Shown here: piece after piece, positions 1-64,000 of the stretch | How the letters are laid out: each line of letters opens with the position of its first letter | Numbering within the stretch: position 1 is the stretch's first letter | Assembly (NCBI GenBank): GCA_038998335.1 | Contig: JAVZHQ010000001.1 | Location: 160,001-224,000, forward strand | Source: Candidatus Aenigmatarchaeota archaeon | GTDB lineage: Archaea > Aenigmatarchaeota > Aenigmatarchaeia > CG10238-14 > SCSR01 | DNA length: 64,000 nucleotides | Reading direction: 5' to 3' | Notes under the pieces: generated by a model | The model's database searches: none | What the model was told of the DNA's origin: nothing | Seen by the model: the letters and a program-made list of their open reading frames with translations, nothing else | Program-made: the position numbers and the translations under genes

Positions 1-471
1 CTCAAAATCTATCCCATACTTTTGATATTTTTTGATCATTTCTTCATCGCTTACTGCTCCTACAACCTTTGGTTTTTCTACCATTTCTCCTATACTTAAG
101 CCTGCTAAGGTTATTATCTCCTTTACCCCAAACTTTTCCACATAATCTAAAATAGTGTTAACTATTTCATAATGTCCTTCTGGGTCAACACTTTGGCTAT
201 CTCCTATTAAAATTATCAAGTCTCTCTGGTTTCTTTCCTTAGCTTTCCAGTAGTAAAATTCATTTTTAAGAACATGTACTGCAGAGCTTTGATGTAGCAA
301 AACAAAAGGCATAAAATGTGAAGAATAAAGTTCTGCAAACTTTTTTGCTTTAAGCTCTTCTACTAAGTAGCCTGCAGCGATTCTTCCAACATTACCTACT
401 CCTGGCAAACCTTCTATGAATAAAGGATCTTTCAGCTTTGGCTTTTCAAGTTCTTTTATCCAAGTCGTCAT
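1..471 (-). CDS. Proteasome assembly chaperone PAC2 family protein (3' end runs off window)
   Basis: Manual translation MTTWIKELEKPKLKDPLFIEGLPGVGNVGRIAAGYL has the GLPGxGxVG motif; conserved aIF2a-nop10-PAC2 order. Confidence 0.9.
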   Translation of the reverse strand, partial: MTTWIKELEKPKLKDPLFIEGLPGVGNVGRIAAGYLVEELKAKKFAELYSSHFMPFVLLHQSSAVHVLKNEFYYWKAKERNQRDLIILIGDSQSVDPEGHYEIVNTILDYVEKFGVKEIITLAGLSIGEMVEKPKVVGAVSDEEMIKKYQKYGIDFE

Positions 472-505
472 AATATCATATTTTCTTTTAGCAAATATAT
501 TTAAA

Positions 506-655
506 TCATTTCTCTTTTAACCTTCTTCTGTACTTTCCATACTTATCCGTAGGCGAATAAGGCGGTGGTAAAGGTAGTACAGTTTTTTTGTTACACTTTG
601 GGCAATTCTCCTTAAAAGTATAAATTTTGCAGGAATTACACCTTCTCATTTTCAT
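506..655 (-). CDS. nop10: H/ACA RNP protein Nop10 (49 aa, not in ORF track)
   Basis: MKMRRCNSCKIYTFKENCPKCNKKTVLPLPPPYSPTDKYGKYRRRLKEK: Zn ribbon plus PPxYSPxDKYGKYR. Confidence 0.93.
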   Translation of the reverse strand: MKMRRCNSCKIYTFKENCPKCNKKTVLPLPPPYSPTDKYGKYRRRLKEK

Positions 656-1422
656 TTTATTAACCTGTAACTTCCTTCTCCCTTTGCTTCCTTGATTTCT
701 TTTAAAGTTTTTTCTAAGTTTTCAATAAGTTTTTTCTCCATAGCCTTGGGGTTTTTCCCTTCTATTTCAACTCTGTAACGAGGAGCACTTATGTACTTAA
801 CTTTTATTCCATTTTTTTCCAAATTCAAAAGGATCTCTTTAATTTTTTTAATTCCTTCACTGTCATAACTTTTTAACTCTAGCTCAGCTTTTATCTTAAC
901 TTCCTTTTCCTTAAAACTTTTTTCTAGAGCTTCAAGCAAAGCTTTTGCCCATTTTTCTGGTATACCTTTTTTGACAAGAATTTCGGGTGATTTCCTTGCC
1001 TCTTCAAAAGCAGCATAAAGCTCGCCGAACTTTTCTTGGAGCAAAAACCCAACTTCTTCATAAGCTTGATCTAAGGTTTTACCAAATTCCTTAGCAACTT
1101 GTTCTAAAATTTTTTCTGCTCTCTGCTCTTTTTTATAAGCATTCATCTTTTCCTTCTTTTCTTCTTCGCTAACTCTTTTCAAGCTTAGGTTTACAAATTT
1201 TTTCTGGTAATCTATTTTCACAACTTTTGCAACATATTGCTTATTAACTTTAACAAACTCTCTAATGTCATGAACCCATTTTCCACTAACTTCAGAAACA
1301 TGAATCATCCCTTCAGCTTCAGGGTATTCTTCAAGCTTACACCAAGCAGCATAAGGTGAAATCCTTTGAACAGTACATAAAACAAGTTCTCCCCATTCAG
1401 GCAAACCTTTTCTTCTTGGCAA
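652..1422 (-). CDS. eif2a: Translation initiation factor aIF2 alpha
   Basis: S1 domain (PEWGELV...HVSEVS), YISAPRYR motif. Confidence 0.96.
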   Translation of the reverse strand: MPRRKGLPEWGELVLCTVQRISPYAAWCKLEEYPEAEGMIHVSEVSGKWVHDIREFVKVNKQYVAKVVKIDYQKKFVNLSLKRVSEEEKKEKMNAYKKEQRAEKILEQVAKEFGKTLDQAYEEVGFLLQEKFGELYAAFEEARKSPEILVKKGIPEKWAKALLEALEKSFKEKEVKIKAELELKSYDSEGIKKIKEILLNLEKNGIKVKYISAPRYRVEIEGKNPKAMEKKLIENLEKTLKEIKEAKGEGSYRLIK

Positions 1423-1480
1423 TTTTTCACCTCTCTAATAAATTAGTAAATAAATAATTTAACTTTCAGCATGCTTTTTT

Positions 1481-1496
1481 TGTTAGACGTTTAACA
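1481..1496. repeat. 16-bp palindrome, copy 1 (TGTTAGACGTTTAACA, one mismatch)
   Basis: 15/16 match to four perfect copies elsewhere; intergenic. Confidence 0.85.
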
Positions 1497-1538
1497 TTAA
1501 AAATCTCAACACTGTCTCTAAATAAGAATGCAGGGTAG

Positions 1539-1624
1539 TGCAGGGGCTGGGATTTGAACCCAGGAAGGCACTAAGCCACAGGGTTCTAAGCCCTGCGCCT
1601 TTGACCAGACTTGGCTACCCCTGC
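1539..1624 (-). tRNA. tRNA-Leu(TAG)
   Basis: Cloverleaf CAGGG-CT-TAG-AA-CCCTG, long variable arm, GTTCAAATC T-loop. Confidence 0.95.
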
Positions 1625-1680
1625 CTAATTTAAAATTCAAATCAAAATTAATAAATTGTTTTATTCTTTAAAATAATTTT

Positions 1681-2484
1681 ATGAAAAAAAGTTCAACTCT
1701 TCCTAAAAAAATTGATGTTGTCATGCTAACAAAAAACAGTGAAGAAATACTAGAGAAATGCCTTGATTCACTTTACAAGAACGTTCCAGTTAAAAGGTTA
1801 ATAATTGTCGACGGTTTTTCGCAGGATAGAACAATAGATATATTGGAAAATTACAACAAAGAGTATTCCAATATTAAAATAATCCAAGATTCTGGAACAA
1901 GAGCAACAGCAAGACAAAAAGGAATAAAGGCAGTTAAAACCAAATGGTTCATGTTTTTAGATAGCGATATAATTCTTTGCAAGGATTGGTTCAAAAAAGC
2001 TTCTAATTATATTAAAGAAAATGTTGGCATGATTTGGGGAGTTAATATAGATGTAGTTCCTGGTTTAAAGAGCGAGTTATTTTTTAGAGCTTTCAAGAAA
2101 TTTTCGGTAGGATACTTTAAAATCCGAGGCGGACTTCATGATACCCTTCTCCTTTTAGATGCTGTTAAAGATATAAAAATACCATCTTCTCTTCATTGTT
2201 ATGAGGATTATTATATAATGCAATTTGTTATTAACAAAGGCTATACTGTTGCAATTCCTGATGGTCTATACTGCTTTCATCTTAGACCTACGATTGACTG
2301 GGAATTGAGAGAAGGTTTAAAGTTAGCCTTTGAGGAAATAAAGTATGGGTTGTTTAAGTGTCACAGGTTTAAGTGTGTTTTTTACTATCCCTTTCTTCTC
2401 TTTTATTGGGTTTTACAAAAAATTAAAAGAAGAAAATCTTCTTCAAAAGGATTTTCCCTTAGCTATATGAACGCCAAACCCTAG
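1681..2484 (+). CDS. Glycosyltransferase family 2
   Basis: IIVDGFSQDRT and FLDSD (DxD) motifs. Confidence 0.9.
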   Translation: MKKSSTLPKKIDVVMLTKNSEEILEKCLDSLYKNVPVKRLIIVDGFSQDRTIDILENYNKEYSNIKIIQDSGTRATARQKGIKAVKTKWFMFLDSDIILCKDWFKKASNYIKENVGMIWGVNIDVVPGLKSELFFRAFKKFSVGYFKIRGGLHDTLLLLDAVKDIKIPSSLHCYEDYYIMQFVINKGYTVAIPDGLYCFHLRPTIDWELREGLKLAFEEIKYGLFKCHRFKCVFYYPFLLFYWVLQKIKRRKSSSKGFSLSYMNAKP

Positions 2485-3027
2485 AGCCCATATTAAAATA
2501 GGATAAGCTATCATTCTCTCCATCCCACCTTTTCCCAAACCAAGATCAGCTCCTAAACCAAAAAGAATTAAAGAAAGAAGAGAGATTATACCGAGAAATA
2601 AAAATAGAATAGAAAAAAACGATTTATGGATTTTGTAAGAGAAAACAGAAGCTAAGGCTCCAAAGAAAAAAGTAATGAAAGAAAAAATAACGTGCAATAA
2701 GCCAAAGTCTTCAGTAAAAATTCCAACTCCCATAGCTCCAATTCCCGCTAAAACTAAGCAAAACAGAAAATCTTTTGGTTCTTTTTCAATCAAAAGAAAA
2801 TAAGCAGAAATTAAAGTTAACAAACCAAGAAGAAAAACGGAAAAGTTAAAAATGAAAGCAGAAGGACCAACACCTAAATCACTGATATAATTGGAAGAAA
2901 CGCTATAGTTAGGATATAAAGCTTCTGCAATCTTGAGAGCTAGAATGAATTGCGCGCTTGCTACAAAAATTAAAAAGCCAGCTATCTTTCTTTTGTTTTT
3001 CTTCATTAAATAGAATTTCATTTTCAT
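2443..3027 (-). CDS. DUF998-like membrane protein
   Basis: YSVSSNYISDLG, H in TM segment, GGMERM motif, multiple TM helices. Confidence 0.8.
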   Translation of the reverse strand: MKMKFYLMKKNKRKIAGFLIFVASAQFILALKIAEALYPNYSVSSNYISDLGVGPSAFIFNFSVFLLGLLTLISAYFLLIEKEPKDFLFCLVLAGIGAMGVGIFTEDFGLLHVIFSFITFFFGALASVFSYKIHKSFFSILFLFLGIISLLSLILFGLGADLGLGKGGMERMIAYPILIWALGFGVHIAKGKSF

Positions 3028-3036
3028 TATTTAAAA

Positions 3037-3111
3037 TGCCCCCGCCGGGATTTGAACCCGGGTCTCCGGCTCGAGAGGCCAGTATCCTTGACCGGGCTAG
3101 ACTACAGGGGC
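3037..3111 (-). tRNA. tRNA-Glu(CTC)
   Basis: Cloverleaf CTGGC-CT-CTC-GA-GCCGG. Confidence 0.95.
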
Positions 3112-3213
3112 CTTATCTATAATTTAAAAATTTTTTAAATTTTTAAGTTCGCCCCCTTTTATAATTTAACTCAACCACATTAATTTCTTTATCTGTAATT
3201 TATTTATGAGAGT

Positions 3214-4068
3214 ATGGTTGAGCTGAAGAAAAAAGTTTTCAAAACAATTTCAAAATACAAGCTAATCGAGAACGAAGACAAAATTTTTGTTGCTTTAAGT
3301 GGAGGAAAAGACAGTGCTACTGTTTGTTTTCTGCTTTCTGAATACATAAGGGAAAATAAAATAGATTGTGAGGTAAACGCTTTTCATCTAATTCTTGGCG
3401 ATTTCATACCAAAAACTGTTCTTAACACAGTGAAAAAACAGGCAACTATATGCGAGGTTAAACTTAAGGTTTATGATGTTAAAAATTTTGGGATAGATTT
3501 CAAAAAATTAACAAACTTAGAAAGACCAATTTGTAGCTTTTGCGGAATAGTTAAAAGATATCTTATGAACAAAATTCCAAGAGAGGAAGGAGCAACAAAG
3601 CTTTGTACAGGCCATAATGCAGACGATTTCTTGGTTTTCTTCTTTAAAAATATGCTAAGCAAAAACATTTTTTGGATTTCAAAGTTTTTACCTAAGCTTG
3701 AAGGCAAGAATAAGCAATTAACGAGAATAAGACCTTTATTCTTTGTTAGCCAAGAAGAAACAAAAGATTTTTGCAAGAAAGAAGGAATCCCTTTTGTTGA
3801 AGAGGATGTTTGTCCTTATATAATCCTTAAACAAAAAATGGACAGAAAAAGAGAAAAATGGTACAAGCTTATTAAAGAAATTTCAAGGTGGCAACCAAAC
3901 TTTAGAGAAAACTTTTTAGAAAGCGTAATTTCAGTTGCGCAAATTTTAAAAAATAACTTTCCTGTTGAGTTAAAAGAGTGTGAAATCTGCAAAGAACCAA
4001 CAAGCATGAGAATATGTAGCTTTTGCAGGTTGAAAGAAAGAATAAAAAGTGGGCTCGGAGGGATTTGA
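3214..4068 (+). CDS. tRNA thiolation PP-loop ATPase (TtuA/Ncs6/TtcA family)
   Basis: SGGKDS, CSFC, TGHNADD, RIRPL, CPY and C-terminal CxxC..CxxC. Confidence 0.9.
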   Translation: MVELKKKVFKTISKYKLIENEDKIFVALSGGKDSATVCFLLSEYIRENKIDCEVNAFHLILGDFIPKTVLNTVKKQATICEVKLKVYDVKNFGIDFKKLTNLERPICSFCGIVKRYLMNKIPREEGATKLCTGHNADDFLVFFFKNMLSKNIFWISKFLPKLEGKNKQLTRIRPLFFVSQEETKDFCKKEGIPFVEEDVCPYIILKQKMDRKREKWYKLIKEISRWQPNFRENFLESVISVAQILKNNFPVELKECEICKEPTSMRICSFCRLKERIKSGLGGI

Positions 4069-4133
4069 ACCCTCACTACTGCGTTTCCTCAAAACCGAAG
4101 CGCAGTCGGCTATCCAGGTTACCGGACGAGCCC
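4050..4133 (-). tRNA. tRNA-Arg(TCG) with a 10-nt intron at 37/38 (4085-4094)
   Basis: Acceptor GGGCTCG/CGAGCCC; anticodon arm CTGCG-CT-TCG-G[TTTTGAGGAA]A-CGCAG. Confidence 0.85.
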
Positions 4134-4168
4134 TTAATTATCAATTTATTTTTGTGATTAAAGAAAAT

Positions 4169-5473
4169 TTAAGGATAAATTCTGTTTATTAACCTTGGAA
4201 AAGGAATAGCATCTCTTATATGCTTAAGCTTGCAAACCCACATTATAAACCTTTCTATTCCTAAGCCAAAACCTGCATGTGGTACTGAGCCGTATCTTCT
4301 TAGATCTATGTACCACTCGTAGGCTTTTGGGTCAAGTTTTTCTTCTTTTATCCTTTGGATCAATTCTTCTAAATCATGAATTCTTTGACCACCTCCAATA
4401 ATTTCTCCATAACCTTCTGGAGCAAGCATGTCTGCACTTAAAGTAACTTCAGGCCTTTTCGGATCAGGTTTATGGTAAAAAGCTTTAACTCCTTTTGGAA
4501 AATGAGTTAAGAAGAAAGGAACGTCAAACTTGCTAGCTAACCTTTTTTCTAGAATCCATGTTATATCATCACCCCACTTAATTTTAACTCCATCCTTTTG
4601 AAGAATTTCTATAGCTTGATCATAAGTTATTCTTGGGAAAGGTGGTTTGATCTTAAGTAAGTCTTGAGGGTCTCTTCCAAGTTTCTTTAGCTCTTCAGGC
4701 ATTTCCTTTGCAAGAGTATGACAAATATGAGTTATAAATTCTTCTTGCATCTTCATAGTTTGCTCTAAGTCACAAAATGGCTCTTCAACTTCAAGATGCC
4801 AAAATTCTGTTAAATGTCTTCTTGTCCTTGACTTTTCAGCTCTGAACGAAGGAGCTATAGTGAAAATTTTTCCTAGGGTTGAAATAGCAGCTTCAGCATA
4901 AAGTTGCCAACTTTGAGTTAGGTAAGCTTTTTTCCCAAAATAATTTACCTCGAACATCGTTGCTCCTCCTTCGCAAGCAGCTCCTGTTAGGCTTGGTGAA
5001 TGAAATTCCTTATAACCATGAGAAAGAAGCCATTCTCTGGCTATTTGTAAAACTTTCGACCTTATCTTAAGAATTGTTTGCATTTTTTCGCTTCTTAACC
5101 ACAAGTGCCTATAATCAAGTAAAAATTCTGGTCCATGATACTTTTTTGCAATGGGAAACCCTTCTAAAGATTTGTGAATAACTTTAATTTTTTCCGCAGT
5201 AATTTCATAACCTCCAGGTGCTCTTGGCTCCTTTTTAGAAATTCCTTCTATTTCAACTACTGATTCCAAAGTTATTTTTTCCAACTCTTCAAAAGTTTTA
5301 TCGTCAAACTTTTCTTTTTTGATAGTGCATTGAATAAATCCAGAACCATCTCTTATTATGTAAAAAATAATTCCTCCAGAGCTTCTTTTACCATAAACCC
5401 AGCCTCTAATCAAAACTTTCCCTTCTCTTCCTTTTTTCAACACTTCTTCTATTTCTGTAAGCATTTCCATCAC
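4169..5473 (-). CDS. asnS: Asparagine--tRNA ligase
   Basis: OB-fold N-terminus, YLTQSWQLY, FRAEKSRTRRHLTEFW, GEIIGGGQR, GFGLGIER. Confidence 0.93.
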   Translation of the reverse strand: MMEMLTEIEEVLKKGREGKVLIRGWVYGKRSSGGIIFYIIRDGSGFIQCTIKKEKFDDKTFEELEKITLESVVEIEGISKKEPRAPGGYEITAEKIKVIHKSLEGFPIAKKYHGPEFLLDYRHLWLRSEKMQTILKIRSKVLQIAREWLLSHGYKEFHSPSLTGAACEGGATMFEVNYFGKKAYLTQSWQLYAEAAISTLGKIFTIAPSFRAEKSRTRRHLTEFWHLEVEEPFCDLEQTMKMQEEFITHICHTLAKEMPEELKKLGRDPQDLLKIKPPFPRITYDQAIEILQKDGVKIKWGDDITWILEKRLASKFDVPFFLTHFPKGVKAFYHKPDPKRPEVTLSADMLAPEGYGEIIGGGQRIHDLEELIQRIKEEKLDPKAYEWYIDLRRYGSVPHAGFGLGIERFIMWVCKLKHIRDAIPFPRLINRIYP

Positions 5474-5505
5474 TTTATTTTTTTAATGTTATAGTTAAAT
5501 TTTTA

Positions 5506-5577
5506 CGCCCTGGGGGAGATTTGAACTCCCGACCTCCTGGTTAACAGCCAGTTGCTCTACCTCTGAGCTACCAGGGC
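5506..5577 (-). tRNA. tRNA-Asn(GTT)
   Basis: Cloverleaf CTGG-CT-GTT-AA-CCAG, discriminator G. Confidence 0.95.
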
Positions 5578-6476
5578 CTTCTTATCTCACCTCCTGGAAT
5601 TATTGGCATTAAGCTTGCTTCATAAACACACTTTAATCCGCAAACATACCTTGTTAACCTTTCTAGACCAATACCAAATCCAGAGGTAGGTTTTAAACTT
5701 TTAATACTTTTCAAGTACCATTTACACTTAGCTATTTCTGTTCCTTTAATTTTTTCAACAATCTTCTTTTCTTCATATTCCCTTTCGCTTCCTGAACATG
5801 CTTCACCAAACCCAGAATCATAGATTAAATCAAAATCCAAAAGTTTTTCACCGTCAATTTTTTCATAAAACCCTCTTGAACCTTTAGGATAATGAGTTAT
5901 GAAAAAAGGTTGAATAAACTTTTTAGATAACTCTTTTTCTACTTCCCAAGGTATCTCTTTGCCAGAAGAAACATGAAGACCCATTTTTCTAGCTATTTCT
6001 AAAGCTTCTCCGTAGCTTATTCTTTTAAATGGAATTCTTGGCACTCTAAGCTTTCTGCCTAAGATCTTTAACTCTTTCTTGCATTTCTTTTTCACTTTTT
6101 TACAAACAAACTGTATTAACCTTTCTAAAACTCTCATCGCATCTTCTTGCTTACCTAAAACTTCAACTTCTACTTGCCAAAATTGCGCTAAATGTCTTTT
6201 TGTTTTCTTACATTCTTCTGGCTCTTTTCTAAAACAAGGACAAAAAGAAAATATTTTTCCAAAATGTTTTGCTAATAAAGGTTTATGGACTGTTAAAGCG
6301 CTCATTAGTTTGTATTTTTTTCCATAAGCTTCTACCTCAAAAAATTTCGCACCTCTTATTCCTGGGTCAGTTATCGAATCTAAAAGAGGAGGAAGTATTT
6401 CTAAAAACCCTTCTCGATAAAGAAACTCTCTTATCGCTTTCATAACTTCTTCTTGTACCTTAAGCACAGCTTTCAT
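5568..6476 (-). CDS. Archaeal asparagine synthetase A (AsnRS-like, no anticodon-binding domain)
   Basis: Class II aaRS core only: ITDPG, RHLAQF, SGSERE, GFGIGLERL. Confidence 0.85.
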   Translation of the reverse strand: MKAVLKVQEEVMKAIREFLYREGFLEILPPLLDSITDPGIRGAKFFEVEAYGKKYKLMSALTVHKPLLAKHFGKIFSFCPCFRKEPEECKKTKRHLAQFWQVEVEVLGKQEDAMRVLERLIQFVCKKVKKKCKKELKILGRKLRVPRIPFKRISYGEALEIARKMGLHVSSGKEIPWEVEKELSKKFIQPFFITHYPKGSRGFYEKIDGEKLLDFDLIYDSGFGEACSGSEREYEEKKIVEKIKGTEIAKCKWYLKSIKSLKPTSGFGIGLERLTRYVCGLKCVYEASLMPIIPGGEIRRPW

Positions 6477-6504
6477 TTTTTTTGAGTAAATTCCGCATCT
6501 CTTC

Positions 6505-6657
6505 TCACCTTTCCAAACTTGCGGGAATTATACTAGCAACAACTCTAGAGCCAAACTTTATCTTTAACTTTTTTCTTATAGGAGCAGGAACTAAAATCCT
6601 TCCGCGATCGTCAAGAGTAGCAACAAAACTAAAGAAATCTTCATCTTCTTGCTTCAA
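6505..6657 (-). CDS. AbrB/MazE/SpoVT/MraZ-like swapped-hairpin DNA-binding protein (50 aa, TTG start, not in ORF track)
   Basis: MKQEDEDFFSFVATLDDRGRILVPAPIRKKLKIKFGSRVVASIIPASLER contains the LDxxGRIxxPxxIRxxLxIxxGxxV signature. Confidence 0.82.
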   Translation of the reverse strand: MKQEDEDFFSFVATLDDRGRILVPAPIRKKLKIKFGSRVVASIIPASLER

Positions 6658-6842
6658 AGTTTTGACGACCGCCCAATGTTTTCACCTTTTTAATTTTTTC
6701 TCATCAAAAATATTTAAATTTATGTGGGAAATTTTTCAAGAAAAGTTTTTTGTTTAACATAAAAGTTTAACAAAAGTAGTTACAAAAAAATATAGAAAAT
6801 TCTACAATAATCAATTTAAATAAGCTAGAATAAAAGAATTTT

Positions 6843-6916
6843 ACGGGTTAATTAAACGGGTTAAAACTTACGGATTAAATTGCGGGTTTTGTACGGGTTT
6901 GAATTAGATACGGGTT
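6843..6916 (+). promoter_or_regulatory. Six direct repeats of ACGGGTT between the AbrB-like gene and ftsZ
   Basis: Copies start at 6843, 6856, 6870 (ACGGATT), 6882 (GCGGGTT), 6893 and 6910 in an AT-rich spacer. Confidence 0.7.
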
Positions 6917-7012
6917 AGACTTTACCTAATTCTAAGATAAAATATTTGAAAACCTTTATAAATGGTTTTCGATGAAACAAAATATATTTTGTTGAAGATG
7001 GGAGGATTGAAA

Positions 7013-8161
7013 ATGGAAAGTATTGTTCAAAGCGCTTTGAAGAGAACATTCGGAGAGGACTCTCCAACAACAAGATTTAAATTAGAATCAACTTCTGGAG
7101 CTACGTTTTCCAGCGTTGATTATTATAAACTAGCAGAGCAGGAATTTGGATTTTCAGTTAAAAAAGCAAAGATTGTTGTAGTAGGATGTGGAGGAGCAGG
7201 TCAAAATGCTGTGACAAGATTAACAGAAATGGGAATAGAAGGAGCAACAACTGTTTCTTTAAACTCAGACGCAAAACACTTAGCAGTAGGAAAAGCTGAC
7301 AAGAAAATTTTGATAGGAAAAGAATTAACAAAAGGTTTAGGTTGTGGTGGTTATCCAGAAATTGGAAGAAAGTGTGCAGAAGAATCAAGAAACGAAATTA
7401 AAGAAGCTTTGGAAGGAGCTGACTTAGTTTTTGCCATAGCAGGATTAGGAAAAGGAACAGGCACAGGTAGCATACCAGTAGTTTGCGAGATTGCTAAAAG
7501 TATGGGAGCAATCGTAATAGCAGTAGTTACCATGCCTTTCAAGCTTGAGGGAGCAAGGATTTCAAAAGCAGAACAAGGTTTAGCTGCTCTTAGGCAAGTT
7601 ACAGATACTGTTATAGTAATAGAAAACGATAAACTTTTGAAGTATGCTGGTAACTTATCCATACAACAAGCATTTGCAGTAGCTGATGAGCTAATAGCAA
7701 GCATGGTTAAAGGAATAACTGAAACTATTACTCTACCAAGCTTGGTGAACTTAGATTATGCAGACGTTAAAGCAGTAATGCACACAGGAGGAGTTGCTGC
7801 AATAGGTGTTGGTGAAAGTAACAGCTCAGACAGAGCAAGAGACGCTATAACAAAAGCTTTGCTCAATCCTTTGTTAGAGGTTGATTACACAGGAGCAACA
7901 GGAGCTTTGATTCACATAACAGGTGGGCCAGACCTTAAGCTAGAAGAAGTAAACATGATAGGAGAAACTGTTTCTCAACACTTAGACCCAAGCGCCCAAG
8001 TCTTCTGGGGAGCTAGAATTTTGCCAGAGTTTGAAGGAAAAGTTCAGGTAATTGCAATAATAACAGGAGTTAAGTCGCCCTACATCTTAGGTCCAGTAAC
8101 TTATGAGAGGCCTGTAGTTAAGGAAATCAGCGAGACCTTGGGAATTGATATAATTAGATAA
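7013..8161 (+). CDS. ftsZ: Cell division protein FtsZ (FtsZ2-like); likely start at 7013 after GGAGG
   Basis: GCGGAGQN, GKGTGTG, SLVNLDYADV, DYTGATGALIHITGGPDL. Confidence 0.95.
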   Translation: MESIVQSALKRTFGEDSPTTRFKLESTSGATFSSVDYYKLAEQEFGFSVKKAKIVVVGCGGAGQNAVTRLTEMGIEGATTVSLNSDAKHLAVGKADKKILIGKELTKGLGCGGYPEIGRKCAEESRNEIKEALEGADLVFAIAGLGKGTGTGSIPVVCEIAKSMGAIVIAVVTMPFKLEGARISKAEQGLAALRQVTDTVIVIENDKLLKYAGNLSIQQAFAVADELIASMVKGITETITLPSLVNLDYADVKAVMHTGGVAAIGVGESNSSDRARDAITKALLNPLLEVDYTGATGALIHITGGPDLKLEEVNMIGETVSQHLDPSAQVFWGARILPEFEGKVQVIAIITGVKSPYILGPVTYERPVVKEISETLGIDIIR

Positions 8162-8182
8162 AATGCACCTTTTTGGTGCATT
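8162..8182 (+). other. Stem-loop immediately after the ftsZ stop
   Basis: AATGCACC-TTTTT-GGTGCATT perfect 8-bp stem. Confidence 0.6.
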
Positions 8183-8198
8183 AAAAAGGGGCGATGGT

Positions 8199-8270
8199 AT
8201 GGACGAGGATATACCAGACCCATTAGAAGATGCCGACTGGGATGAGGAAGAGGAAGAAGAGTTTTGGTGA
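8199..8270 (+). CDS. Putative 23-aa acidic micropeptide
   Basis: MDEDIPDPLEDADWDEEEEEEFW; G-rich SD-like sequence upstream, T-rich tract downstream. Confidence 0.55.
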   Translation: MDEDIPDPLEDADWDEEEEEEFW

Positions 8271-8297
8271 TTCTTTCTTTTTCTTCTTTTTATTTTT

Positions 8298-8564
8298 TCA
8301 AACCCACTTGATTAAACCAGACTTCTGTAATTTCTCTAAAATTCCAAGAACAGCAGCTTTTACTATATCTCTATTTCCATTAACAGAAAAAACATCAACT
8401 ATTTGCTCTATATCAGATTTTCCATCGCATTGAATCCAAACAAGAAAGGCTATAGGGTCAAGAGTATAGGTTTCATTCGTGTCTTTATCAAGAAGAAGAT
8501 AAACATCCCCAGCTTTACTCCAGATTAACTCTTTTGTTCTTTGTGGTTTCTTTCCTTCGTTCAT
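8298..8564 (-). CDS. PqqD/RRE-like small protein
   Basis: LLDKDTNETYTLDPIAFLVWIQCDGK..IEQIV...LEKLQKSGLI pattern. Confidence 0.8.
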   Translation of the reverse strand: MNEGKKPQRTKELIWSKAGDVYLLLDKDTNETYTLDPIAFLVWIQCDGKSDIEQIVDVFSVNGNRDIVKAAVLGILEKLQKSGLIKWV

Positions 8565-8857
8565 ACTGCTCCAGTTTCAGCCATTTCTCCTTCTTCGCTG
8601 ACTTCTGGTGTTTGAATATGCTTGATGATTACTATATCGCCAACTGCTTGAACCATGTTATAAGGCACTACAAGACCTTTCTTACTTCCTACTAACTTTC
8701 CTAGGAATGACTCTTTCGCTGCTTCTATCACTAAAGCTCTAACTTTGAACCTTGAAAGGTCAAGCTCAACGTCTGAAACCTTTCCACAATAGAAACCTTT
8801 CCCAGTGAAAACATCTTTTCCAAACATCTCTTGAATATCTTTAACTGTTATAGGCAT
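8561..8857 (-). CDS. PRC-barrel protein (CdpB-like)
   Basis: GKDVFTGKGFYCGKVSDVELD...VPYNMVQAVGDIVII. Confidence 0.9.
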   Translation of the reverse strand: MPITVKDIQEMFGKDVFTGKGFYCGKVSDVELDLSRFKVRALVIEAAKESFLGKLVGSKKGLVVPYNMVQAVGDIVIIKHIQTPEVSEEGEMAETGAV

Positions 8858-8970
8858 TTTTACTCCTCCTTATAAAATTTGTATTTAAAATAATATAAGG
8901 ATTCTTATTTTTAAAAAGCTTAAACAAATTTAAAGCTCTAAATAAAAAATTAAATTGGTTACGTAGCTAG

Positions 8971-9056
8971 GCCCGGGTCGCACAACCTGGTAGTGCACTA
9001 GCCTGCTAAGCTAGGGAGCCTTTTGGCTCTTGCGGGTTCAAATCCCGCCCCGGGCG
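8971..9056 (+). tRNA. tRNA-Ser(GCT)
   Basis: CTAGC-CT-GCT-AA-GCTAG, long variable arm. Confidence 0.95.
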
Positions 9057-9095
9057 TTACAACTTTATAATTTTTCTAATCAATAAAAATTTTAA

Positions 9096-9920
9096 ATGAT
9101 AGATTATCATCTTCACACAGATTATACCCAAGACGCGAAAGGTAAAGTTGAAGATTACTGTAAAGTTGCTAAAGAAAGAAATCTTAAGGAAATTGCTTTT
9201 GCCAATCATTTCAACATAATTAAACTTAACTTGCCTGGAGAAAGCATACTTCCTCAGCAAATACCAGAACATTTTCAAAATATAGAAAAAGCAAGGAAAG
9301 AGTTTGGACTTAAAATAAAATTTGGTCTAGAAGTTGATTATTGGAGTTCTGAACATGGAAGAATAGAAAAAGTTTTGAAAGAACATGAGTTTGATTTTCT
9401 TTTAGGTTCTGTTCATTATGTTGGGAATATTTTAATAGCTGGAAAGCTTGAAGACTCTATTGGTTTTTTTAAGAACAAGAGCTTACAAGAAGCTTATAGG
9501 ATATACTTCGATAGGGTTATCGAAACTGTAGAAAGCAATCTTTTTGATGTTTTAGCTCATCCCGATTACATAAGAAAAAATGCAAAAAAATTTTTTGGTA
9601 AAGAATTGCCTTTTGAAAAATACAGAAAGCTTGTAGAAAAAGTAATAGAAGCTCTACTTACTAACGATACAGGAATTGAAATTAATACTTCTGGATTTTT
9701 TCACGGAATTAACGATTTCTTTCCAAGTTATGAATTTCTTAAACTTTGTTTAGAGTCTGGTGTGAAAGTTGTGACAGTAGGCTCAGATGCCCATTTGCCA
9801 GAAAGGGTTGGTGATAGGATAAAAGAAGCTTTGGAAAGGTTGAAAGAAATTGGGTTTAGAAAAATTTATTATTATGATAAAAGGAAGAAGAAAGGAATGC
9901 TGATAAAAAATCTTGTTTAA
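9096..9920 (+). CDS. PHP-family phosphatase (HisK/HisJ-like)
   Basis: DYHLHT, GSVH, AHPD, EINTSG, GSDAH. Confidence 0.88.
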   Translation: MIDYHLHTDYTQDAKGKVEDYCKVAKERNLKEIAFANHFNIIKLNLPGESILPQQIPEHFQNIEKARKEFGLKIKFGLEVDYWSSEHGRIEKVLKEHEFDFLLGSVHYVGNILIAGKLEDSIGFFKNKSLQEAYRIYFDRVIETVESNLFDVLAHPDYIRKNAKKFFGKELPFEKYRKLVEKVIEALLTNDTGIEINTSGFFHGINDFFPSYEFLKLCLESGVKVVTVGSDAHLPERVGDRIKEALERLKEIGFRKIYYYDKRKKKGMLIKNLV

Positions 9921-9978
9921 ATTTGTTATAGAAATTTTTTTAAAGAATTAGTAATTAATGAATAATTAATAGATATAT

Positions 9979-10049
9979 GGGCCCGTAGTCTAACGGTAGG
10001 ACGTCGCCCTGACGCGGCGAAGAAAGGAGTTCAATTCTCCTCGGGCCCA
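9979..10049 (+). tRNA. tRNA-Val(GAC)
   Basis: TCGCC-CT-GAC-GC-GGCGA, acceptor GGGCCCG/CGGGCCC. Confidence 0.92.
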
Positions 10050-10058
10050 TGTGAAAAA

Positions 10059-10409
10059 ATGGATTTAAAGGAAATAGCAAAGTTCCAAAGAGAATTTGAT
10101 AAAAAGCATGGGTGGGATTGGTCCAAATCTTCAAAAGAAGAAAAAATTAAACATTTGCAATATGCTACAATAGCTTTAGCAGGCGAAGTTGGAGAATTTG
10201 CAAATACTGTTAAAAAAATTTTGAGAGAGTTCAATTTCTCAAGAGAAATTCCGAAAGGAGAATATGAAAAATTAAAAGAAGAGATAATAGATGTTTTTGT
10301 CTACTTCATTAAAATTGCAGACCAACTTTTAGAGTTAGATGTGGAAAAAGAATACTTGAAAAAAATGGAAAAAAATGAGAAAAGATTCGCAAAGTTTAAA
10401 AGTAAATGA
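10059..10409 (+). CDS. MazG-like NTP pyrophosphohydrolase
   Basis: LAGEVGEFANTVKK...EEIIDV. Confidence 0.87.
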   Translation: MDLKEIAKFQREFDKKHGWDWSKSSKEEKIKHLQYATIALAGEVGEFANTVKKILREFNFSREIPKGEYEKLKEEIIDVFVYFIKIADQLLELDVEKEYLKKMEKNEKRFAKFKSK

Positions 10410-10437
10410 ATTTTTAAGCTTAAAACAAAATATAATT

Positions 10438-10872
10438 ATGGGAATTAATTTAGCAGTGGATGCGATAGTTGAAAAAGGGAACAAAATTCTTTTGATAACA
10501 AGGGCTTCAGAGCCTTTTGAAGGGATGCTTGCTCTTCCTGGCGGATTTGTTGAAGAAGGAGAAAAAGTTGAACAAGCTTTGATAAGAGAGGTTGAGGAAG
10601 AAACTTCTATTGTGATTAAGCCGAAAGAGATTTTGGGAGTTTATTCAGACCCAGAAAGAGATCCTAGAGGACATACAGTTTCAATAGTTTTTGTTGCTGA
10701 AGTTGCTGGTGGTGAGCTAGAAGCTGGAGGAGACGCCGAAGATGCAGATTGGTACGAGCTCAAAAAAATAAACTTGAAAAAGCTTGCTTTCGATCATGCA
10801 CGAATCCTTAAAGATTATAGCAAATGGCTAAAGAAGAAAAGAACTTTTTGGTCAAGCCTTGAGGTTAAGTAA
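10438..10872 (+). CDS. Nudix hydrolase (ADP-ribose pyrophosphatase-like)
   Basis: Nudix box GGFVEEGE..REVEEET; RDPRGH; LAFDH. Confidence 0.92.
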   Translation: MGINLAVDAIVEKGNKILLITRASEPFEGMLALPGGFVEEGEKVEQALIREVEEETSIVIKPKEILGVYSDPERDPRGHTVSIVFVAEVAGGELEAGGDAEDADWYELKKINLKKLAFDHARILKDYSKWLKKKRTFWSSLEVK

Positions 10873-11496
10873 TTTCTCAATTTTTTCCGCTATAATTTCT
10901 GTGCATTTTTCCGCTACCTCTAAAGGTTCGCTATCCGCTTTAACATATTCAACGTTAAACTTTTTAACTAAATCTTCTGGAAGGTTATAGTAAACTTCTG
11001 CTTGTTTTTCAAGATAGTTTGCTTCTTCAAAAAAGTCAAACAACCTTTTACTTAAGTATTTTCTATTTTTAAGTTCTTCAACTGGAACTTTAAGGATTAA
11101 AGTTAGAATAGGCATGTTTTTATCAAACTTATTTATTTCGTCTAGCCAGGAAAAGTCGACTTTCCCTAGAATTCCTTGGTAAATGTAAGTAGTGAGTAAA
11201 GATCTTTCCTGAATAACAAGAAATTTTTCTTTTAATTCTTCCAGAGGCTTTATCGAATTCAAATAATGAAACAAATGGTCTGCTGCATAAACCAAAGCAA
11301 AAACTTCTTGAGCAGGAGTCTCTTTCATACTTCTTAAAATATCTGTAAACGCTCCGGTAACAAAACTTGTTGGCAGTTCGGTTCTTTTTATCTTAAGGTG
11401 TTTATACTTTTTTCTTAGCAGTTCCGTTACTATGTTTGCTATCGTTGTCTTTCCACAAAAGTCTGGGCCGTCTATACTTACAACAAAAACTGCCAT
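10852..11496 (-). CDS. Thymidylate kinase family protein
   Basis: DGPDFCGKTT P-loop, LVYAAD, ERSLLTTYIYQG. Confidence 0.8.
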   Translation of the reverse strand: MAVFVVSIDGPDFCGKTTIANIVTELLRKKYKHLKIKRTELPTSFVTGAFTDILRSMKETPAQEVFALVYAADHLFHYLNSIKPLEELKEKFLVIQERSLLTTYIYQGILGKVDFSWLDEINKFDKNMPILTLILKVPVEELKNRKYLSKRLFDFFEEANYLEKQAEVYYNLPEDLVKKFNVEYVKADSEPLEVAEKCTEIIAEKIEKLLNLKA

Positions 11497-11527
11497 AATT
11501 TCTTTAAAGCTTACAATAAATAAATTT

Positions 11528-11932
11528 TTATTCTTTTATCTCGTTTTCTATCACACTGAGCCTTAGAATTATGTAAACTATTAAAGTTGCTATACTAGCT
11601 AGTAAATAATAACCTACACCTACAGCTATTCCTATCGAAGCAACAACCCATAAAGAGGCTGCTGTGGTTAGGCCAATAACTTTTTCTTTGAACTGAAAGA
11701 TTGTGCCACCACCAATAAACCCTATTCCAACTATGATGTAAGCTGCCATTCTTGAAGTGTCAGCGTTTGGAAATGCTGTTAAAGACATTATTGTTAAAAG
11801 GGTTGAACCTAAACAAATTAACATATGAGTTCTTAAACCTGCAGGTTTTGCCCTTATTTGTCTTTCATAGCCAATCAAACTACCAAGAAAAACAGAAAGA
11901 AGCAGTTTAAGTACCATTTCAACTTCTTCCAT
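11528..11932 (-). CDS. MgtC/SapB family membrane protein
   Basis: IGYERQ...AGLRTH, GIGFIGGG, GLTTAASLW. Confidence 0.93.
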   Translation of the reverse strand: MEEVEMVLKLLLSVFLGSLIGYERQIRAKPAGLRTHMLICLGSTLLTIMSLTAFPNADTSRMAAYIIVGIGFIGGGTIFQFKEKVIGLTTAASLWVVASIGIAVGVGYYLLASIATLIVYIILRLSVIENEIKE

Positions 11933-11963
11933 AATTTAATTTAATAAAACTGAATATTTATCT

Positions 11964-14762
11964 TTAAACACTCCAGTATCTTCTAGTTTTTAAGTAGTTT
12001 CTTTCTGCTTCAAGTATGCTTTTGAAAAGCTCCTCTTCATTCTTATGAAACTTTGACAAGATCTTTATAGTAGTATCTGGGCCTATGCCTTTACCTGCTA
12101 AACAATAAGCTGCTTTTTTTCCATAAGTTAAAAATAAGTCTGCACTCTTTCTTATCCTTTCAAACTTCTTTTTTTCTTCTTCTGTTAATCCTAAGTTCCT
12201 TAACCTTTTCTTCGCTATTTTTAATGCTTGCTGATCATTAGGTTTAGTAATTCCCAGCAAGCGAGCATCACATCTTTTGCATTTCAAATTTTCTGGCAAA
12301 TCTTTTAAAACAAAAGTTTGGTTCCATTCGCAACAATTCAAACAGATGAATTTAAGCTTTGTAGCCAAAAGTCTTTGTTTGAAAAGTTTAAAAATTTCTG
12401 GTTCAGGTCTTGAAGGACCAAGAACTTCTAAGTATTTGTGCCTAAGCCCAACTTTTCCTAAAAAAGACAAGCCTGGCTTAAAAACAACTTTTATTTCTCC
12501 ATTTTGAATCTTTTTAAGCACTTCCTTACTTCTTTCTATGTCAAGCTTTTCCACTTCCAATTCCTTCAAAGTTTCCTTGAAAATTGGCGTACCAATATAA
12601 CTTTCAATTATTCTTTTTATAGTTGTTTTCCCATAATCTGCATCTTTTGCTATAGAGCCGAATCTTTTTGCAACATGCACAAACTTCCATTCAAACAACT
12701 CGCTTTTACTCGAGCTTATTTCTAGGTAATTTCTTAAAAGTTCTGGGTTTGTGTTAAAAAGTATCTCTTTGATTAATTCAAGATTTTTATTCTGAAGCTG
12801 AAGAATTATTCTATAGGCATCAGTTTTTAAACCTACTGAACCAATTCTTGGAGTTAAAAGTGCAGAAATGAATCTACCAAGAGTTTCGTTTACTAAAGAA
12901 CCAAAACAAGAATGAATAATTATTGTGTTTTCATAATCCTCAACAACGATAGTTTTGTCATCAGGAATTACACCATAACTTAACTGTTTTTTTATAGTCT
13001 CAATCATCTTCCTTGCACAATTTTTTTCTATCGGATAAAGTTCTAGCAATTTTTTTGTTGTTTCTTCTTCGTCTTCTTCAAGCAAGCTAGCAATTAAGCT
13101 TCTTAATCTTCCAACCTCTTGAGAAACTTCAAAAGGAACAGGTATTAATTCTCCTTCCCATGCTGGTATAGCAGCCTCTATATCAAGAGTTGGTTCAACT
13201 ATTATCTTATCTTCCTTTACATCCAAAACTCTCCAGGCCTCACCCTTAACTATAAAGCTACTTCCTATTCCAGCATGTAAAGCAACAAACTCCTCGTCTA
13301 AAACCCCAACAAAACTATTATCTAAAGAATTAAAAATTTTGAATTGCTTAACGTCAGGAATTGTTGAAAGTTGGTTAAAATAATACTCAAAACCCCTTCT
13401 TCTCTTTTTTATTTCTTTATCCAGGAATATTAGGCCTAGTTGCTGAAGTTGTTTACAAACTTCTAAAAATTCTGTATAACTTAAATTTCTGTAAGGATAA
13501 GCTCTTTTAACTATTTCATAGGCCTTTTCAACGCTTATTCTCCAAAAATCATGAGTGAGGCCAACTATCTGATGAGCTAAAACATCATAGGAATTTTCAT
13601 GAAATCTCAATTCTTCCAACTCTTCTTTCAAAGCTTTTCTTGCTATTACTGCAGACTCAAAAATATCATCTTCGTCAGTTGAAATTATTATACCTTTAGC
13701 CACTCTTTCAACTTCATGCCCACTTCTTCCAACTCTTTGAATTAATTGTGTTACTTGCCTAGGACTCATATACTGAAGAACTAAATCCACGCTACCTACA
13801 TCTATTCCAAGTTGTAAAGAACTTGTTGAAACTATTGATTTTATTTTTTCCTGTTTAAATTCTTTCTCAGTTTTGATTCTAATCTCTTTACTTAAGCTTG
13901 AGTGATGCACACCAACAGGAAAGTTTTTATCTATGGCTTTTATTCTTGATGCTAAAATTTCAGCAAACTCTCTTGTGTTAGTAAATGTTAAAACTGAACG
14001 AGATCTTTTAATCATTTCCATTATAAACCTAAGCCTTGCAGCAGTTTCTGGAGAAGCGAATATTTTTTCGCTTATTTTCTTATCTATACGCTCAGGTCTA
14101 GGATGAAACACTTTTATTTTCATTCCTTTTGGAAAAGTTGCTTTTATTATTTCTATTGGCCTGTTAGGTGATATGAACTTTGCAACTTTTTCTGGTGAAC
14201 CTACGGTTGCACTTAATCCTATAACCTGAAACTCTTTACAAATTTCTCTCAATCTTTCTAGGGCTAAACTCAATTGCGTTCCTCTTTTTGAGTCAACTAT
14301 TTCATGCACTTCATCTATTACTACCCATTTCACGTTGCTCAAATGTTCCCTTATCTTCTTTCCAGGCAAAATTGCTTGTAAAGTTTCTGGGGTTGTGATA
14401 AGTAAAGAAGGAGGGAACTCTACTTGCAACTTTCTTTCGTAAGCGCTTGTATCTCCATGTCTCACAGAAGCTTCTATTCCAATTTCATTACACCACCATA
14501 AAAGCCTTTCCAGAAGGTCTCGGTTAAGGGCTTTAAGAGGAGTAATGTAAAGAATACTTATAGGCTTAGGCTTTTGTTCTATAAGAAAATGAAATAAAGG
14601 AAGCATACAACTTTCAGTTTTTCCTGTGCCTGTTGGAGCAATAACTAAAACATTCTTTCCTTCTAAAATAGGTGGAATTGCAAGTTTTTGCGGTAAAGTT
14701 GGTTGTTTAAACCTTTTTTCTATAATTTTTCTTAGTTGAGGGTTAAGTAGCTCAAATACCAT
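11964..14762 (-). CDS. lhr: Lhr-family DEAH-box helicase
   Basis: APTGTGKT, ITTPE, DEVHE, SAT, QRVGRSGH, C-terminal Zn motif. Confidence 0.9.
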   Translation of the reverse strand: MVFELLNPQLRKIIEKRFKQPTLPQKLAIPPILEGKNVLVIAPTGTGKTESCMLPLFHFLIEQKPKPISILYITPLKALNRDLLERLLWWCNEIGIEASVRHGDTSAYERKLQVEFPPSLLITTPETLQAILPGKKIREHLSNVKWVVIDEVHEIVDSKRGTQLSLALERLREICKEFQVIGLSATVGSPEKVAKFISPNRPIEIIKATFPKGMKIKVFHPRPERIDKKISEKIFASPETAARLRFIMEMIKRSRSVLTFTNTREFAEILASRIKAIDKNFPVGVHHSSLSKEIRIKTEKEFKQEKIKSIVSTSSLQLGIDVGSVDLVLQYMSPRQVTQLIQRVGRSGHEVERVAKGIIISTDEDDIFESAVIARKALKEELEELRFHENSYDVLAHQIVGLTHDFWRISVEKAYEIVKRAYPYRNLSYTEFLEVCKQLQQLGLIFLDKEIKKRRRGFEYYFNQLSTIPDVKQFKIFNSLDNSFVGVLDEEFVALHAGIGSSFIVKGEAWRVLDVKEDKIIVEPTLDIEAAIPAWEGELIPVPFEVSQEVGRLRSLIASLLEEDEEETTKKLLELYPIEKNCARKMIETIKKQLSYGVIPDDKTIVVEDYENTIIIHSCFGSLVNETLGRFISALLTPRIGSVGLKTDAYRIILQLQNKNLELIKEILFNTNPELLRNYLEISSSKSELFEWKFVHVAKRFGSIAKDADYGKTTIKRIIESYIGTPIFKETLKELEVEKLDIERSKEVLKKIQNGEIKVVFKPGLSFLGKVGLRHKYLEVLGPSRPEPEIFKLFKQRLLATKLKFICLNCCEWNQTFVLKDLPENLKCKRCDARLLGITKPNDQQALKIAKKRLRNLGLTEEEKKKFERIRKSADLFLTYGKKAAYCLAGKGIGPDTTIKILSKFHKNEEELFKSILEAERNYLKTRRYWSV

Positions 14763-14889
14763 AATTACCCACTGAACAATTCTGGAGAATATAATATAAA
14801 TTTACTTTGTATAAAAAACAATAAAATAAACCTTGTTCTTAAACTTTTTTATCGAAAGGCTTAAAAACCTTTAAATCCAAATTCAAGGA

Positions 14890-15180
14890 ATGCTTTATTT
14901 TAAAAAAAGTCTTGAAAAAGATGGAAAAGAAAGGCATAGAGGAGAATTTGAAATAATAGCAGATATTCTATCTCTTACTTCAAAACCAATAAACAAAACA
15001 CAAATAATGTACAAAGCCAACTTAAGCTTTTTACAGCTTGAACGTTACCTTAAAAAAGTTTTGAGTTGTGGCTTAGTTGAGCAGAAAAATTCACCCATAA
15101 CCTATAAAATAACAGAAAAAGGAAAAAAGTTTCTTGAGATTTATTCTCAAATTATGCAAATTTTATATTCTGAACAATAA
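14890..15180 (+). CDS. Archaeal winged-helix transcriptional regulator
   Basis: EIIADIL...KTQIMYKANLS...YKITEKG. Confidence 0.85.
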   Translation: MLYFKKSLEKDGKERHRGEFEIIADILSLTSKPINKTQIMYKANLSFLQLERYLKKVLSCGLVEQKNSPITYKITEKGKKFLEIYSQIMQILYSEQ

Positions 15181-15188
15181 TTATTCTT

Positions 15189-15806
15189 GTGAGTAATGTT
15201 GAAAGGATAGTAAAAATACTGAATGAAAAGTATAAAGTTAAGCCTTGGAAAGAAAAACCTTTTAAGCTTCTTATCGGTACAATTCTTTCCCAAAGAACTA
15301 GAGACGAGAAAACTTCTCAAGCCTGGAAAAGGCTTTTTTCTAAAGCAAATACTCCAGAAAAAATTTTGAATTTGAGCGAAAAAGAAATTCAAAGCTTAAT
15401 TAAAGATGTAGGTTTTTATAGACAAAAAGCAAAAAGAATCAAAAAAATTTCTCAAATAATCTTGCAAGAATATAAGGGTAAAGTTCCTTCTTCTAGAGAA
15501 GAGCTAATTAAGCTTCCTGGAGTTGGACCAAAAACTGCTGATGTTGTTCTTTCCTATTCTTTTGGTAAGCCTGTAATTGCTGTCGATACACATGTAGCTA
15601 CAATCTCAAAAAGATTAGGGTGGACAAAAAACAACGAACCAGAAAAAATTAGAGAAGATTTGCATAAAATTGTTCCAAAAAAGTATAGATTAATAATAAA
15701 TATTCTTTTTGTCGAGTTTGGTAAAGACATTTGCAAGGCAAAACCAAAATGTTATGCTTGTCCAATTATAAAGTTTTGTAAATTTACTAGAAAAATTACA
15801 ACTTAA
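15189..15806 (+). CDS. nth: Endonuclease III
   Basis: LSQRTRD, HhH LPGVGPKTA, VDTH, C-terminal 4Fe-4S Cys cluster. Confidence 0.93.
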   Translation: MSNVERIVKILNEKYKVKPWKEKPFKLLIGTILSQRTRDEKTSQAWKRLFSKANTPEKILNLSEKEIQSLIKDVGFYRQKAKRIKKISQIILQEYKGKVPSSREELIKLPGVGPKTADVVLSYSFGKPVIAVDTHVATISKRLGWTKNNEPEKIREDLHKIVPKKYRLIINILFVEFGKDICKAKPKCYACPIIKFCKFTRKITT

Positions 15807-15850
15807 AGTGGTAAAAAAATTTTATCCATAGTTTTTTTCAGAAAATAATT

Positions 15851-16255
15851 ATGAAAAAAGCAATCTTAGTTTTGGTTTTTGTTCTCTTGGTGCCAGTGGC
15901 CTATTCCCTTAAAGTAAGCATAAAAGAGGGTGAAGTAGCAGAAATAGGAAGCAATGAGTTTTTAGTTTCTTTTGGAATGATAAGAGGAAGTATAAACTTT
16001 AAACTTGGAGAGTACAAATGGTCTACAAGAGAAATATGGTTAGTCCCAGAAGGAACTTTACCAAGCTATTTTAAATCAACAGGTAATTACTTAGAAATTC
16101 CAGAGAACATTACTTTTAGCACTTGTAAAACTTCTGTGTATTACAATGAAACTTTAGGCTATGCATTCAAGATACTTCCTTCCCAAATACAAGAAAACGG
16201 AAGCTTCTGCGGCTTAGCTTATGCTGGAAGCTACGATATTATAGCAAAGTTCTAG
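15851..16255 (+). CDS. Hypothetical secreted protein
   Basis: Signal-peptide-like N-terminus. Confidence 0.6.
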   Translation: MKKAILVLVFVLLVPVAYSLKVSIKEGEVAEIGSNEFLVSFGMIRGSINFKLGEYKWSTREIWLVPEGTLPSYFKSTGNYLEIPENITFSTCKTSVYYNETLGYAFKILPSQIQENGSFCGLAYAGSYDIIAKF

Positions 16256-16262
16256 TGGTAAC

Positions 16263-16442
16263 ATGAAACTCTTGCTCGTAATTTTGTTTGTTTTTCTTTT
16301 TTTACTAATACTACACTTTTTTTCTTCTCACACTGCCCTTTTCCCAAAAATTTCTCCAAACCAAAGAGAAAATTTTTATTTTATTGGAAAAGTTAAGATA
16401 GAAGAAGGAAAAATAGCAAGTGTAAATGTTTCAGTTTATTAA
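16263..16442 (+). CDS. Small hypothetical membrane-anchored protein (59 aa)
   Basis: MKLLLVILFVFLFLLIL...; fills the gap and abuts the convergent gene. Confidence 0.4.
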   Translation: MKLLLVILFVFLFLLILHFFSSHTALFPKISPNQRENFYFIGKVKIEEGKIASVNVSVY

Positions 16443-16810
16443 ATACTTCTTAGTACATTCACCACTTCCTTTACGCTCTTTTCCATCTTTATCAAAGCCA
16501 TCCCTAAGTTAGCATCTTTTTCTAACAAGCATGCTAAGATCATTTCACTATCAACAGGGAAACAAACGTAATAACCGTTAGAAGCTTTTACTATAGTGTG
16601 AGTAAAGCTTCCCATTCCAAGTTCTTTTGTTGATATAAAAGAGCTTTTAGTTATTGCTGCAGCCAAAGCAGCCAGAAGCTTAGCGTTAAGCTCAGAGGGA
16701 AGGTAAGATGCTATTAATAAACCATCGTTCTTAGCCAGTATGGCTCCTTTTACTCCCTCTATTCTTTTCATATCTTTCAATATCTTCTCTAATTCAGTTT
16801 TAAGCTCCAT
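16439..16810 (-). CDS. Roadblock/LC7 domain protein
   Basis: IEGVKGAILAKNDGLLIAS...ELGMG...NLGM. Confidence 0.9.
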   Translation of the reverse strand: MELKTELEKILKDMKRIEGVKGAILAKNDGLLIASYLPSELNAKLLAALAAAITKSSFISTKELGMGSFTHTIVKASNGYYVCFPVDSEMILACLLEKDANLGMALIKMEKSVKEVVNVLRSI

Positions 16811-17242
16811 TTAATCACTTTTCGTTATTTCATAAAGATTTTTAAAAAAGTAACTCAAAGAAAGAAGTACTAAGTAAGTTGAAAAAAGTATTCCTAAACC
16901 TCCTATTAAATTTACGATACTATCTTGTTGGTATTCTCTTAAGAGCGATAGAGACCAAGTAATTCCAAATATAAAAGTGGTTACGAACATTATTTTAAAC
17001 CATTCTCTGACTTTTGGGTGAATGAAAATTAGAGTAGCTACATATTGCTCGTTTTTCTCAAAATTTTCTAAAAATTTTTTACAATAATAGGCTGCTATAG
17101 TTGAAGGGACTACGATTACAAAAAAGGCCGTGTAACTTGATATTAAAAGTAAATTATAGTAAGCTCTAACAACAACAATAATAACAGTAGCAAGTAATAA
17201 TAAAATAAAGATGAATACTATGCTATCTAGTTTTTTACTCAT
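16811..17242 (-). CDS. Hypothetical multi-pass membrane protein (paralog of 57321-57665)
   Basis: TM segments; shared KFL.N.E.NE...LIF..PKV and YFFK.LYE.TKS. Confidence 0.75.
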   Translation of the reverse strand: MSKKLDSIVFIFILLLLATVIIVVVRAYYNLLLISSYTAFFVIVVPSTIAAYYCKKFLENFEKNEQYVATLIFIHPKVREWFKIMFVTTFIFGITWSLSLLREYQQDSIVNLIGGLGILFSTYLVLLSLSYFFKNLYEITKSD

Positions 17243-17696
17243 AAGTTAAAATCCTCCTCCTCCATCTGTAGAAAATAACAACAGTAGTAAGAGCCAAGAA
17301 AATAGAGGAAAAAATATAAGAATTATAGAGTATAGAAAAAATCAACTCATACTTTATAAACAATTCTGGAAAGTTATGGTGTACAGCTAATTCTACTAAA
17401 TAGGCCAGCCAGCCTACAAAAACTACTCTTAACGCAGTATGGAAAAACTTAATTTCCTCTTTTAATTTTTTCGGTGCTAACATAAAGTTTACCGTAGAAA
17501 TTTCCTTTGTTCTTAAAAAAGTCTTATACAAGCTAACTGAAACTATGGAATTTGCAAAACCAAGAATTAAAAAAACTGAATCTGTGTAAACAAAAGTTAG
17601 AAGTGGAGTTGTTTTATAAGTAAGCTGAAAAATTATTTCTCCAATAACGGTAATTATTATAGTTAAAAAAATTACTGAATAGAATGCTTTTTCCAT
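17235..17696 (-). CDS. Hypothetical 4-TM membrane protein (paralog of 56870-57343)
   Basis: TM segments; shared K.EIKF and W.(R/K)R...Y C-terminus. Confidence 0.75.
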   Translation of the reverse strand: MEKAFYSVIFLTIIITVIGEIIFQLTYKTTPLLTFVYTDSVFLILGFANSIVSVSLYKTFLRTKEISTVNFMLAPKKLKEEIKFFHTALRVVFVGWLAYLVELAVHHNFPELFIKYELIFSILYNSYIFSSIFLALTTVVIFYRWRRRILTYE

Positions 17697-17723
17697 AAAT
17701 AATTTTTGGTTTTTAAATTAAAA

Positions 17724-18560
17724 TTAACTTTTGAAGAGAATTTCTTTCGCTTTTTCTATAAGTATTCTTAGTTTTTTCTTCTGGACTTTTGTTCTTTTAC
17801 ACAGTTCTTCCAGGTTCTCTTCGAGGAGTTGCTTAAGCAAGACAATTCCTATACTAGTAAGCTTTTCCCTACTTTTTTCGTCCAGATCTTTTAAAATAGT
17901 TATAGGATAAAGCTTTTTTTCCTCTATAAGCCTTTCCAGACCTTTTTCTTCTGGATAATTCCATCCTATAAAACCAATCCCCTTACACGAAGCATACTTT
18001 TTTGCATGCTCGGAAAATTTGGTATTGCAAACTATTAGAATTTTGTCAAAATCCAAAGAATTTTTTCCTATTTTTCTTCCTTCTTTTATGTCTTCAAGTA
18101 TAGCCTGAGCCTCAAGAAAAACGTCTTTACCAGTATAGGCATGATGATTGAAGTGATGCTTGATTTCAACCAAAAACGTTTGATTATCTTTTTTTGCTAT
18201 AGCATCAATCTCATGATCAACACAATAACCTTCAACTATTTGGTTTGGAGTAACCTCATAACCATATTCTTTTAAAAGAAGCTGAATAAACCTCTCAAAG
18301 TCAGGTTTTGGGCTAAGCAAAGAAATAGCTTCTCTCAAGTCTATTTGATGCTTTATTTCTGGTTTAAATTTTTGTAAGAACTTGAAAATCATCCTAAGAA
18401 TTTTTCTTGTTTCTACTCCATCATAAATTCTTTTCTCAATTTCTCTAGCTATTAGTTCTGCTTGTTCTTGTGAAATTCCCATTCTTAAACAAGTTCTTAT
18501 AACTTTTTCCTTTTTGAATTCTTCTTTTCTTCCGTCAGCTTTTGTTACAAAAACCATCAA
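17724..18560 (-). CDS. ATP-cone plus Mrr-like PD-(D/E)xK nuclease protein
   Basis: VTKADGRKEEF ATP cone; HEIDAIA...VEIKHH; NTKFS. Confidence 0.85.
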   Translation of the reverse strand: MMVFVTKADGRKEEFKKEKVIRTCLRMGISQEQAELIAREIEKRIYDGVETRKILRMIFKFLQKFKPEIKHQIDLREAISLLSPKPDFERFIQLLLKEYGYEVTPNQIVEGYCVDHEIDAIAKKDNQTFLVEIKHHFNHHAYTGKDVFLEAQAILEDIKEGRKIGKNSLDFDKILIVCNTKFSEHAKKYASCKGIGFIGWNYPEEKGLERLIEEKKLYPITILKDLDEKSREKLTSIGIVLLKQLLEENLEELCKRTKVQKKKLRILIEKAKEILFKS

Positions 18561-18588
18561 ATTAATTTTAAGCTTTCAACTAATAAAT

Positions 18589-18726
18589 ATGCCAAAAAAG
18601 GTTTTGAGATGTGCTATATGCAGAAGTAAAGACTTAAACTACTTACCTTGGCTAGGACAAGTTTATGAGTGTAGGAATTGTGGTTACAGAGGACCTTTAT
18701 TCATAGAAAAAAAGAAAAAATCATAA
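18589..18726 (+). CDS. Small Zn-ribbon protein (45 aa)
   Basis: CAICRS...YECRNCGYRGP. Confidence 0.75.
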   Translation: MPKKVLRCAICRSKDLNYLPWLGQVYECRNCGYRGPLFIEKKKKS

Positions 18727-20619
18727 AACCAATTTACCCTTTCCGTAAGGTATATGCCTTTTTATTTCTTCTAATTCTATTTTTTCAACTAAATTTTTAA
18801 TTTCAAAAGGAACTTTTAACAGCAATTCCCTTTTTATTTCTCTTGCTAACTCTTCTGAGCTAACATCTCCTGGACAAATCGTAACTATATAAGGAGTTTG
18901 TTTTTTTATTGCTGTTACTGGTCCAGCTATGATTTTTATACCATCTTCAATTTTTAGCCCAATCGAAACTCTAAGCAAAACCTTCTTAAGCCATTCTCTT
19001 TTCCCTTTAATCTTAAAACTTCCTAAAGGCAAGGCTTCCTTCACAACTTGCTCAGGCTTTACATAAAAAACATCTATGGTACCCAAACCTAAAAGCCAAG
19101 CTTTAGAGTAGCTGGCAGCAAACTCTGCTGCTTCCATTATAGTTTCCATAGGTATTTCTTTCTTTTTTTCATTTCTTATTAGAACAAAAGGTGCTCCACG
19201 AATGTCTGCATGAAGTATCAAATCCTTTTCTCTTGAGTATTTTTTTACTATTTCCTCGTTGGTTTTAGCATCTTTACCAGCTATAATTAAGAAATTGTCA
19301 CTACTTATAAACCATCTAAACCTTTCATACCATTCTTTTTTCTCTTCTTTTCCTTTTACTTTCTCTTCACTTTTAATTTTTTCGGCAGCTTTTTTCAATT
19401 TCTCAATCTTTTCTTTAACTTTTTTCGCTTTACTAAAGTAAAAGTTTGCGTTTTCTTCTAAACTTTTCCTAAAATCTACTTCTATTTCATTTCCGTCGAT
19501 TAAAAAAGTTAGAGAAGCTTTGGCTTGATTTATTTCTTTAAGAATTTTTTCTTTGTCCAAAGCTTTAACTTTTGCTTTAATTTCTTCCCAACTAAGCTTT
19601 TTTTCTCTCATTTCAACAATTTTTTTCAGAAAAAAGTCAAGCGCTTGGTATTTTTCGTAGAGGATTTTCCCAATTTTTCTGTATTTTTCGTAATTTTTTT
19701 CGAGTTTTTCAAGTTGAGCCATTTGTTTTTCATAAATTTTTTCAATTTTTTCTTCACTTTTTTTTAGTTCCTTGATTTTTTCCTCAATTTTTCCGAATTC
19801 TAAGAGAGATTCAAAGTAACTTTCAACAGCTTGATTAAAACTTTCAAGATAAATTTTTTCTTTTTCTTTGAATTTTTCTGTCTCGAAAGGGAAAAACTCA
19901 ACGATTTTTTTATTTTCTAGAATAACGTGCGGTTTAATCTCAACATTTTTAAGCTCCTCAAAAAACCTAAAGAGTTTATCGATTTCGTTTTGATCCAATT
20001 CTGAGCAGATTTTTTCTTTTTTTATTCCTAATCTTTCACAAATTTCTTCTGCGTACTTCCTTGACAAACCAAAATCTAAAGCTAAAACCTTAACTATTTC
20101 ATTCTTTTTTTCTTTCAAAGTCTTTTGAAAGTCAAAAAAGCTTTTATCGAAAGGATTTATACAAGAAGGAGGATACCTGTACAAAGCTTTTGGCAATATT
20201 TTTCTATCTTTCCACTCTCTTTTTTCGAAAGCAGTTATTATCAAGCCAGAAGAATTTACTAAAATTAAGTTCCCATTCCTGAAAATTTCAAAAATTAGCC
20301 TTAAGCCGTTAATTTCCAGCTCGACAATTCTGTCAAAACCAACTTGAAAAACGTTCCCTATAGTTTTTCCCAACAAATATTTTCTAAGTTGCATGCAAAA
20401 ACTAGTTGCTTTTTCGAATTTTTCCTTTTTTTTGGTTAAATAAATTGTTTTATCAAGCAAGACTTTAAGAAAAAACCTTTCTTTTTTGTAGATTTCGAAT
20501 AAAAAGGTTTTGTTCTCTTGTTTAATCCCTTGAATTTTCCCTCCTTCTAAGGCTTCTTTAAGCTCTTTTACCAAAAATCTCAAATCCAAGCTTGTTATTT
20601 CTTCGCTCATTTCAATCAA
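18721..20619 (-). CDS. rqcH: Ribosome quality control protein Rqc2/NEMF (RqcH)
   Basis: NFACT-N (FCMQLRK, FDRIV), coiled coil, WYERFRWF, GKDAKTNE, HADIRGAP. Confidence 0.9.
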   Translation of the reverse strand: MIEMSEEITSLDLRFLVKELKEALEGGKIQGIKQENKTFLFEIYKKERFFLKVLLDKTIYLTKKKEKFEKATSFCMQLRKYLLGKTIGNVFQVGFDRIVELEINGLRLIFEIFRNGNLILVNSSGLIITAFEKREWKDRKILPKALYRYPPSCINPFDKSFFDFQKTLKEKKNEIVKVLALDFGLSRKYAEEICERLGIKKEKICSELDQNEIDKLFRFFEELKNVEIKPHVILENKKIVEFFPFETEKFKEKEKIYLESFNQAVESYFESLLEFGKIEEKIKELKKSEEKIEKIYEKQMAQLEKLEKNYEKYRKIGKILYEKYQALDFFLKKIVEMREKKLSWEEIKAKVKALDKEKILKEINQAKASLTFLIDGNEIEVDFRKSLEENANFYFSKAKKVKEKIEKLKKAAEKIKSEEKVKGKEEKKEWYERFRWFISSDNFLIIAGKDAKTNEEIVKKYSREKDLILHADIRGAPFVLIRNEKKKEIPMETIMEAAEFAASYSKAWLLGLGTIDVFYVKPEQVVKEALPLGSFKIKGKREWLKKVLLRVSIGLKIEDGIKIIAGPVTAIKKQTPYIVTICPGDVSSEELAREIKRELLLKVPFEIKNLVEKIELEEIKRHIPYGKGKLVL

Positions 20620-20699
20620 AATAAATTTTAAGAAGAGATAAAGTTAAAGCTTTAACTCAAGCAAAATTTTTAAATAATTCTTTTTTTCTAAAAAAAGAT

Positions 20700-21191
20700 A
20701 TGAGCAAATACAAAAGACCAAGCTGGGATGATTATTTTCTGGAGATTGCGAAAGTTGTTGGTACAAGAGCAACATGCGATAGAGGAAGAAACGGGGCAGT
20801 TATAGTAAAGGATAAAAGAATTTTGACTACAGGCTACGTAGGAGCACCTTCTGGTTTACCACATTGCGACGATGTTGGACATTTATTAACTGAAACTGTA
20901 GATCCAGTAACAGGGAAAAAGAAAAAACATTGTATAAGAACTACTCATGCTGAACAAAATGCAATAGTTCAAGCTGCTTTGCATGGCGTTTCCACGAAAG
21001 ATGCAACTCTGTACGTGAAATTTGTACCTTGCTTTACTTGCGCAAAGATGATAATAAATGCAGGAATTAAAAGAGTGGTAGCAGAAAAAGACTATCACGA
21101 CTCAGCTTTGACAAAAAAATTCTTTAAAGAAGCAGGAGTTAAGCTTGAAATAAAGAAAAAAGAAGTGGAAAAGTATCCAGACCAAGAATAA
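20700..21191 (+). CDS. dCMP deaminase family
   Basis: RPSWDDYF, HAEQNA, PCFTC. Confidence 0.93.
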   Translation: MSKYKRPSWDDYFLEIAKVVGTRATCDRGRNGAVIVKDKRILTTGYVGAPSGLPHCDDVGHLLTETVDPVTGKKKKHCIRTTHAEQNAIVQAALHGVSTKDATLYVKFVPCFTCAKMIINAGIKRVVAEKDYHDSALTKKFFKEAGVKLEIKKKEVEKYPDQE

Positions 21192-21195
21192 TTTT

Positions 21196-21702
21196 TCATA
21201 TTTTCTTTTCTCCCAGAACTTTTTCTTCTAGAATCTTTTTTAATTCCTCTGTACTTTTTCCAAAATATCTTTCAAATTCAGGCGTAGTCGTGATAGTTTT
21301 TGTTCTCCCAGCCTTTTCTGTTTTAATTAAACCTTTTTTTTCCAAAGCTTCTACATAACCATAAGCCTTGTTTCCTTGGTACTTTACTATTAAAGACTGT
21401 TTTATAGGCTGCTTCACAGCAACTATTGCTAAGGTTCTCATCATCCCATTACTTAAATCAGCAAAAGGAGCAAGCTTAGCTACTTTTTCCCTATACTCTT
21501 TTTTAACTCTTAACTCAAAGCCTTCTGGTGTTTCAACCAACTCTACGCCTCTATCTTCTTTACTTAACTCTTTTTTCAACTCCTCTAAAAGCTTTTTAAC
21601 TTCTTCTTCTGAGCCTATTCCAACTACTTTTGAAAGTTTTTCCAGGCTTAAAGGTCTGTCAGAAACGAATAGCGCAGCTTCAAGTAAAGCTTTTAGGTTC
21701 AT
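21196..21702 (-). CDS. scpB: SMC-Scp complex subunit ScpB
   Basis: LEAALF, TLAIVAVKQPI, TTPEFERYFG. Confidence 0.93.
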   Translation of the reverse strand: MNLKALLEAALFVSDRPLSLEKLSKVVGIGSEEEVKKLLEELKKELSKEDRGVELVETPEGFELRVKKEYREKVAKLAPFADLSNGMMRTLAIVAVKQPIKQSLIVKYQGNKAYGYVEALEKKGLIKTEKAGRTKTITTTPEFERYFGKSTEELKKILEEKVLGEKKI

Positions 21703-21762
21703 TTTCTCTTAAATATTTAATTTTTTTTGAAAAATTTAAGCATAGAAATCAAAATTTTAATT

Positions 21763-21939
21763 ATGATGGAACTAACAAAACTAAGAGTTTACAAATTCTT
21801 GGTAATTTTCTACGAGAAGTTACATTCGATTGAGAAAATTTTCTTTGGAAGCGAATATTTTTATAAAAAAGCAGAAAAAATTTGTTGCAAAGCTGAAAAA
21901 ATAATCAAAAATTACAAAAGTTTGAAAAGATTTGAGTAA
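21763..21939 (+). CDS. Possible small hypothetical protein
   Basis: ORF only; no motif. Confidence 0.25.
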   Translation: MMELTKLRVYKFLVIFYEKLHSIEKIFFGSEYFYKKAEKICCKAEKIIKNYKSLKRFE

Positions 21940-22154
21940 AGTTGTAGCCTAACTACTCTTTTTAAATAGTTAGAGAATTTATTATTAATCAATTAATATA
22001 AAAATTTAATAATACTTTTTTCTTTTTTTAGATAATTAATTTATGTTTAAAATAAATTCAATAAGTAAAAAATTAAATGAAATTTTCTTTGCGTTTAAAA
22101 CTTTTACAGCTATTCAAATTTTTTTTCAAAAAAATTGAAAAAATAAGAAAAAAA

Positions 22155-22440
22155 TTACTTGGTTTTTGCTATTTTGTGCCTATTATGAAAACTACTAGCA
22201 AAATAACAATCCAATTAACTAGCTGTCTTATAAATCTCCTATTAAAAACTTAGATTTTCCTACCTCTATGACTAATTCTGGGTTTAAAAAAATCAAGATA
22301 AGGACTGTATATGGGAGTTATTATGTCTGTTACTAGTGCTTGAACTAGTTGGGCTGTTGCAATACTAAGACAAAAGCTAAAGCTACTGCTATCACGTTCT
22401 GTTTTTTCATAAAATCCATGAATTCTTTAAGAAAACTCAT
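22155..22440 (-). pseudogene. mscL: MscL-like mechanosensitive channel with several frameshifts
   Basis: Fragments in different frames: MSFLKEFMDFMKKQNVIAVALAFV / IATAQLVQALVTDIITP / GKSKFLIGD / IRQLVNWIVILLVVFII. Confidence 0.8.
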
Positions 22441-22501
22441 TTGTTCAGCTGAACTTATATAATGAACTTTAAGCTTAATTAACTTACTAACTTAAGCTTA
22501 C

Positions 22502-23188
22502 TCATGATTTTTTGGTTATGAAAATATCCTTAAAAAAATCTTCTTGCTCAGTAACTACTTTTTCGTTTTGCTCTAAATGAAGCAAGGGAACAAAATGGTC
22601 TATTATTTGGTCTCTGTTCCAATCTTCAACTATTTGACTAAACTTTATTTTATTAGCTTTTAACTTTTGCATAAGCTCATCAATTTCATTCATCACATGA
22701 TTAATCTTTTTTGTTATGTCTTCCTCGCTTATTTGGGCCTGAATTCTAGCTCTCCACATAACTCTTCTTTGGATTTTTCTTTCTCTTACTGCCAAAGCCT
22801 TTCTTAAGGCATTGATAAGCTCTTCTAAGGTTACTTGTCTTTTTGGAATTCTTTTCATAGGCAAGCCTAGTTGAACTAAGTTTGGGTCTATACCTAAGTC
22901 AACAAAAGGCTGTGCCTTGGCAACTTCTTCTACAGTCTCTTCTTCTTCGAACAAAGACAAATAATCTGCCTTAAGTCTAAGGAGAACTGCTGCTACAAAA
23001 ACAATTTTTGCGGGAATTCTAAAATCAAGCTCCTGAATTTTTTGAATATATCTTAAAAAACTATCAGCCAACTTAACCAAATCTATATCCCATGGGTTAA
23101 GGTTTTCTATACTTACTATATGATAAATTACTTCTTCCCAGCTTTCTTTCTTAAGAATTAAATCTAAGATATTTTCTTCTTGATTCAT
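22502..23188 (-). CDS. scpA: Kleisin ScpA
   Basis: LNPWDIDL, AAVLLRLKA, RQVTLEELINAL, FVPLLHL. Confidence 0.93.
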   Translation of the reverse strand: MNQEENILDLILKKESWEEVIYHIVSIENLNPWDIDLVKLADSFLRYIQKIQELDFRIPAKIVFVAAVLLRLKADYLSLFEEEETVEEVAKAQPFVDLGIDPNLVQLGLPMKRIPKRQVTLEELINALRKALAVRERKIQRRVMWRARIQAQISEEDITKKINHVMNEIDELMQKLKANKIKFSQIVEDWNRDQIIDHFVPLLHLEQNEKVVTEQEDFFKDIFITKKS

Positions 23189-25668
23189 CCTGGCATCTCC
23201 AAACCTAATATTTTTGACTCACCTCTATCCATGGTTACACCATAAACCCTATCCCCATACTTGATAGTTTCATCGTTATGAGTTATAACGATAAACTGAG
23301 CTTCTTTTGAAAGAGATTTTATCAATTCAGCAACTTTTCTTGAGTTTTCTTTGTCCAAAGCAGCATCAACTTCATCTAAAATGTAAAATGGAGCAGGCCT
23401 ATAGCTCTGAACAGCAAAGATAAAAGCTAAGGCAGTTAAAGCCTTTTCTCCTCCTGAAAGTGAATCTATGTTAAGTAAAGTCTTTCCTCCTGGGTTTGCT
23501 TGAATTATTAATCCTGACTCTAAATCTAAAGGATTCTCTAGCTCAAGGCTTGCGCTTCCGCCTGTCATCTTCTTGAATATTTGATTGAACTTTTCGCTCA
23601 ACTCTTTCAAGCATTTGTTAAAGACTTCTCTTCTTTTCTCTTCTATTTTTTCGATCATGTCTAGAACAGCTTTTTTCTCTTCTAATATTTTTTCATACTT
23701 TTTCTTGTACTCATCAAACTCAGCTTTAAACTTCTCGTATTGTTCTATAGCTTTAAAGTTTACTGCTCCCAAAGAGTTAAGCTCTTTAACAGTTTGTTCT
23801 ATAGCTTCTTCTAAAGCCTTAATTCCTTTTTCTATTGGTTTAATTTCACCATACTGCAAAGCTTCTACTTTTAAAGTTTCAAGCTCAGCTTCAATCTTCG
23901 CTTTCTGGATTTTTAGCTTGTTCAGCTTTGTTTGAATGTTAAGTCTTTTTTCATAAGCTCTTTTTCTCTCGTTTCTAAGTTTATCAAGCTCAAACTCAGA
24001 ATCTACCTTAATTTTCTCAAGGTCGATTATTTCCTTAGTCTCTTCTGCTTGGGAATACTTCTTCAACTTTTCCTCAAGCTCTTTTATTTCATTTTTCAAA
24101 ATTTCGTTTTCCTCTTGAAGCTTTTTCTTAAGCTTAAGATATTCTTCAACTTCTTCCTTAGCAGTTTCTACAGCTATTCTTGGATGTTTTCTTACAAGAT
24201 AACCTCCTGTCATAGCTCCACTTCTTTCTATCAAATCTCCGTCTAAGGTGACCATCCTAACCTTTCCAATTCCTATTGCTCTTGCAACCTCTAGATTTTC
24301 AACCAAAAGAGTGTCGCCAAAAACAAACTCTATAGCTGGTAAAATTTTTTGCTCGCACTTAATAACTTTTGCAACGCTTCCAAAAGCTCCTTTTATCCTG
24401 AAAGATTTTTCCTCAAGCTTTCTTGGTTTAATTTTGTTTAAAGGAATGAAAGTTGCCCTTCCTATCTTTTCTCTTTTAAGATAGTCTATGCAAAAACTTG
24501 CTATTTCATCATTCTCTACTATTATATCGTTAAGATGAGGACCTGCTGCAATCTCTACAGCAAGCTGATAATCTTGCGAAGTTTTTATCAAATTTTTCAA
24601 AGTTCCAAGAACTCCTTTTAAATTAAGGCTTAGTATTGCTTTCACGCTTGCTGGCACTTCTTCTTCTCTGACTTCAATAGTTTGTAACTTTTCTATTAGC
24701 CTATCTAACCTTTCTATTTCTTTCAAGTTTGAGTCAAGTTTATCCTTGTTGAAAAGGATTTTTGTTCTTAAGTAAGAAATTTCTTTCTCTACCTCAACTT
24801 TTTTTGAAATTTGAATGAGCTTGTCAGCAAGCTCTCTTATGCTTTTTTCTTTTTTCTCTAATTCTTCTTCTATCCTTTCAAGTTCTTCCTGAACTTTTTT
24901 ATTCTCTTCTTCCTCTTTTGCTATTTCCTGATCTAAAGTTTTCTGCATTTCTTCAAAGTTTTTTATTTTTCTAAAAATCAAGGAAGCTTTAAGAGTTTGT
25001 AATTGCTTTTGCAAAGTTTGGTATCTTATCGCAGCGTTTCTCTCTTCTTCTAATCTTTTAAAAATCTCATAGCGTTCAGTAATTATTATTTCTGCTTCCT
25101 TTAACTTTTGGTCTACTGCCTCTAATTCTCTTTGAGCTTTTTCTTTTTTATCATTATATTCAGCTATACCAGAAATTTCATCTATTATAAACCTTCTTTC
25201 CACAGGGTTCATTTCTATTATGTTTGTAACATCACCTTGCAGTATTATGTTATGACCATCAGGCCTAATTCTTGCTGAAGAAAGAACTTCTAGAATCTTT
25301 TCTCTTGTTGTAGTCCTTCCCTGAAGCTTGTAGATGGAAACTCCTTTTCTGTTAACTTTTCTTGTTATGGAAATTTCTGGTTCATCGAAAGGAAATTCTT
25401 TGTTCGAATTATCAAGGTACAAAGTTACAGAAGCATACTGAGCAGGAGCTTTTCCATTACCACCATGAAAAATAAGCTCGTGAAGCCTTTCTGCTCTTAA
25501 ACTTTTTGCTGAAATTCTTCCTAAAACGAAGCATACAGAATCTACTATGTTTGATTTTCCGCTTCCGTTTGGGCCACAAATTATATTGAAACCTCTAAGT
25601 AAAGGTATTGAAATCTTCTTGTTGAAACTTTTAAAACCTTGTAAGGTTAGTCTTGTTATGCAAGTCAT
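23185..25668 (-). CDS. smc: Chromosome segregation ATPase Smc (short, 827 aa)
   Basis: GFKSF, GPNGSGKSN, hinge GRATFIPL and GDLIERSGAMTGG, LSGGE, DEVDAALD. Confidence 0.95.
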   Translation of the reverse strand: MTCITRLTLQGFKSFNKKISIPLLRGFNIICGPNGSGKSNIVDSVCFVLGRISAKSLRAERLHELIFHGGNGKAPAQYASVTLYLDNSNKEFPFDEPEISITRKVNRKGVSIYKLQGRTTTREKILEVLSSARIRPDGHNIILQGDVTNIIEMNPVERRFIIDEISGIAEYNDKKEKAQRELEAVDQKLKEAEIIITERYEIFKRLEEERNAAIRYQTLQKQLQTLKASLIFRKIKNFEEMQKTLDQEIAKEEEENKKVQEELERIEEELEKKEKSIRELADKLIQISKKVEVEKEISYLRTKILFNKDKLDSNLKEIERLDRLIEKLQTIEVREEEVPASVKAILSLNLKGVLGTLKNLIKTSQDYQLAVEIAAGPHLNDIIVENDEIASFCIDYLKREKIGRATFIPLNKIKPRKLEEKSFRIKGAFGSVAKVIKCEQKILPAIEFVFGDTLLVENLEVARAIGIGKVRMVTLDGDLIERSGAMTGGYLVRKHPRIAVETAKEEVEEYLKLKKKLQEENEILKNEIKELEEKLKKYSQAEETKEIIDLEKIKVDSEFELDKLRNERKRAYEKRLNIQTKLNKLKIQKAKIEAELETLKVEALQYGEIKPIEKGIKALEEAIEQTVKELNSLGAVNFKAIEQYEKFKAEFDEYKKKYEKILEEKKAVLDMIEKIEEKRREVFNKCLKELSEKFNQIFKKMTGGSASLELENPLDLESGLIIQANPGGKTLLNIDSLSGGEKALTALAFIFAVQSYRPAPFYILDEVDAALDKENSRKVAELIKSLSKEAQFIVITHNDETIKYGDRVYGVTMDRGESKILGLEMPG

Positions 25669-25773
25669 TACTTTTCACTTTGTAAGTTAAATAACCTGAT
25701 AACTCTCATATATTTATTGGAGTTTAAAACGCAAATATATTTCTGAGCAAAAAAATAATTAAAATTGAGTAGT

Positions 25774-26625
25774 ATGAAAGAAAAGCTTTTATTTTTCGTC
25801 TTATTCTTTTTATTAACTTTTTTGGTAAGCATAAACGGTATTCCTTTTGTCGAAGTTCCAGCAACGCTTAACGAATCTTTGGTAGAGATTTCAGTTTTCA
25901 AAATAAACGAAAAAGTTATAATAAGAGTAAACGTTAGCGATACAGAAAATGATGTTCAATACGTTTGGTTAAACTTAACCGCTAGTAATGGAACATTGGT
26001 TTTGATAAATGAACTTATGACTAATACTTCTATAGCTTGTGGTGAAAATTGTTCTGTTTGGGAGAAAAATTATACTATAGCTGGAGGGGAGCCTGCTGGA
26101 ACTTGGGTTATTAATGTTACGGCAAACGATACTTCTGGAAATACTGCTAGCAATTCAACAACTTTTAACGTTAGCAAGTATATTGAGCTAACAATTTCTC
26201 AGGCTTTGATAGAAGGTATATCCTTTGGTTTGGTTAATCCTGGAACTGTAGGTAAACCTGCTTTGAACAACTCAGGTTTGCCTAACGGCGGAACGCAATA
26301 TAACCTAACACTTGGTACTTCCTCAAACGTAAACGCTGATTTTTACCACAGAATAAACGAAACTCATTCAAGTATATACATAAATGAATCTTCAAGTAGA
26401 ACAAGTGAGCTTGAAGGGTTTTCTTCCAACACTACTTTATCAAGTGAATGGAAAATTATGGGCAATTCTTCGGTAAATTGTAGTGCAATATTTCCAGGAA
26501 ATAGTTGCTGGGTTAGGTATTTTATAGATGTAGAACAAGGTACTTCTTCTCAATATTTTGAAAGAAGGTATTGTTTTTGCGCTGTGTATGAAGGAGGAGA
26601 CTATTCACTTTGTGGATATTGTTAA
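25774..26625 (+). CDS. Secreted/surface protein (Ig-like domain plus C-terminal domain shared with the next gene)
   Basis: Signal peptide, many N-x-S/T sequons, VTANDTSGN. Confidence 0.7.
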   Translation: MKEKLLFFVLFFLLTFLVSINGIPFVEVPATLNESLVEISVFKINEKVIIRVNVSDTENDVQYVWLNLTASNGTLVLINELMTNTSIACGENCSVWEKNYTIAGGEPAGTWVINVTANDTSGNTASNSTTFNVSKYIELTISQALIEGISFGLVNPGTVGKPALNNSGLPNGGTQYNLTLGTSSNVNADFYHRINETHSSIYINESSSRTSELEGFSSNTTLSSEWKIMGNSSVNCSAIFPGNSCWVRYFIDVEQGTSSQYFERRYCFCAVYEGGDYSLCGYC

Positions 26626-26669
26626 CATTAGTGATAATCCTTATAAGATAAAAAAACCAAATTTTATTC

Positions 26670-27266
26670 ATGGTAGTAGAAATAAAACTTAGGTACCTTG
26701 TACCAGTAGTTGCATTTTTAGTGTTAGCGTGTATAGTTAAATCACAAGAGAAAATCACAGGTTCAACAGAAATATCAGCAAACGTAGGCCAATATCTTGC
26801 TCTAAATCTTTCCAGCGATCTTTCGGGAGGAATTTCTTTTTCTTCAGTAACCCCTGGAAGTCAAAATAATATGGCTACAGGCAATCAAGGACCCGATAAT
26901 TGTACAAAGTATTGGGTTGGAGTAGATCCATCTTCTAATCTGAATGTAAATATGTGGCATAAAGCAAATCAAAGTATGAAATACGGAATTAATGAGATAT
27001 CAATAGGAAACTTAACACACGAAGCAAACAAAACTAGTAACGGAGCAAATGTAGATATGGATTTGTGGAGCGATGGCCGATATCCCCTATCGCTACAATA
27101 CATGCCAATTGGTGGAACTCCTGAACCATGTCACGATCTTGCTCCTGGGGAAGCTTGCTTTATAGCTTTCTGGTTAGATGTTCCCGGCGGAGTGCCTAGT
27201 GGTAACTACAAGTCATACTATTGGTACTGTGCCAATGCAACTTCAGGGAGCACTTCATGTGAGTAA
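26670..27266 (+). CDS. Secreted/surface protein
   Basis: Signal peptide; GISFSSVTPG...SSN.N...H...C.......C resembles the preceding gene. Confidence 0.7.
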   Translation: MVVEIKLRYLVPVVAFLVLACIVKSQEKITGSTEISANVGQYLALNLSSDLSGGISFSSVTPGSQNNMATGNQGPDNCTKYWVGVDPSSNLNVNMWHKANQSMKYGINEISIGNLTHEANKTSNGANVDMDLWSDGRYPLSLQYMPIGGTPEPCHDLAPGEACFIAFWLDVPGGVPSGNYKSYYWYCANATSGSTSCE

Positions 27267-27275
27267 TGTTAGTAA

Positions 27276-27866
27276 CTAAGGAGTAATTTTAAGCTTTCTT
27301 TTTTTTACTAAAAAGAATAAGACTATTACTAAAACTATTAACATAATTGCTCCTAAAACTAAGGGGAAAGTGTTTAAAGGGTAGAAATTAACCCAAAAAT
27401 CTATAGGTTCTACTGTTGTAGCAGCTCCAACCTGACAAACTGCTTTTATAGCTCCTCTGTATTCTACTTTTTCCGGGTAAAGTTCAAAGCTAGGCTTGAA
27501 AGTGAATTCAATAGGACCTTTAAACTTTAAGCAAACAAGTCTTGCTTGGTTTGAAGTTAAAGAGCAGTTAGAAGCTATACATTCCCTTCTTCCTTCAGGC
27601 TCCGAAGGACAATCCAGAATATTTTCAGTTAACTGAAAAGGCTCTTGAGGCTCTAAAAATCTACTTATTTCTTTGCTCCCTTCTACTCTACAACTTATTG
27701 GAGAAGAATAAGTTGAGAACACGCAAGCAGCATCACAAATTTCTATGGAATCTAAAGCTTTAAGCTCTACACTCCCTTTAACAACCATTAGCCCTGCTTT
27801 TGCTGGGTAACTAAGCAAAGAAAAAAGAGCTATTAATAATAGAACAGATTTTCTAATCTCTCTCAC
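27276..27866 (-). CDS. Cys-rich secreted protein with C-terminal membrane anchor
   Basis: Signal peptide, C-terminal TM plus KKRK. Confidence 0.7.
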   Translation of the reverse strand: MREIRKSVLLLIALFSLLSYPAKAGLMVVKGSVELKALDSIEICDAACVFSTYSSPISCRVEGSKEISRFLEPQEPFQLTENILDCPSEPEGRRECIASNCSLTSNQARLVCLKFKGPIEFTFKPSFELYPEKVEYRGAIKAVCQVGAATTVEPIDFWVNFYPLNTFPLVLGAIMLIVLVIVLFFLVKKRKLKITP

Positions 27867-27944
27867 TTTTTATAATTCGAATGAGTAGCTTATATGCGTT
27901 TTGGTTTTTTTAATTATTTTAACCTCAGAAGAGAAAATATAATT

Positions 27945-29339
27945 ATGAAAAAAAACATTTTGGTTTTTTTGGCTCTATTTCTTATAGTACCGCCTTTGGT
28001 TTACGCTCAACTTTTCCATTCCGGCCAAACACCTATAAACGTTAAAGTTTTTGAACCAAATGTTTGTGGTAATGGAGTTTGCGAAGCTGGAGAAGATTGT
28101 AGAAATTGTCCGCAAGATTGTGGTATTTGTCCAGCTCCACCAGGAGGCGGAGGACCAGGAATTTTTATTCCTCCAAACATTTCAGTTTCGCCTTACAATT
28201 TTTCCCTAGTCCTTAAAAACCTCTCTTCTTTCATTCCAGTTTATGTTGAGATTCCGCCTGATAAAAATCTAAGCATAATTGCTCTAATAGTTGAAACGAA
28301 AAGCAACTTGAATGAGCTCAACCTTACCGTAGAAAGACTTTTTGAAAAACCAGCTTATGTTAATTCTTCTTCTGAAAACGATTATACTTACATTCAAATT
28401 ATTTCAAGTTCTCAAGATATTTTCAGGCTAAAGTTTAAGTTTAAGGTTGAAAAGAGTTGGTTCAGAGAAAAAGGAATAACTAACGCTTCTATCATTTCTA
28501 TGTTTAAATTTAAGGAAAGAAGTTGGGAAAGACTTTTTACGATGCTAATTCACGAAGATTCTAACTACTACTATTACTATTCAGAGTGTTGGGGTTTAAG
28601 TTTATTTTCAATAGGAACTTACAAAGAAGAGGAAGTAGCTATACCAATTCCTTCTTGTCCTCTTTGCCCTTCAGATACTGACTGGACTGCTTGCGTGAAT
28701 AACGAGCAAAGTAGAATAAGGTACGTTTGCGGGAATGAAACTGGTTATGTTTGCTTGCCAATAGTTGAAAAGAGAAGTTGCGAAATAGAAAGAGCTTTGG
28801 ATTTCACTTTCCTTTACTTAGGAGTAATAATTGCTCTAGCAATTGCTTTAGTGGGAATTTTTGTTAAGCAAAAAGTTGTTTTCAAACCAATAAAACTTCC
28901 AAAGCCAAAACCACCAAAGCCAAAGGAAGAAGAAGAGAAACCAAGAATCGTTAGACCAGAAGAAGCTTTAAAGGAAAAAGTTGTGTTAGAAGAAAAACCA
29001 ACCAAGCCTGAAGTTAAACCCGAAAAGGTTAAGTTGGAGGTTCCAAAAGTAGAAGTTAAGCCTGAAGTACCTAAGTTAGCTGTTCCAAAGAAAATAAAAG
29101 TAAGGAAAATCGAAGATATAGTTAAGAAGTTTAACGTTGGAGATTTGATAAGAGTTAAGGCTGATGTTGCACTTCATGCTATTGGAATTCCTCATGTTTA
29201 CAAGTTAGAAGACGAAAGTGCGATAATTTACGGAACTTATGATAGGCTTATTGATAGAGGAACTTATTGGGTTGAAGCTATAATTAAAGAAGAGGACGGA
29301 AGGAAGTATCTTGAGATTAAGGAGGTGAAGAATGTTTGA
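27945..29339 (+). CDS. Membrane-anchored surface protein with PGF-pre-PGF-like domain and cytoplasmic tail
   Basis: CGNGVCEAGEDCRNCPQDC; FKVEKSW...W..L...YYYS...GLSLFSIG; TM; K/E/P-rich linker. Confidence 0.75.
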   Translation: MKKNILVFLALFLIVPPLVYAQLFHSGQTPINVKVFEPNVCGNGVCEAGEDCRNCPQDCGICPAPPGGGGPGIFIPPNISVSPYNFSLVLKNLSSFIPVYVEIPPDKNLSIIALIVETKSNLNELNLTVERLFEKPAYVNSSSENDYTYIQIISSSQDIFRLKFKFKVEKSWFREKGITNASIISMFKFKERSWERLFTMLIHEDSNYYYYYSECWGLSLFSIGTYKEEEVAIPIPSCPLCPSDTDWTACVNNEQSRIRYVCGNETGYVCLPIVEKRSCEIERALDFTFLYLGVIIALAIALVGIFVKQKVVFKPIKLPKPKPPKPKEEEEKPRIVRPEEALKEKVVLEEKPTKPEVKPEKVKLEVPKVEVKPEVPKLAVPKKIKVRKIEDIVKKFNVGDLIRVKADVALHAIGIPHVYKLEDESAIIYGTYDRLIDRGTYWVEAIIKEEDGRKYLEIKEVKNV

Positions 29340-29769
29340 AATTCCAGCTCCTTCCTTAAAAAAGGAAGAAAAAGAAGAAAAGCCAGAAGTTAAAGAAGAA
29401 AAGAAAGTAGAAGTTAAAAAACCAGAGAAGAAAAAAGAAAAGAAGAAAAAAGTGGCTAAACCAAAAGTAGAAAAAATAAAAGGTATGGAAGTTTTTGTTA
29501 AGGAAATAAAAAAGCAAATAAAGGTTTTGAAAGAAACAGGAAAAAAACTAGAGAAAGAACTTTCTTCTGACATACTTAAAAACTTGAATCAAACACTAGA
29601 AGAGCTAAAAAAATTAAAGGACGAAAAAGCAAGGGTAGAGCAATCGATTAAAATGCTAGAAGAGAAAAAGGCAACCTTACTTCAGAGAAAATCAGAAATT
29701 CAAAAACAAATGAATGTTATAAAGAAAAAGATAGAAAGTTTAGAAGAATCTTTCAAAAGTATTGGTTAG
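29332..29769 (+). CDS. Highly charged coiled-coil protein
   Basis: K/E-rich; GGAGGTGA SD; overlaps the upstream stop. Confidence 0.7.
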   Translation: MFEIPAPSLKKEEKEEKPEVKEEKKVEVKKPEKKKEKKKKVAKPKVEKIKGMEVFVKEIKKQIKVLKETGKKLEKELSSDILKNLNQTLEELKKLKDEKARVEQSIKMLEEKKATLLQRKSEIQKQMNVIKKKIESLEESFKSIG

Positions 29770-30230
29770 TAGATTATTCCATTGTAATTAAGAAAATCGA
29801 TCGTAGAAAAAATTAAACTCTCTAAGATTTTGGTAAGGGAAAAATCTTGGGAAGGAAGCTCGGTATCTAGCGAATATTTTTTCAAGAGGTCTTTCAGTGC
29901 TTTACCATCAATAAGTTTTATTCCATAGCTTTTTGCTAAAATCTTTGTTTGTTTAGAGTAGAAAGAGTTTGTTACCATATGGCCTTCTTTAATTTTTGTG
30001 TCTTGTAAAACTAGGTAAAAGTTTGCCAGATCTTTTTTACCAACTTCTAAATTTTCTCTCCATTTGCATTCTATTGCTATCTTTTTACTCAAAAAATTTT
30101 TGTAAGCGTATAAGTCAACCTCATGATAAGCTCCACTCATTCCTCTTAAAACTTTTCTTCTTTCGACTTTATATCCCATTTTCTTGTAAAGTTTTTCGAC
30201 TAAAATTTCAAACTTCTCGCCTTTTTCCAT
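29766..30230 (-). CDS. Mrr-like restriction endonuclease domain protein
   Basis: FE..V..LY...GY, HEVD, IECK, VTNS, IKLIDG. Confidence 0.88.
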   Translation of the reverse strand: MEKGEKFEILVEKLYKKMGYKVERRKVLRGMSGAYHEVDLYAYKNFLSKKIAIECKWRENLEVGKKDLANFYLVLQDTKIKEGHMVTNSFYSKQTKILAKSYGIKLIDGKALKDLLKKYSLDTELPSQDFSLTKILESLIFSTIDFLNYNGIIY

Positions 30231-30609
30231 ACTTTCTACCCAACTCTTCCTTTATAGTTTGAGTAACATCTAAAGCAATTTCTCTGTTATACTTCTCGAG
30301 AAAATTTTCAAGTTTATCTCTTGTTTCAAAACCAAGGAGAAATGTCAAGAGCGGAATGCCAAACTCTAAAATGCTTAAGTTTTTATCATTTTCTAAGCGT
30401 TTAATATTTTTTTCTATCCATTCTAAAAAGTTTTCTTTGTAGAAGTTTCTAATCTCGTTATCGCTTACTATTTTGTTCCTAAGCGATTTAAGTTTGTTAA
30501 CTATTTCTTCTCTTTTTTCTGGGTTTTCTTGATAGTATCTAATTAGGTTATCGTTTAATCTTAACTTAATTAATTCTTCTTCATAACTTAGCTCTTTAAA
30601 GAAACTCAA
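30208..30609 (-). CDS. Hypothetical protein
   Basis: Part of an overlapping five-gene run. Confidence 0.6.
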   Translation of the reverse strand: MSFFKELSYEEELIKLRLNDNLIRYYQENPEKREEIVNKLKSLRNKIVSDNEIRNFYKENFLEWIEKNIKRLENDKNLSILEFGIPLLTFLLGFETRDKLENFLEKYNREIALDVTQTIKEELGRKYGKRREV

Positions 30610-30619
30610 CTTTATCCCT

Positions 30620-30976
30620 TCATGTAGTCAAAAAATTTCTAACAACAAAATCTTTAACAACTTCTTCTACAGTTTTTTCCTTGCTGTACTTAGCTTCCAG
30701 ATAACCTTCAAGAAATTGCGAAAAGAATTTTATGGCAACAGGCCATTCTACGTTTTTCATAGCTTTAAGATAATTATTGACTTCGCTATTCGGGAAGAAA
30801 AAATCAATAAAGCTATCTAAAGAAAAGTCAAAATTTTTCTTGAAATTTTCTGCCAGGTTATAGTTTACTTTGCCTTCTTCAAATTCTTTTATTGCTTTTG
30901 GTAAAATTTCCTTTATCCTAGAAAAAACATAAAGAGTTCTTTCTAGATCTTTCAAGTTTTCGTTCAATTTTATCAC
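30620..30976 (-). CDS. Hypothetical protein
   Basis: Part of an overlapping five-gene run. Confidence 0.6.
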   Translation of the reverse strand: MIKLNENLKDLERTLYVFSRIKEILPKAIKEFEEGKVNYNLAENFKKNFDFSLDSFIDFFFPNSEVNNYLKAMKNVEWPVAIKFFSQFLEGYLEAKYSKEKTVEEVVKDFVVRNFLTT

Positions 30977-31278
30977 TCTTCCTTATATTTTTCAAGTTTC
31001 GAAATTCTTGAGCTAAGCTCTTGGTATTGGCTTAAAATCAAGTTTTCAAGTTTGTTTTCCAATTTTTGGATTTCTTTCGTGATTAAAGAATAGGTTGGTT
31101 CAGGGTTACCACTTAAACCTTCTCTTATAGCCTGTTTTATATTTTCTCTCATCACTTCTCTGTTTTTTTGTAAGTAATCTGTAATTTTTCCCTCTAGCCA
31201 CTTCCCTCCAAAGTAGCCTATAGGCAAAGCAATAACAAAAGCTCCTTCAGGAGTTTTTAACCAATCAACTATTCCCAT
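30973..31278 (-). CDS. Hypothetical protein, N-terminal hydrophobic helix plus coiled coil
   Basis: GGAGGTGA SD; GAFVIALPIGYFGG. Confidence 0.7.
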   Translation of the reverse strand: MGIVDWLKTPEGAFVIALPIGYFGGKWLEGKITDYLQKNREVMRENIKQAIREGLSGNPEPTYSLITKEIQKLENKLENLILSQYQELSSRISKLEKYKEE

Positions 31279-31579
31279 ATTTCACCTCCTTTTTCTTCCA
31301 AATTTTTTTGCCAAGATAATCCAAACCATGTCTTGTGAGAATGGTTCCGCTTATTCCCCCAATCAAGCCAAGTTGGGCAGCGTAGCTGTAAGCAGTTTGA
31401 AGAGAATTATAAAGGAGTTGCTGATAGTTTCCGTTAGCCAAACTTGGTAAAAGGTTTGGTATACTTTCTTTCAAAAAACCCAAACAAAAACCTGCCCAGT
31501 AAAGTACTCCAGAGCCAAGAAGTCCGCCCAATAAAGGTAAAGGTTTAAAGTAACCTTTCAGAAATTTGACAACTTTCAT
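31265..31579 (-). CDS. Hypothetical Gly-rich two-helix membrane protein
   Basis: LLGGLLGSGVL and LGLIGGISGTIL glycine-zipper-like helices. Confidence 0.65.
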   Translation of the reverse strand: MKVVKFLKGYFKPLPLLGGLLGSGVLYWAGFCLGFLKESIPNLLPSLANGNYQQLLYNSLQTAYSYAAQLGLIGGISGTILTRHGLDYLGKKIWKKKEVKYGNS

Positions 31580-31656
31580 TTTCTCACAAGCAACTCTTGA
31601 AAGAAGAAATATGATATAATTATGGTACTATGATTTGGCAAAAAATCATAAAATTT

Positions 31657-31698
31657 ACCACTTATGTAGTTTTTTCTTAAATTCACCACTCAAGTGGT
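31657..31698. promoter_or_regulatory. Putative tandem operator in the divergent promoter region
   Basis: ACCACT-CA-AGTGGT (31685-31698) and degenerate ACCACT-TA-TGTAGT (31657-31670). Confidence 0.5.
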
Positions 31699-31741
31699 AA
31701 AATTCAAAAGATTTTTATACTCTCGAACTTTACTTTAATTT

Positions 31742-32530
31742 GTGGAGATAAGTAGCGAAGAACTTGTGAATTTACTTAAAAACTTTGGTATGAACGATTA
31801 TGAAGCCAAAGTTTATTCCGCTTTAGTTTTTCTTGGTCCTTCTAAAGCAAGTGAAATAAGTAGAGAGTCAAAAGTTCCTCAATCAAAAATTTATGAAGTT
31901 CTTGACAGGCTAGCTGAAAGGCAATTGGTAGAAGTTTACAGTATAAGGCCGAAAGAATTTAAAGCAGTAAGTCCAGAAGTTTCGCTTAGAAATTTAATAG
32001 AAGAGAACGAAAGAAAAATAAAGGAAGCTAAAGAAAAAGTAGAAAAAATTTCTTTTATCCTTAAGCCAAGAATTGAGAGTCAAGTTTTGAATGGAATCTG
32101 GACTTCTCAAGGAAAAGGATGGAAAGATTTTATAGATAGGCTTTGTGATATGTTTGATAGAGCAAAAAGTTATGCTTATGTAGTAAGCAGAGATTTTTCT
32201 TGGACTTCTAACCTTGCTGAGGCTGTTGATTCTTGTATAAGAAGAGGAGTAAAAATTAGAACTATTGCGATAGGAGGAATAAACGAGTCAAACTATAGAA
32301 GAGCAAAATGGTTTAACGATCATGGAGTAGAGATAAGAGTTTTTAAGACAAGTTTGCACCCAAGAATGATTGATATAGATGGCAGGGAAATTTTGCTAAG
32401 ACTTGATACCGAAATGAAAAAAGAAAGTTTTAGGTTTACTTCGGTATGGTCTAGTGATGCTTCCTTGGTTAAAGTTTTTGATGTTTACCTCAAAAGTTTG
32501 TGGAAAAATGCAGAACCTTTCAAGTTTTAA
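31742..32530 (+). CDS. TrmB-family transcriptional regulator
   Basis: FGMNDYEAKVY...VPQSKIYEVL wHTH; C-terminal PLD-like HPRMIDID. Confidence 0.92.
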   Translation: MEISSEELVNLLKNFGMNDYEAKVYSALVFLGPSKASEISRESKVPQSKIYEVLDRLAERQLVEVYSIRPKEFKAVSPEVSLRNLIEENERKIKEAKEKVEKISFILKPRIESQVLNGIWTSQGKGWKDFIDRLCDMFDRAKSYAYVVSRDFSWTSNLAEAVDSCIRRGVKIRTIAIGGINESNYRRAKWFNDHGVEIRVFKTSLHPRMIDIDGREILLRLDTEMKKESFRFTSVWSSDASLVKVFDVYLKSLWKNAEPFKF

Positions 32531-33782
32531 TGAAAGGGAAAATTATAAAAAAATCTTAAGCGAGCTTTATCTTGAGAAAAACTTATTTTTTGACCCAAGT
32601 TTAAGTTCTGTATTTTTTATTGAAAAGAGTTGGGGTGGAACTTTTTCAAACTCTTTAAAAGCGATAATGTTTGATGTCGATGATACGCTTAACCCAGAAG
32701 GTTCAAAAAATCTTTCAACGTTATGGTTGGAAGGCTTGCCCCTTCAAAGCAAAGAAATAAACGAATTAAAAGAGCTCATGGGTCAGATTGGTAAAGTTTC
32801 TTCTTTTTTAAACGTAAGTGAATTAGACATTAAAAAGCTAGTCAACAAATTCGGCAAAAGGTTAGCTGAGCTTAACTTAAAAAAAGAGGATTTAAACGAG
32901 GCTGCAAAAAATGCTGCAAAAGAATTTGAAACAGTTCCTTATTCTTTTGAAGGTTTGAATGAAATCAAAGGCTTAGGTTATTCTGTAGGACTTAACTCTG
33001 GAGCTTACTTAGAAGCTGTGAGATACTTAGCTGAGAGGTTGGGAATTTTAAAAGAAAATTGTTTCGGTTCTGTTTACAATTTTGACAAGAACAACAGGTT
33101 TACAGGAATAATTTTACCAAGACTTAACTTTAAGAAAGCCGAAGCTTTTGAAAAATTTTTAAATTTTTATAGGTGCAAAAGTAAGTTTTCAATTTTTATG
33201 ACAGATAATCCAAGAAGCGATTCAGCTCCTTCCTCAAAAGCTGGTCTTAGAATTTTTGTTTCTGATAAACCTGAAGTTTTCGATGAATTTTTTGTTTGTT
33301 TGCCTGAGGTTAGAAGAAAGGGAGAAAGTTATCATGGGTATGAAGGTATGAAGATAGTTGCGTACTTCCTTAAAAGATGGGATTTATTGAATATAACTTA
33401 TTTCTTAAGGACACCAGAAAATGAGAGAGAAATTATTAAACTTTGCTTAAGTTTAAGTGAAACAGAAGAAGAAATTCAAAAAGGGAAGAGTTTAGTTGGG
33501 AACAAATTAAAGTTTGTTAATTATGTAGAAAGCTTACTATCATTTCTTTCTCCTATTTATTCAAGAAAGCTTTTTGGTTTAGATGAGTATATTGTTAAGC
33601 TTAAGCTCACAAGCGAAGAAGAAAAAATTAAAAGTTTAACTTCTTCTATCTATTTGAAGCTAAAAGAAAAAGTTCCTGAGTTGGACGAAAAGGAAGTAAG
33701 AAAGAAAAATTTTTTGGGCAAAATTGAAGAACTAACAAAAAGTAAAATAGAAGGTGAGTTTTACGGAAACCACAGTAAATAA
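32508..33782 (+). CDS. HAD-superfamily hydrolase (PSP-like) with C-terminal extension
   Basis: FDVDDT, NSG, K, TDNPRSD motifs; start uncertain. Confidence 0.75.
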   Translation: MQNLSSFNERENYKKILSELYLEKNLFFDPSLSSVFFIEKSWGGTFSNSLKAIMFDVDDTLNPEGSKNLSTLWLEGLPLQSKEINELKELMGQIGKVSSFLNVSELDIKKLVNKFGKRLAELNLKKEDLNEAAKNAAKEFETVPYSFEGLNEIKGLGYSVGLNSGAYLEAVRYLAERLGILKENCFGSVYNFDKNNRFTGIILPRLNFKKAEAFEKFLNFYRCKSKFSIFMTDNPRSDSAPSSKAGLRIFVSDKPEVFDEFFVCLPEVRRKGESYHGYEGMKIVAYFLKRWDLLNITYFLRTPENEREIIKLCLSLSETEEEIQKGKSLVGNKLKFVNYVESLLSFLSPIYSRKLFGLDEYIVKLKLTSEEEKIKSLTSSIYLKLKEKVPELDEKEVRKKNFLGKIEELTKSKIEGEFYGNHSK

Positions 33783-34752
33783 AGTGAAGAATGATGTTTT
33801 CTCCTTTACCTCAGATATCCTCTCTCTTGAAAATAACTCAAAAGTAATTCTTGCTGATTTAAGTAATAGCGAGTTTGAAAATACTTTTGGCTACTTTGAC
33901 GAGAAAGAGTTTAAAATTTTTGTAAATTCTTACGGTTTGGACGAGAGGAAATTAAAGCAGTATAGTGCATGCGTAATTTCTTTTTTTCAGCCTTATGCGT
34001 TCTACCTTGAGAATGTTGAAAACTTTTTAAGAGAAGATGAAAATTTAAAAGAAACGAGAGAAGTTTTTACTGGGATAGGAAAGTGGGTTGAAAGGGCAAC
34101 TTTAAATTACTTGGAAAATTTAGGCTATGCTTTTGATCATGAGATTAAATCAAGCTTCGAAGATTACAGAAACCTAGAAGGGTTTAAGGTTTGTCAAGAG
34201 CTTTGGGAAAATGTAAAGAAACTAACCATACAAACTTTTGGCATAAGTGGTAAACCTCTTGAGCTTGAAAAAATTCATCAAAAAATTATAAGAGTTCTTA
34301 TAAAGAATATAAGCAGAGAAAGTAACCCGAGCTTATTTTTAAGGAAGTTAAGTCAGAAATTTTTAGGTTATGACGAGATTCTTTCCCTTTACTTAGAGTC
34401 AGGAGAGTATGCTTTGGTAAAGCCAAAAGATGTAAGCGAAATTGAAGAATATTACGAGAAATTAAAGTCAGCCTTAGCTTTTGACAGTAATTTTAGGGAG
34501 TACAAGTTAAGTTGGGAACCTCTAAACAAGCTTCTAAAAAATTTTGGGCTAAGGGATTTGTATGAAAAATCCTTAAAAATTTTTGAAAACTTTTCAGAAG
34601 CTCTTGGTGTAAATGAAAAGTTGAGTGAACTGGAAAAAGAGGAAGAAAAAAGTTTGGAAAATCACTTACGCGATTTGCTTACAGATATAGAATGTAGCTT
34701 AGGCTTTTTGAGAAAAGAAAAGCCAACTTTAATAGCTCTTCAAGATAAATAA
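33754..34752 (+). CDS. Hypothetical protein
   Basis: 332-aa ORF overlapping the upstream gene. Confidence 0.65.
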   Translation: MSFTETTVNKVKNDVFSFTSDILSLENNSKVILADLSNSEFENTFGYFDEKEFKIFVNSYGLDERKLKQYSACVISFFQPYAFYLENVENFLREDENLKETREVFTGIGKWVERATLNYLENLGYAFDHEIKSSFEDYRNLEGFKVCQELWENVKKLTIQTFGISGKPLELEKIHQKIIRVLIKNISRESNPSLFLRKLSQKFLGYDEILSLYLESGEYALVKPKDVSEIEEYYEKLKSALAFDSNFREYKLSWEPLNKLLKNFGLRDLYEKSLKIFENFSEALGVNEKLSELEKEEEKSLENHLRDLLTDIECSLGFLRKEKPTLIALQDK

Positions 34753-34757
34753 ATTTT

Positions 34758-35177
34758 ATGAAAGTCTTAGCTATAATACTTTTATTTTTTGTTTCGCTCT
34801 TTTTGCTAGCGTATTTTTTAAAGCCAGAAGAAAATTTAACCGAAAAATTTGAAAACAAGTTAGAAATTTTTACTGATAAAGAAGCTTATACCCAAGGCGA
34901 AGAAATTAAAGTAAATGTTTCATTCTTTTCTTCCAAGGATTTGAAAGATGTGGAAATAAAAGTTTTTGGGATTAAAGGAAGGTATGGAGATTATATTTCT
35001 TCAAGCAAGGTTGTTAATTTGAGAAAAGGAGAAAATTTGTTCGATTTTTATTTTAGAGCACCTTATTGTAGCGCTTGTACAGGAATTGCTCCTGGAGAGC
35101 ATGAAATAAACGTACAGCTTGTTTACAACAACACACTTTTGGCTTCTGTTTCGAAGAAAATAAGAATAGAAAGTTAA
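34758..35177 (+). CDS. Membrane-anchored Ig-like protein
   Basis: N-terminal TM, TDKEAY..GE, CSAC, PGEHEI. Confidence 0.65.
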   Translation: MKVLAIILLFFVSLFLLAYFLKPEENLTEKFENKLEIFTDKEAYTQGEEIKVNVSFFSSKDLKDVEIKVFGIKGRYGDYISSSKVVNLRKGENLFDFYFRAPYCSACTGIAPGEHEINVQLVYNNTLLASVSKKIRIES

Positions 35178-35187
35178 ACAAATAAAG

Positions 35188-35931
35188 TTATTTTTGTTTG
35201 CTAAACGCAACTCCACCTAGTAAAATCATGGTAAAAGAAAAAGTACAAATAACAACTAAGCTTGTATAAAATGGAATAGAAGATAAACCGATTAAAATAA
35301 ACCTTACAGCCTCTACTCCATAAGTTAAAGGGTTTAAATAAGAGATAATTTTAAGCCACTCAGGAGCTTCTTGTATAGGGAAAAAAGCACCACTTAAGAA
35401 AATTAACGGAAATATTATGAAATTCATTATCAACCCAAAACTTTCCATCGTTTCTATCAAAGAAGCTATTATTAAACCAACACTTACTAAGCCTAAGGAA
35501 ATTACAGCCATTAGAGCTATGGTAATTAAGAATGAGTAGAAAGTAACATGAATTCCTAAGATAAATGATAGGCTTAGGATGATAACGCCTTGAATTAAAG
35601 CTACTGTACAACTTCCCAAAGCTTTTCCAGCAAATATGGAAGTTCTTGAAATAGGAGAAACGAGAATTTCCTTTAGAAAGCCAAATTCTCTATCCCATAT
35701 AACAGAAATTCCTGAAGCTATCGAAACTCCAACTAAGGAAATTACAACTATACCAGGAAACAAAAAAGTTTGATAGTTTAACTCGCTTATCCTAACAAAA
35801 GAAAAGCCACCACCCAAAACAACCAAGAAAAGCAAAGGTTGAACTATAGAACTAACAATTCTTGCTCTATCTCTCAAGTACCTTTTAATTTCTCTTAGCC
35901 ATATTGTGTAAATTCCTTCAAGCTCGCTCAT
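35188..35931 (-). CDS. ABC-2 type permease (DrrB-like)
   Basis: DREFGFLKEILVSP, LSGAFFP, NPLTYGVE. Confidence 0.93.
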   Translation of the reverse strand: MSELEGIYTIWLREIKRYLRDRARIVSSIVQPLLFLVVLGGGFSFVRISELNYQTFLFPGIVVISLVGVSIASGISVIWDREFGFLKEILVSPISRTSIFAGKALGSCTVALIQGVIILSLSFILGIHVTFYSFLITIALMAVISLGLVSVGLIIASLIETMESFGLIMNFIIFPLIFLSGAFFPIQEAPEWLKIISYLNPLTYGVEAVRFILIGLSSIPFYTSLVVICTFSFTMILLGGVAFSKQK

Positions 35932-36908
35932 ATCATTCTCGCTCTCCTTTTCATCATTTCTTTGCTTTCTTCTGTTTCTTCTCTGATTTCTCTTCCTGTG
36001 TAATGGAGAAAAACGTCTCCAAGGCTAGGTTTCCTTATGCTTATAGACTCGACAAAAAATTTATTCTTCCTAGCAAATTCTAATAACTTTGGTGCAAACT
36101 TTTCAGCATTTTTAACGGTCATACTAATTTTCTTTTCTGTAACTTGAGCTTTCCTTATCGAATCTAACTTTTTAACTTTTTCCAAAAATTTTTCAGCATT
36201 TTTTATTTCTAAGGTTATGACATCTCCTTCCAAACTATTTTTCAAATTTTCAGGAGTATCTAAAACTTTTATTTCTCCGTAATCCATTATAGCTACTCTA
36301 TCACACAAAGCATCAGCTTCTTCCATGTAATGGGTTGTTAATAAAATTGTAATGTTTTCTTTTTCAGCTAGTTTCTTTATGTATTCCCAAATGTGCTCTC
36401 TTGTTTGAGGGTCTAAACCTAAAGTAGGTTCGTCTAAAAAAAGAACTTTTGGGTAATGTATCAAACCCCTTGCTATTTCTAACCTTCTTTTCATTCCTCC
36501 AGAATAATTTCTAACAAGCTCGTTAGCTCTTTCATAAAGTCCAACTAATTTTAAAACTTCTTCTATTCTCTTCTCTCTTTCTTCTTTTGGCACGCTATAC
36601 AAGCGAGCATGCATTTCTAAGTTTTCTTTTGCTGTTAATCTGTTATCTAGGCTAGGGTCTTGAAAAACTATACCTATAGATTTTCTAACATTCCTTTGCT
36701 CTTTAATTATATCAAAACCGTTAACTTTTGCTGTTCCTTTTGTTGGTTTCAATAGAGTACAAAGCATTGAAATAAAAGTTGTTTTTCCTGCTCCGTTCGG
36801 TCCAAGCAGTCCAAAAATTTCCCCTTCTTTAATTTTTAGACTTACGTTATTAACAGCTTTAAGGCCGTTAAATTCTTTTGTCAGATTAAAAGTTTCTACA
36901 ATCCACAT
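35928..36908 (-). CDS. ABC ATPase (DrrA-like)
   Basis: GPNGAGKT, YSGGM, LDEPT, TTHYM. Confidence 0.94.
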   Translation of the reverse strand: MWIVETFNLTKEFNGLKAVNNVSLKIKEGEIFGLLGPNGAGKTTFISMLCTLLKPTKGTAKVNGFDIIKEQRNVRKSIGIVFQDPSLDNRLTAKENLEMHARLYSVPKEEREKRIEEVLKLVGLYERANELVRNYSGGMKRRLEIARGLIHYPKVLFLDEPTLGLDPQTREHIWEYIKKLAEKENITILLTTHYMEEADALCDRVAIMDYGEIKVLDTPENLKNSLEGDVITLEIKNAEKFLEKVKKLDSIRKAQVTEKKISMTVKNAEKFAPKLLEFARKNKFFVESISIRKPSLGDVFLHYTGREIREETEESKEMMKRRARMI

Positions 36909-36945
36909 ATTATCATTTTTTGGTTTTTTGTGTATAAAAAAAGAA

Positions 36946-37245
36946 CTAGGAAATGTTTGGAAAAATAAGTGAGGCTATTTCCTTTGCTACACTATTTGGA
37001 TTGCTATAGACCCTTCTAGCTTTAACTCTTTTAACAAAGTAGCCCATTTGAGTCAAAATTTTATGTTTCTTTTCATATTTTGGGCTATTCCTTTCTGAGT
37101 AATCTATTTCTATAATGAAATGGCCAAAGAGCAAAAAATCTACTGTATAATTTTCAATTTTTGCCTTCACTTTTATATTTTCCTCTCCAATGTATTGAGC
37201 CAGATAGTTGTGAAGCATCTGTCTGGCTAGGAGTATATGTTCCAT
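36946..37245 (-). CDS. DUF559/Vsr-like endonuclease-fold protein
   Basis: YTVDFL...IIEID...L..MGY.V.R. Confidence 0.65.
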   Translation of the reverse strand: MEHILLARQMLHNYLAQYIGEENIKVKAKIENYTVDFLLFGHFIIEIDYSERNSPKYEKKHKILTQMGYFVKRVKARRVYSNPNSVAKEIASLIFPNIS

Positions 37246-37298
37246 AAAACAGAAATTTAACACAAAAATATAAAAATTTTTTTTAATTATTTTCATTT

Positions 37299-37943
37299 AT
37301 GTCGTTAGTCGGAGAGCTCTTCGCAAAAGAGTTTGGTGAGAAAGAAGGAGTATGTTGGCAAAGAGTTATGCAAGTTTTAGCTTCCTATAACTGGAAAAAT
37401 GGGAAATTTGATGTAAGACTTTATCTTAGTGGGCTTAAAGGTATGGAATTAAAAATTCTGTCAGAATATTTAAAATTTCTTCCGAAACTTAGAGTAGTTT
37501 ACAATAAACACAACTATAAAATTTACGATTTGGTTACTAATTCCTTAGATGCTTATAAAAGAATGGAGAAGGAAAAAGAAAGAAAGAAGAAAATCTTACC
37601 GTTTATTATAAAACGTGCTAAAGAATTTTCAAAAGAATTAGTTCAAAACATTGGTTTACTCGAACCTATGATATTTCTTAGAGGGAGCGCTTCACCCAGA
37701 TCCAAAAAAATATTCTGGTATTATGATAGCCCAGAGTTGATTTTTGTTTCGGATGTGGATTTAGAAATAATAGTGCCAGAAGTTAACACCGAAATTATAC
37801 ATTACAGTAGAAATGAAGCATACAATTTCTCTGTAAAAAGTAAGATTCCCATAAATGTATATTTTAAAAGGTTTTCTAATTTAGACGAAGGTTTGGTTAA
37901 ATACGGTTATCCTTTAAGCTTACCTTACAAGTTTTATGGTTGA
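37299..37943 (+). CDS. Protein with C-terminal pol-beta-type (MNT-like) nucleotidyltransferase motifs
   Basis: IFLRGSAS ... SDVDLEII. Confidence 0.6.
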   Translation: MSLVGELFAKEFGEKEGVCWQRVMQVLASYNWKNGKFDVRLYLSGLKGMELKILSEYLKFLPKLRVVYNKHNYKIYDLVTNSLDAYKRMEKEKERKKKILPFIIKRAKEFSKELVQNIGLLEPMIFLRGSASPRSKKIFWYYDSPELIFVSDVDLEIIVPEVNTEIIHYSRNEAYNFSVKSKIPINVYFKRFSNLDEGLVKYGYPLSLPYKFYG

Positions 37944-37944
37944 G

Positions 37945-38018
37945 TGGGCCTGCCGGGATTTGAACCCGGGACCTTCTGGTTAAGAGCCAGCTGCTCTACC
38001 ATGCTGAGCTACAGGCCC
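37945..38018 (-). tRNA. tRNA-Lys(CTT)
   Basis: CTGG-CT-CTT-AA-CCAG; acceptor GGGCCTG/CAGGCCC. Confidence 0.95.
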
Positions 38019-38683
38019 ATGCTTATTCTCTTAATTATTTTGTAAGCTTCGCTTAACTTTTTAACTGAAAAGTCTGGCTTAACTTTTTCTTTTAGCGGAA
38101 CATATTTATGGCTATGTTCTAACCTTTTTATAAATATTGTTTTTATCCCAAGCCTTTTTCCTGTAAGTATTCCTCTGTCAAGCCTGTTATCGATTATTAT
38201 AAAATTTTCTTTTGGTTCTTTCCATTTTTTAAGAATAAACTCAAAAAATTTTGTGTCGCTTTTTATGCATTTTGTATCATCTTGCGATACTATATCGTCA
38301 AAAAACTTTTCAAGCTCAAAATAACCTATCTTCATTTTTATTATAGGTTTTATAGCATCGGAAGCAAGAATAAGCTTATGTTCATCTTTCTTCAATTTAA
38401 GAAGAAATTTTTTCGAACCTTTTATAAGTTTTAAGTATTTTAAGTTTTTAAGATGAGCTTCTTTCCAAGTTTTTCCAAGTTTTAACTCTCTAGAAAAAAT
38501 CCTCCAATCATGCCACTCTTTGGTTCCTTCTAATTTTTCTGCAAACTTGAAAAAAATTTTCTTAGCTTCCTTTAAACTTACTTTATACTTTTTAGAAATT
38601 CTTTTGAAAAAATACTCCAAGACTTTTTCCTCAAAAATGAGATTATCGATTAAAACACCGTCCAAATCAATTATAACTATCAT
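38009..38683 (-). CDS. HAD-family hydrolase
   Basis: IDLDGVL, ASD, KS, DNRLDRG. Confidence 0.85.
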   Translation of the reverse strand: MIVIIDLDGVLIDNLIFEEKVLEYFFKRISKKYKVSLKEAKKIFFKFAEKLEGTKEWHDWRIFSRELKLGKTWKEAHLKNLKYLKLIKGSKKFLLKLKKDEHKLILASDAIKPIIKMKIGYFELEKFFDDIVSQDDTKCIKSDTKFFEFILKKWKEPKENFIIIDNRLDRGILTGKRLGIKTIFIKRLEHSHKYVPLKEKVKPDFSVKKLSEAYKIIKRISMGL

Positions 38684-38737
38684 ATACTCACTTTTAAAAT
38701 TTAAAAACTATGAGAATTAATAAGTTATAGCGAGAAA

Positions 38738-39418
38738 ATGAGCGCATTATTAGAATTACAGCATGTAACTAAAATTTATAAGTTAGATGAGGTTGAAGTA
38801 AAGGCTTTGGATGACATAAACTTAAAAATAGAAAAAAATGAGTTTTTGGCTGTTACTGGTCCAAGTGGCTCTGGGAAATCAACTTTACTTCATATAATGG
38901 GTTGTTTGGACAGACCAACAAAAGGAAGAGTAATTCTTGAAGGAAAGGATGTTTCAAACTTAAGCGATGCAGAACTTGCAAGAATCAGAGGAATGAAAAT
39001 AGGTTTTGTTTTTCAATTCTTTAACTTATATCCAACTTTAACCGCTTTAGAAAACGTTGAGTTGCCTATGGTTATCACGGAAAAAGATAAAAATGAAAGA
39101 AGAAAAAGAGCTCTAGAATTATTGAAAGCTGTTGGGATGGAAAAAAGAGCTAATCATTTGCCTTCTCAACTCTCAGGAGGAGAAAGGCAAAGAGTAGCTA
39201 TAGCAAGAGCTTTGGCTAATAATCCTTCGATAATTCTTGCTGACGAGCCAACAGGAAACTTAGATTCAAAGACAGGGAAAGAAATAATAAATTTATTGGC
39301 TAACCTTCAAAAAGAGGAAGGAAAAACAGTAGTAATTGTTACTCATGAACCAACAATTGCAAGATATGCTGAAAAAATTATTTATCTTAGTGATGGTAAA
39401 ATAATAAGAGGAGGATAA
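38738..39418 (+). CDS. ABC ATPase (LolD/MacB type)
   Basis: [22 protein letters not shown]. Confidence 0.95.
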
Positions 39419-39421
39419 AAG

Positions 39422-40663
39422 ATGAAAAAAATTTTTGCGTTAATCTTAATTTTTATCTTTACTTTTCCAGTTTATCTTACAAAAGCTTTAGTTTCAGAAC
39501 CAATAATTCAAGCAAGCGTTTCCGTTTTTCCTTCTTATATAGCTCCAGGAAACGAAGGTTATGTTCAGCTTGTTTTAAAAAATTCAGGAAGTGGTGTAGC
39601 TAGTGGAATTAAAATTTCACAAGTTTCTTTTGACAAAGCTATAATTCCTTCAGGAAGTTGGGCAGGCGAGCTTAATCCTTTAGGAATTGGTGATTCAGCA
39701 GTTTATTTTTTCAAGTTTAGAGTTTCTGAAAATGCATTGCCTGGCTTGTATACTATAACTTTCTACATCGATTACAACACAGATTCTACGACAAAAACAA
39801 TAAAACAAATTGCTATAGTAAACGTTCAGTCTACTTCTACCATAGAAATTGCTTCTATCGAGCCTTCTACTTTAAAAGCAGGAGAAAAAATTGAGATGAA
39901 ATTCATTTTAGTAAACAAAGGAAACAACTCGATAAATAACATAATCTTTACTTGGAGCAGTCAAGGAAATGTTATTTTGCCCTTAGGTTCGGGAAACAGG
40001 ATTTTTATCCCGAGGATAGAAGGAAACTCAAACTACGAAATTAAAACAGAGGTTTCTGTAAGTCCAAGTGTTACACCAGGGATTTATCCTTTAAACATTC
40101 TGCTCCAATACACAGATAAAACAGGAGTGAATCAAACAGTAAGTTTAGTAGCAGGAATTGAAGTAAGTGGTGAAACAGATTTTGACGTTAGTATAGAAGA
40201 ATTCACTTCAACTTCTTTAACTTTAGCTGTAGCAAATACAGGAGCCTATACTGCTTATTCGGTTATAGTTAGAGTTCCTCCACAAGAAGGCTTAAGAGTA
40301 ACAGGAAGCTCTACAAGCATGCTAGGCAATTTAAATGCAGGTGACTACACACTTGCAACTTTTCAAGTTTCTCTTCCAAATTTTACTGCTAATTTTAGTA
40401 GAAATTTTACAAGGAATATAACTCAACCAAAAGTTTTGGTTGAAATTTCTTACACAGACGCTTTAGGAATAAGAAGGTCTGTTGAAAAAGAAGTAGAAAT
40501 AAGTTTTTTTGGAGTTACTGGGACTGCAAGAGTTTTACTTACAAGAACTCAGCAAGGAATTTTAACTCCTGGAATTATTTATATTGCAGTTGGTGTTGTA
40601 GGAATAGTTTTGGTTGTAGCCATAGTTAAGTTGAGAAAAAGAATACAAAGGAAGAGGGAATGA
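39422..40663 (+). CDS. COG1361-like S-layer/Ig-domain membrane-anchored protein
   Basis: Signal peptide, repeated L.N.G...A / PG.Y beta modules, C-terminal TM; typical ABC context. Confidence 0.8.
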   Translation: MKKIFALILIFIFTFPVYLTKALVSEPIIQASVSVFPSYIAPGNEGYVQLVLKNSGSGVASGIKISQVSFDKAIIPSGSWAGELNPLGIGDSAVYFFKFRVSENALPGLYTITFYIDYNTDSTTKTIKQIAIVNVQSTSTIEIASIEPSTLKAGEKIEMKFILVNKGNNSINNIIFTWSSQGNVILPLGSGNRIFIPRIEGNSNYEIKTEVSVSPSVTPGIYPLNILLQYTDKTGVNQTVSLVAGIEVSGETDFDVSIEEFTSTSLTLAVANTGAYTAYSVIVRVPPQEGLRVTGSSTSMLGNLNAGDYTLATFQVSLPNFTANFSRNFTRNITQPKVLVEISYTDALGIRRSVEKEVEISFFGVTGTARVLLTRTQQGILTPGIIYIAVGVVGIVLVVAIVKLRKRIQRKRE

Positions 40664-41928
40664 AACTTAGCGATATAATAAAACTTTCGATAAGTAATCT
40701 TTCTCAAAGAGGGTTGAGAAGCTGGTTAACTGTTTTGGGAATAGTTATAGGTGTTGCTGCAGTTATTGCTATTCTTTCAATTGGAGCGGGAATGCAACAA
40801 ACTATATCTTTTCAATTAAGTGGTTTGGGTGCTGACATAATCACCATTTCTCCTGGTTTTGCAAGAGCTTTTACTGTTGCTTTTCAGAGAGTTGGGCAAC
40901 AACCAATAATAGAAAGAGCTCAAGTTTCAACATACTTTACAGAAAAAGATGTACAAGCAATAAAGTCAGTAGAAGGAATAGTTGCTGTAAATAAAGTGAT
41001 TTATGGAAGAGCTAACGTTACTTACTTAGCTCAAAGTGCTTCCATTTCAGTTTATGGTGTTGAACCTTTAGCTTGGAAGGAAATATTGCCTGTTGAGATT
41101 GAAGAAGGAAGGTATTTAATGCCTGGAGATAGCGATGCTATAGTTGTTGGTAATAGAGTGGCAAACCAAATGTTCAAAAAACCCTTAGGAATAAACACTC
41201 AACTAACAATAAACGGAAAGCCTTTTAAAATAGTTGGAATTCTAAAAGAATCAGGAGGAATAGCAGGAATAATAGGAATAGACAACTTAATCTTTATGCC
41301 ATTGAGTTCAGCAAGATCTGTTTTAGGTTTTGAGGCAAACAAATACTCTTCACTTCAAGTTAAAGTTAGCGACCCTGCTTTGGTTGATTATGCTGTTAGT
41401 GAAATAGAAGAAAAATTGATGCTTTCTCGGCATGTGACAGAAGAAACAAAAGATTTTACAATTACTTCAACAAAAACAATACAAGAGACAGTTTTAAACG
41501 TAATGAACACAATAAACTTGTTTCTTGCAGGGATAGCAGGAGTTTCTTTGTTGGTTGGAGCAATAGGAATAGCCAATACAATGTTCATGAGTGTTATGGA
41601 AAGAACAAGACAAATTGGAACTTTAAAAGCTATAGGAGCAACTAACTTTGAAGTTATGGAAATATTTTTGTTTGAATCTGCTTTTATTGGTTTGTTGGGT
41701 GGTTTGATAGGAATTTTTCTAGGTTTTATTGCTTCTGGGTTAATTTCTGAGTTGGGAATAAGGTTTTTAGCAGTAGGAGCGCGTGCTCAAGCAAGCTTAA
41801 CAGTAATAACTCCTGAGCTAATTTTATTTGGTTTAGCTTTTTCAACTTTTATAGGAATCTTAGCTGGAATTCTGCCTGCAAGAAGAGCAGCTCACTTACA
41901 ACCTGTAGAAGCTTTAAGGTACGAATGA
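40660..41928 (+). CDS. ABC permease (MacB/FtsX type)
   Basis: RSWLTVLGIVIGV, GIANTM..SVMERTRQIG, PARRAA.L.PVEALRYE. Confidence 0.94.
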   Translation: MKLSDIIKLSISNLSQRGLRSWLTVLGIVIGVAAVIAILSIGAGMQQTISFQLSGLGADIITISPGFARAFTVAFQRVGQQPIIERAQVSTYFTEKDVQAIKSVEGIVAVNKVIYGRANVTYLAQSASISVYGVEPLAWKEILPVEIEEGRYLMPGDSDAIVVGNRVANQMFKKPLGINTQLTINGKPFKIVGILKESGGIAGIIGIDNLIFMPLSSARSVLGFEANKYSSLQVKVSDPALVDYAVSEIEEKLMLSRHVTEETKDFTITSTKTIQETVLNVMNTINLFLAGIAGVSLLVGAIGIANTMFMSVMERTRQIGTLKAIGATNFEVMEIFLFESAFIGLLGGLIGIFLGFIASGLISELGIRFLAVGARAQASLTVITPELILFGLAFSTFIGILAGILPARRAAHLQPVEALRYE

Positions 41929-41939
41929 TTAGCAAGAGA

Positions 41940-42013
41940 TGGGTCCGGAGGGATTTGAACCCTCGACCAACGGGTTAAAAGCCCGCTGCTCTACCATGCT
42001 GAGCTACGGACCC
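41940..42013 (-). tRNA. tRNA-Lys(TTT)
   Basis: CGGG-CT-TTT-AA-CCCG. Confidence 0.95.
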
Positions 42014-42037
42014 ATATTAAAAATTTTTAATCAGAAA

Positions 42038-42223
42038 TTATTTTTTTCTTTCCCTTCTTAAGTTATGAGTTTGCCAAGCATATTTTCTTATTTTTGAGCT
42101 TTTTCCATAGCCACAAGCAGCACAAACTTTTGTTTTAACATTATAGCTATGCCTCCCACATCTTCTACATCTTACATGAACTATTTTTCTTCTTTTACCC
42201 ATGGAGGGGGTTCCTTTTACCAT
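42038..42223 (-). CDS. rpl37e: 50S ribosomal protein L37e
   Basis: [11 protein letters not shown]...CRRCGRHSY...CAACGYG. Confidence 0.96.
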
Positions 42224-42284
42224 AAAAATCACTAGGCAACTCTTATTATTTATATGGACTTTTCTTAATTTTAATATAGAAAGA

Positions 42285-44591
42285 ATGAGAATAAGAGTAT
42301 TTAAATTTGTTTTTCCACTTATAATACTTTTTCTTGCAATTTCGATAGCAAAAGCTCTTGAGTATTCTTCCGCTTCTGTAAATTCTACCATAGCAGGGAA
42401 ACCAGCAGAATTTAAAGTTAAATGGTACGATCCTTCAGGTTTATCTGGTTATATTTTTTCTTTAGACAATTGTCAAGGTAGCTTTGTTAATGATAGTTTT
42501 GTTGTTCTTTCCCAAACAAAAACCTTTAACGTTTCTAGTTTAAGTGTAATTTTTGGTAATAACTTAACCTCAGACTTAAGTGCTTTAAACACACTAGGCG
42601 AAGGTTTAACTTATGACGTAGAAGAAAGCGAAACAAGTAAAGAAGAAAGACAAGAAATTTTAAAGGGGCCTTCTTATTACCTTATCACTTTAAACCCATG
42701 GACAAACCCTGAAAACGCTTTTTCTTCAGACAATTTATACGCTTACACTTCACAAAGTGGTAGTTTTCAGGATTATGGCTATAACCTTTCAATTCCTCAA
42801 GACGCAAAAATTATTTCTGTTTTTATTGGTTTCGAGGCTTATGCTTCTGGTAATGAAAGGTTAGAAATTAGTATTTCTTATGACGGTGGAAATACTTATT
42901 TAGGATATACCTTTGATTTACCTTCACAAGACCAAAACCAAACTGTATGGGTAAATTTCACTAACGCTACAGATTGGACTCCAGAAAAACTAAACGATAC
43001 AAATTTCAGAGTAAGGATAAGAAGTGTAAAAGTAGGTGCTATGCAACCAATCTATGTTGACTATCTTCCTATAAATATAACTTACTCTCTTCCACCAAAG
43101 TATCAGCTAGAAGTTTGGCATGACTCTTTACCAATAAGCTATGAAGGAATTTTAACTTCTATTTCCATAATTTTAAACTTTACTTCCACAGAAACAAAAT
43201 ACTATGATTTTGAGGCTTATAATTGGGTTTCAAGTTCATGGGTTAAAGAAGGTTGTGATTCTGGTTTAGTGTTTGCAAATTCGTCAACGATTTGGTATTG
43301 TAATTTTTCTTCTAATGTTATGAACTTTATTTCTCCTTCAGGTGGGATAAGAGTAAGGTTAAAATCTGAAGAAAGCGAGGAAAAAGCTGTTTTAAAAGAA
43401 GATTATCTTAAATTCTCTATTAGTTTTGCTCCTACAGAATCTTGGAGCACTACCACAAAAACCTTAAGCTCTACAGTAAGTTGTAAAGTTAGATGGTTAG
43501 TTTATGCAAACAATACTTTAAATGAATGGAGTAAAACTGAAATTTTCGAGTTTTTAACGGCTCAGGAAGCTTTTTGTGGAAATAACGTATGTGATTCAGG
43601 AGAAACTTGTTCTAATTGTTTGCAAGATTGTCCTTGTCCAGGCTCAACAGGATGTTGTGGAAATTCTTGCGGTTGTGAAGAAGGACAAGTTTGTGAGAAT
43701 AATGTTTGTGTAGCTTCAGCTCCTCAACCTCCTCCACCAGCTTTACCACCTTCAATTCCTGTATGTAACCCAAAAACTGATTTGAATTGTTGCATTCAAA
43801 CCTATCCTCAAGGATGTTGCGATTGCCCAAGTTTTGGTTACGTTAACTGTAGCATTTCACCTTTTAATCAAACTTTTGAGGATTGTAAAGAGTTGTGTAT
43901 GAATTTATGCCCAGGAGGATGTTCTGTTTTCTCTAATTCTTCTTCATGTTTAAACGCTGGTTGTTACTGGTGTAACGGAATTTGCCAGCAATTTGCTTGT
44001 GCAAGAGATTGTTCTGTTTTTCTTAGTCCCTCCTTATGTTTAAACGCTGGGTGTGAATGGTGCGATTCAGAATGCAAAGAGCTTTGCTTGCTTAACTGGA
44101 GTTTCGTCCTTCCTTTGAGGATAGAAACTTTTGTTGATTATGAAGTTGAAGTAACAATAAAAATCAAAAACGAAGGAGAAAAAAGTTTTAACAACGTAAA
44201 AATTCAATTAGTAAACATCTCACCTGATTTTGAGTACAAAATCTTACCAGAGTTTTACCCAAAAATTTTACCAGGAGAAACAAAAAGTTTTGTTTTAAAC
44301 ATCAAACCTAAAAAAGTTGGAAGTTATATAATAATTATAAATGTAAGCTCAGATGAGGCTTTTCACTTAGCTTATGTTGGCCTATCTTCTCAACAAGCTC
44401 CAGCTAAAAAGGAGCTTATAACTATGACTGCTTTGCTTTGGTTAGCAGTTGCTGTAATAATTGTTTTTATCATAGTTTCTTACAAGTTGTACATTAGAGA
44501 AAAAATTAAAGTTGAAGAAAAGATTCCAATCAAAAAAGTCGAAAAAGTGAAGAAAGTTAAAAAAGTTGAGAGAAAACGCAAGAAAAGATAG
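42285..44591 (+). CDS. Large Cys-rich membrane-anchored surface protein
   Basis: Signal peptide, [19 protein letters not shown], poly-Pro linker, two CSVF....CLNAGC.WC repeats, CARDB-like domain, TM and basic tail. Confidence 0.8.
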
Positions 44592-44593
44592 TT

Positions 44594-44818
44594 TTAAACT
44601 TGCACAGGAGAAGCATAAACTATTGTATCTCCCCTGACTAATATTGTACCAAGTTTAATCTTGTTATCGTTTCTCTGAATCTCTGCTTCTTCCAACCAAA
44701 GGTTTAAATGTAAATCTAGAGCTTTCAGGACTCCTGTAATTTCCTCGCCGTTTTTCAACTTAACGAAAACTTTCTTTCCTTTTGCTTTATCTAAAGCATC
44801 TATCGGTCTTTCTGTCAT
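44594..44818 (-). CDS. Sm-like archaeal protein (SmAP1/Lsm)
   Basis: ERPIDAL, LKNG, D.HLNL.L, VRGDTI. Confidence 0.94.
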   Translation of the reverse strand: MTERPIDALDKAKGKKVFVKLKNGEEITGVLKALDLHLNLWLEEAEIQRNDNKIKLGTILVRGDTIVYASPVQV

Positions 44819-44878
44819 TTCTTTTCACTATTTAATTCAATAAGAAAATATATAAACATTAATTATATTAAAGTTATT

Positions 44879-46381
44879 GTGAAAAAACTTAAAATTACTG
44901 AGTCTATTTGTCCAGAAAATCCTTTTGAGAAGTTATCTGCAGAGCTTTTTGTCGATGATTTTAACAGAGTGATGATAAGAAAAAATTGTTTAAGCCATGG
45001 AAGTTTTGATGACGTTTACTGGTCAGATTTTGCTCAGTTTGAAAGAGCCGAAAGGTTTAGAGATTTGGGAGATGGTGTAGCTTTACCAAGGAAAATTGAG
45101 AAAGGTTGTCCTTATGATTGTGGTTTGTGCGAGAATCATAGATCAAGAACAACTTTACTGATAATTGATGTTACTAATAGATGCAACTTAACTTGTCCTG
45201 TATGTTTTGCTTATGCTGGAGCAAAGGGTTATGTTTACGAACCGAGCAAAGAACAAATAGAAAAAATTTTGGAATATGCGCAAGAAGTAAACTATCCAGT
45301 AAAGGTTAGAGCACTTCAATTTAGCGGAGGCGAACCAACAGTAAGGGAAGATTTGCCTGAGTTAATAAAATTAGCCAAACAAAAAGGTTATAAGCATGTT
45401 GAAGTCAACACTAATGGAATTGTGATAGCAAAGAAAGGAGCAGCATACATAAAAGAACTTAAAAAAGCTGGCATGAGCACTTTTTACTTACAATTTGACG
45501 GTTTAAAGCCTGAAATATACGAGAAAACAAGAGGTCTCAACTTGCTTCCGATAAAACAAAAAGTTATAGAAAGTGCAAGGGAAGCAGGTTTAGATAGTGT
45601 AGTTCTGGTTATGACTTTAGTTGGCGGAGTAAATGAAGATCAACTTGGAGAAATTATAAGATATGGAGCAAAGAATTCTGACGTTGTGAGATGCATAAAC
45701 GTTCAGCCTGTTAGTATTACTGGAAGAATAGAAAAAAATGAAAGAGAAAGAATGAGGATAACTCTTTCTGATTTCACTAGGCTATGCGAAGAACAAACTT
45801 ATGGGCAAGTTAAAAGGGAAGACTTTTATCCTGTGCCTACGATAAACATCCTTGGAAAAATTTTGAACTATTATTTAAAGGGAGGAGAAAGGTATTATCC
45901 AGAGTTTACTGCCCATCCTCATTGTGGCTTAGCAACTTTTGTTTTCACAAAAGGGGAAAAAGTAATTCCCATAACGCATTACATAGACATAGACAAGCTT
46001 TATTCTGAATTAAAAGAAAACCTTGAAAAAATAGAGAGAACAAAAGAAATTCCAAGTAAGCTTAAGCTATTTTATACTTTTCTTAAAAACGCGAAAATAA
46101 AATTCTTTTCAAAATTGCCAAAGCTTTATCCTTTATTAAAAAGTGGAAGCTATGAAGCTTCTGGGAAATTCATGAGGAGCTTGCTAATGATAGGAGGGAT
46201 GCACTTTATGGATCCTTACAACTTTGATTTAGAAAGAGTTCAAAGCTGTTGCATTCATTATGGTGTGCCTGATAAAAAGGAAAAAGCTAGGTTAGTACCT
46301 TTTTGCACTATGAATTCTATTCACAGAGAGGCTATAGAGAAAGAGTTTTCAATACCTTTAGAGAAATATAAAACAATATAA
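44879..46381 (+). CDS. tes: Radical SAM enzyme, tetraether lipid synthase (Tes/GDGT-MAS, MJ0619 family)
   Basis: CPYDCGLC, CNLTCPVC, SGGEPT, YLQFDG, HPHCG, MHFMDPYNFDLERV..CCIHY, PFC. Confidence 0.82.
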   Translation: MKKLKITESICPENPFEKLSAELFVDDFNRVMIRKNCLSHGSFDDVYWSDFAQFERAERFRDLGDGVALPRKIEKGCPYDCGLCENHRSRTTLLIIDVTNRCNLTCPVCFAYAGAKGYVYEPSKEQIEKILEYAQEVNYPVKVRALQFSGGEPTVREDLPELIKLAKQKGYKHVEVNTNGIVIAKKGAAYIKELKKAGMSTFYLQFDGLKPEIYEKTRGLNLLPIKQKVIESAREAGLDSVVLVMTLVGGVNEDQLGEIIRYGAKNSDVVRCINVQPVSITGRIEKNERERMRITLSDFTRLCEEQTYGQVKREDFYPVPTINILGKILNYYLKGGERYYPEFTAHPHCGLATFVFTKGEKVIPITHYIDIDKLYSELKENLEKIERTKEIPSKLKLFYTFLKNAKIKFFSKLPKLYPLLKSGSYEASGKFMRSLLMIGGMHFMDPYNFDLERVQSCCIHYGVPDKKEKARLVPFCTMNSIHREAIEKEFSIPLEKYKTI

Positions 46382-46413
46382 GTTTATTTGACAAAAGGAT
46401 TTAAGTGGTATTT

Positions 46414-46800
46414 ATGGCACTTTGGCATGGAGAAAGAGGAAGAAAACCTACAGGAGGGCTAATTAAAGTAGCTAGAAAAAAGAAGAAGTATGAGCTTGGA
46501 AGCTTACCTACTTTTACAAAAGTAGGAAAAGAAAAAAGGGAAAAAGAAAGAGTGAGAGGAGGGGGAATAAAAATAAGAGCTTTTTCTGTAGAATTTGCTA
46601 ACGTTTTTGACCCTAAAACAAAAACTGCGAAAAAGGTTAAGATTTTAGACGTTCTGGAAAATAAGGCAAACCCACACTTTGTAAGAAGAGGTATAATCAC
46701 TAAGGGTTGTGTAATTAAAACTGAAATAGGAAAAGCAAAAGTTACTTCTCGGCCAAGTCAAGATGGAATAGTTAATGCTATACTGCTGGAAGAAGGATAG
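46414..46800 (+). CDS. rps8e: 30S ribosomal protein S8e
   Basis: RKPTGG, RVRGG, IITKG, TSRPSQDG. Confidence 0.96.
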   Translation: MALWHGERGRKPTGGLIKVARKKKKYELGSLPTFTKVGKEKREKERVRGGGIKIRAFSVEFANVFDPKTKTAKKVKILDVLENKANPHFVRRGIITKGCVIKTEIGKAKVTSRPSQDGIVNAILLEEG

Positions 46801-46831
46801 TTATTTATTTATTTGAAATTTAATCTTAATT

Positions 46832-47410
46832 ATGCCTTTTGGTCTTATCGAAAGATTAAGAAGGAAAGATAGTTCGGAAGAGTTTTCTAAGATTGAGAAA
46901 ACTGAATATAAGTCAACACTTAACAATTTGTTAAATGAATTATATACTACAGTAAAAAATTGGAAAAAGGAAATAAGCGAAAGGGGTTACATTCCTTCTC
47001 AACAAGAAAAAATATACTTGCAAGATTTGATGACAACTACCCGTAAAGCTTCTCGAGTTGCTTTTAATCTAGGCGATCAAAAGCTTCAAGATTTGCTATT
47101 AAGCCTTTATGTGAATCTTAAACAACTACCTTCTGCTAAGCATGTTGAGACTGTAAAAGAGATAGAAAAGGCTGTTGAAAAAATAATGGAACATTACAAG
47201 AAAAAACATAAAATAGAAGAAGAAAAACTAAAGAGCGAGATTCCGGGAATGTTTGTAGTTTTGCTCATTTCTTTTCTTTTGTTCTTATTTGTTTCTTACG
47301 GAAGTTTTTCCTCAGGATATTTTGTTAAATCTTCTGATTTGATTTCAATTTCTTTGGTTTTTTCTTTTCTTCTTGCTTTTTCTGTGATTTTACTTTTAAG
47401 AAATTTATGA
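46832..47410 (+). CDS. Hypothetical protein with two C-terminal TM helices
   Basis: Helical N-terminus, SGY-containing TM hairpin. Confidence 0.65.
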   Translation: MPFGLIERLRRKDSSEEFSKIEKTEYKSTLNNLLNELYTTVKNWKKEISERGYIPSQQEKIYLQDLMTTTRKASRVAFNLGDQKLQDLLLSLYVNLKQLPSAKHVETVKEIEKAVEKIMEHYKKKHKIEEEKLKSEIPGMFVVLLISFLLFLFVSYGSFSSGYFVKSSDLISISLVFSFLLAFSVILLLRNL

Positions 47411-47420
47411 ATTTTTTAGA

Positions 47421-47436
47421 TGTTAGACGTCTAACA
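47421..47436. repeat. 16-bp perfect palindrome TGTTAGACGTCTAACA, copy 2
   Basis: Exact; between convergent stop codons. Confidence 0.95.
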
Positions 47437-47441
47437 AGAAA

Positions 47442-48998
47442 CTACTTTACCACGAGCTTTATTATTTCTTTTACATCTCCATAAACAACTTTTTGTTTAC
47501 AAAATCTTGTTAAGTAATAAGCGGCTTTTGCAGAATTTGTAGCTGTTGTCTTATAACCTATATCTTCAATTGGAGCGACAATCATACAAGTATCACAGAA
47601 AACTTTACCTCCGGCATCTTCTATTGTAAGAGTATAACCAAGATTGTCGGCTTGCATCTTGACATCTCTAGAAGTGCAGACCCAAAGGTCGACTCCATCT
47701 CTAATCTTTTTACCAAAAAGATATTTTGATATTGTTTTTATTTCATCAAGAGAAGAATGTGGACAACCAAATGCAACTAAATCAACATCTTTTTCTTCAC
47801 CTGTATTTAATTTTTCTTTTGTAGATTTAAGATCTATTTCTTCAAAAAATAGTGTGTCCTCTATTCTGTCTAAAAAAATACTCTTTCTCACCGCTTCAGG
47901 AGTAATGCCCTCTACGTGAAAGAGAGCTAATGATCCTGAGGCTGCACCTGCCGCACCTAAAGCTTTTAATCTTTCTAAAAATGGAATCTCAGCTATTCCG
48001 TGATAGAGTGATCGAAAATTCAAGCTCGGAGAACTTTTTTTAATTCCACTTATGTAGGGGATTTTATCTTTAATCTTTTCACCAAGCCAATATCCAAAAG
48101 TAGCAAAATCATTTATGGTTTTTAGATTTGCTTCAACTTTTATTTTTATGTTCGGATTTCTGTTTTCATCTAGATGTAAACCATATACCGGAGCAAAACC
48201 TGCTATAGCATAGAATAGAGCGCTCAAACCTTCTCTATTAGTTCTTAAACCAAGAACTGAATTAGCATAAACCACAGCGGAACTCTCGGCCCAGTGTAGA
48301 TTAACATTACCAAAGCTTTTCAACCTTGATATCAAAGAGTATATTCTCGGCAAATGATAAGGTGTGCAAGTGCAAGTGATCATGGCTCCCATTTTTTCAT
48401 AGGCCTTGATTATTCTAATCTGTTTTTCTGCAAAATCTTTAGGAACTCTTTGTTCCCTCCATCTAGTAAGGTCCATTCCAGCTGGGTTGAGCATCGAGAG
48501 TTGATTAACTCTGAAATCTTCTGCAAGATCTTCTATAAGATTTAAGCCAGCGTCTGTTATGGTTTTGTAGGAAACGCCAGATATCTGCTTTGGTAGATTT
48601 TTAGTTTCGATAAATTCGTCGGTTTCATATAATTCTGCAATCTTGACCAACTTTTCTTTTATTTCTTCAGATAAATTCAACTTCTCTATCTTGTCTATAT
48701 CTACTTTTTGTGGTTTCCAACCAGAAATCTCAAACGGAATTTTTCCAAATATAGCACCCCATATCGTAATAGCATCATCTTTATTTTCAATTATAATCTT
48801 TTTAGGAGCAAAACCTCTTTTTGCTAAACTGTATATTTTATAACTACCAACTGTAGAACCTATGGAACCAGGAATATGCAACTCTTTTCCGGCAATGTTC
48901 TGGCCATTGAGCTCATGATCTTTTTGTATCACATTCCCGTTTAAATCTACACCATCAAGCCAAGAAATTGGTTGACTAGTTTTTAAAATTTCCATCAC
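47442..48998 (-). CDS. Aconitase X, swivel (DUF126) and catalytic (DUF521) parts fused; phosphomevalonate dehydratase-like
   Basis: ISWLDGVD, GSTVGSY; ISGVSYKTI, TCTCTPY, WAESSA, GCPH, DTCMIVAP, TNSAKAAYY. Confidence 0.88.
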   Translation of the reverse strand: MMEILKTSQPISWLDGVDLNGNVIQKDHELNGQNIAGKELHIPGSIGSTVGSYKIYSLAKRGFAPKKIIIENKDDAITIWGAIFGKIPFEISGWKPQKVDIDKIEKLNLSEEIKEKLVKIAELYETDEFIETKNLPKQISGVSYKTITDAGLNLIEDLAEDFRVNQLSMLNPAGMDLTRWREQRVPKDFAEKQIRIIKAYEKMGAMITCTCTPYHLPRIYSLISRLKSFGNVNLHWAESSAVVYANSVLGLRTNREGLSALFYAIAGFAPVYGLHLDENRNPNIKIKVEANLKTINDFATFGYWLGEKIKDKIPYISGIKKSSPSLNFRSLYHGIAEIPFLERLKALGAAGAASGSLALFHVEGITPEAVRKSIFLDRIEDTLFFEEIDLKSTKEKLNTGEEKDVDLVAFGCPHSSLDEIKTISKYLFGKKIRDGVDLWVCTSRDVKMQADNLGYTLTIEDAGGKVFCDTCMIVAPIEDIGYKTTATNSAKAAYYLTRFCKQKVVYGDVKEIIKLVVK

Positions 48999-49125
48999 TT
49001 AGCTCCCCTTCTTCTTAAAGCATATTTTACTTCATAACACTATCTCACTAGTGTTTCTGAATTACATTAAGCCAAAAAAGGGACCTTAATATTAATTAAA
49101 AATAAAGTATAAAAAAGTAGTTTCT

Positions 49126-49141
49126 TGTTAGACGTCTAACA
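49126..49141. repeat. 16-bp perfect palindrome TGTTAGACGTCTAACA, copy 3
   Basis: Exact; intergenic. Confidence 0.95.
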
Positions 49142-49176
49142 TAATTCTTTTTTTTAATTCAAAAGAATTAAATTTT

Positions 49177-49926
49177 ATGATCGATGTTCATTGCCATCTT
49201 GAACAAGAAGATTTCTCACAAGATAGAGATAAAGTTATAGAAGAGTGTAAAAAAGAGTTGAAAGCAATAATTACTTGTTGTGCTCATCCAAAAGATTTTG
49301 ACTTAACTTTAAGTTTAATTGAAAAATACAAAGGTTTTGTTTTTGCTTGTGTAGGGATTCATCCTGAGTACATAAAAGAAATTTCTGAAGAAGAAAAAAA
49401 TAATTTTATTGAAAAGATTAAAGCAAATAAAGATAAAATTGTTGGTATCGGAGAAACAGGCCTAGATTTTTTCTGGATTAAAGAAGAAAATTTCCAAGAA
49501 AAACAAAAAGCTCTTTTTGTTGAGTTAATAAATCTTGCAAAAGAATTAAACTTGCCTTTAATAATTCATTCAAGAGAGGCTTATGAAGAAGCAGTAAAAA
49601 TTCTTGAGAAAGAAGATGCAAAAAAAGTTTTGCTCCATATGTTTGGTGAAAATCATTTGGCTAAAAGAATAGTTGAGAATGGATGGTTTGTTTCTATGAA
49701 TACTATTGTTCTTAAAAGCAAGAAGCATAAGAAAGTTGTTAGAGATGTACCTTTAGAAAGAATAATGCTAGAAACAGATTCACCTTGGCTTGGTTTTGGA
49801 AAAAGAAACACTCCTTTGAGCGTGAAAAACGTTGCAGAAAAAATAGCAGAAATAAAAAAAGTTAGTTTTGAAGAAGTAAAAAAAGTAACAACAGATAATG
49901 CGATAAATTTTTTTAATTTATTTTAA
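49177..49926 (+). CDS. tatD: TatD-family nuclease
   Basis: DVHCH, GIHP, GETGLD, IHSR, ETDSP. Confidence 0.93.
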   Translation: MIDVHCHLEQEDFSQDRDKVIEECKKELKAIITCCAHPKDFDLTLSLIEKYKGFVFACVGIHPEYIKEISEEEKNNFIEKIKANKDKIVGIGETGLDFFWIKEENFQEKQKALFVELINLAKELNLPLIIHSREAYEEAVKILEKEDAKKVLLHMFGENHLAKRIVENGWFVSMNTIVLKSKKHKKVVRDVPLERIMLETDSPWLGFGKRNTPLSVKNVAEKIAEIKKVSFEEVKKVTTDNAINFFNLF

Positions 49927-50537
49927 GCAATTGATAGAGTTTCTTCGCTAATTTCAAGAGTTAAAGGTTTAGACATAAAAGTAAACTTTTCTAAGTCCTT
50001 ATGGCTTCCACACCATTTCGTTACTGCTTCATAAACTTCAGAACTTCTTTTAGAAATTTGATTAACATAAAGTCTAAGCGAACCTAACTCTTTTTCAAAC
50101 TTCTCCTCAAATTTTTTACATGGCAAACCTTTTTCGTAAGCATGTTTTTTTAAATTGTTTTTCATAGACTCAAAGTTATGAACATAAAATGCAAATCTTC
50201 TACCGTGAAATAGTTCATAATTTATAACTCCTATATCTCTTAGGTCGTCCATTCCCTTAGGCCCTTTACCTGCCCCACATATATCATATAATTCCCTAGC
50301 TCCGTAAACGTTGAAAACTATAGGAAACATTTCTCTTGCAGAAAAAGTTAATCTAAATCCTTGCTTCAAAAGAAATTCTCTTATATAATAACCGCAACTA
50401 TAACCTATTATTGCTTCTTCTTTACTTTGAGCAAAGAAAGGATTCCCAACTTTAAACAAGTGATCGATTCTTATTCTTTCTCCAGGAAAGTTTCTTTTTA
50501 AATCGTTATTTATTTTTCTTTCAGTAAGAAACTCCAC
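49923..50537 (-). CDS. Hypothetical protein
   Basis: 204-aa ORF filling the gap. Confidence 0.6.
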   Translation of the reverse strand: MEFLTERKINNDLKRNFPGERIRIDHLFKVGNPFFAQSKEEAIIGYSCGYYIREFLLKQGFRLTFSAREMFPIVFNVYGARELYDICGAGKGPKGMDDLRDIGVINYELFHGRRFAFYVHNFESMKNNLKKHAYEKGLPCKKFEEKFEKELGSLRLYVNQISKRSSEVYEAVTKWCGSHKDLEKFTFMSKPLTLEISEETLSIA

Positions 50538-50591
50538 AATTAAGTTTAAAGTAAAGTAATCTTTATAAATTTTGACTTCAACTTTTAACCT

Positions 50592-51851
50592 ATGAAAGAG
50601 AAACCTACAGTAATAGCCCCTGTAAAAGGAAAAGGCACAAGACTTTATCCTCTTACTTTGGATGACTCTAAATCTTTAGTAGGAATAGCTAACCAGCCAA
50701 CTTTAGAAAGAATATTTGAAAACTTAGCTCTTTATGGTTGCAGAAATTATTGGATAATTGGGGAGTATGAGCTTTACTTTTACTTTAGGAGAGGTGAAAG
50801 CTTTTCAAAAAGACTTGACTTAAAACCTGAAGCTATTTTTAACTACTCTACTGAAGATGATTTTGGTAATGCTGACGGGACAAGAAGACTTTTAGAAAAA
50901 GAGGATATAGAAGGAAATGTGCTTATAATAGGAGGAGATAACTTAACTGACATAAACGTTGATCAAATGCTTAAGTTTCATGAGAATAACGATTCAGATT
51001 TTACTGTAGCACTGGCAGAAGTTAAAGATGTTACAAAGTATGGTATAGCTAAGCTAGACGGTAATAGAATTTGTGAGTTTTTAGAAAAACCTAAGCCCGA
51101 AGAAGCTCCTTCTAATCTAGGAAGTATGTTTTGTTATCTAGGCAAAGCAAAAGTTCTTAAAGAATTTCTAGAAAAGAATAAGGACCTTACAGATTTTGGT
51201 TCTCAAGTAATACCAAAAATGGTAAAGGAGTGTAGAGTTTATGGCTATGTTCACAAAGGTTATTGGAAGGATATAGGAAATCCAGAAACTTTACTCCAAG
51301 CTTCTATAGATGTTTTGAACGGTAAAGTTGGAAAAATTGGAGAAAGGATTCATCCTTCAAGCAAAAATAAAATAGGGAAAAATGTGGAAATGGATAATGT
51401 GCTTATAGGGGCAAATGTAAGAGTTGGTAATAACGTCAAGCTAAAAAATGTTTGTATAGAAGATAACTGTATAATAGAAGATGGAGCTGAGATAGAAGAT
51501 TCTGTGCTTTATTTTGCAGCAAGAGTTGGTGAGAAAACTAAAGTAAAGAAATCTATTGTTGGAAGGTTTGCTTACACAGGAAAAAGAAGCGAAATAGGAG
51601 GTTATAATATAGATAAAGTTTCTGTAGTAGGAAATAATGTAAAAATGGGTGATGAATGGATAATATGGGAAGGTGAGCTTTTAGCTACATATTCTCCGCA
51701 AAATATGAGGAAGATTAAAAAAGCAACTTTAAACAACCAAGACTTGTATAAAATTGTTAACGTGGATAATGACATTATATTCTTTGTTAACAGAAAAACT
51801 CTTTACGAAGATTATAAAGGAATGCCTCCTCCTGTTTTCAAAAGGGTTTAG
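50592..51851 (+). CDS. Sugar-1-phosphate nucleotidyltransferase with beta-helix C-terminus
   Basis: GKGTRLYPLT, GNAD, GGD, EKP, DFG, YWKDIG, hexapeptide repeats. Confidence 0.88.
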   Translation: MKEKPTVIAPVKGKGTRLYPLTLDDSKSLVGIANQPTLERIFENLALYGCRNYWIIGEYELYFYFRRGESFSKRLDLKPEAIFNYSTEDDFGNADGTRRLLEKEDIEGNVLIIGGDNLTDINVDQMLKFHENNDSDFTVALAEVKDVTKYGIAKLDGNRICEFLEKPKPEEAPSNLGSMFCYLGKAKVLKEFLEKNKDLTDFGSQVIPKMVKECRVYGYVHKGYWKDIGNPETLLQASIDVLNGKVGKIGERIHPSSKNKIGKNVEMDNVLIGANVRVGNNVKLKNVCIEDNCIIEDGAEIEDSVLYFAARVGEKTKVKKSIVGRFAYTGKRSEIGGYNIDKVSVVGNNVKMGDEWIIWEGELLATYSPQNMRKIKKATLNNQDLYKIVNVDNDIIFFVNRKTLYEDYKGMPPPVFKRV

Positions 51852-53068
51852 CTTAGTTTATACCTTAAGAAAGCTCCTATTCCTCCCAATTCTTTAAACT
51901 GAGCACCTTCGCTGCTTTCTGTCGAGATAAACTCAACTTTACTTCCTAAGTTTTTTGCTTTTTCACTTAAACTTTCAACTAATTCCTCTACGCTTTCGAC
52001 ATTCATAACCTGATTACATTTCTCACAGTATTGATTTTCAGCTTTATCTTTCGGCAAATCTTTTTCCTGTGTCAAATTACACTTATTGCATTTAAGTTTA
52101 ACATGAACAAAATCAAAACCTTCTGAAATCAGTAAAGTATCAACAGCTCCTGCTTCCAAAGCTTTTATAGTTTCCTTAAAACCGTAAGTAACATTTCCTC
52201 CCTTTTGTAGTTCAGAGAAAAATTTATTCATTATTTCCTTTTCCTTCATTATAGAAGCCTTTTCAAGCAAGTCTTCTGACCTGTTAACAAGTTCTCTTAG
52301 TCCATATTCGCCTGTATAGCTTGTATCTTTTATTCCCAAAATTTTTTTCTGAATTTCATGGTGTAAGTAATTTCCTTGGGCAAAAGTTTCTTTTGTCGGT
52401 CCTGGACCACCAATCAAAACTCCTTTCAACTCAGGCTCTTGCAAAAAAAAGTTTGAGGCAATTTCTCCTACTCTAGTAAAAAACTCATTCAAGGCGTCTT
52501 CTCTAATCCTATCATACCTACGTTGTGACATCCCACCTTTTACGCTCTTGGAAGGTACAGTAGATTCCAATTTTTTGAATTCTTCAACTAATTTGCCTTT
52601 AAGTAAGCCAATGTTAGCTTCGTTCGCGTCAAGAACTATTAAACCATAAACTTCCTTTTCTCTCAACATTTCTTTCAAAGGGTTAAGAACAAAAACTTGA
52701 TCGCAACGATAAATTTTTGTTGAAAGTTTTTCTGGAGGCTCTAAACTCCAAATTCTTACATCTGAAATTCCAGGGTCAGAAGAAACATTTCCACAAAAAA
52801 CCACCAAACCATTTTCAGGAGTTGTTCTAAAAAGTCTTAAGTGTTGAATTATTTTTTCTAAAGCACTCATCACGTTTTTTCTTACAGTTTTATCCTTTAC
52901 GTTTTGCGCTAAGCTATACTCTTCTCTTAACATGTTGACAACTTCTTGCAAGTTTGAACCAGAAGGAATATAAACGCTAACCAATTCCGTATGTCTACCT
53001 TTTATTTTTTCCAATTCTTTTACCATCTTCTTTAGTTTTAACAGTTTCTCTTCTTCCATTTTACTCAC
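51848..53068 (-). CDS. prf1: Peptide chain release factor aRF1 (variant GGMSQ)
   Basis: GRHTELVSVY, NVKD, YRCD, GPGPTK, GAVDTLL, LGGIGAFLRY. Confidence 0.94.
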   Translation of the reverse strand: MSKMEEEKLLKLKKMVKELEKIKGRHTELVSVYIPSGSNLQEVVNMLREEYSLAQNVKDKTVRKNVMSALEKIIQHLRLFRTTPENGLVVFCGNVSSDPGISDVRIWSLEPPEKLSTKIYRCDQVFVLNPLKEMLREKEVYGLIVLDANEANIGLLKGKLVEEFKKLESTVPSKSVKGGMSQRRYDRIREDALNEFFTRVGEIASNFFLQEPELKGVLIGGPGPTKETFAQGNYLHHEIQKKILGIKDTSYTGEYGLRELVNRSEDLLEKASIMKEKEIMNKFFSELQKGGNVTYGFKETIKALEAGAVDTLLISEGFDFVHVKLKCNKCNLTQEKDLPKDKAENQYCEKCNQVMNVESVEELVESLSEKAKNLGSKVEFISTESSEGAQFKELGGIGAFLRYKLS

Positions 53069-53073
53069 GAAAG

Positions 53074-55395
53074 TTATAGTATGTTGTGCATAACTTTTAA
53101 ATCTTTCTCAAAAACTTTTAACTCTTCTGGAATCTCTATTTTTATCGCTTCTTTTAGTGAAACTCCTTTTTTCTTTTTTTCTTCCCAAACTCTTGAGTTA
53201 AACTCTACCAAGCTTTTAGTTAGTTTTGTCATATCTTTCTTCCATTCTGGTTTTGGAAAAGTCTCTAAGTGAATACTTTTTTTAGAATAGAGTTTTTTCC
53301 AAATGTATTCTGTAATAAAAGGAGAAATAGGTGCAAGAAGAAGTAGAATTGATTTTAAACAAGTGTGTAAAGTAAACCATGCAGCTTTCTTTTCCTCTTC
53401 AGAAAATCCTTTTCCATAAGCTCTTGACTTAACCATTTCAATGTAATGCGAGGCGAATAAATTCCAAATAAATTCTCTTATTTTATTCGAAGGTACGAAA
53501 AAGTTAAAATCTTCGTACCCTTTAAGACATTCTTCTATTAGGCTACTAAGCTCTGCTAAAATCCACTCATCTGTTTTAGTTAGTTTTGCTTTTTTTGGTT
53601 CTGGAAAAGAAGAAACAAATCTTGCGACGTTCCAAAGTTTTGTTAAGAATTTGGAGTTAGCAAATATTCTTTGCTCAGAGCATCTGAAATCATAACCTAA
53701 GCTTGCTTCTTGGGCTCCCCAAAACCTAAAAGCATCACTTCCATACTTTTCAAGAATAGGCAAGGGGTCTATAACATTACCTTTACTTTTGCTCATTTTT
53801 TCTCCTTTCTCGTCAACACCATAACCAGAAATCCAAACATGCTCAAAAGGTATTTTTTTAGTTATTTGGTAACATCTTAGCAAAGTATAATAAAGCCAAG
53901 TCCTTACTATATCTTTTCCTTGTGGTCTTATCGCATTTGGATAAGTCTTATTGAAAAATTCTTTATCTTCCAAAAATTTTGAGATGAATAATGGGGAAAT
54001 GCTAGAATCAAACCATGTATCAAAAGTTCTTTCTTCACCGATAAACTCTTTTGCCTTACAAAAAGAGCATTTTGAAAAAGGTGGTTTTTCCTTCCAAGGT
54101 TTATAGTATTTTCCAGGTTTTGGAACATTAGCTTTACCACATTTTTTACAGTACCAAATTGGAATTTCAGTTCCGTAAAACCTTCTTCTTGAAATAGGCC
54201 AGTCTGTTGTTATTGAGTTAATCCAATTAAGCAATATCATCTTATGTTCTTCAGGATGGAATTTAATTTTTTCTATTTCTTTTTTCAAATCTTCTATGAA
54301 AGGAATTTGTTTTAAGTAATATTCTTTCATAGGAATTATTTCTATGGGAGTTTTGCTTCTTTCGCATAAAGGAGTTCGATGCCATATATCTTCTATTTTC
54401 TTTACTATACCCATTTTTTGTAGATCTTCTATTATTCTTTTTCTTGCATCTTCAATTTTTAGACCAGCATAATTTCCTGCGTTTTTTGTCATTTTTCCAT
54501 TTTCATCTATAGCTATTATTTCCTTGAGCTTAAACTGTCTGAAAATTCTCACATCACTTTGATCACCATAACTACAAACCATAGCAGCTCCTGTTCCAAA
54601 CTCAGGTTTTGCTTCTTTACAAGGAATTATAGGTACTTCCCTTTCATAGATTGGAATTATCGCATGCATGTTATGTAAGCTTTTATACCTTTCGTCTTCT
54701 GGATGAACTATTACTGCTTGGCAAGAACAAAGGAATTCTGGTCTTGTTGTGGCAATGGTTAAATCTTTGCCAGTTTCCTTTACTTTAAAATTTATGTAAA
54801 CAAGTTTTGTAGGAAGCTCTTCATACTCTATTTCAGCATCTGCTATGGTTGTTTTGCAATCTATACAATAATTGTTAGGTCTAGTAGCTTCGTAGATTAA
54901 ACCTTTGTTCCAAAGCCAAATAAAAGTTGTTTGAGTAAGTTTTCTGTATTCCTCACTATCTGTACGATAATAATCGTCAAAATCTCCGCTTATTCCTACC
55001 ATTTTCATTATTTTTATGAAAATCTTTTCAACATCATCCAAAGAATGTTTGCATAGTTCTATAAATTTCTCTCTTTTCACTTCATGCAATCTTATATTGA
55101 ATTTTTTTTCTGTGTAAAGTTCAACAGGAATTCCGTTTCTGTCTATTCCTATAGGGAAATAAACTTCAAAACCAAGCATTCTTGCAGTTCTTGATATCAT
55201 ATCTATTTGTGAATAATGGACTACTGCACCAATATGCCAAGGTAAACCAGAAGGATATGGTGGAGGGGTATCTATCGTAAAAATTTTTTTCTTTGTCTTA
55301 GGATTAAAACTAAAAATTTTATCCTTTGACCACTCGCTTAAGATTTTTTCCTCAAATTTTATGTCCCATCTTTTTTCTTTTAATTTCGGTTTCAC
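53074..55395 (-). CDS. valS: Valine--tRNA ligase
   Basis: DTPPPY, HIG, ATTRPE, FGTG, DWPISRRR, DTWFDS, KMSKS. Confidence 0.93.
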   Translation of the reverse strand: MKPKLKEKRWDIKFEEKILSEWSKDKIFSFNPKTKKKIFTIDTPPPYPSGLPWHIGAVVHYSQIDMISRTARMLGFEVYFPIGIDRNGIPVELYTEKKFNIRLHEVKREKFIELCKHSLDDVEKIFIKIMKMVGISGDFDDYYRTDSEEYRKLTQTTFIWLWNKGLIYEATRPNNYCIDCKTTIADAEIEYEELPTKLVYINFKVKETGKDLTIATTRPEFLCSCQAVIVHPEDERYKSLHNMHAIIPIYEREVPIIPCKEAKPEFGTGAAMVCSYGDQSDVRIFRQFKLKEIIAIDENGKMTKNAGNYAGLKIEDARKRIIEDLQKMGIVKKIEDIWHRTPLCERSKTPIEIIPMKEYYLKQIPFIEDLKKEIEKIKFHPEEHKMILLNWINSITTDWPISRRRFYGTEIPIWYCKKCGKANVPKPGKYYKPWKEKPPFSKCSFCKAKEFIGEERTFDTWFDSSISPLFISKFLEDKEFFNKTYPNAIRPQGKDIVRTWLYYTLLRCYQITKKIPFEHVWISGYGVDEKGEKMSKSKGNVIDPLPILEKYGSDAFRFWGAQEASLGYDFRCSEQRIFANSKFLTKLWNVARFVSSFPEPKKAKLTKTDEWILAELSSLIEECLKGYEDFNFFVPSNKIREFIWNLFASHYIEMVKSRAYGKGFSEEEKKAAWFTLHTCLKSILLLLAPISPFITEYIWKKLYSKKSIHLETFPKPEWKKDMTKLTKSLVEFNSRVWEEKKKKGVSLKEAIKIEIPEELKVFEKDLKVMHNIL

Positions 55396-55439
55396 CTACT
55401 CACCTGCAATAAAATAAAATTTCTCTTGTTTAATTAAAT

Positions 55440-56150
55440 TTATATAAACTTTGAAATTCCCGGTTTCAAGTCCTTTTCTGTATCGATTATTACTATGTCC
55501 TTGTTTATGGGAAAGGCAACGTTAAATATGGGAACCTTATCAATCCAAGTTTGTTTTATTCCTCTGTGTGAATGTCCGTGAATTACCAAGTTAGGCTTTC
55601 TTTCGATTAGAACCTTTTCATACTTTTGTGAGCCTAAGTTTGAATAAAATTGGGGGTTTTCTCCTTCTAAGGTTTTGTAAGTGGGAGAGTAATGTATAAG
55701 AAGGATTTTGAAATCAGCAAAAATTCTTTGCAAGTAACGGTCAACAAAATTTACTCTCTCTTCATATATTTTCTCAATGTTTGGAACATTTTTCCTTTGC
55801 CAAAGAGTTGGCATATCTAGACTTCCTGTAGTACCTATAATACCAACAGAAAGATCTTTTATCTTAAGAATTACACTTTCATCATCTAGAAACCTAATCT
55901 CCTTATAGCTTGCTTTGATCTTCTCTCTTAAATCTTGGTATTCATTATTTCCAAAACAAGCAACTATAGGGCAAGTAATTTTACCAAAAAGTACGTTATT
56001 TATTTTTTCGTATTCTTTCAAATCCCCCCTTTCTATCATGTCTCCAGCTATTAAAAACAAGTCAGGTTTTACTCTTAAATTATCAACAGCCCTAACAAAG
56101 TCCTCATAATAATGTGGGCTATGTACATCGCCAGTAGCTGCTATTATCAT
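55440..56150 (-). CDS. Calcineurin-like metallophosphoesterase
   Basis: DVH, AGD, GNNE, HGHSH. Confidence 0.9.
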   Translation of the reverse strand: MIIAATGDVHSPHYYEDFVRAVDNLRVKPDLFLIAGDMIERGDLKEYEKINNVLFGKITCPIVACFGNNEYQDLREKIKASYKEIRFLDDESVILKIKDLSVGIIGTTGSLDMPTLWQRKNVPNIEKIYEERVNFVDRYLQRIFADFKILLIHYSPTYKTLEGENPQFYSNLGSQKYEKVLIERKPNLVIHGHSHRGIKQTWIDKVPIFNVAFPINKDIVIIDTEKDLKPGISKFI

Positions 56151-56241
56151 ATTTTTTCCTTTAAAATATGGCAGAAGTTAAACTTATTCTTTACTTTTAA
56201 GTGTCACTACCGTTAAGTATTTAAATTTAACCTTCTATAAA

Positions 56242-56607
56242 GTGAGTAAAGGTGATATTGTGATATTCCAGAAAGAAGAAGACTGGAAGAACTTTTTAAG
56301 CGACGATGCAAAGGAAACTCTTGCTAGGCTTTTAGATTCGACAAAAAAGCACAGAGCAGCTTACTTACAGGCAGAAGACGTAAAAGTAGCTCAACTTTGG
56401 TGTGCTTTAGTAGAGCTTCAAAAGCAGTTTGCTCAATTTACAGAAGTTATCAAGAAAATAGAAGAACCTTTTAAAGCAATAATAGCAATAGGTGAAGCAG
56501 AGAAAAGAAAAACCATAGAAAGATTAGTAACAGAAATAATCAAACCAGAAGAAGAAGCAGAAAAAGAAGCAACTCAAAAGTTAGTAGATAGCTTGATGAA
56601 GTTCTAA
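56242..56607 (+). CDS. Hypothetical helical protein
   Basis: AY.QAEDVKVAQLWCAL; coding-like composition. Confidence 0.7.
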   Translation: MSKGDIVIFQKEEDWKNFLSDDAKETLARLLDSTKKHRAAYLQAEDVKVAQLWCALVELQKQFAQFTEVIKKIEEPFKAIIAIGEAEKRKTIERLVTEIIKPEEEAEKEATQKLVDSLMKF

Positions 56608-56837
56608 AAAACAACCTCAACTTCAACTTTTCCTATTCCTTTAACTTTTTTAGCTTCTTGTTTAATCTCTTCTATTAAATAGCTTATCATCGGACAAAAA
56701 GGTGTAGTAGGCTTAAACTTAATTTTAACGTTTTTTCCTTTTACTTCTATTCCTTTTATCATCCCCATACTAACTACATCTATACCTGTTTCTGGGTCTA
56801 TTGCTTTTCTTAATGCTAATAAAACTTTCTCTTTCAT
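56604..56837 (-). CDS. DUF59/SufT/PaaD-like Fe-S assembly protein
   Basis: DPETGIDVVSMG, TTPFCP. Confidence 0.9.
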   Translation of the reverse strand: MKEKVLLALRKAIDPETGIDVVSMGMIKGIEVKGKNVKIKFKPTTPFCPMISYLIEEIKQEAKKVKGIGKVEVEVVF

Positions 56838-56869
56838 TCTTTTTTATTTTAGGCTTTCTATTTTTAAAT

Positions 56870-57343
56870 ATGAGAAGAAGCTTAGTTTTACAAGTACTTC
56901 TTATAATTTTCATAACTTTTGTGATTAGAGAAACAATTTATTATTTCTATCTTGGGGGAAAGTTTGATGTTTACTTTATTTTAAACTCTTTGTTCTTTCT
57001 TCTAGGGGTTTACGCAGGCTATATTTCTCTAATGCTTTTCAACCAACTCAAAAAAGAGCAGGATATTTCTATGCTGAGCATTTTTCTTTCTTTTAGAGAA
57101 TTCAAGAATGAAATTAAGTTTTTATATATTTTTTCTCTTATAGCTGGAACAAGTTTTTTTGTTTATTCTATTTTTTATGGGGCTAAAATTTTTATTGAAG
57201 CACTTAAGCCTTTTGAATGGCTTGTTGATACGTTCTTTTTAATTTCTTTTACTTGTTTTCTCGCTTTTATTGTTTCCTTTATCTTTCTTGTTAGAAAATG
57301 GGAGAAGAGGTTTGAAAAGTATGGGGGTTTGGGAAGTTATTAA
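56870..57343 (+). CDS. Hypothetical 4-TM membrane protein (paralog of 17235-17696)
   Basis: TM pattern and shared motifs. Confidence 0.75.
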   Translation: MRRSLVLQVLLIIFITFVIRETIYYFYLGGKFDVYFILNSLFFLLGVYAGYISLMLFNQLKKEQDISMLSIFLSFREFKNEIKFLYIFSLIAGTSFFVYSIFYGAKIFIEALKPFEWLVDTFFLISFTCFLAFIVSFIFLVRKWEKRFEKYGGLGSY

Positions 57344-57665
57344 CTTCGTAGTTTATTTTCTTGTTGCGATTCTTTTCTCTATAGTTACTGCTTTTGCTAG
57401 AAAATTCTTGAAAAACTTAGAAGAAAACGAAAAGCTTGCAGCTTCCTTAATTTTTCTCAACCCAAAAGTACCAAAATGTTTTTGGATTTTAGGTATAATT
57501 CTTTTTGTTTTTTCCATAGCTTTTTTACTTTCGCCTTTTTATGAGTTCTACTTTCGTTCAAGTCTTTTTGTAATAATTATTTCAACTTATCTTTTACTTT
57601 TTGCTTTTGTTTACTTTTTCAAAACCCTTTATGAGGCAACAAAAAGTGAGGAGTATGGAGCTTAG
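57321..57665 (+). CDS. Hypothetical membrane protein (paralog of 16811-17242)
   Basis: KFLKNLEENEKLAASLIFLNPKV, YFFKTLYEATKS. Confidence 0.75.
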   Translation: MGVWEVINFVVYFLVAILFSIVTAFARKFLKNLEENEKLAASLIFLNPKVPKCFWILGIILFVFSIAFLLSPFYEFYFRSSLFVIIISTYLLLFAFVYFFKTLYEATKSEEYGA

Positions 57666-58026
57666 AGCTGAACTAGAAAAGATATTGAAAGAGATGAAGA
57701 AAATAGAAGGGGTAAGAGGAAGCTTGATAGCTAACAGAGAAGGATTGCTTGTAGTTTCTTATCTCCCTGCTGAGCTTGACGCTAGACTTTTAGCTGCTTT
57801 GGCCGCAACTTTAGTGAAAGTTTCAAGCATGACAGCTGAAAGATTGGGAATGGGTACTTTTACTCATACTGTGGTTAAAGCCTCTCAAGGTTATTATGTT
57901 TGCTTCCCGATTGATACTGAAATGATTTTAGCATGCCTACTGGAAAAGGATGTTAATCTTGGTTTAGTTTTGGTTAGAATGGAAGAGAGTATAAAAGAAA
58001 TAGTAAAAGTTTTAAGAAGTGTTTAA
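57655..58026 (+). CDS. Roadblock/LC7 domain protein (paralog of 16439-16810)
   Basis: MELRAELEKILKEMKKIEGV...LGMGTFTHTVVKAS.GYYVCFP. Confidence 0.9.
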   Translation: MELRAELEKILKEMKKIEGVRGSLIANREGLLVVSYLPAELDARLLAALAATLVKVSSMTAERLGMGTFTHTVVKASQGYYVCFPIDTEMILACLLEKDVNLGLVLVRMEESIKEIVKVLRSV

Positions 58027-58027
58027 G

Positions 58028-58099
58028 TGGACTGGCCGGGATTTGAACCCGGAACTTCCGCCTTGCGAAGGCGGCGATCTACCGTTGATCTACCAGCCC
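58028..58099 (-). tRNA. tRNA-Ala(CGC)
   Basis: CCGCC-TT-CGC-AA-GGCGG; G3:U70. Confidence 0.95.
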
Positions 58100-58141
58100 T
58101 TGATAAAATCAATTTTATTTTTGATTTAAATAATTTAATTT

Positions 58142-58912
58142 ATGGAAAGGATTCTTTTTGATGCAATAAGTTTTGCGAAAAGAGCAGGACTTTTGCTCTT
58201 GAAAGATTTTAGAAAAGTTAAAGAATACTCAAAAAGAGGGCATAGCAAAGCAATAAAAACTATTTATGATAAAGCTTCTGAAAATTTGATAAAAAAGCTT
58301 ATTTCAGCAAAGTATCCTGAGCATAGCATTTTGTCAGAAGAAGCAGGTTATGTTGAAAAGGATTCTAAGTATTTGTGGGTTGTTGATCCTCTAGATGGAA
58401 CAGGAAATTTTGTTAACGGTAATCCTTTGTTTTCTGTTTCCATAGCTTTTTTAGAAAATAACAAGCTTAAGTATGGAGCAATATACTTTCCAGTTTCTAA
58501 CGAAACCTTTTTCGCAGAAAGAGGAAAAGGAGCTTTTCTAAACGGAAAAAGAATTTTTGTTTCAAAAATAGATAAGCTAGAAAAAAGCTATTTTGTAACT
58601 TGTGAAGGCGTAGAAAAAAGTAAGAAAAGAAAGGCAAAGCTTTACTCTACAATAATATCAAAAGCAGTTGATATAAGGAAGCTTGGTTCAGGAAGCTTAG
58701 AGTGTGCTTGGGTTGCTTCAGGAAGGGCAGAGGCTTACTTAACTTTTAAAGTTCCACCTTGGGATGTTGCTGCCGGAGTTTTGTTAGTAGAAGAGGCAGG
58801 AGGAAAGGTTACTGATTTTAAAGGAAGGGAATGGAGTTTAAGACAATGCGACTTTTTGGCTTCAAATTCTCTTATTCATGAAAAAGTTTTAAAATTGTTA
58901 AAAGGCATCTAA
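58142..58912 (+). CDS. Inositol monophosphatase / FBPase family
   Basis: SEE, WVVDPLDGTGNF, WDVAAG. Confidence 0.93.
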   Translation: MERILFDAISFAKRAGLLLLKDFRKVKEYSKRGHSKAIKTIYDKASENLIKKLISAKYPEHSILSEEAGYVEKDSKYLWVVDPLDGTGNFVNGNPLFSVSIAFLENNKLKYGAIYFPVSNETFFAERGKGAFLNGKRIFVSKIDKLEKSYFVTCEGVEKSKKRKAKLYSTIISKAVDIRKLGSGSLECAWVASGRAEAYLTFKVPPWDVAAGVLLVEEAGGKVTDFKGREWSLRQCDFLASNSLIHEKVLKLLKGI

Positions 58913-59338
58913 CATTTTTTTAAATTCTTTTATTTGCTCTTTTGCTACAGGTTGAAGCTTAACTTTTATTTTATTCACATTAAACCATTTAATATCACAA
59001 ACATCACTTCCTGCTTTTAATTTGCCCCCAACAATCTTTGTTTTAAAACAAAAAACCAAGTGATGATGATTATCATGAAACTCTTGAGTTAAGTGAAAAA
59101 GTTCTAAAGGTTTTATTTTAAGACTAGTTTCTTCTTTAGTTTCTCTTATTAAAGCTTCTTCCAAGGTTTCTCCTGCTTTTACCTTTCCTGTAGGAAGACC
59201 CCAGAATCCTGGAAAAGCTTTTTTTGATCTCTTTCTCTTGACTAATAAAATTTTTCTATCTTTTTCGATCAAAGCACTAACAACTGCTGAAATCTTTCTT
59301 GGAGTTTTAATGTTTCTTTTAACTGTACAAATTTTCAT
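58898..59338 (-). CDS. Nudix hydrolase
   Basis: GKVKAGETLEEALIRETKEET. Confidence 0.88.
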   Translation of the reverse strand: MKICTVKRNIKTPRKISAVVSALIEKDRKILLVKRKRSKKAFPGFWGLPTGKVKAGETLEEALIRETKEETSLKIKPLELFHLTQEFHDNHHHLVFCFKTKIVGGKLKAGSDVCDIKWFNVNKIKVKLQPVAKEQIKEFKKMLDAF

Positions 59339-59356
59339 AAGATTTTATTGTTTTTG

Positions 59357-60496
59357 TTAAAACTTATTATTTGGTACAAGACTTTTCAGTCTTTTTAAAG
59401 CCTCTACTTTTTCTTTTTTCTCTATTTCAGCTTGCTTTAGAATTTCATCTAAAAATCTTATTGATTCGTCCATAGCTTTTCTTTCTATTGGCTTAGGAAC
59501 ACCATCCTTGCCACCGTAAGCATAAGAATATTTTACTGGGTCTTTCCAGCTTGGCTCTGAGCCATAAATTATTTCAGAAACTAAAGCTAAACCTCTTACA
59601 GTAGAAGGGCCTATACCTTTTATCCCTAAGAGCTCTTCGTAATTTTTTGGTTGAAACTCATAAGCTTCTTTCAAAGCGTCCCAGTTAACATTTCTCGGCA
59701 TTTTTAAAACATGAACAAAAAACTCTTTTCTTTTAAAAGGTAGAAATTGAGTTAAACTTTTTTGATAAATTGGCTTTATTGATAAGAAGTCATTTCTAAT
59801 TTTTTGTGGTCCTTCTTTTACTAAATCGACTGAAATTTTTCTTGCTTCTTCGCTTTGCTTAGCTGTCATATCTAAAACATTTTCTTTTTTTATATCGCAG
59901 CAAATTGCAGAATGAGGCTCTTCAACGAAACTTTTAACGTTTTCAGAAATCCAATGGTACCTGCGAGCAGTTTTATCTTGAATATTCATTCCCTGTTGAA
60001 CAACAACCCAAGATTTTTCTGTAAAGAAAAATGTGTGATGGTATAAAGGATACTCGCATTGGATAGCAGTATTATCTACTTTTGCGCTCATTCTGCTTGC
60101 ATACTTTAATTCTTCCATCTTTTTTGAAGATAAAGAAAGAGTTTCGCTGATTTTTTCAATTTCTTTTGGAGTTTTTCTTGAAAACTTCCCTTTTCCGCCT
60201 GCAATTCCTAAGCCAAATTTTTCTGGTCGAATAACAGATTTAAGAATAGCACATACTGTTGTGGTAACTCCTGAAGAATGCCAATCATGTCCTATAACAC
60301 AACCAAAAGCTTGGAACCAAAAGGGATTTGAAACTCTTCTTAGTAATTCTTCTTTTCCATATTCTTCTATAACTAAAGTAGCAATTTGTTTTCCTAACTT
60401 TTTCATTCTTACTAAAAGCCAGAAAGGTACATGCCCGTAATGTAAAGGAAGTTCTGCAATCCCAGTTTTTTTCATGAGTCTCACTTGGCTTATCAA
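59357..60496 (-). CDS. DUF763-family protein
   Basis: LPLHYG, WFQAFGC...DWHSSG.TT, VVQQGM, GGKDG.P. Confidence 0.88.
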   Translation of the reverse strand: MISQVRLMKKTGIAELPLHYGHVPFWLLVRMKKLGKQIATLVIEEYGKEELLRRVSNPFWFQAFGCVIGHDWHSSGVTTTVCAILKSVIRPEKFGLGIAGGKGKFSRKTPKEIEKISETLSLSSKKMEELKYASRMSAKVDNTAIQCEYPLYHHTFFFTEKSWVVVQQGMNIQDKTARRYHWISENVKSFVEEPHSAICCDIKKENVLDMTAKQSEEARKISVDLVKEGPQKIRNDFLSIKPIYQKSLTQFLPFKRKEFFVHVLKMPRNVNWDALKEAYEFQPKNYEELLGIKGIGPSTVRGLALVSEIIYGSEPSWKDPVKYSYAYGGKDGVPKPIERKAMDESIRFLDEILKQAEIEKKEKVEALKRLKSLVPNNKF

Positions 60497-60598
60497 AATT
60501 TATTTTAAAATAAAGTTAATTAGATTTTTGGGAGTAAATTTCCGCTGATTCCGATTCATTAAAAATAAAAGTTATTAGGTTAATTAAATTTTATAGCT

Positions 60599-60673
60599 GG
60601 ACAGGTGGCGCAGCCTGGTTAGCGCAATCGGCTGATAACCGATAGGTCGAGGGTTCAAATCCCTCCCTGTCCA
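60599..60673 (+). tRNA. tRNA-Ile(GAT)
   Basis: ATCGG-CT-GAT-AA-CCGAT. Confidence 0.95.
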
Positions 60674-60967
60674 TTTTGCTATGTTATTCCAGTAAATTAA
60701 AATAAAAGGAAACATTTTTTAAAATTATTTTTTTGTATTTTTACAACTTTTTAGGTAGAAATTAATAGATATAGAGAGATTTCTACGCTACTTCAAAATA
60801 ACATCCAGCACACAAACAAGCGACTGTTCCTCTACAGGAACAACCTACCGAAACTCCTCTTGTAGTCCAAGCTTTAATCCAAACACCCGCTCTCCGTGAC
60901 TAGCATCTTATAGAGTGTGTTATTAATAGGTAAGTTTTTAAATCTTTTTTGTTTTCTATCTTAAATT

Positions 60968-61207
60968 ATGATTAATTATAGAGAAAAAATCATCGAAATT
61001 TTAAAAAAATCAAATGGTTTAACTTTTTCAAGTATAGAGGTTGAATTACTCAGAAGCTTGAGTGAAAGTGAGAAAAGAGAGTACAGATTTGATAAGTTTT
61101 TTGTTGCTATTTATGATTTAGAAAATGATGGTATAATATTTAGGGGAAAAGGAGGAGAATTTGAGAAAGGAAAGTTTTACTTAAAGCTTAAAAATAGCAA
61201 TTCCTAA
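60968..61207 (+). CDS. Small winged-helix-like protein
   Basis: IIEILKKSNGLTF...LENDGII pattern. Confidence 0.5.
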   Translation: MINYREKIIEILKKSNGLTFSSIEVELLRSLSESEKREYRFDKFFVAIYDLENDGIIFRGKGGEFEKGKFYLKLKNSNS

Positions 61208-61214
61208 CTTTTTT

Positions 61215-61835
61215 TTGATGAAAGGATTATTTATAGTGTTCGAAGGAATTACCGGCTCTGGTAAAAAAACCCACATAAAACTTTTAGTAGAAAAACTGAA
61301 AGAAAAGGGGAAAGAAGTTACTGTAATTTCTTTTCCTAATTATGAAAGTGAAATAGCAAGATTTACAAAAAGAGCTGATTTAGACGCTTACACTCAATCT
61401 TTACTTTTTGCTGCTGATAGAAGTCTTTACCAGGAAAGGATTAAAGCTTTACTTGAAAAAGGAAACGTAATTCTTTGCGATAGATATTGTTACAGTAACT
61501 TTGCCTATCAAGCTGCTAAAGGCTTACCTTTAGGATGGCTTAAAGAAATAGAAAAACATACCATTAAGCCTGATATTGTTTTTTTGATTGATGTGCCAGT
61601 TGAAATTAGCATGAACAGAGTTAAACAGTTAAGCATTGAAGATTTCACTAAAAAGGAAATACTTGAAAGGTTGGAAAGGGAAAAAGACTTTCTGGAAAAA
61701 ATAAGGGAAATTTACTTGAGTTTAGCTGTAACTGATAAAGAAACTAAATGGTTTGTTATTAATGGTTCAGAAGATATTTCTGTTAATCATGAAAAAATTT
61801 GGAAAAAGGTAAAAGAAGAACTTAAAATTGAGTAG
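61215..61835 (+). CDS. tmk: Thymidylate kinase
   Basis: FIVFEGITGSGKKT, LLFAADR, DRY..SN.AYQ, PDIVFLIDV. Confidence 0.88.
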   Translation: MMKGLFIVFEGITGSGKKTHIKLLVEKLKEKGKEVTVISFPNYESEIARFTKRADLDAYTQSLLFAADRSLYQERIKALLEKGNVILCDRYCYSNFAYQAAKGLPLGWLKEIEKHTIKPDIVFLIDVPVEISMNRVKQLSIEDFTKKEILERLEREKDFLEKIREIYLSLAVTDKETKWFVINGSEDISVNHEKIWKKVKEELKIE

Positions 61836-61850
61836 AGTTTTTTTCAACTT

Positions 61851-61866
61851 TGTTAGACGTCTAACA
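61851..61866. repeat. 16-bp perfect palindrome TGTTAGACGTCTAACA, copy 4
   Basis: Exact; symmetry extends to 20 bp. Confidence 0.95.
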
Positions 61867-61904
61867 AAAAATAAAATTTAAAAATAGAAAATTAATTTAC
61901 AATT

Positions 61905-62513
61905 ATGAAGCTTTTGACCTCGCCGGTCGAGGCTTTAAAGGAAGCAAAAACAAAAAAAAGTTTTGGTAAAACCATAGGAATATTAGTAATTTCAGCAATA
62001 CTTTTTGGTTTATCTGTAGCAATATTTCCTCTAGGATTTTCAACAACTCCTGTTAGGGCAGTACCAACCTTTTCTACAATGACCTTTGCTGTAATTTTTG
62101 TAGGTACGTTAATACTTGGTTTATTCTACGGCTATCTAGCAAAGTTAGTAATGAACATTCTTGGAGGTAAAGGGAAGTACTTCGAAGGTCTAACGACAAT
62201 AACCTACTCCATATTCCCCTTTTCTGTAGGTTTATTTATAGTAGCACTACTAAATTACGCGTTACTTCAAGTGCAGCAAATAGCCCAATATTATTTGGTA
62301 ACAATCTTTATCCAAGGGTTTATTCTATCGGTATTTACAGCACTCGGGTTAGCAGTATTTTACAAAGGACTTAACGAACTTTTCCAAGTGGATATGATAG
62401 CTGCATTGGTTGGTGCAGGAATACTTTTCTCAACACTTTGGATTGCATTTTATGGACTAATCTTTAGTTTGATGGGAGCTTTTATCCCGCTAGTTCCATC
62501 GATTAGACCATAA
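61905..62513 (+). CDS. Yip1-like multi-pass membrane protein
   Basis: SP.EA, LGGKGKY, YS..P, five TM segments. Confidence 0.75.
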   Translation: MKLLTSPVEALKEAKTKKSFGKTIGILVISAILFGLSVAIFPLGFSTTPVRAVPTFSTMTFAVIFVGTLILGLFYGYLAKLVMNILGGKGKYFEGLTTITYSIFPFSVGLFIVALLNYALLQVQQIAQYYLVTIFIQGFILSVFTALGLAVFYKGLNELFQVDMIAALVGAGILFSTLWIAFYGLIFSLMGAFIPLVPSIRP

Positions 62514-62572
62514 AATCGTAAGCTAATTTTTCCTTTTTCTTTTTTTCAAAAATTTTTAAAGAGTTTTTTTAA

Positions 62573-62588
62573 TGTTAGACGTCTAACA
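62573..62588. repeat. 16-bp perfect palindrome TGTTAGACGTCTAACA, copy 5
   Basis: Exact; symmetry extends to 18 bp. Confidence 0.95.
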
Positions 62589-62639
62589 TGGAAAAAAATT
62601 TAAGAATTAAAACTTTTAAAAGAAATTTATTTTAAGGAT

Positions 62640-62714
62640 GCCCCCTTCGTCTAGTCCGGCTAAGGATACGAGCCTTTCGAGCTCGGGACACGGGTTCAAA
62701 TCCCGTAGGGGGCA
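62640..62714 (+). tRNA. tRNA-Glu(TTC)
   Basis: CGAGC-CT-TTC-GA-GCTCG. Confidence 0.95.
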
Positions 62715-62777
62715 TGTCCTTTTCAATTTTATCGAATTGTTAAAAAGATTAAAAAAGAAAAATAAAATTTATTATAG

Positions 62778-63110
62778 GTGAGAGAAATGGGTGCACCAAC
62801 TTTGTATGTAGTAGATGTGATAAAAAACATTTTATCTTATATTAGCAAGTTAATTCCAAAATCTAAAGTAAGAGTTAACGAGCTTGGAAGAGGCGAAATA
62901 TTTTACAAACCAATTATTGGAGAGGAGAGAAAACTTGTAGAAGTTTACGGGACTTCAGAAAGAAGAGGAGAAAGTGTCGGGAATCATCGAATAGTAGTTG
63001 ATTTTAAAGATCCATCTTTGAAAGAAGATCCAAAACTTATGGAGTTTCTCTATAAGCAAAAAAAGGAGATTTCTGAGCAGAAAGAGCCTATAGAACTTGT
63101 AATAAAATAG
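62778..63110 (+). CDS. Hypothetical protein
   Basis: ORF only. Confidence 0.55.
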   Translation: MREMGAPTLYVVDVIKNILSYISKLIPKSKVRVNELGRGEIFYKPIIGEERKLVEVYGTSERRGESVGNHRIVVDFKDPSLKEDPKLMEFLYKQKKEISEQKEPIELVIK

Positions 63111-63122
63111 TCAAGTTAAAAT

Positions 63123-63641
63123 TTACCATTTTTCATAATGAACTTTCTTTTTTTCAAATTCTTTTTCTGTATGTTCAGGTTTTTTCTCCGCAGGATAACC
63201 TATAGGCATTAAACCAAGAATTCTTACGCTTTTTGGTGCTTTTATAACTTCTCTAACATATTCTTCACTATCTCTCAAAAAAACAGTTTTCCCTCCCATA
63301 ATTTGGCAGAAACAAGTACCCAAGCCTTGGTTTGTGGCTTCAAGATAAATGTTTTCAGCAGCTATAGCACAATCTTCAACCCAAAATTTTGAAAGAATTC
63401 CAGACTTAGCAGCGATGACTAAAACAACTGGAGCATCCTTAACAAAATAGCAAAAAGGTGTAGCTTTTGATAATTTTTCTTTCGTTTCTTTATCCTTAAC
63501 GACAATAAATTCCCAAGGTCTTCTGTGCATGGCAGACGGAGCATACATAGCAGCCTTTAAAATTTCTTCCAGCTTTTCTTTTTCAACTTCTTTTTTCTGG
63601 AACTTTCTTATGCTTCTTCTTTTTTTGATAACTTCTAGCAT
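63123..63641 (-). CDS. Nitroreductase family protein
   Basis: RRSIRKF, APSA...PWEF, GLGTC, IGYP. Confidence 0.93.
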   Translation of the reverse strand: MLEVIKKRRSIRKFQKKEVEKEKLEEILKAAMYAPSAMHRRPWEFIVVKDKETKEKLSKATPFCYFVKDAPVVLVIAAKSGILSKFWVEDCAIAAENIYLEATNQGLGTCFCQIMGGKTVFLRDSEEYVREVIKAPKSVRILGLMPIGYPAEKKPEHTEKEFEKKKVHYEKW

Positions 63642-63787
63642 AAAATTAAATTACCCCTCAAAATTTAATACTTACAATTTTTTAATTTCAGTCTTTTTCT
63701 GGTAATATTGCGTCCTAATTTTATAAGAAATATCAGGAGTTTAACATCAAATTTTTAAGCTTCAATTTTTTAAGAATTATTGAGATT

Positions 63788-64000
63788 ATGCCTTTTGTTT
63801 ACGTTCCTCTTAAAACTTTTCCACGAAGCTTAGAAGAAGCAAAAAAGGAATTAGAAAAGCTCTACGAATGTTTCAAGAATTTCATGAGTAAAGACTTTGA
63901 TTTTATTTCCTGGTTTGAAAACGATTTTGAAAAAGACATCAAAAGCTTAGAGAGTATAAGTGAAAAAATTTCTACCCTTACTAAAGAGGGAAAAATTCTC
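63788..64000 (+). CDS. Hypothetical protein (runs off window)
   Basis: MPFVYVPLKTFPRSLEEAKKELEK... open to the window end. Confidence 0.55.
   Translation, partial: MPFVYVPLKTFPRSLEEAKKELEKLYECFKNFMSKDFDFISWFENDFEKDIKSLESISEKISTLTKEGKIL

Follow-up and report, generated by a model that had tools for sequence, protein, structure and literature searches.

A 69-residue Cas2-like protein as the probable reader of a dispersed 16-bp palindrome in an Aenigmatarchaeota genome

A conserved palindrome at gene boundaries

Which protein reads a perfect 16-bp palindrome that recurs, very strongly conserved, between the genes of an archaeal chromosome? The question was raised by the sequence TGTTAGACGTCTAACA in a window of 64,000 nucleotides (nt), the whole stretch of DNA analyzed, which belongs to the 802-kb contig C1 of an Aenigmatarchaeota (DPANN) genome of 1.0 Mb (1,009 kb; 90.4% complete), here referred to as G000. 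The original prediction had likened the palindrome to bacterial parS and proposed a centromere-like or chromosome-organizing site for a ParB-like or other dimeric protein. At up to two mismatches, we found five palindromes in the window, compared with 0.01 expected (five were reached in 0 of 100 shuffles), and these are the four exact copies and the 15/16 copy that had been predicted:

1481..1496, no strand assigned: one-mismatch copy TGTTAGACGTTTAACA between aIF2-alpha (ORF 652-1422, minus strand), whose start is 58 nt away, and tRNA-Leu (1538-1624, minus strand), whose 3′ end is 41 nt away
47421..47436, no strand assigned: exact copy filling the 31-nt spacer between convergent stop codons
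49126..49141, no strand assigned: exact copy between the divergent starts of AcnX (127 nt away) and TatD (49177; 35 nt away)
61851..61866, no strand assigned: exact copy; the thymidylate kinase stop (61835) precedes it by 15 nt, and a Yip1-domain gene starts 38 nt downstream (61905)
62573..62588, no strand assigned: exact copy; the stop of the Yip1 gene (62513) precedes it by 59 nt, and tRNA-Glu (62639-62715) follows at a distance of 50 nt

As the prediction had pointed out, the 47421 copy lies between two converging genes, 10 nt after the stop of ORF 46832-47410 (plus strand) and 5 nt after that of AcnX (47442-48998, minus strand), and the neighbors of the five sites (aIF2-alpha, tRNA-Leu, AcnX, TatD, thymidylate kinase, Yip1, and tRNA-Glu) have no function in common. 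The 47421 copy and its right flank (47437-47448) form a 28-bp inverted repeat with the 49126 copy and its left flank (49114-49125), the two flanks being reverse complements of each other.

Across the G000 genome, the palindrome occurs 17 times without mismatch, 4 times with one, never with two, and 4 times with three mismatches, and every copy is located on contig C1, between positions 137,932 and 798,234 (660 kb). All 21 copies with no more than one mismatch are intergenic despite the fact that crude ORF calls cover 94% of C1, which bears out both the predicted placement and the predicted scarcity of intergenic DNA. The copies are locally clustered, with 10 gaps shorter than 2 kb compared with 2.0 expected (10 reached in 0 of 2,000 randomizations), and three of the clustered copies arose with the duplication of 3′ ends among AAA ATPase paralogues. 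The motif was also found in all five other searched genomes of the genus and in a second genus; at up to one mismatch, it is present in 11 of 41 genomes.

Away from the promoter of a gene encoding a Cas2-fold protein, described below, the copies occupy gene boundaries, either directly past stop codons or 30 to 50 nt ahead of start codons. The latter distance applies to 8 of the 21 copies (10 if two tRNA genes are counted), while 6 to 7 sit between the 3′ ends of converging genes, with no promoter to regulate. Ten copies are within 15 nt of a stop codon, compared with 3.7 ± 1.7 for random intergenic 16-mers (10 reached in 0 of 1,000 samples). Furthermore, 23 of the 42 outward arms carry a run of at least five A residues within 6 nt (3.2 ± 1.7 for the comparison), and T-runs thus precede the copy on both strands. 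Several single genes are bracketed by copies, namely, those encoding AcnX, Yip1, SerRS, TFB, an AAA ATPase, and the Cas2-fold protein itself, and both TFB genes as well as two tRNA genes have sites close by.

Comparison with relatives separated the motif from its surroundings. In eight orthologous site pairs (G000 versus G003 or G005), the motif is identical at 16/16 positions in six pairs and at 15/16 in two, whereas the 60-nt flanks share only 31 to 48 of 60 positions (52 to 80%). Sharing beyond the motif amounts to 5 nt or less in 838 of 843 arm pairs, so that only 16 bp are common to most copies, and a few copies have 9 to 12 nt of extra flank in common. Site positions at orthologous promoters are kept within the genus; in G006, 0 of 21 copies adjoin orthologues of the genes that neighbor sites in G000. 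Taken together, the confinement to intergenic DNA, the near-perfect conservation, and the presence in relatives point to a selected site for a symmetric dimeric protein, and this part of the original prediction held.

Several sites also mark insertion/deletion junctions between relatives, an association that a plain repressor model does not predict. The Yip1 gene and one copy are present in G000 and absent from G005, where exactly one copy remains at the junction; the 61851 and 62573 copies form the left and right boundaries of the missing block. Compared with G001, the alignment breaks exactly at the copy at C1 position 146293, and a 644-bp insertion abuts the copy at 316791 and starts with a copy and flank like those at 317798 (a 32-nt match in total). 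Overall, three to four of six breakpoints between G000 and G001 fall at copies, a small count from 25 kb that were picked for holding copies. Many copies in the relatives are situated at contig ends.

A Cas2-fold protein and its palindromes

The candidate reader of the palindrome is encoded about 94 kb beyond the end of the window:

C1:317854-318063, minus strand: gene for a 69-residue Cas2-fold protein

An exact copy and a one-mismatch copy are located 39 and 4 nt upstream of its ATG, respectively, with a TATA-like stretch between them, and another exact copy follows 40 nt downstream of the gene. This layout recurs in G001, G003, and G005 of the same genus and in G012 of the other genus. As judged from profile and fold comparisons, the protein is a stand-alone Cas2-like domain, akin to the N terminus of ChrB and the central domain of PaaX, and this predicted DNA-binding protein is previously undescribed; automatic annotation labels some family members Cas2. 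The best Foldseek matches of the predicted fold are Cas2 structures (3exc, TM 0.72, E value of 6.6e-4; 2ivy, E value of 9.2e-4; TM range, 0.64 to 0.72), and VIA-align gave Z scores of up to 7.9, level with other ferredoxin-like folds. Cas2 profiles match weakly, both below their curated cut-offs (Pfam, 20.7 bits versus 23.8; TIGR01573, 21.1 versus 24.5). The PaaX_M profile (PF20803) is likewise matched weakly, by 17 of 29 family members at an E value of ≤1 (best, 1e-5), with the G000 protein at 14.3 bits against a cut-off of 24. An hhalign comparison aligned the family profile with residues 5 to 73 of the ChrB-family protein P0229, which carries Pfam domains ChrB_N and ChrB_C (probability, 95.3%; E value of 2.3e-8). 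In this alignment, positions 17 and 22 of helix 1 are matched by Arg18 and Arg23 of ChrB, provided that the numbering of P0229 equals that of O. tritici ChrB, as we assumed.

The only invariant residues of the family are L24, S35, W37, L45, G57, and D8, and Arg22 is nearly invariant. D8 corresponds to the Cas2 active-site Asp at the end of strand 1 and is kept in 29 of 29 aligned members; given this residue, the protein may have a nuclease role. Homodimer prediction scored 0.62, compared with 0.00 for the best of three controls; of the proteins solved as one-chain pairs, 20 of 30 attain this mark, and of those solved as single chains, 1 of 23. Solved Cas2 dimers exist, however, and the pass may reflect likeness to them. 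The runs agreed in at least 96% of contacts, with a partner pLDDT of at least 92. The predicted interface comprises residues 3 to 8, 32 to 36, 42 to 53, and 58 to 69 and leaves helix 1 wholly outside. The 69-residue protein contains no helix-turn-helix. No conserved partner gene was found at 34 loci of the family; in G011 and G023, a MinD/ParA-type ATPase gene adjoins the orthologue. The G000 genome yielded no match to Cas1 (PF01867), and no regularly spaced repeats indicative of a CRISPR array turned up in a crude 22-mer spacing scan.

The link between gene and palindrome extends across the family. Relatives of the protein are encoded in 25 of 41 related genomes, in some of them in multiple copies (16 matches in G009). 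A perfect palindrome (≥12 bp, ≥4 G/C) lies within 90 nt upstream of 47 of the 65 family gene copies, compared with 23 of 1,103 ORFs in G000; the remaining 18 family copies have no perfect upstream palindrome. In 43 of the 47 cases, the palindrome ends 0 to 22 nt from the ATG, and in 37 a TATA-like word is found within 14 nt upstream of it. Most members have the palindrome only upstream, inside the promoter. These private palindromes mostly fit the frame TGT-N3-ACGT-N3-ACA, and some use the centers ATAT, AGCT, or AATT. Among 45 inverted repeats (6-bp arms, 4-nt spacer) upstream of family genes, 41 have a self-complementary center, which indicates a double-stranded symmetric site.

The palindrome type tracks residues 13 to 19, mainly the first half of helix 1. 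Across genera, the helix-1 signature VEKVRINR is paired with TGTTACAGCTGTAACA in five of five cases; T(E/A)RR(Q/R)xxR with TGTCTCACGTGAGACA in four of four; ARVRxFR with TGTAATACGTATTACA in five of five; VAVAVKVWR with TGTAAAACGTTTTACA in two of two; and YFKK(R/K)INx with GGTACATATGTACC in three of three. In a column-association test (47 gene-palindrome pairs, 300 label shuffles), the columns most tied to the half-site class were residues 18, 15, 17, 34, 16, 51, 14, and 13, with z values from 8.8 to 5.6. The frame TGTNNNACGTNNNACA occurs at least three times in 17 of the 25 genomes that encode the protein and in none of the 16 that do not, but related sequences share labels, and this co-occurrence and the above covariation therefore overstate independence. 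The 16 protein-less genomes hold 0 to 2 copies of the frame, a reversed control pattern gives 0 to 2, and 5 of the 25 protein-bearing genomes have no ACGT-centered copy at all. In G030 (88% complete), there are at least 26 copies of TGTTATACGTATAACA, of which 22 were examined; none of the five detected family genes carries this palindrome, and no family gene lies within the 20 site loci examined.

These data make it probable, if by no means certain, that the palindrome TGTTAGACGTCTAACA is the recognition site (operator) of the 69-residue Cas2-like protein.

Competing explanations

The centromere, ParB, and Smc-loading part of the original prediction fared worse than the binding site itself. 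The copies would then be parS-like sites of a ParB-like or other partition protein, as their palindromic form, strong conservation, and number of about 20 would suit, and Smc-ScpAB is indeed encoded in the window (Smc, 23185-25668; ScpA, 22502-23188; ScpB, 21196-21702). The claimed 12/16 match to the quoted bacterial parS is arithmetically correct, but the resemblance arises because the quoted string fits the family frame; all four mismatched bases belong to the variable N3 triplets, two of three in each. ParB_N (PF02195) was found neither in the window, for which the absence of a parB gene had been stated at the outset, nor elsewhere in the 90.4%-complete G000 genome (0 matches at an E value of ≤0.1), while the same search was positive in 11 of 14 reference genomes. 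The expected clustering near cdc6/oriC did not emerge either: the sole Cdc6_C match above cut-off is on contig C2, which has none of the 21 copies, and the cumulative GC skew yields no usable origin position. The outcomes named beforehand as speaking against a partition site were largely those observed, with no ParB-like protein and many copies at promoter-proximal distance. The local clustering and the ATPase genes beside the orthologues in G011 and G023 would fit partitioning, yet the copies are spread over 660 kb, three of the clustered ones trace back to the duplicated AAA ATPase gene ends, none of six MinD/ParA-like ORFs in G000 is near a copy, and the G006 copies have other neighbors. 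We thus regard a partition or Smc-loading site as very unlikely; the palindrome is most likely a docking site of the Cas2-fold protein, which on sequence grounds appears a better candidate binder than ParB. Equally hard to credit is an action as RNA, i.e., as a terminator hairpin or protein-binding stem-loop in untranslated regions of either strand. The proximity to stop codons, the T-runs on both strands, and the identical hairpin from either strand would agree with it, but the hairpin is weak (−4 kcal/mol), the T-run is ahead of the stem and not behind it, a hairpin loop has no need of a self-complementary center, and in family promoters the palindrome follows the TATA-like box and precedes the start codon.

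Two further explanations, both improbable, deserve more weight. A different protein might read the palindrome, with the Cas2-fold gene as its most conserved target, for example, a lineage-specific winged-helix-like protein:

C1:145911-146207: gene for a 98-residue winged-helix-like protein, preceded in G000 and G001 by a copy at a distance of 85 nt

Of the 11 genomes that have the motif at up to one mismatch, 9 contain this gene, which was found in none of the remaining 30, so that co-occurrence alone does not single out the Cas2-fold gene. In addition, PaaX is described as reading DNA by its winged helix, with the Cas2-like domain as a dimerization motif (PMC9493321; Pfam PF20803). Against this, the copies listed on the respective contig of G005 include none upstream of the 98-residue gene, in G003 the contig of this gene has no copy, and the protein matches no Pfam or NCBIfam family. 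Another reader would also leave unexplained why the private palindromes of the Cas2-fold paralogues track helix 1, and the 34 loci show no conserved partner; nor were longer fused forms of the Cas2-fold protein found, which is weak evidence. No more probable is a recombination or mobility site at which the Cas2-fold protein nicks or cuts with its catalytic Asp, the flanked genes being cassettes in a layout resembling REP/RAYT or integron attachment sites. The bracketed genes, the single copy left at the Yip1 junction, the two junctions with G001, the extra flank common to a few copies, the invariant D8, the multicopy family, and the copies at contig ends would all be in line with mobility. However, nearly all arm pairs share no more than 5 nt past the motif, positions at orthologous promoters are kept, most family members have their palindrome only within the promoter, the genome gave no sign of Cas1 or of a regularly spaced repeat array in the crude scan, neither an HUH motif nor a transposase-sized protein is involved, and the breakpoints are few and come from selected DNA.

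Proposed mode of action and known relatives

The sites, their conservation, the fold, the linkage and covariation of gene and palindrome, and their co-occurrence are computational results; from there on, we infer that the Cas2-fold protein binds these sites, represses its own gene, and acts at the dispersed copies. It would form a Cas2-type homodimer through the beta-sheet and helix 2, leaving both basic helices 1 free, and each helix 1 (residues 13 to 26) would read one 8-bp half-site, with the near-invariant Arg22 contacting constant bases and residues 15 to 18 reading the variable triplet, which in this lineage is TAG. The gene for the protein has one site past its TATA-like box, ahead of the start codon, and another a short way farther upstream, and from this position the protein should repress itself. 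The approximately 18 other sites are at gene boundaries, past stop codons or T-tracts and/or just upstream of A-rich or TATA-like promoter elements, and here the bound dimer would most likely either regulate in a position-dependent manner or form a roadblock/insulator that separates tightly packed genes.

Some archaeal regulators act differently according to where their site lies with respect to BRE/TATA, and roadblock termination is known for proteins of the Reb1/TTF-I type. By analogy, binding past the TATA box would cause repression, as proposed for the Cas2-fold gene, and binding directly ahead of BRE/TATA or behind a terminator would result in activation, shielding, or termination; the dispersed copies occupy such positions. 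The protein families are nevertheless unrelated. ParB-parS shares with our case a perfect 16-bp palindrome in a handful to a few dozen near-invariant copies and a frame that fits the quoted parS, and differs in that no ParB_N protein was found in G000, the copies neither cluster at cdc6 nor adjoin a ParA gene, and about half of them are at promoter-proximal distance. As in REP/RAYT systems, the dispersed extragenic palindromes (21 intergenic) are the same as those around the gene (three around the Cas2-fold gene), but the flanked gene encodes a 69-residue Cas2-like fold instead of an HUH-Y1 transposase.

With Cas2, the protein appears to share the fold, and it has the conserved Asp ending strand 1 and a predicted dimer through the sheet. 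It differs in its length (69 residues versus 78 to 108 in the solved Cas2 chains matched) and in that its gene has a linked palindrome in the promoter, in a genome where neither cas1 nor an array was found. PaaX, a phenylacetyl-CoA-responsive protein (PF07848/PF20803/PF08223), contains a Cas2-like domain centrally, and its N-terminal winged helix and C-terminal ligand-sensing PaaX_C have no Pfam matches in the archaeal protein. According to PMC9493321, PaaX is an autoregulated repressor with the inverted-repeat operator TGATTC(N27)GAATCA.

A close parallel is ChrB, whose family is homologous over its first ~70 residues to the entire archaeal protein. ChrB, however, is ~320 residues long and has a C-terminal sensor domain, whereas the archaeal protein is the bare domain ending at residue 69, retains the Cas2 Asp where the compared ChrB-family protein has Gln, and belongs to paralogue families with private palindromes. 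The chromate-responsive ChrB of Ochrobactrum tritici is described in PMC3817168 as mainly a dimer that lacks a functional helix-turn-helix and binds an inverted repeat in its own promoter; the purified protein binds the chr promoter, and the exchanges R18A and R23A lead to constitutive expression, whereas mutations in the predicted helix-turn-helix have no effect. Arg22 of the archaeal protein aligns with Arg23, which is required for ChrB repression, and the reported mutants provide an experimental precedent, in a homologue, for the role proposed for helix 1.

Distribution of the palindrome and the centromere reading

A pattern search of the window located the 16-bp palindrome TGTTAGACGTCTAACA as exact copies at positions 47421, 49126, 61851 and 62573 and as a 15/16 copy at 1481, all intergenic, as the original prediction had stated; five matches compare with 0.01 expected and were reached in none of 100 shuffles. 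The copy at 47421 was likewise confirmed to lie between convergent stop codons, where it occupies a spacer of 31 nt. Across the assembly (1,009,365 bp, 9 contigs, approximately 33% G+C), which the names of close homologues assign to Candidatus Aenigmatarchaeota, the motif occurred 17 times exactly and 4 times with one mismatch; no site had two mismatches and 4 had three, and all of these sites lie on C1, the contig that holds the window (C1:160001-224000). The 21 sites with at most one mismatch, here referred to as copies, range from 137,932 to 798,234 on C1 and are all intergenic, while crude ORF calls occupy 94% of this contig. Ten gaps between copies were shorter than 2 kb compared with 2.0 expected (10 reached in 0 of 2,000 randomisations), and this local clustering arises in part because AAA ATPase paralogues have duplicated 3′ ends with one copy each. 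Avoidance of a restriction site was rejected as an explanation, as the genome has 24 GACGTC sites (19 within the motif), a total near the Markov expectation of 18.

The palindrome had been read as a parS-like centromere or chromosome-organising site for a ParB-like or other dimeric protein in a genome with Smc-ScpAB, and the Smc, ScpA and ScpB genes were indeed found within the window. A ParB-like binder was not: a search for ParB_N (PF02195) at E ≤ 0.1 found nothing in this genome, which is rated 90.4% complete, and the control search was positive in 11 of 14 reference genomes. Nor did the copies cluster near cdc6, since the sole Cdc6_C match over the cut-off lies on contig C2, where there is not a single copy. 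Neither cumulative GC skew nor coding-strand bias showed a clear turning point that would place an origin on C1, and none of the six MinD/ParA-like ORFs of the genome lies near a copy. Collectively, the lack of ParB_N, the copy-free Cdc6_C contig, the wide spread of the copies and the distant MinD/ParA-like ORFs make it unlikely that the copies are centromere sites, and a parS-like appearance is insufficient for inferring a centromere.

Gene boundaries and turnover of the copies

Ten of the 21 copies lie no more than 15 nt from a stop codon, compared with 3.7 ± 1.7 random intergenic 16-mers (10 in 0 of 1,000 samples), and eight have a start codon 30 to 50 nt away, compared with 3.3 ± 1.7 (8 reached in 13 of 1,000 samples); with two tRNA genes counted, the latter number is 10. 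Spacers between convergent ORFs hold seven copies by the crude calls, or six allowing for a tRNA gene, versus 3.3 ± 1.7. A run of at least five A residues within 6 nt was present in 23 of 42 outward flank arms versus 3.2 ± 1.7; despite this enrichment, the T/A-run flanks were discounted as part of the recognition site, as they can also arise where a site is packed in between the T-tract of a terminator and A-rich promoter sequence. The neighbours of the copies include both TFB genes (C1:316818-317750 and 428811-429743, with copies near each), the genes for SerRS, TyrRS, aIF2-alpha, SUI1 and an Lrp regulator, a tRNA-Glu and two tRNA-Leu genes and, as we presume from its sequence, the gene for RNA polymerase subunit D.

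Within the genus, positions are kept at the TyrRS/TFB/Cas2-fold cluster, at the thymidylate kinase gene and at the copies 785355, 796443, 798234 and 137932/139305. The motif was identical at 16/16 positions in six of eight orthologous site pairs, and 31 to 48 of 60 flanking positions were identical. In G006, a genome of another genus, none of the 21 copies lies beside an orthologue of a gene that neighbours a copy in the genome under study (G000). A Yip1-domain gene and one copy (window 61851-62588) are missing from the congeneric genome G005, in which thymidylate kinase, one copy and tRNA-Glu stand in direct succession (locus L074), and thus represent an insertion or deletion. In a small, selected sample of rearrangement junctions, copy 146293 marks a break in the alignment of G000 with the congeneric G001, an insertion of 644 bp between these two genomes abuts copy 316791 and opens with a copy and borrowed flank, and the pair of copies flanking AcnX extends to 28-bp inverted repeats.

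Several further observations were made at these loci. The 8.6-kb block C1:146309-154931, which begins exactly at a palindrome copy, is replaced in the near-identical G001 by 1.6 kb of unrelated sequence (L142:1223-2837). At C1:138018-142546 (L012:4018-8546), two AAA ATPase paralogues of 425 and 450 aa have the same last approximately 40 codons and are then followed by a copy; ahead of copy 142547 stands what remains of a third 3′ end of this kind, and G001 has one gene fewer. The tRNA-Glu of G005 (L074:1600-1690) carries 18 extra bases in the T-arm region compared with that of G000 (window 62639-62715), which may represent an intron at an unusual position. An eleventh tRNA of the window, at 4050-4133 on the minus strand, was detected by Rfam (46.6 bits) and is absent from the ARAGORN list; it may be intron-containing or otherwise unusual. 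The 796-residue ORF at window 42201-44591 (plus strand) had no Pfam match at E ≤ 1e-5.

The Cas2-fold gene and the palindromes of its family

On the best-supported reading, the motif is the operator of a small Cas2-fold protein encoded on the same contig:

C1:317854-318063, minus strand, 69-codon Cas2-fold gene, outside the window

Upstream of its ATG, an exact copy at 39 nt and a one-mismatch copy at 4 nt are separated by a TATA-like stretch; downstream follow an exact copy at 40 nt, a TFB gene, another copy and TyrRS. The arrangement of this gene with copies is shared with the congeneric genomes G001, G003 and G005, and in G012, which belongs to another genus, two one-base-variant copies lie ahead of the orthologue, with TFB after it. 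In G005, the end of the second TFB is 39 nt away from the copy that precedes the Cas2-fold gene. Neighbour clustering of 34 loci of family genes revealed no common partner gene; the recurring neighbours were TFB (4), ribosomal protein L11 (4), SUI1 (3) and MinD (2). A MinD/ParA-type ATPase gene adjoins the orthologue in two genera (L024:2361-3134 in G023 and L026:700-1461 in G011), and its closest homologue in G000, C1:631052-631813, is distant from every copy.

Homologues were present in 25 of 41 related genomes, with a maximum of 16 matches in one genome, and the 74 loci sampled reduced to 65 distinct gene copies. A perfect palindrome (at least 12 bp with at least 4 G/C, no more than 90 nt upstream) was found at 47 of these 65 copies versus 23 of 1,103 ORFs of G000. 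Its end lies 0 to 22 nt from the ATG in 43 of the 47 genes, and a TATA-like word stands no more than 14 nt ahead of it in 37. The pattern TGT-N3-ACGT-N3-ACA fits 23 of the 47 palindromes, the remaining centres being, for example, ATAT, AGCT or AATT. Of 45 inverted repeats consisting of two 6-bp arms around a 4-nt spacer, 41 had a self-complementary centre, which is a requirement of a two-fold symmetric duplex site and not of an RNA hairpin loop. Furthermore, the same helix-1 signature was paired with the same palindrome across genera.

Helix-1 signatures, the palindromes paired with them and the number of cases
VEKVRINR; TGTTACAGCTGTAACA; 5/5
T(E/A)RR(Q/R)xxR; TGTCTCACGTGAGACA; 4/4
ARVRxFR; TGTAATACGTATTACA; 5/5
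VAVAVKVWR; TGTAAAACGTTTTACA; 2/2
YFKK(R/K)INx; GGTACATATGTACC; 3/3
VLQVQVNR; the motif of G000 (TGTTAGACGTCTAACA)

Over 47 protein-palindrome pairs, the alignment columns most tied to the half-site class were 18, 15, 17, 34, 16, 51, 14 and 13, whose z-scores relative to 300 shuffles ranged from 8.8 to 5.6. These values overstate independence because relatives share labels; the informative part of this covariation is the concentration of the columns in one helix. The frame TGTNNNACGTNNNACA occurred at least three times in 17 of the 25 genomes with the protein and in none of the 16 without it, which had zero to two frame copies each, and a reversed control pattern gave zero to two in every genome. 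Among the frame matches listed, almost all were perfect palindromes. The genome with 16 protein matches (G009) had 40 matches to the frame, which fall into at least 11 types, and two of differing type were often adjacent.

Other dispersed or solitary palindromes were also seen. G030, from another family of the order, carries a different dispersed palindrome, TGTTATACGTATAACA, of which 17 of 22 examined copies are intergenic and for eight the distance to a start is 30 to 52 nt; no family gene carrying TGTTATACGTATAACA was detected in this genome. At C1:344566-344581, outside the window, G000 has a lone perfect palindrome, TGTCATACGTATGACA, where G003 has the motif, with orthologous genes adjacent. 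A family gene with TGTCATACGTATGACA upstream was found in G004, and none of the matching type was detected in G000.

Predicted fold, proposed role and comparison with ChrB and PaaX

AlphaFold2, run on a 29-sequence alignment, predicted a strand-helix-strand-strand-helix-strand fold (mean pLDDT 96.3). The best Foldseek matches were Cas2 proteins, 3exc (TM 0.72), 2ivy and 5g4d, while VIA-align gave Z of at most 7.9, level with other ferredoxin-like domains. Cas2 sequence profiles matched slightly under the cut-off, and the PaaX_M profile ('PaaX central Cas2-like domain') matched 17 of the 29 family members; PaaX was absent from the Foldseek and VIA-align lists and from seven PDB sequence matches at E ≤ 10, which does not speak for different folds. 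Neither Cas1 nor, by a crude scan, a regularly spaced repeat array was found. That scan pointed to irregular, in-frame-like direct repeats at C1:5263-8400 (spacings of 66, 69, 78 and 135 nt), probably a gene for a repeat-containing protein. Prediction also supported a homodimer, with a score of 0.62 versus 0.00 for the best of three controls; 20 of 30 proteins solved as one-chain pairs attain this score, as does 1 of 23 solved as single chains. The runs agreed on 96% or more of the contacts, with pLDDT of at least 92. This pass may be a result of likeness to solved Cas2 dimers. The predicted interface comprises the strands and helix 2 and excludes helix 1.

Our results suggest that the protein probably represses its own gene and probably also occupies approximately 18 gene-boundary sites, where regulation, a roadblock or recombination are candidate actions. 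We lean towards the 69-residue protein itself binding the motif. We consider improbable the joint proposal that Cas2-derived mini-proteins became sequence-specific DNA readers with a simple, evolvable code, helix-1 residues 15 to 18 being set against the triplet of TGT-N3-ACGT-N3-ACA, that one member in this lineage marks some 20 gene boundaries as a roadblock or insulator between densely packed genes, and that its retained Cas2 active site makes these boundaries recombination-prone junctions for the gain and loss of gene cassettes. Few transcription factors can be recognised in DPANN archaea, and a regulator with sites beside the two TFB genes, several genes for tRNAs and aminoacyl-tRNA synthetases and numerous gene boundaries could be one of the main organisers of gene expression across a 1-Mb genome. 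If the binding is true, a class of orphan "Cas2" genes of small-genome archaea would be re-labelled as regulators. Many natural protein-site pairs differ in a 3-bp triplet, which could make the family a compact model for work on DNA recognition and perhaps for its re-engineering.

A full-text literature search, covering journals outside subscription and main texts, did not uncover any account of DNA-binding proteins that consist of a Cas2 fold alone. A homologue search directed at longer or fused relatives gave none at E ≤ 0.001 among 7,999 scored candidates, which is weak evidence against such relatives. In a separate, full HMM search, 1.84 billion representatives yielded only 124 clusters at E ≤ 0.001, nearly all of 60 to 80 residues. 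The weaker long matches of this HMM search were ChrB proteins with ChrB_N and ChrB_C (Pfam), and the family profile aligned with residues 5 to 73 of one such protein (hhalign 95.3%, E 2.3e-8). Arg18 and Arg23 of this protein align with archaeal positions 17, a top specificity column, and 22, an almost invariant Arg; its numbering is assumed to be that of Ochrobactrum tritici ChrB. In the O. tritici study, purified ChrB is mainly a dimer and binds its own promoter, which contains an imperfect inverted repeat; R18A and R23A led to constitutive expression, while changes in the predicted HTH were without effect (PMC3817168). The less likely alternative that a separate protein binds the palindrome draws on PaaX, in which a review distinguishes a winged helix from a dimerisation motif and a C-terminal domain (PMC9493321); the Cas2-like part of PaaX is therefore not the DNA reader. 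The 69-residue protein itself is best regarded as a relative, archaeal and stand-alone, of two domains, the N-terminal one of ChrB and the central one of PaaX; if it binds the sites, the Cas2 fold would read DNA sequence unaided, and the DNA binding of ChrB would be explained.

Follow-up and report, generated by a model that had tools for sequence, protein, structure and literature searches.

The spacer upstream of the cell-division gene ftsZ2 in the genome of this tiny hot-spring archaeon (Aenigmatarchaeota) contains an array of short repeats in one orientation, followed by a near-invariant leader, and the region is conserved across the family. In what is close to an even call, we tentatively favor the reading that the array is a set of cis-regulatory DNA sites for ftsZ2, which would be read by a co-evolving factor encoded elsewhere. 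The window is the whole stretch of 64,000 nucleotides that was analysed, and plain coordinates refer to it.

The array consists of six 7-mers on the + strand at 6843–6916. Four are exact copies of ACGGGTT (at 6843, 6856, 6893, and 6910), and two carry one mismatch (ACGGATT at 6870 and GCGGGTT at 6882). The start-to-start distances are 13, 14, 12, 11, and 17 nt. An earlier note on this DNA had described six ACGGGTT repeats upstream of ftsZ. Their common orientation and the spacing of 11–17 stand, but only four copies are exact and the other two are degenerate. Exact ACGGGTT occurs six times in the 64-kb window against 1.88 expected (six was reached in 1 of 100 shuffles), and four of these six fall inside 74 nt. 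The whole genome (9 contigs, 1,009,365 bases, 33% G+C) has 22 exact copies on both strands. The ftsZ2 array is its sole site with at least two exact ACGGGTT inside 60 nt, and its sole cluster of at least three CGGGTT inside 100 nt. The scan for other ACGGGTT arrays that had been proposed thus gave no second cluster in 1.0 Mb.

The gene downstream is ftsZ (7013–8161, + strand), which encodes a protein of 382 aa with the Pfam domains Tubulin and FtsZ_C and a TIGR00065 score of 410.8 bits. Its ATG at 7013 is preceded by GGAGG (7001–7005). The genome encodes two FtsZ paralogues. The second, at C1:776463, lies directly upstream of an Spt5/NusG gene, an adjacency that we take to be the FtsZ1 context, so this paralogue would presumably be FtsZ1. 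The TIGR00065 match and the neighborhood of the other paralogue suggest that the ftsZ in the window is FtsZ2-type. No repeat array was found upstream of the ftsZ1 copy. The dN/dS of ftsZ2 is 0.008–0.04.

DNA matches to 6690–7013 were found in 47 of the 70 family genomes and in 20 of the 27 genera; related genomes in these family counts are not independent samples. The proximal 93 nt are matched in 47 of the 69 family genomes other than the one studied here (G000), with weak traces in sister families. ftsZ2 lies directly downstream in all 30 loci compared (80–100% amino acid identity), and the array stays with it regardless of the upstream neighbor. Between G000 and G005 the spacer is 88% identical at the DNA level, whereas the synonymous sites of ftsZ2 differ by 0.47. 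Between G000 and G013 the spacer is 75% identical and the synonymous difference is 0.82, which is saturated. The DNA upstream of ftsZ2 is far better conserved than the synonymous sites of the gene and is therefore a selected element.

The array itself was counted in 28 of the 30 loci, two being too short. A G/C-containing 5-mer occurs at least three times at −200 to −75 in 26 of 28 loci, against 6 of 28 for the control stretch at −400 to −276. For at least four occurrences the counts are 17 and 1 of 28. The GGGTT-type copies are all on the sense strand of ftsZ2. The number of repeat copies in relatives ranges from two to seven. The repeat cores are conserved and the spacers between them vary. 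The motif itself changes with the genus: it is ACGGGTT in g1, TCGGGCT in g11, TCGGGTT in g20 and g36, CTCGT in g6, and GGTWA-like in g32. The copies agree within a genome and differ between genera. A co-evolving reader is suggested by this pattern, because the copies share one motif per genome and the motif varies by genus. In line with the note, the repeats are a genuine element that belongs with ftsZ2 and is under selection, as family-wide conservation and their uniqueness in the genome bear out.

The array is one module of a control region of approximately 220 nt (6793–7012). The shared order of elements was read by eye in the loci, as were the promoter calls. It begins with a TATA-like box, followed after 18–19 nt by TAC, three to seven short repeats, a dyad with the box CTAATTCTAAGA, and GAAAACC-TATA-GGTTTTC. 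It continues with TTCGATG, an A/T palindrome, AGGAGG, and the ATG. The distal module (6793–6822, + strand) comprises a dyad, TAGAA-AA-TTCTA (6793–6804), the pairs of which include A-C mismatches, and a consensus-like TATA box, TTTAAATA (6815–6822), with a putative promoter function. This box precedes by 18–19 nt a conserved TAC (6842–6844), where the array begins, and the gap is constant, as read by eye, in the g1, g8, g9, g11, g15, and g6 loci. DNA matches among relatives also support the distal module. An inverted repeat with arms at 6901–6909 and 6924–6932 encloses the last repeat copy and overlaps the conserved box CTAATTCTAAGA (6926–6937). Its arms are retained in G001 with a two-sided change.

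A second inverted repeat, GAAAACC (6948–6954) and GGTTTTC (6964–6970), brackets another TATA box, TTTATAAA (6955–6962). This proximal box stands at a canonical distance from the Shine–Dalgarno site and the ATG, and it would place the transcription start inside the palindrome. The leader beyond it (6968–7012, + strand) is near-invariant, with TTCGATG (6968–6974), an 18-nt perfect palindrome (6976–6993), and the GGAGG noted above. There are 22 invariant columns in the 29 aligned leaders. Two-sided changes in the palindrome preserve its symmetry. A scan for sigma-70 promoters and terminators, with a model that is not archaeal, gave shuffle-level results.

In the reading that we favor, one sequence-specific factor would bind the repeats as DNA, in several copies. 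The factor would set ftsZ2 transcription, and it would be encoded elsewhere in the genome, having co-evolved with its site. The spacing of the repeats counts against such DNA sites. Across loci it is irregular, at 7–21 nt with 11–13 commonest, which is a poor match for a rigid oligomer that binds DNA cooperatively. With the query used, the PqqD-like neighbor has matches in 30 of the 70 genomes but in none of the 11 from g6, and g20 gave a single weak one (E = 1e-4); it was rejected as a universal reader for this reason. The sole RHH_1 match in the genome (C2:124123) is on a different contig, where an integrase and DNA methyltransferases are its neighbors, and it was rejected as reader of the array because of this mobile-element context.

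It is unlikely, but worth weighing, that the repeats act as RNA. They would then be CGGGUU repeats in the 5′ part of an ftsZ2 leader of approximately 170 nt, starting at the TAC (approximately 6843) and driven by the distal TATA box. A complementary RNA, or an RNA-binding protein in several copies, would bind the repeats and, with the hairpin-capable elements downstream, control stability or translation. The constant distance between the distal TATA box and the TAC speaks for this, as do the strict confinement of the repeats to one strand, their variable spacing, and the extreme invariance of the leader sequence. The canonical placement of the proximal TATA box speaks against it. RNA-library data bear on both sides. 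One RNA contig covers 6947–7194, and the ftsZ2 coding region is also covered; ftsZ2 of a close relative is thus probably expressed. Its start lies ahead of the proximal TATA box, which means that at least some transcripts include the palindrome and the proximal inverted repeat. The contig ends at 6947 without a loose end, and DNA contigs of the same variant reach 6777. This is a weak hint, from a single study, that a 5′ end lies at 6947, between the repeats and the ATG and approximately 66 nt from the latter. No RNA covered 6300–6946 in RNA run X4 and thus none covered the repeats, a result that does not show the adjacent ORF to be silent. The spacing of the distal TATA box and the contig at 6947 leave room for part or all of the region to be transcribed and to act as RNA.

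The pairing data are similarly divided. In 20 distinct rows of the proximal inverted repeat there are 114 Watson–Crick, 11 G-T, 3 A-C, and 32 other cells, and the excess of G-T over A-C is what an RNA helix would favor. The palindrome, however, has G-T and A-C in equal number (2 vs 2), and the A-C mismatches of the distal dyad also speak against RNA. RNAalifold on 29 leaders gave no consensus pairs, although the proximal inverted repeat has its 5′ arm misaligned by MAFFT. The single-sequence fold of 6843–7020 has z = −1.37. An Rfam scan of 6300–7300 (E ≤1) returned three matches, all at chance level. We favor action at the level of DNA over a leader RNA because of the contig end at 6947, the pair counts, and the negative folding tests.

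The ORF on the other side of the spacer is the obvious alternative. The spacer spans 6658–7012 (355 nt). The ORF lies on the − strand at 6508–6657 (stop codon 6505–6507), has a TTG start, encodes 50 aa, and contains LDDRGRILVPAPIRKKL. Its presence and its divergent orientation to ftsZ are as the earlier note had described them. The AbrB-family model TIGR01439 (NCBIfam, cut-off 28.3 bits) is passed narrowly, with a score of 28.9 (E = 6.9e-7). Pfam MazE_antitoxin (PF04014) remains below its cut-off (17.6 vs 24.7 bits). The best Pfam match is MraZ (PF02381), also sub-threshold, with 18.6 vs 23 bits and 16.2 bits in the genome-wide scan. A profile of six orthologues matched the solved structure of PHS018 (2glw, E = 6e-4) and then, weakly, SpoVT and Sso7c4-type AbrB. 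The marginal TIGR01439 pass and the match to 2glw place the ORF, as far as profiles can, in the AbrB superfamily, and the HMM search thus supports the AbrB assignment proposed before.

The AlphaFold2 monomer (pLDDT 71, six-row alignment) has two short paired strands, a helix at 29–35, a strand at 44–47, and a short helix. The fourth strand of the strand–strand–helix–strand–strand topology does not appear in it. Foldseek with this model placed SpoVT, AbrB-N, Sso7c4, and PHS018 on top, all with a non-significant E of about 1 or more. The predicted homodimer scored 0.40 against a mark of 0.42. Among 5.8 billion proteins searched with a profile there were 46 small relatives of 58–102 aa, and JGI names several of the metagenome relatives AbrB family. 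The relatives have a conserved extra N-terminal segment (DVKTWKKEY) and start at a GTG approximately eight codons further upstream. This codon is GCG in the present genome and GCG or GCA in g1, and the g1 proteins lack the segment because the ancestral GTG start has mutated. Bacterial look-alikes are ordinary AbrB/MazE-type proteins of 76–94 aa, not MraZ. With a dN/dS of 0.13–0.51, the ORF is a genuine gene under moderate purifying constraint, and it appears to be a new protein within the AbrB family.

The ORF heads an operon of its own. The next gene (5568–6476, − strand) encodes an AsnRS-like catalytic core without the anticodon domain, similar to asparagine synthetase A; its NF005052 score of 332 bits is under the cut-off of 368. 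It is followed on the same strand by asparagine–tRNA ligase, asnS (4169–5473; NF003037, 499.6 bits vs a cut-off of 414). A TATA-like box (6711–6718) with a conserved box directly upstream (6720–6730), both on the − strand, is kept in all six orthologue loci compared and probably serves the ORF/asnA-like/asnS operon as its promoter. At 6682–6686 (− strand) there is a Shine–Dalgarno-like site, GGTGA.

Clear orthologues (six-row profile, E ≤1e-11) are present in 8 of the 70 family genomes: G000, G081 (contig C128), G005, G001 (truncated), G043, G045, G013, and G019. The genomes are metagenome-assembled (MAGs), 56–96% complete, so an ORF not found in one of them is not thereby absent. Contig C128 of G081 is g1-type, comes from a mixed bin, and shows 97% identity with the spacer of the window; it is not an independent case. 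Other matches of the profile, at E of 4e-6 or weaker, are generic AbrB paralogues. In each of the seven intact cases, the gene that directly follows the ORF on the same strand is asnA-like or asnS, although G005 has a tRNA-like stretch in between. G013 carries the ORF as a fusion with the AsnA-like protein (398 aa; NF005052, 436 bits). A search of a large database with the N-terminus of this fusion matched only the fusion itself, and a search for longer, fused relatives of the ORF gave none. As a singleton, the fusion is weak Rosetta-stone evidence, and it may be a frame-merging assembly error.

The earlier note had proposed that the product of this ORF reads the repeats. It would oligomerize, bind the ACGGGTT array, and control ftsZ2 where the gene is present. 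We consider this improbable. In its favor are the position of the ORF adjacent to and divergent from ftsZ2, the purifying selection on it, and an AbrB-family DNA-binding domain with a D-x-x-x-R-like motif and MraZ as its best sub-threshold Pfam match. Moreover, MraZ boxes in the excerpted account of PMC8475190 are direct repeats with a single occurrence per genome, before the division cluster. However, the note's own check, conservation next to ftsZ, largely goes the other way, with orthologues in 8 of 70 genomes vs the ftsZ2 region in 47 of 70. The ORF has been lost repeatedly in close relatives that retained the array. G001 has a deletion after which codon 21 of the ORF (21 native codons are left) runs into an asnA-like remnant, and G041 and G044 hold decayed relics. 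In G012 the ORF is missing and asnS follows directly, and in G004 there is no ORF in the 569 nt upstream of ftsZ2. The array is kept in all of these. In G019 aspS separates the ORF from the array by 1.45 kb, and the ORF remains with asnS. No orthologue was found in the 9 g20 and 11 g6 genomes, the g1-type contig of G081 excepted, even though g20 uses the same CGGGTT motif. The loss of the ancestral GTG start in g1 also argues against this role.

AbrB/MazE-family paralogues (PF04014) are present in 59 of the 70 genomes, so another AbrB-fold protein could be the reader. Their presence is patchy and paralogue-rich, and it is informative only for the six genomes without any match (G075, G010, G060, G063, G014, and G018), all of which keep the ftsZ2 region. 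As for the ORF itself, its distribution and operon context suggest a dispensable accessory AbrB-type gene, more likely a regulator of asnA/asnS than the reader of the repeats. Its product would act on the conserved box in the ORF's own promoter and in this way regulate the divergent asnA-like/asnS operon.

It is very improbable that the array represents the initiator boxes of a replication origin, which the note had named as a way for its proposal to fail, or a neutral minisatellite born of slippage: short iterated motifs within a long AT-rich spacer and a variable copy number would fit, but the array goes with ftsZ2 whatever gene lies upstream, the sole Cdc6_C match above cut-off is on contig C2 (a weak one at 13392–13532 sits in a 945-aa frame 6 kb from the array), all six copies point the same way and are not arranged around an unwinding element, the cumulative GC skew has no turning point here, and conserved cores, variable spacers, and a region more conserved than synonymous sites speak against a minisatellite.

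A broader reading is conceivable, and we hold it at somewhat short of even confidence. In it, ftsZ2 of Aenigmatarchaeota would be controlled by an undescribed system made up of an iteron-like array, a co-evolving dedicated reader (protein or RNA), and the near-invariant leader. With the same reserve, this system would lie inside a conserved 'division island' together with a 23-aa acidic micro-protein and PqqD-like and PRC-barrel proteins.

To our knowledge, the only described regulators of FtsZ-based archaeal division are CdrS and CdrL of haloarchaea. A literature search at the level of titles and abstract openings gave no report on ftsZ2 control in Aenigmatarchaeota. The region provides a concrete family-wide cis-element of ftsZ2 in a DPANN lineage, and its genus-specific motif classes allow a search for the reader by co-variation. 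That the obvious neighboring ORF is a poor candidate for the reader spares a misdirected experiment. CdrS, the known ftsZ2 regulator, is found in every major archaeal group except DPANN in the excerpted text of PMC7439475, and the array is of moderate interest for this reason.

The array resembles the CdrS system in that both would provide dedicated control of ftsZ2, and in both a small regulator gene lies beside ftsZ2. The difference is that CdrS is a ribbon–helix–helix (RHH) protein co-transcribed upstream of ftsZ2, according to the same excerpts (PMC7439475). There is no RHH ORF upstream of ftsZ2 among the ORFs of the window, which confirms the note on this point and agrees with the DPANN absence reported there.

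The similarity to MraZ is closer. The small DNA-binding domain encoded by the ORF is of the AbrB superfamily and has an LDxxGRxxxP-type motif, and short same-orientation repeats stand before a division gene in a run that is unique in the genome. The MraZ boxes of M. genitalium are direct repeats, AAAGTG[T/G], which the excerpted text of PMC8475190 places at the mraZ promoter and nowhere else. This likeness to MraZ boxes is real at the level of design. The protein is another matter. MraZ has two tandem domains (about 150 aa), whereas the ORF has one domain of 50–68 aa. mraZ is the first gene of the division operon, whereas the ORF is divergent from ftsZ2 and heads asnA-like/asnS. The repeats here are irregularly spaced, and they persist in most genomes without the ORF. 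Of four MraZ features, three are thus missing from the ORF: the tandem domains, the Pfam score, and the co-directional first-gene position. The comparative data speak against the fourth, binding of the repeats. With its single short domain, sub-threshold Pfam match, and operon position, the ORF does not belong to the MraZ family to which the note had likened it.

Among AbrB, SpoVT, and MazE proteins, the ORF is similar in passing TIGR01439 and in its structural matches to PHS018, SpoVT, and Sso7c4-type proteins. It differs in being shorter past the third strand with a basic tail, in the extra N-terminal segment conserved in its relatives, and in having no toxin partner and preceding genes of the aminoacyl-tRNA-synthetase type.

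Plasmid Rep iterons, ParR–parC, and the heptads of the omega repressor are repeat arrays read by small oligomerizing proteins. The ftsZ2 array is like these in having several short repeats in one orientation, the sequence of which, as in those systems, would change with the cognate binder between lineages. Unlike them, it is chromosomal and fixed before one housekeeping gene, and its cognate gene would mostly not be adjacent. The array and its leader are best filed, on the comparisons made here, as what would be a new, lineage-specific form of repeat-array cis-regulator.

The ftsZ2 gene is followed by two compact elements on its 3' side. Immediately after the stop codon begins a hairpin whose stem pairs perfectly over 8 bp and whose loop is T5 (AATGCACC TTTTT GGTGCATT; window 8162-8183). 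Comparison with relatives places this hairpin in G001 and not in G005. It is followed, on the same strand as ftsZ2, by a 23-residue acidic micro-ORF (MDEDIPDPLEDADWDEEEEEEFW; window 8199-8270, plus strand), for which the Pfam scan returned no match. Similar reading frames can be read 3' of ftsZ2 in most of the 27 related loci compared, which span at least ten genera. Common to these frames are the sequence pattern [DE]-E-D-x-[WY]-D-P-[LF], a stretch of acidic residues, and F or W as the last residue.

Convergent with ftsZ2 is an operon on the minus strand that encodes a PqqD-like protein of the RRE type (window 8298-8564) and a PRC-barrel protein (window 8561-8857). The PqqD-like protein is 60-98% identical among relatives, and its gene adjoins ftsZ2 in many genera. 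A search with one query recovered it in 30 of the 70 family genomes, and none of the 11 genomes of genus g6 gave a match to the query used. In haloarchaea, proteins of the PRC-barrel type serve as division factors; among DPANN, a PRC-barrel gene near ftsZ is reported for one genome only (PMC10120694).

Upstream, the DNA at window 6662-6690, in the area of the Shine-Dalgarno site and first codons of the AbrB-like ORF, is still conserved where the ORF itself has decayed (genomes G041 and G044; the upstream regions of loci L032 and L036). The stretch may itself serve the asnS operon as a leader or operator. Across the spacer, contig C128 of G081 is 97% identical to the window. G081 is binned in genus g20 and also carries its own g20-type ftsZ2 locus besides this contig; the bin is probably mixed. 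Elsewhere in the genome of the window, an island on contig C2 (121500-126800) contains two DNA-methyltransferase-like genes, a gene for a 44-residue RHH protein and a tyrosine-recombinase-like gene. The gene types were assigned by reading the translations; the island probably represents a mobile element that has integrated.

Between the AbrB-like ORF and asnS lies a minus-strand gene (window 5568-6476) for an asparagine-synthetase-A-like AsnRS paralogue that lacks the anticodon domain. In G013, an AbrB domain and the AsnA-like core form one frame of 398 residues (locus L006, 466-1662, minus strand), whose score of 436 bits exceeds the cut-off of 368. This fusion was a singleton in the protein database search. 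BirA consists of a DNA-binding domain joined to a class II synthetase-like core, and the G013 fusion would pair the same two kinds of module. The micro-ORF downstream of ftsZ2 is reminiscent of the C-terminal peptide of bacterial FtsZ, whereas FtsZ2 itself ends here in LGIDIIR.

What the first reader, a model, noticed from the sequence alone, without database searches (positions are those of the whole stretch)
52523..52537. aRF1 lacks the universal GGQ: reads GGMSQ
Seen: AAA GGT GGG ATG TCA CAA CGT AGG encodes KGGMSQRR in an otherwise complete three-domain aRF1, with NIKS read as NVKD and YxCxxxF intact. Gln to Met here needs at least two base changes. Known: GGQ is the catalytic, Gln-methylated motif of class I release factors; GGxSQ/GGSQ-type loops occur in Vms1-like and bacterial aeRF1-like families. 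Inference: a canonical terminator with a shifted or dispensable catalytic Gln, or a specialised rescue paralog.
Basis: partly seen in the sequence, partly recalled or inferred. Interest (0 to 1): 0.8.

Follow-up and report, generated by a model that had tools for sequence, protein, structure and literature searches.

The report
Release factor without its universal glutamine
The only stop-codon release factor of this small archaeon has Gly-Gly-Met where textbook release factors have Gly-Gly-Gln, and many related species share such a change and also lack the enzyme that normally methylates that glutamine.

Summary
Window 52523-52537 (minus strand) encodes GGMSQ inside a complete three-domain aRF1 (TIGR03676, 506.6 bits against a cut-off of 234.7). 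It is the only aRF1 found in a 1.0 Mb genome rated 90% complete. That genome shows no bacterial RF domain, no second aeRF1-type catalytic domain and no sign of stop-codon reassignment.

The change is lineage-wide, not an error. I read the loop in 197 of 201 Aenigmatarchaeota species genomes. 112 have GG[W/M/Y/F/A] (W 62, M 46) and 85 have GGQ. The Gln methyltransferase Mtq2 scores over its cut-off in 71 of the 85 GGQ genomes and in 1 of the 112 non-Q genomes; that one hit lacks the NPPY motif.

A second DPANN phylum repeats the pattern: 5 GGWSQ genomes with 0 of 5 holding Mtq2, against 12 GGQ relatives with 9 of 12 holding it.

Loss of the Gln goes with a Gln two residues later (GGxSQ), also in a test on independent tree pairs (median p 0.016).

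My reading: this is a working terminator in which a bulky hydrophobic residue replaces methyl-Gln and the +2 Gln probably helps. No biochemistry supports this yet. I found no paper describing it.

The parts
51848..53068 (-). aRF1 gene (406-aa ORF from GTG; probably 403 aa from the ATG at 53059). It is the only class-I release factor found in the genome.
   Evidence: (TIGR03676 506.6 bits, cut-off 234.7)
52523..52537 (-). Catalytic loop GGMSQ (residues 178-182). Met180 sits where the universal Gln belongs, and Gln182 lies two residues later.
   Evidence: gapless alignment to GGQSA of 4af1_A
52664..53032 (-). Domain N (Pfam eRF1_1, residues 13-135), the stop-codon recognition domain
52892..52903 (-). 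NVKD (residues 56-59), a variant of the NIKS motif. N and K are kept.
   Evidence: NVKD also occurs in the genus and a few relatives; NVKS, NVKN and NIKD occur in other families.
52691..52711 (-). YRCDQVF (residues 120-126), matching the YxCxxxF motif
52262..52648 (-). Domain M (Pfam eRF1_2, residues 141-269), which carries the catalytic loop
   Evidence: 137.8 bits
51854..52252 (-). Domain C (Pfam eRF1_3, residues 273-405), with a CxxC...CxxC insert

Best explanation
This gene is the organism's one working class-I release factor, an orthologue of aRF1. It recognises all three stop codons through an ordinary N domain. It releases the peptide with a catalytic loop in which the 'universal' Gln has been replaced by Met (Trp in most related families).

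Shown: the replacement is fixed across more than half of the sampled Aenigmatarchaeota and in a clade of a second DPANN phylum. It is almost always a large hydrophobic residue (W, M, F, Y). It goes together with the absence of Mtq2, the enzyme that methylates that Gln, and with the presence of a Gln two residues further on (GGxSQ).

Inferred: hydrolysis still depends on the two glycines and on the main-chain amide at position 3, which published bacterial work names as the catalytic group. The bulky side chain takes over the packing role that N5-methyl-Gln plays in the peptidyl-transferase centre, which made the methyltransferase dispensable in these reduced genomes. The +2 Gln probably helps to position water, but is not strictly required.
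For: - It is the sole copy. PF03464 and TIGR03676 each find one aRF1 in G000. tblastn finds nothing else below E 0.03. There is no bacterial RF-1 domain and no other VLRF1-type domain.
- It is a full aRF1: three Pfam domains, the equivalog HMM at 506.6 bits, and PDB 4af1_A at E 5.7e-86 over residues 5-404.
- All three stops are in use. Of 788 ORFs of 150 aa or more, 423 end in TAA, 206 in TGA and 159 in TAG, and they cover 87% of the genome under code 11.
- The change is conserved. Of the 114 homologues with a readable loop (of 121), none has GGQ: GGMSQ 102, GGMSA 8, GGMSS 2, GGFSQ 2.
- Across the phylum, 197 of 201 genomes were read: Q 85, W 62, M 46, Y 2, F 1, A 1.
- Mtq2 (TIGR00537) scores over its cut-off in 71 of 85 GGQ genomes and 1 of 112 non-Q genomes. 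Sub-cut-off hits occur in 4 GGQ and 8 non-Q genomes.
- I inspected 6 best hits from non-Q genomes and none has the NPPY motif. All 3 inspected from GGQ genomes of family f19 have it.
- Independent replicate in the order of G201 (another phylum): 5 GGWSQ genomes with Mtq2 in 0 of 5; 12 GGQ genomes with Mtq2 in 9 of 12.
- The +2 Gln in Aenigmatarchaeota: present in 80 of 89 non-Q loops and 5 of 58 GGQ loops.
- The +2 Gln among 140 readable 50%-identity representatives: present in 20 of 24 non-Q and 22 of 116 GGQ. There are 10 independent pairs on supported branches; the +2 Gln goes the same way in 6.6 on average and the other way in 0, with median p 0.016.
- Literature, passages read: the Gln backbone amide catalyses hydrolysis (PMC6742477); the Gln side chain has a packing role that methylation stabilises (PMC5799190); Mtq2 methylates the aRF1 GGQ in Haloferax volcanii (PMC6144793).
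Against: - No activity, expression or protein evidence exists. Two RNA runs gave 0 laid reads, which is no test.
- The genome is rated 90.4% complete, so a missing second factor cannot be strictly excluded. It would, however, have to be missing from 112 genomes.
- 10 of 85 GGQ genomes also show no Mtq2 hit, so absence calls in these draft genomes are noisy.
- Within Aenigmatarchaeota the Q/non-Q state needs only 5 changes on the aRF1 tree, 2 of them on supported branches. The large counts therefore reflect few events, and the paired test for Mtq2 cannot reach significance.
- The +2 Gln is missing in 9 of 89 non-Q loops (WSA, WSS, MSA). It is also common in ordinary GGQ factors: GGQSQ in 45 of 79 in a broad archaeal sample.
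- Titles in reference lists state that GGQ is essential in vivo in bacteria and that GGQ mutations abolish eRF1 activity (Mora 2003 and Frolova 1999; titles only).
Confidence: 0.7

Rival explanations
1. Shifted catalytic glutamine. Gln182 (GGxSQ) is the true functional replacement of the GGQ Gln and is essential. The Met or Trp is only a spacer, and the loop works like the GGxSQ loop of Vms1-like release factors.
For: The +2 Gln is strongly enriched wherever position 3 is not Q: 80 of 89 against 5 of 58, and 20 of 24 against 22 of 116 with a phylogenetically paired test at median p 0.016. The same double change arose in a second phylum (GGQS[SAK] to GGWSQ). aVLRF-1 and acVLRF-1 carry GGxSQ (PMC6514570). 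Pfam acVLRF1 gives a partial hit on this stretch (35.6 bits).
Against: 9 of 89 non-Q loops in species genomes and 10 of 114 metagenome homologues have A or S at +2 and are otherwise intact. The residue at position 3 is not random: it is W, M, F or Y in 111 of 112, which points to a role of its own. GGQSQ is common in canonical aRF1, so Q at +2 is not by itself a new catalytic device.
Confidence: 0.3
2. The aRF1 only recognises stop codons and has lost hydrolysis. Another protein, or the host cell of this presumed symbiont, cleaves the peptidyl-tRNA, or the tRNA is cut as Vms1 does.
For: The Gln is reported as universal and important (PMC6144793, PMC5799190). DPANN archaea have reduced genomes.
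Against: The genome shows no other aeRF1-type catalytic domain, no bacterial RF-1 domain and no VLRF1. The pelota-like ORF lacks its central domain altogether. The two glycines and the rest of the loop stay invariant in all 197 genomes read, which is not expected for a dead site.
Confidence: 0.05
3. A specialised rescue or hibernation paralog, with the true terminator elsewhere.
For: Some archaeal aRF1-like proteins without NIKS and GGQ are treated as Balon-like factors (PMC13324472). Two representatives with GGE and no NIKS (P0248, P0260) may be of that kind.
Against: This protein keeps N-x-K and YxCxxxF, scores as the aRF1 equivalog, and is the only copy in G000. In the phylum scan every genome with a readable loop showed one aRF1; the extra matches I inspected were halves of intein-split genes or pelota-like ORFs.
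Confidence: 0.02
4. A sequencing or assembly error, or a decaying pseudogene.
For: None found.
Against: The frame is open at 406 aa. Identity within the genus is 86-91% with the loop unchanged. 46 species genomes have GGM, and contigs of runs X2 and X3 agree at the codon.
Confidence: 0.01

Closest known systems
Canonical archaeal aRF1 / eukaryotic eRF1 (for example PDB 4af1 chain A; eRF1 1dt9)
   Same: Three domains, full-length alignment (E 5.7e-86, residues 5-404), an NIKS-type loop, YxCxxxF, the two loop glycines, Ser after position 3, and the R-[FY]-x-R helix start. It is the sole class-I factor of the genome.
   Different: Position 3 of GGQ is Met (Trp, Phe or Tyr in relatives). The Gln methyltransferase Mtq2, said to occur in all archaea (PMC6144793), was not found.
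Vms1-like release factors aVLRF-1 / acVLRF-1 (Burroughs and Aravind 2019, PMC6514570)
   Same: The catalytic loop reads GGxSQ. Pfam acVLRF1 partly matches residues 146-221 (35.6 bits).
   Different: Those are rescue factors without a stop-codon-reading N domain. This protein is an aRF1 orthologue by full-length score (eRF1_2 137.8 bits against acVLRF1 35.6 bits), so the likeness in the loop is convergent.
Laboratory Gln substitutions in bacterial RF1/RF2 and in human eRF1
   Same: They bear on the same question, namely what the Gln side chain does. Published views I read: the backbone amide is catalytic (PMC6742477) and the side chain has a packing role (PMC5799190). From recall, not seen here: Shaw and Green 2007 and Seit-Nebi 2001 reported partial activity of some Gln mutants.
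   Different: Those are engineered mutants, reported as harmful in vivo. Here the substitution is natural, fixed, recurrent and accompanied by absence of the modifying enzyme.
aRF1 inteins inserted between GGQ and S in DPANN archaea
   Same: The same loop is involved. Relatives of this gene carry inteins exactly at GG[Q/M/W/F]|S, including a near relative in run X3.
   Different: The window's own gene has no intein. The finding here concerns the residue before the insertion site.

Membership tests
aRF1/eRF1 class-I release factor | Three-domain architecture (eRF1_1, eRF1_2, eRF1_3) and a full-length equivalog score | tested here: met
   Pfam gives 70, 137.8 and 101.9 bits. TIGR03676 gives 506.6 bits against a cut-off of 234.7.
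aRF1/eRF1 class-I release factor | NIKS-type stop-codon recognition loop | tested here: inconclusive
   The loop reads NVKD: N and K are kept, I is V and S is D. NVKS, NVKN and NIKD variants occur in other archaeal aRF1. All three stops are used in the genome. Function was not assayed.
aRF1/eRF1 class-I release factor | YxCxxxF motif | tested here: met
   YRCDQVF at residues 120-126.
aRF1/eRF1 class-I release factor | GGQ catalytic tripeptide | tested here: not met
   GGM at residues 178-180, aligned without gaps to GGQ of 4af1_A. It is therefore an aRF1 orthologue by descent that fails the motif-based definition, and I file it as a variant, not as a canonical member.
aRF1/eRF1 class-I release factor | Peptidyl-tRNA hydrolysis at stop codons | not testable with these tools
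   Needs a release assay.
Mtq2 (N5-glutamine methyltransferase of aRF1/eRF1) in the same genome | TIGR00537 over its cut-off, with the NPPY motif | tested here: not met
   The best hit in G000 is 27.1 bits against a cut-off of 87. The model is over its cut-off in the 4 archaeal control genomes. Trm112 is present (32.2 bits against 22).
Vms1-like release factor (VLRF1) families | GGxSQ catalytic loop | tested here: met
   GGMSQ; the motif is as stated in PMC6514570.
Vms1-like release factor (VLRF1) families | VLRF1 domain as the best-scoring model, and no stop-codon-reading N domain | tested here: not met
   acVLRF1 gives 35.6 bits on part of the domain against 137.8 bits for eRF1_2. The eRF1_1 N domain is present. 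bVLRF1 gives no hit in the genome.

The most novel reading that the evidence does not exclude
The 'universally conserved' catalytic GGQ of class-I release factors has been rewritten repeatedly in nature. At least about ten times among archaeal aRF1 lineages, and at clade scale in two DPANN phyla, it became GG[W/M/F]SQ. Wherever I could test it, the dedicated Gln methyltransferase Mtq2 was not found. This would mean that a constitutively hydrophobic residue, helped by a neighbouring Gln, can replace the methylated Gln, and that the main job of methyl-Gln is packing in the peptidyl-transferase centre and not chemistry.
Probability: 0.55. Interest if true: 0.85.

Novelty: new variant of a known kind. 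Interest (0 to 1): 0.8.

Why it matters
GGQ is the textbook example of a motif shared by unrelated release factors in all three domains of life. Its Gln methylation is described as universal, and Mtq2 as present in all archaea (PMC6144793). Here, over a hundred species appear to terminate translation without that Gln and without the methylase.

This is a natural experiment on a long-debated question: what the Gln side chain and its methyl group actually do. It gives concrete variants to test (GGMSQ, GGWSQ, GGWSA).

It also has a practical side. Annotation rules or surveys that use 'lacks GGQ' to call a protein a non-terminating paralog (as in PMC13324472) would misclassify these factors.

Tried and rejected
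- **Genetic-code change.** Long ORFs under code 11 cover 87% of the genome and end in all three stops, so I saw no sign of reassignment. I ran no rigorous test on conserved positions.
- **Suppressor tRNA.** ARAGORN's 'tRNA-Stop(tta)' has a poor anticodon stem and becomes an intron-bearing tRNA-Ser when introns are allowed. I rejected it.
- **Expression.** No RNA holder was listed. Two metatranscriptome runs from one study gave 0 laid reads with about 3% of each run read. This is no test.
- **Mtq2 paired test within Aenigmatarchaeota.** There are only 2 independent pairs on supported branches, so the test cannot reach significance. I rely instead on the replicate in a second phylum.
- **Census of GGW-type factors across all genomes.** The search for related loci chose the NIKS stretch as its pattern and returned a general archaeal sample of 80 loci, 1 of them GGWSQ.
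- **Taxon names for the other non-Q representatives.** The listing of cluster members gave none, so their phyla are unknown.
- **Pattern search in the phylum of G201.** That phylum holds only 31 genomes here, and the pattern found the 5 already known.
- **Mutagenesis papers.** Seit-Nebi 2001 and Shaw and Green 2007 are not held. What I say about them is from recall.
- **Other convergent substitutions.** I looked for further changes outside the loop that separate Q from non-Q factors. Only G173S (VPGK to VPSK) recurs in part.
- **Not run.** I made no structure prediction or complex prediction, because a free-state model would not show the loop in the ribosome.
- **Earlier notes of this scan.** Nothing on GGM or GGW.

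Full report
**The observation.** On the minus strand, window 52523-52537 reads GGT GGG ATG TCA CAA, which is GGMSQ, preceded by AAA (K) and followed by CGT AGG (RR). These are residues 178-182 of a 406-aa ORF at 51848-53068, which starts with GTG. The identical database protein is 403 aa, so the real start is probably the ATG three codons in. NVKD lies at residues 56-59 and YRCDQVF at 120-126.

The protein has all three Pfam eRF1 domains. It scores 506.6 bits on the NCBIfam aRF1 equivalog, whose cut-off is 234.7. It aligns over residues 5-404 to the solved archaeal aRF1 4af1_A at E 5.7e-86. In that alignment the loop 'kggmsqrrydr' lies without gaps on 'KGGQSAQRFAR', so Met180 occupies exactly the Gln position.

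**Is it the terminator?** The window lies in a genome of 1,009,365 bases in 9 contigs, rated 90.4% complete. The following searches bear on this:
- PF03464 and TIGR03676 each find one aRF1, and tblastn finds nothing else below E 0.03.
- There is no bacterial RF-1 domain and no further VLRF1-type domain.
- The only other relative is a 224-aa pelota-like frame that matches the pelota model at positions 1-130 and 249-351. It therefore lacks the central domain.
- ORFs of 150 aa or more cover 87% of the genome under code 11. They end in TAA 423 times, TGA 206 times and TAG 159 times.
- An ARAGORN 'tRNA-Stop' is a mis-modelled intron-bearing tRNA.

I therefore see no code change and no second release factor. 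The 'rescue paralog' reading has nothing to stand on.

**Not an error, but a lineage trait.** The 120 best hits in the 5.8-billion-protein collection are named, where they carry a name, Aenigmatarchaeota with one exception, a hit labelled Bathyarchaeota. Of 121 sequences (the query included), 114 have a loop my pattern could read, and none has GGQ: GGMSQ 102, GGMSA 8, GGMSS 2, GGFSQ 2. Four of the other seven carry an intein right after GGM.

Contigs of runs X2 and X3 come from two other studies and are about 94-95% identical to the window. They cover 52528-53068 with 30 listed differences, none of them at 52529-52537.

**The phylum.** I searched 201 species genomes of the phylum, which form one class and 32 family codes. 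I read the loop in 197 of them. The four unread genomes are G038 and G111, where only a pelota-like ORF was found, and G059 and G150, which gave fragments only.

The result is Q 85, W 62, M 46, Y 2, F 1 and A 1. On an aRF1 tree with the loop columns masked, the phylum splits into two halves with support 98:
- a GGQ half of 81 genomes, with one stray W;
- a non-Q half of 115 genomes, with five GGQ genomes of family f19 nested inside it.

At least 5 state changes are needed, but only 2 lie on supported branches. The big counts therefore stand for few events.

**Absence of the methyltransferase.** TIGR00537 (Mtq2) is over its cut-off in the 4 archaeal control genomes. In G000 its best hit is 27.1 bits against a cut-off of 87. 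Trm112 is present. Across the phylum:

| aRF1 loop | Genomes | Mtq2 over cut-off | Sub-cut-off hit | No hit |
|---|---|---|---|---|
| GGQ | 85 | 71 | 4 | 10 |
| non-Q | 112 | 1 | 8 | 103 |

I then inspected ten of these hits for the NPPY signature, which PMC6144793 names as the Mtq2 signature:
- The single over-cut-off hit in a non-Q genome (G032, 87.5 bits) lacks it.
- The five sub-cut-off hits from non-Q genomes that I read also lack it. One has DPPF, one NPPF and three have none.
- G080, G110 and G034, all GGQ genomes of f19, have NPPY.
- G151, a GGQ genome with a 74-bit hit, does not.
- Three weak hits in non-Q genomes (62, 57 and 53 bits) were not inspected.

The five f19 genomes that kept GGQ kept Mtq2, or an NPPY-bearing near-cut-off hit. 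This is a within-family contrast.

**An independent replicate.** A broad archaeal sample of 80 aRF1 loci gave 79 GGQ (GGQSQ 45, GGQSA 24, GGQSS 10) and one GGWSQ. The GGWSQ locus lies in a genome labelled Micrarchaeota.

In the order around that genome, 18 genomes were searched and 17 loops were read. Five have GGWSQ, and none of the five has an Mtq2 hit at E 1e-12 or better. Twelve have GGQS[SAK], and nine of these have Mtq2 at 119-161 bits. A specific DNA pattern for the loop found the same five among the 31 genomes of that phylum, with no control hits.

**Recurrence and the +2 glutamine.** In Aenigmatarchaeota, the residue two places after position 3 is Q in 80 of 89 non-Q loops (A 8, S 1) but in only 5 of 58 GGQ loops (A 32, S 21).

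Of 150 representatives clustered at 50% identity, 140 were readable: 116 GGQ and 24 non-Q (W 12, M 5, F 3, E 2, A 1, S 1). The +2 residue is Q in 20 of the 24 non-Q and in 22 of the 116 GGQ. On their tree there are 10 independent Q/non-Q pairs on supported branches. The +2 Gln changes in the same direction in 6.6 of them on average, never in the other direction, and not at all in 3.4. The median sign-test p is 0.016, with a range of 0.008-0.125.

At least 12-13 changes of state are needed. The two GGE sequences lack NIKS and may be paralogs. GGQ to GG[W/F/M]SQ therefore looks like a recurrent, convergent rewrite. Outside the loop I found only one partly convergent change, VPGK to VPSK, seven residues upstream.

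**How it probably works.**
- *Shown:* the gene is single-copy, the factor is complete apart from this residue, the glycines are kept in every genome read, position 3 is a bulky hydrophobic residue in 111 of 112 non-Q genomes, Mtq2 is absent from the same genomes, and a Gln is enriched at +2.
- *From papers (passages read):* the backbone amide at the Gln position is held to catalyse hydrolysis (PMC6742477). [quoted passage not shown] In Haloferax volcanii, Mtq2 methylates the aRF1 Gln and its deletion slows growth (PMC6144793).
- *Inferred:* Trp, Met, Phe or Tyr supplies the packing without any modification. The backbone does the chemistry. The +2 Gln helps with water or rRNA contacts, as in the GGxSQ loops of Vms1-like factors (PMC6514570). 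It is not indispensable, because GGWSA and GGMSA factors persist.
- *From recall only:* some engineered Gln mutants of RF1 and eRF1 keep partial activity. Those papers are not held here.

**What speaks against this reading.** There is no assay, no protein evidence and no RNA evidence. These are draft genomes. 10 of the 85 GGQ genomes also lack an Mtq2 hit. There are few independent events for the Mtq2 link: one large one, perhaps a few within f19, and one in the second phylum. GGQSQ is common in normal factors. The titles of older papers call GGQ essential.

**Novelty.** I ran these full-text searches:
- Aenigmarchaeota + GGQ
- GGQ + DPANN
- Mtq2 + archaea + GGQ
- Aenigmatarchaeota + release factor
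- aRF1, GGQ, lacks, Micrarchaeota

None returned a paper that describes a release factor lacking the Gln in these archaea. The hits I opened mention the terms for other reasons. The searchable library lacks most subscription journals, and supplements were closed. Earlier notes of this scan record the aRF1 inteins but nothing on GGM or GGW.

I rate this a new variant of a known kind. It is an aRF1 orthologue whose defining catalytic tripeptide is not met.

Noticed in passing
relatives: for example L114 (G168, same genus), L335/L330 (G143), L183-L220; run X3 laid on window 52519-52528: Many relatives carry an intein exactly between GG[Q/M/W/F] and the following Ser (GGx|C...HN|S). This holds whatever the residue at position 3. 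A strain about 95% identical in run X3 has 1235 extra letters at this spot. The window's own gene has none.
   Followed up: partly
own genome G000:C1:648655-649329 (outside the window): The pelota-like ORF is only about 219-224 aa. It matches the pelota model at positions 1-130 and 249-351, so the whole central domain is missing. I did not check whether this is general in the family.
   Followed up: partly
G038 and G111 (one genus of family code f20; 91% and 89% complete): No aRF1 was found with either the protein or the TIGR03676 model; only a 339-aa pelota-like ORF turned up. Both genomes have Mtq2. The gene may be unassembled or very divergent.
   Followed up: partly
own genome G000:C1:241490-241577 and C2:71223-71316 (outside the window): ARAGORN reports a tRNA with an 8-base anticodon loop ('ttag') and a 94-base 'tRNA-Stop(tta)'. 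The second becomes an intron-bearing tRNA-Ser when introns are allowed. Only 31 tRNAs were found in all.
   Followed up: partly
window 52892-52903 and 52691-52711 (-): The genus and a few relatives combine NVKD with YRCDQ, where most of the phylum has NIKS with YWCDQ. Other families have NVKS or NVKN. I did not examine whether this affects stop-codon reading.
   Followed up: no
window 52550-52552 (-), residue 173: VPGK upstream of the loop is VPSK in the window's family and in all 5 GGWSQ genomes of the second phylum, but VPGK in nearly all GGQ factors. This may be a second convergent change.
   Followed up: no
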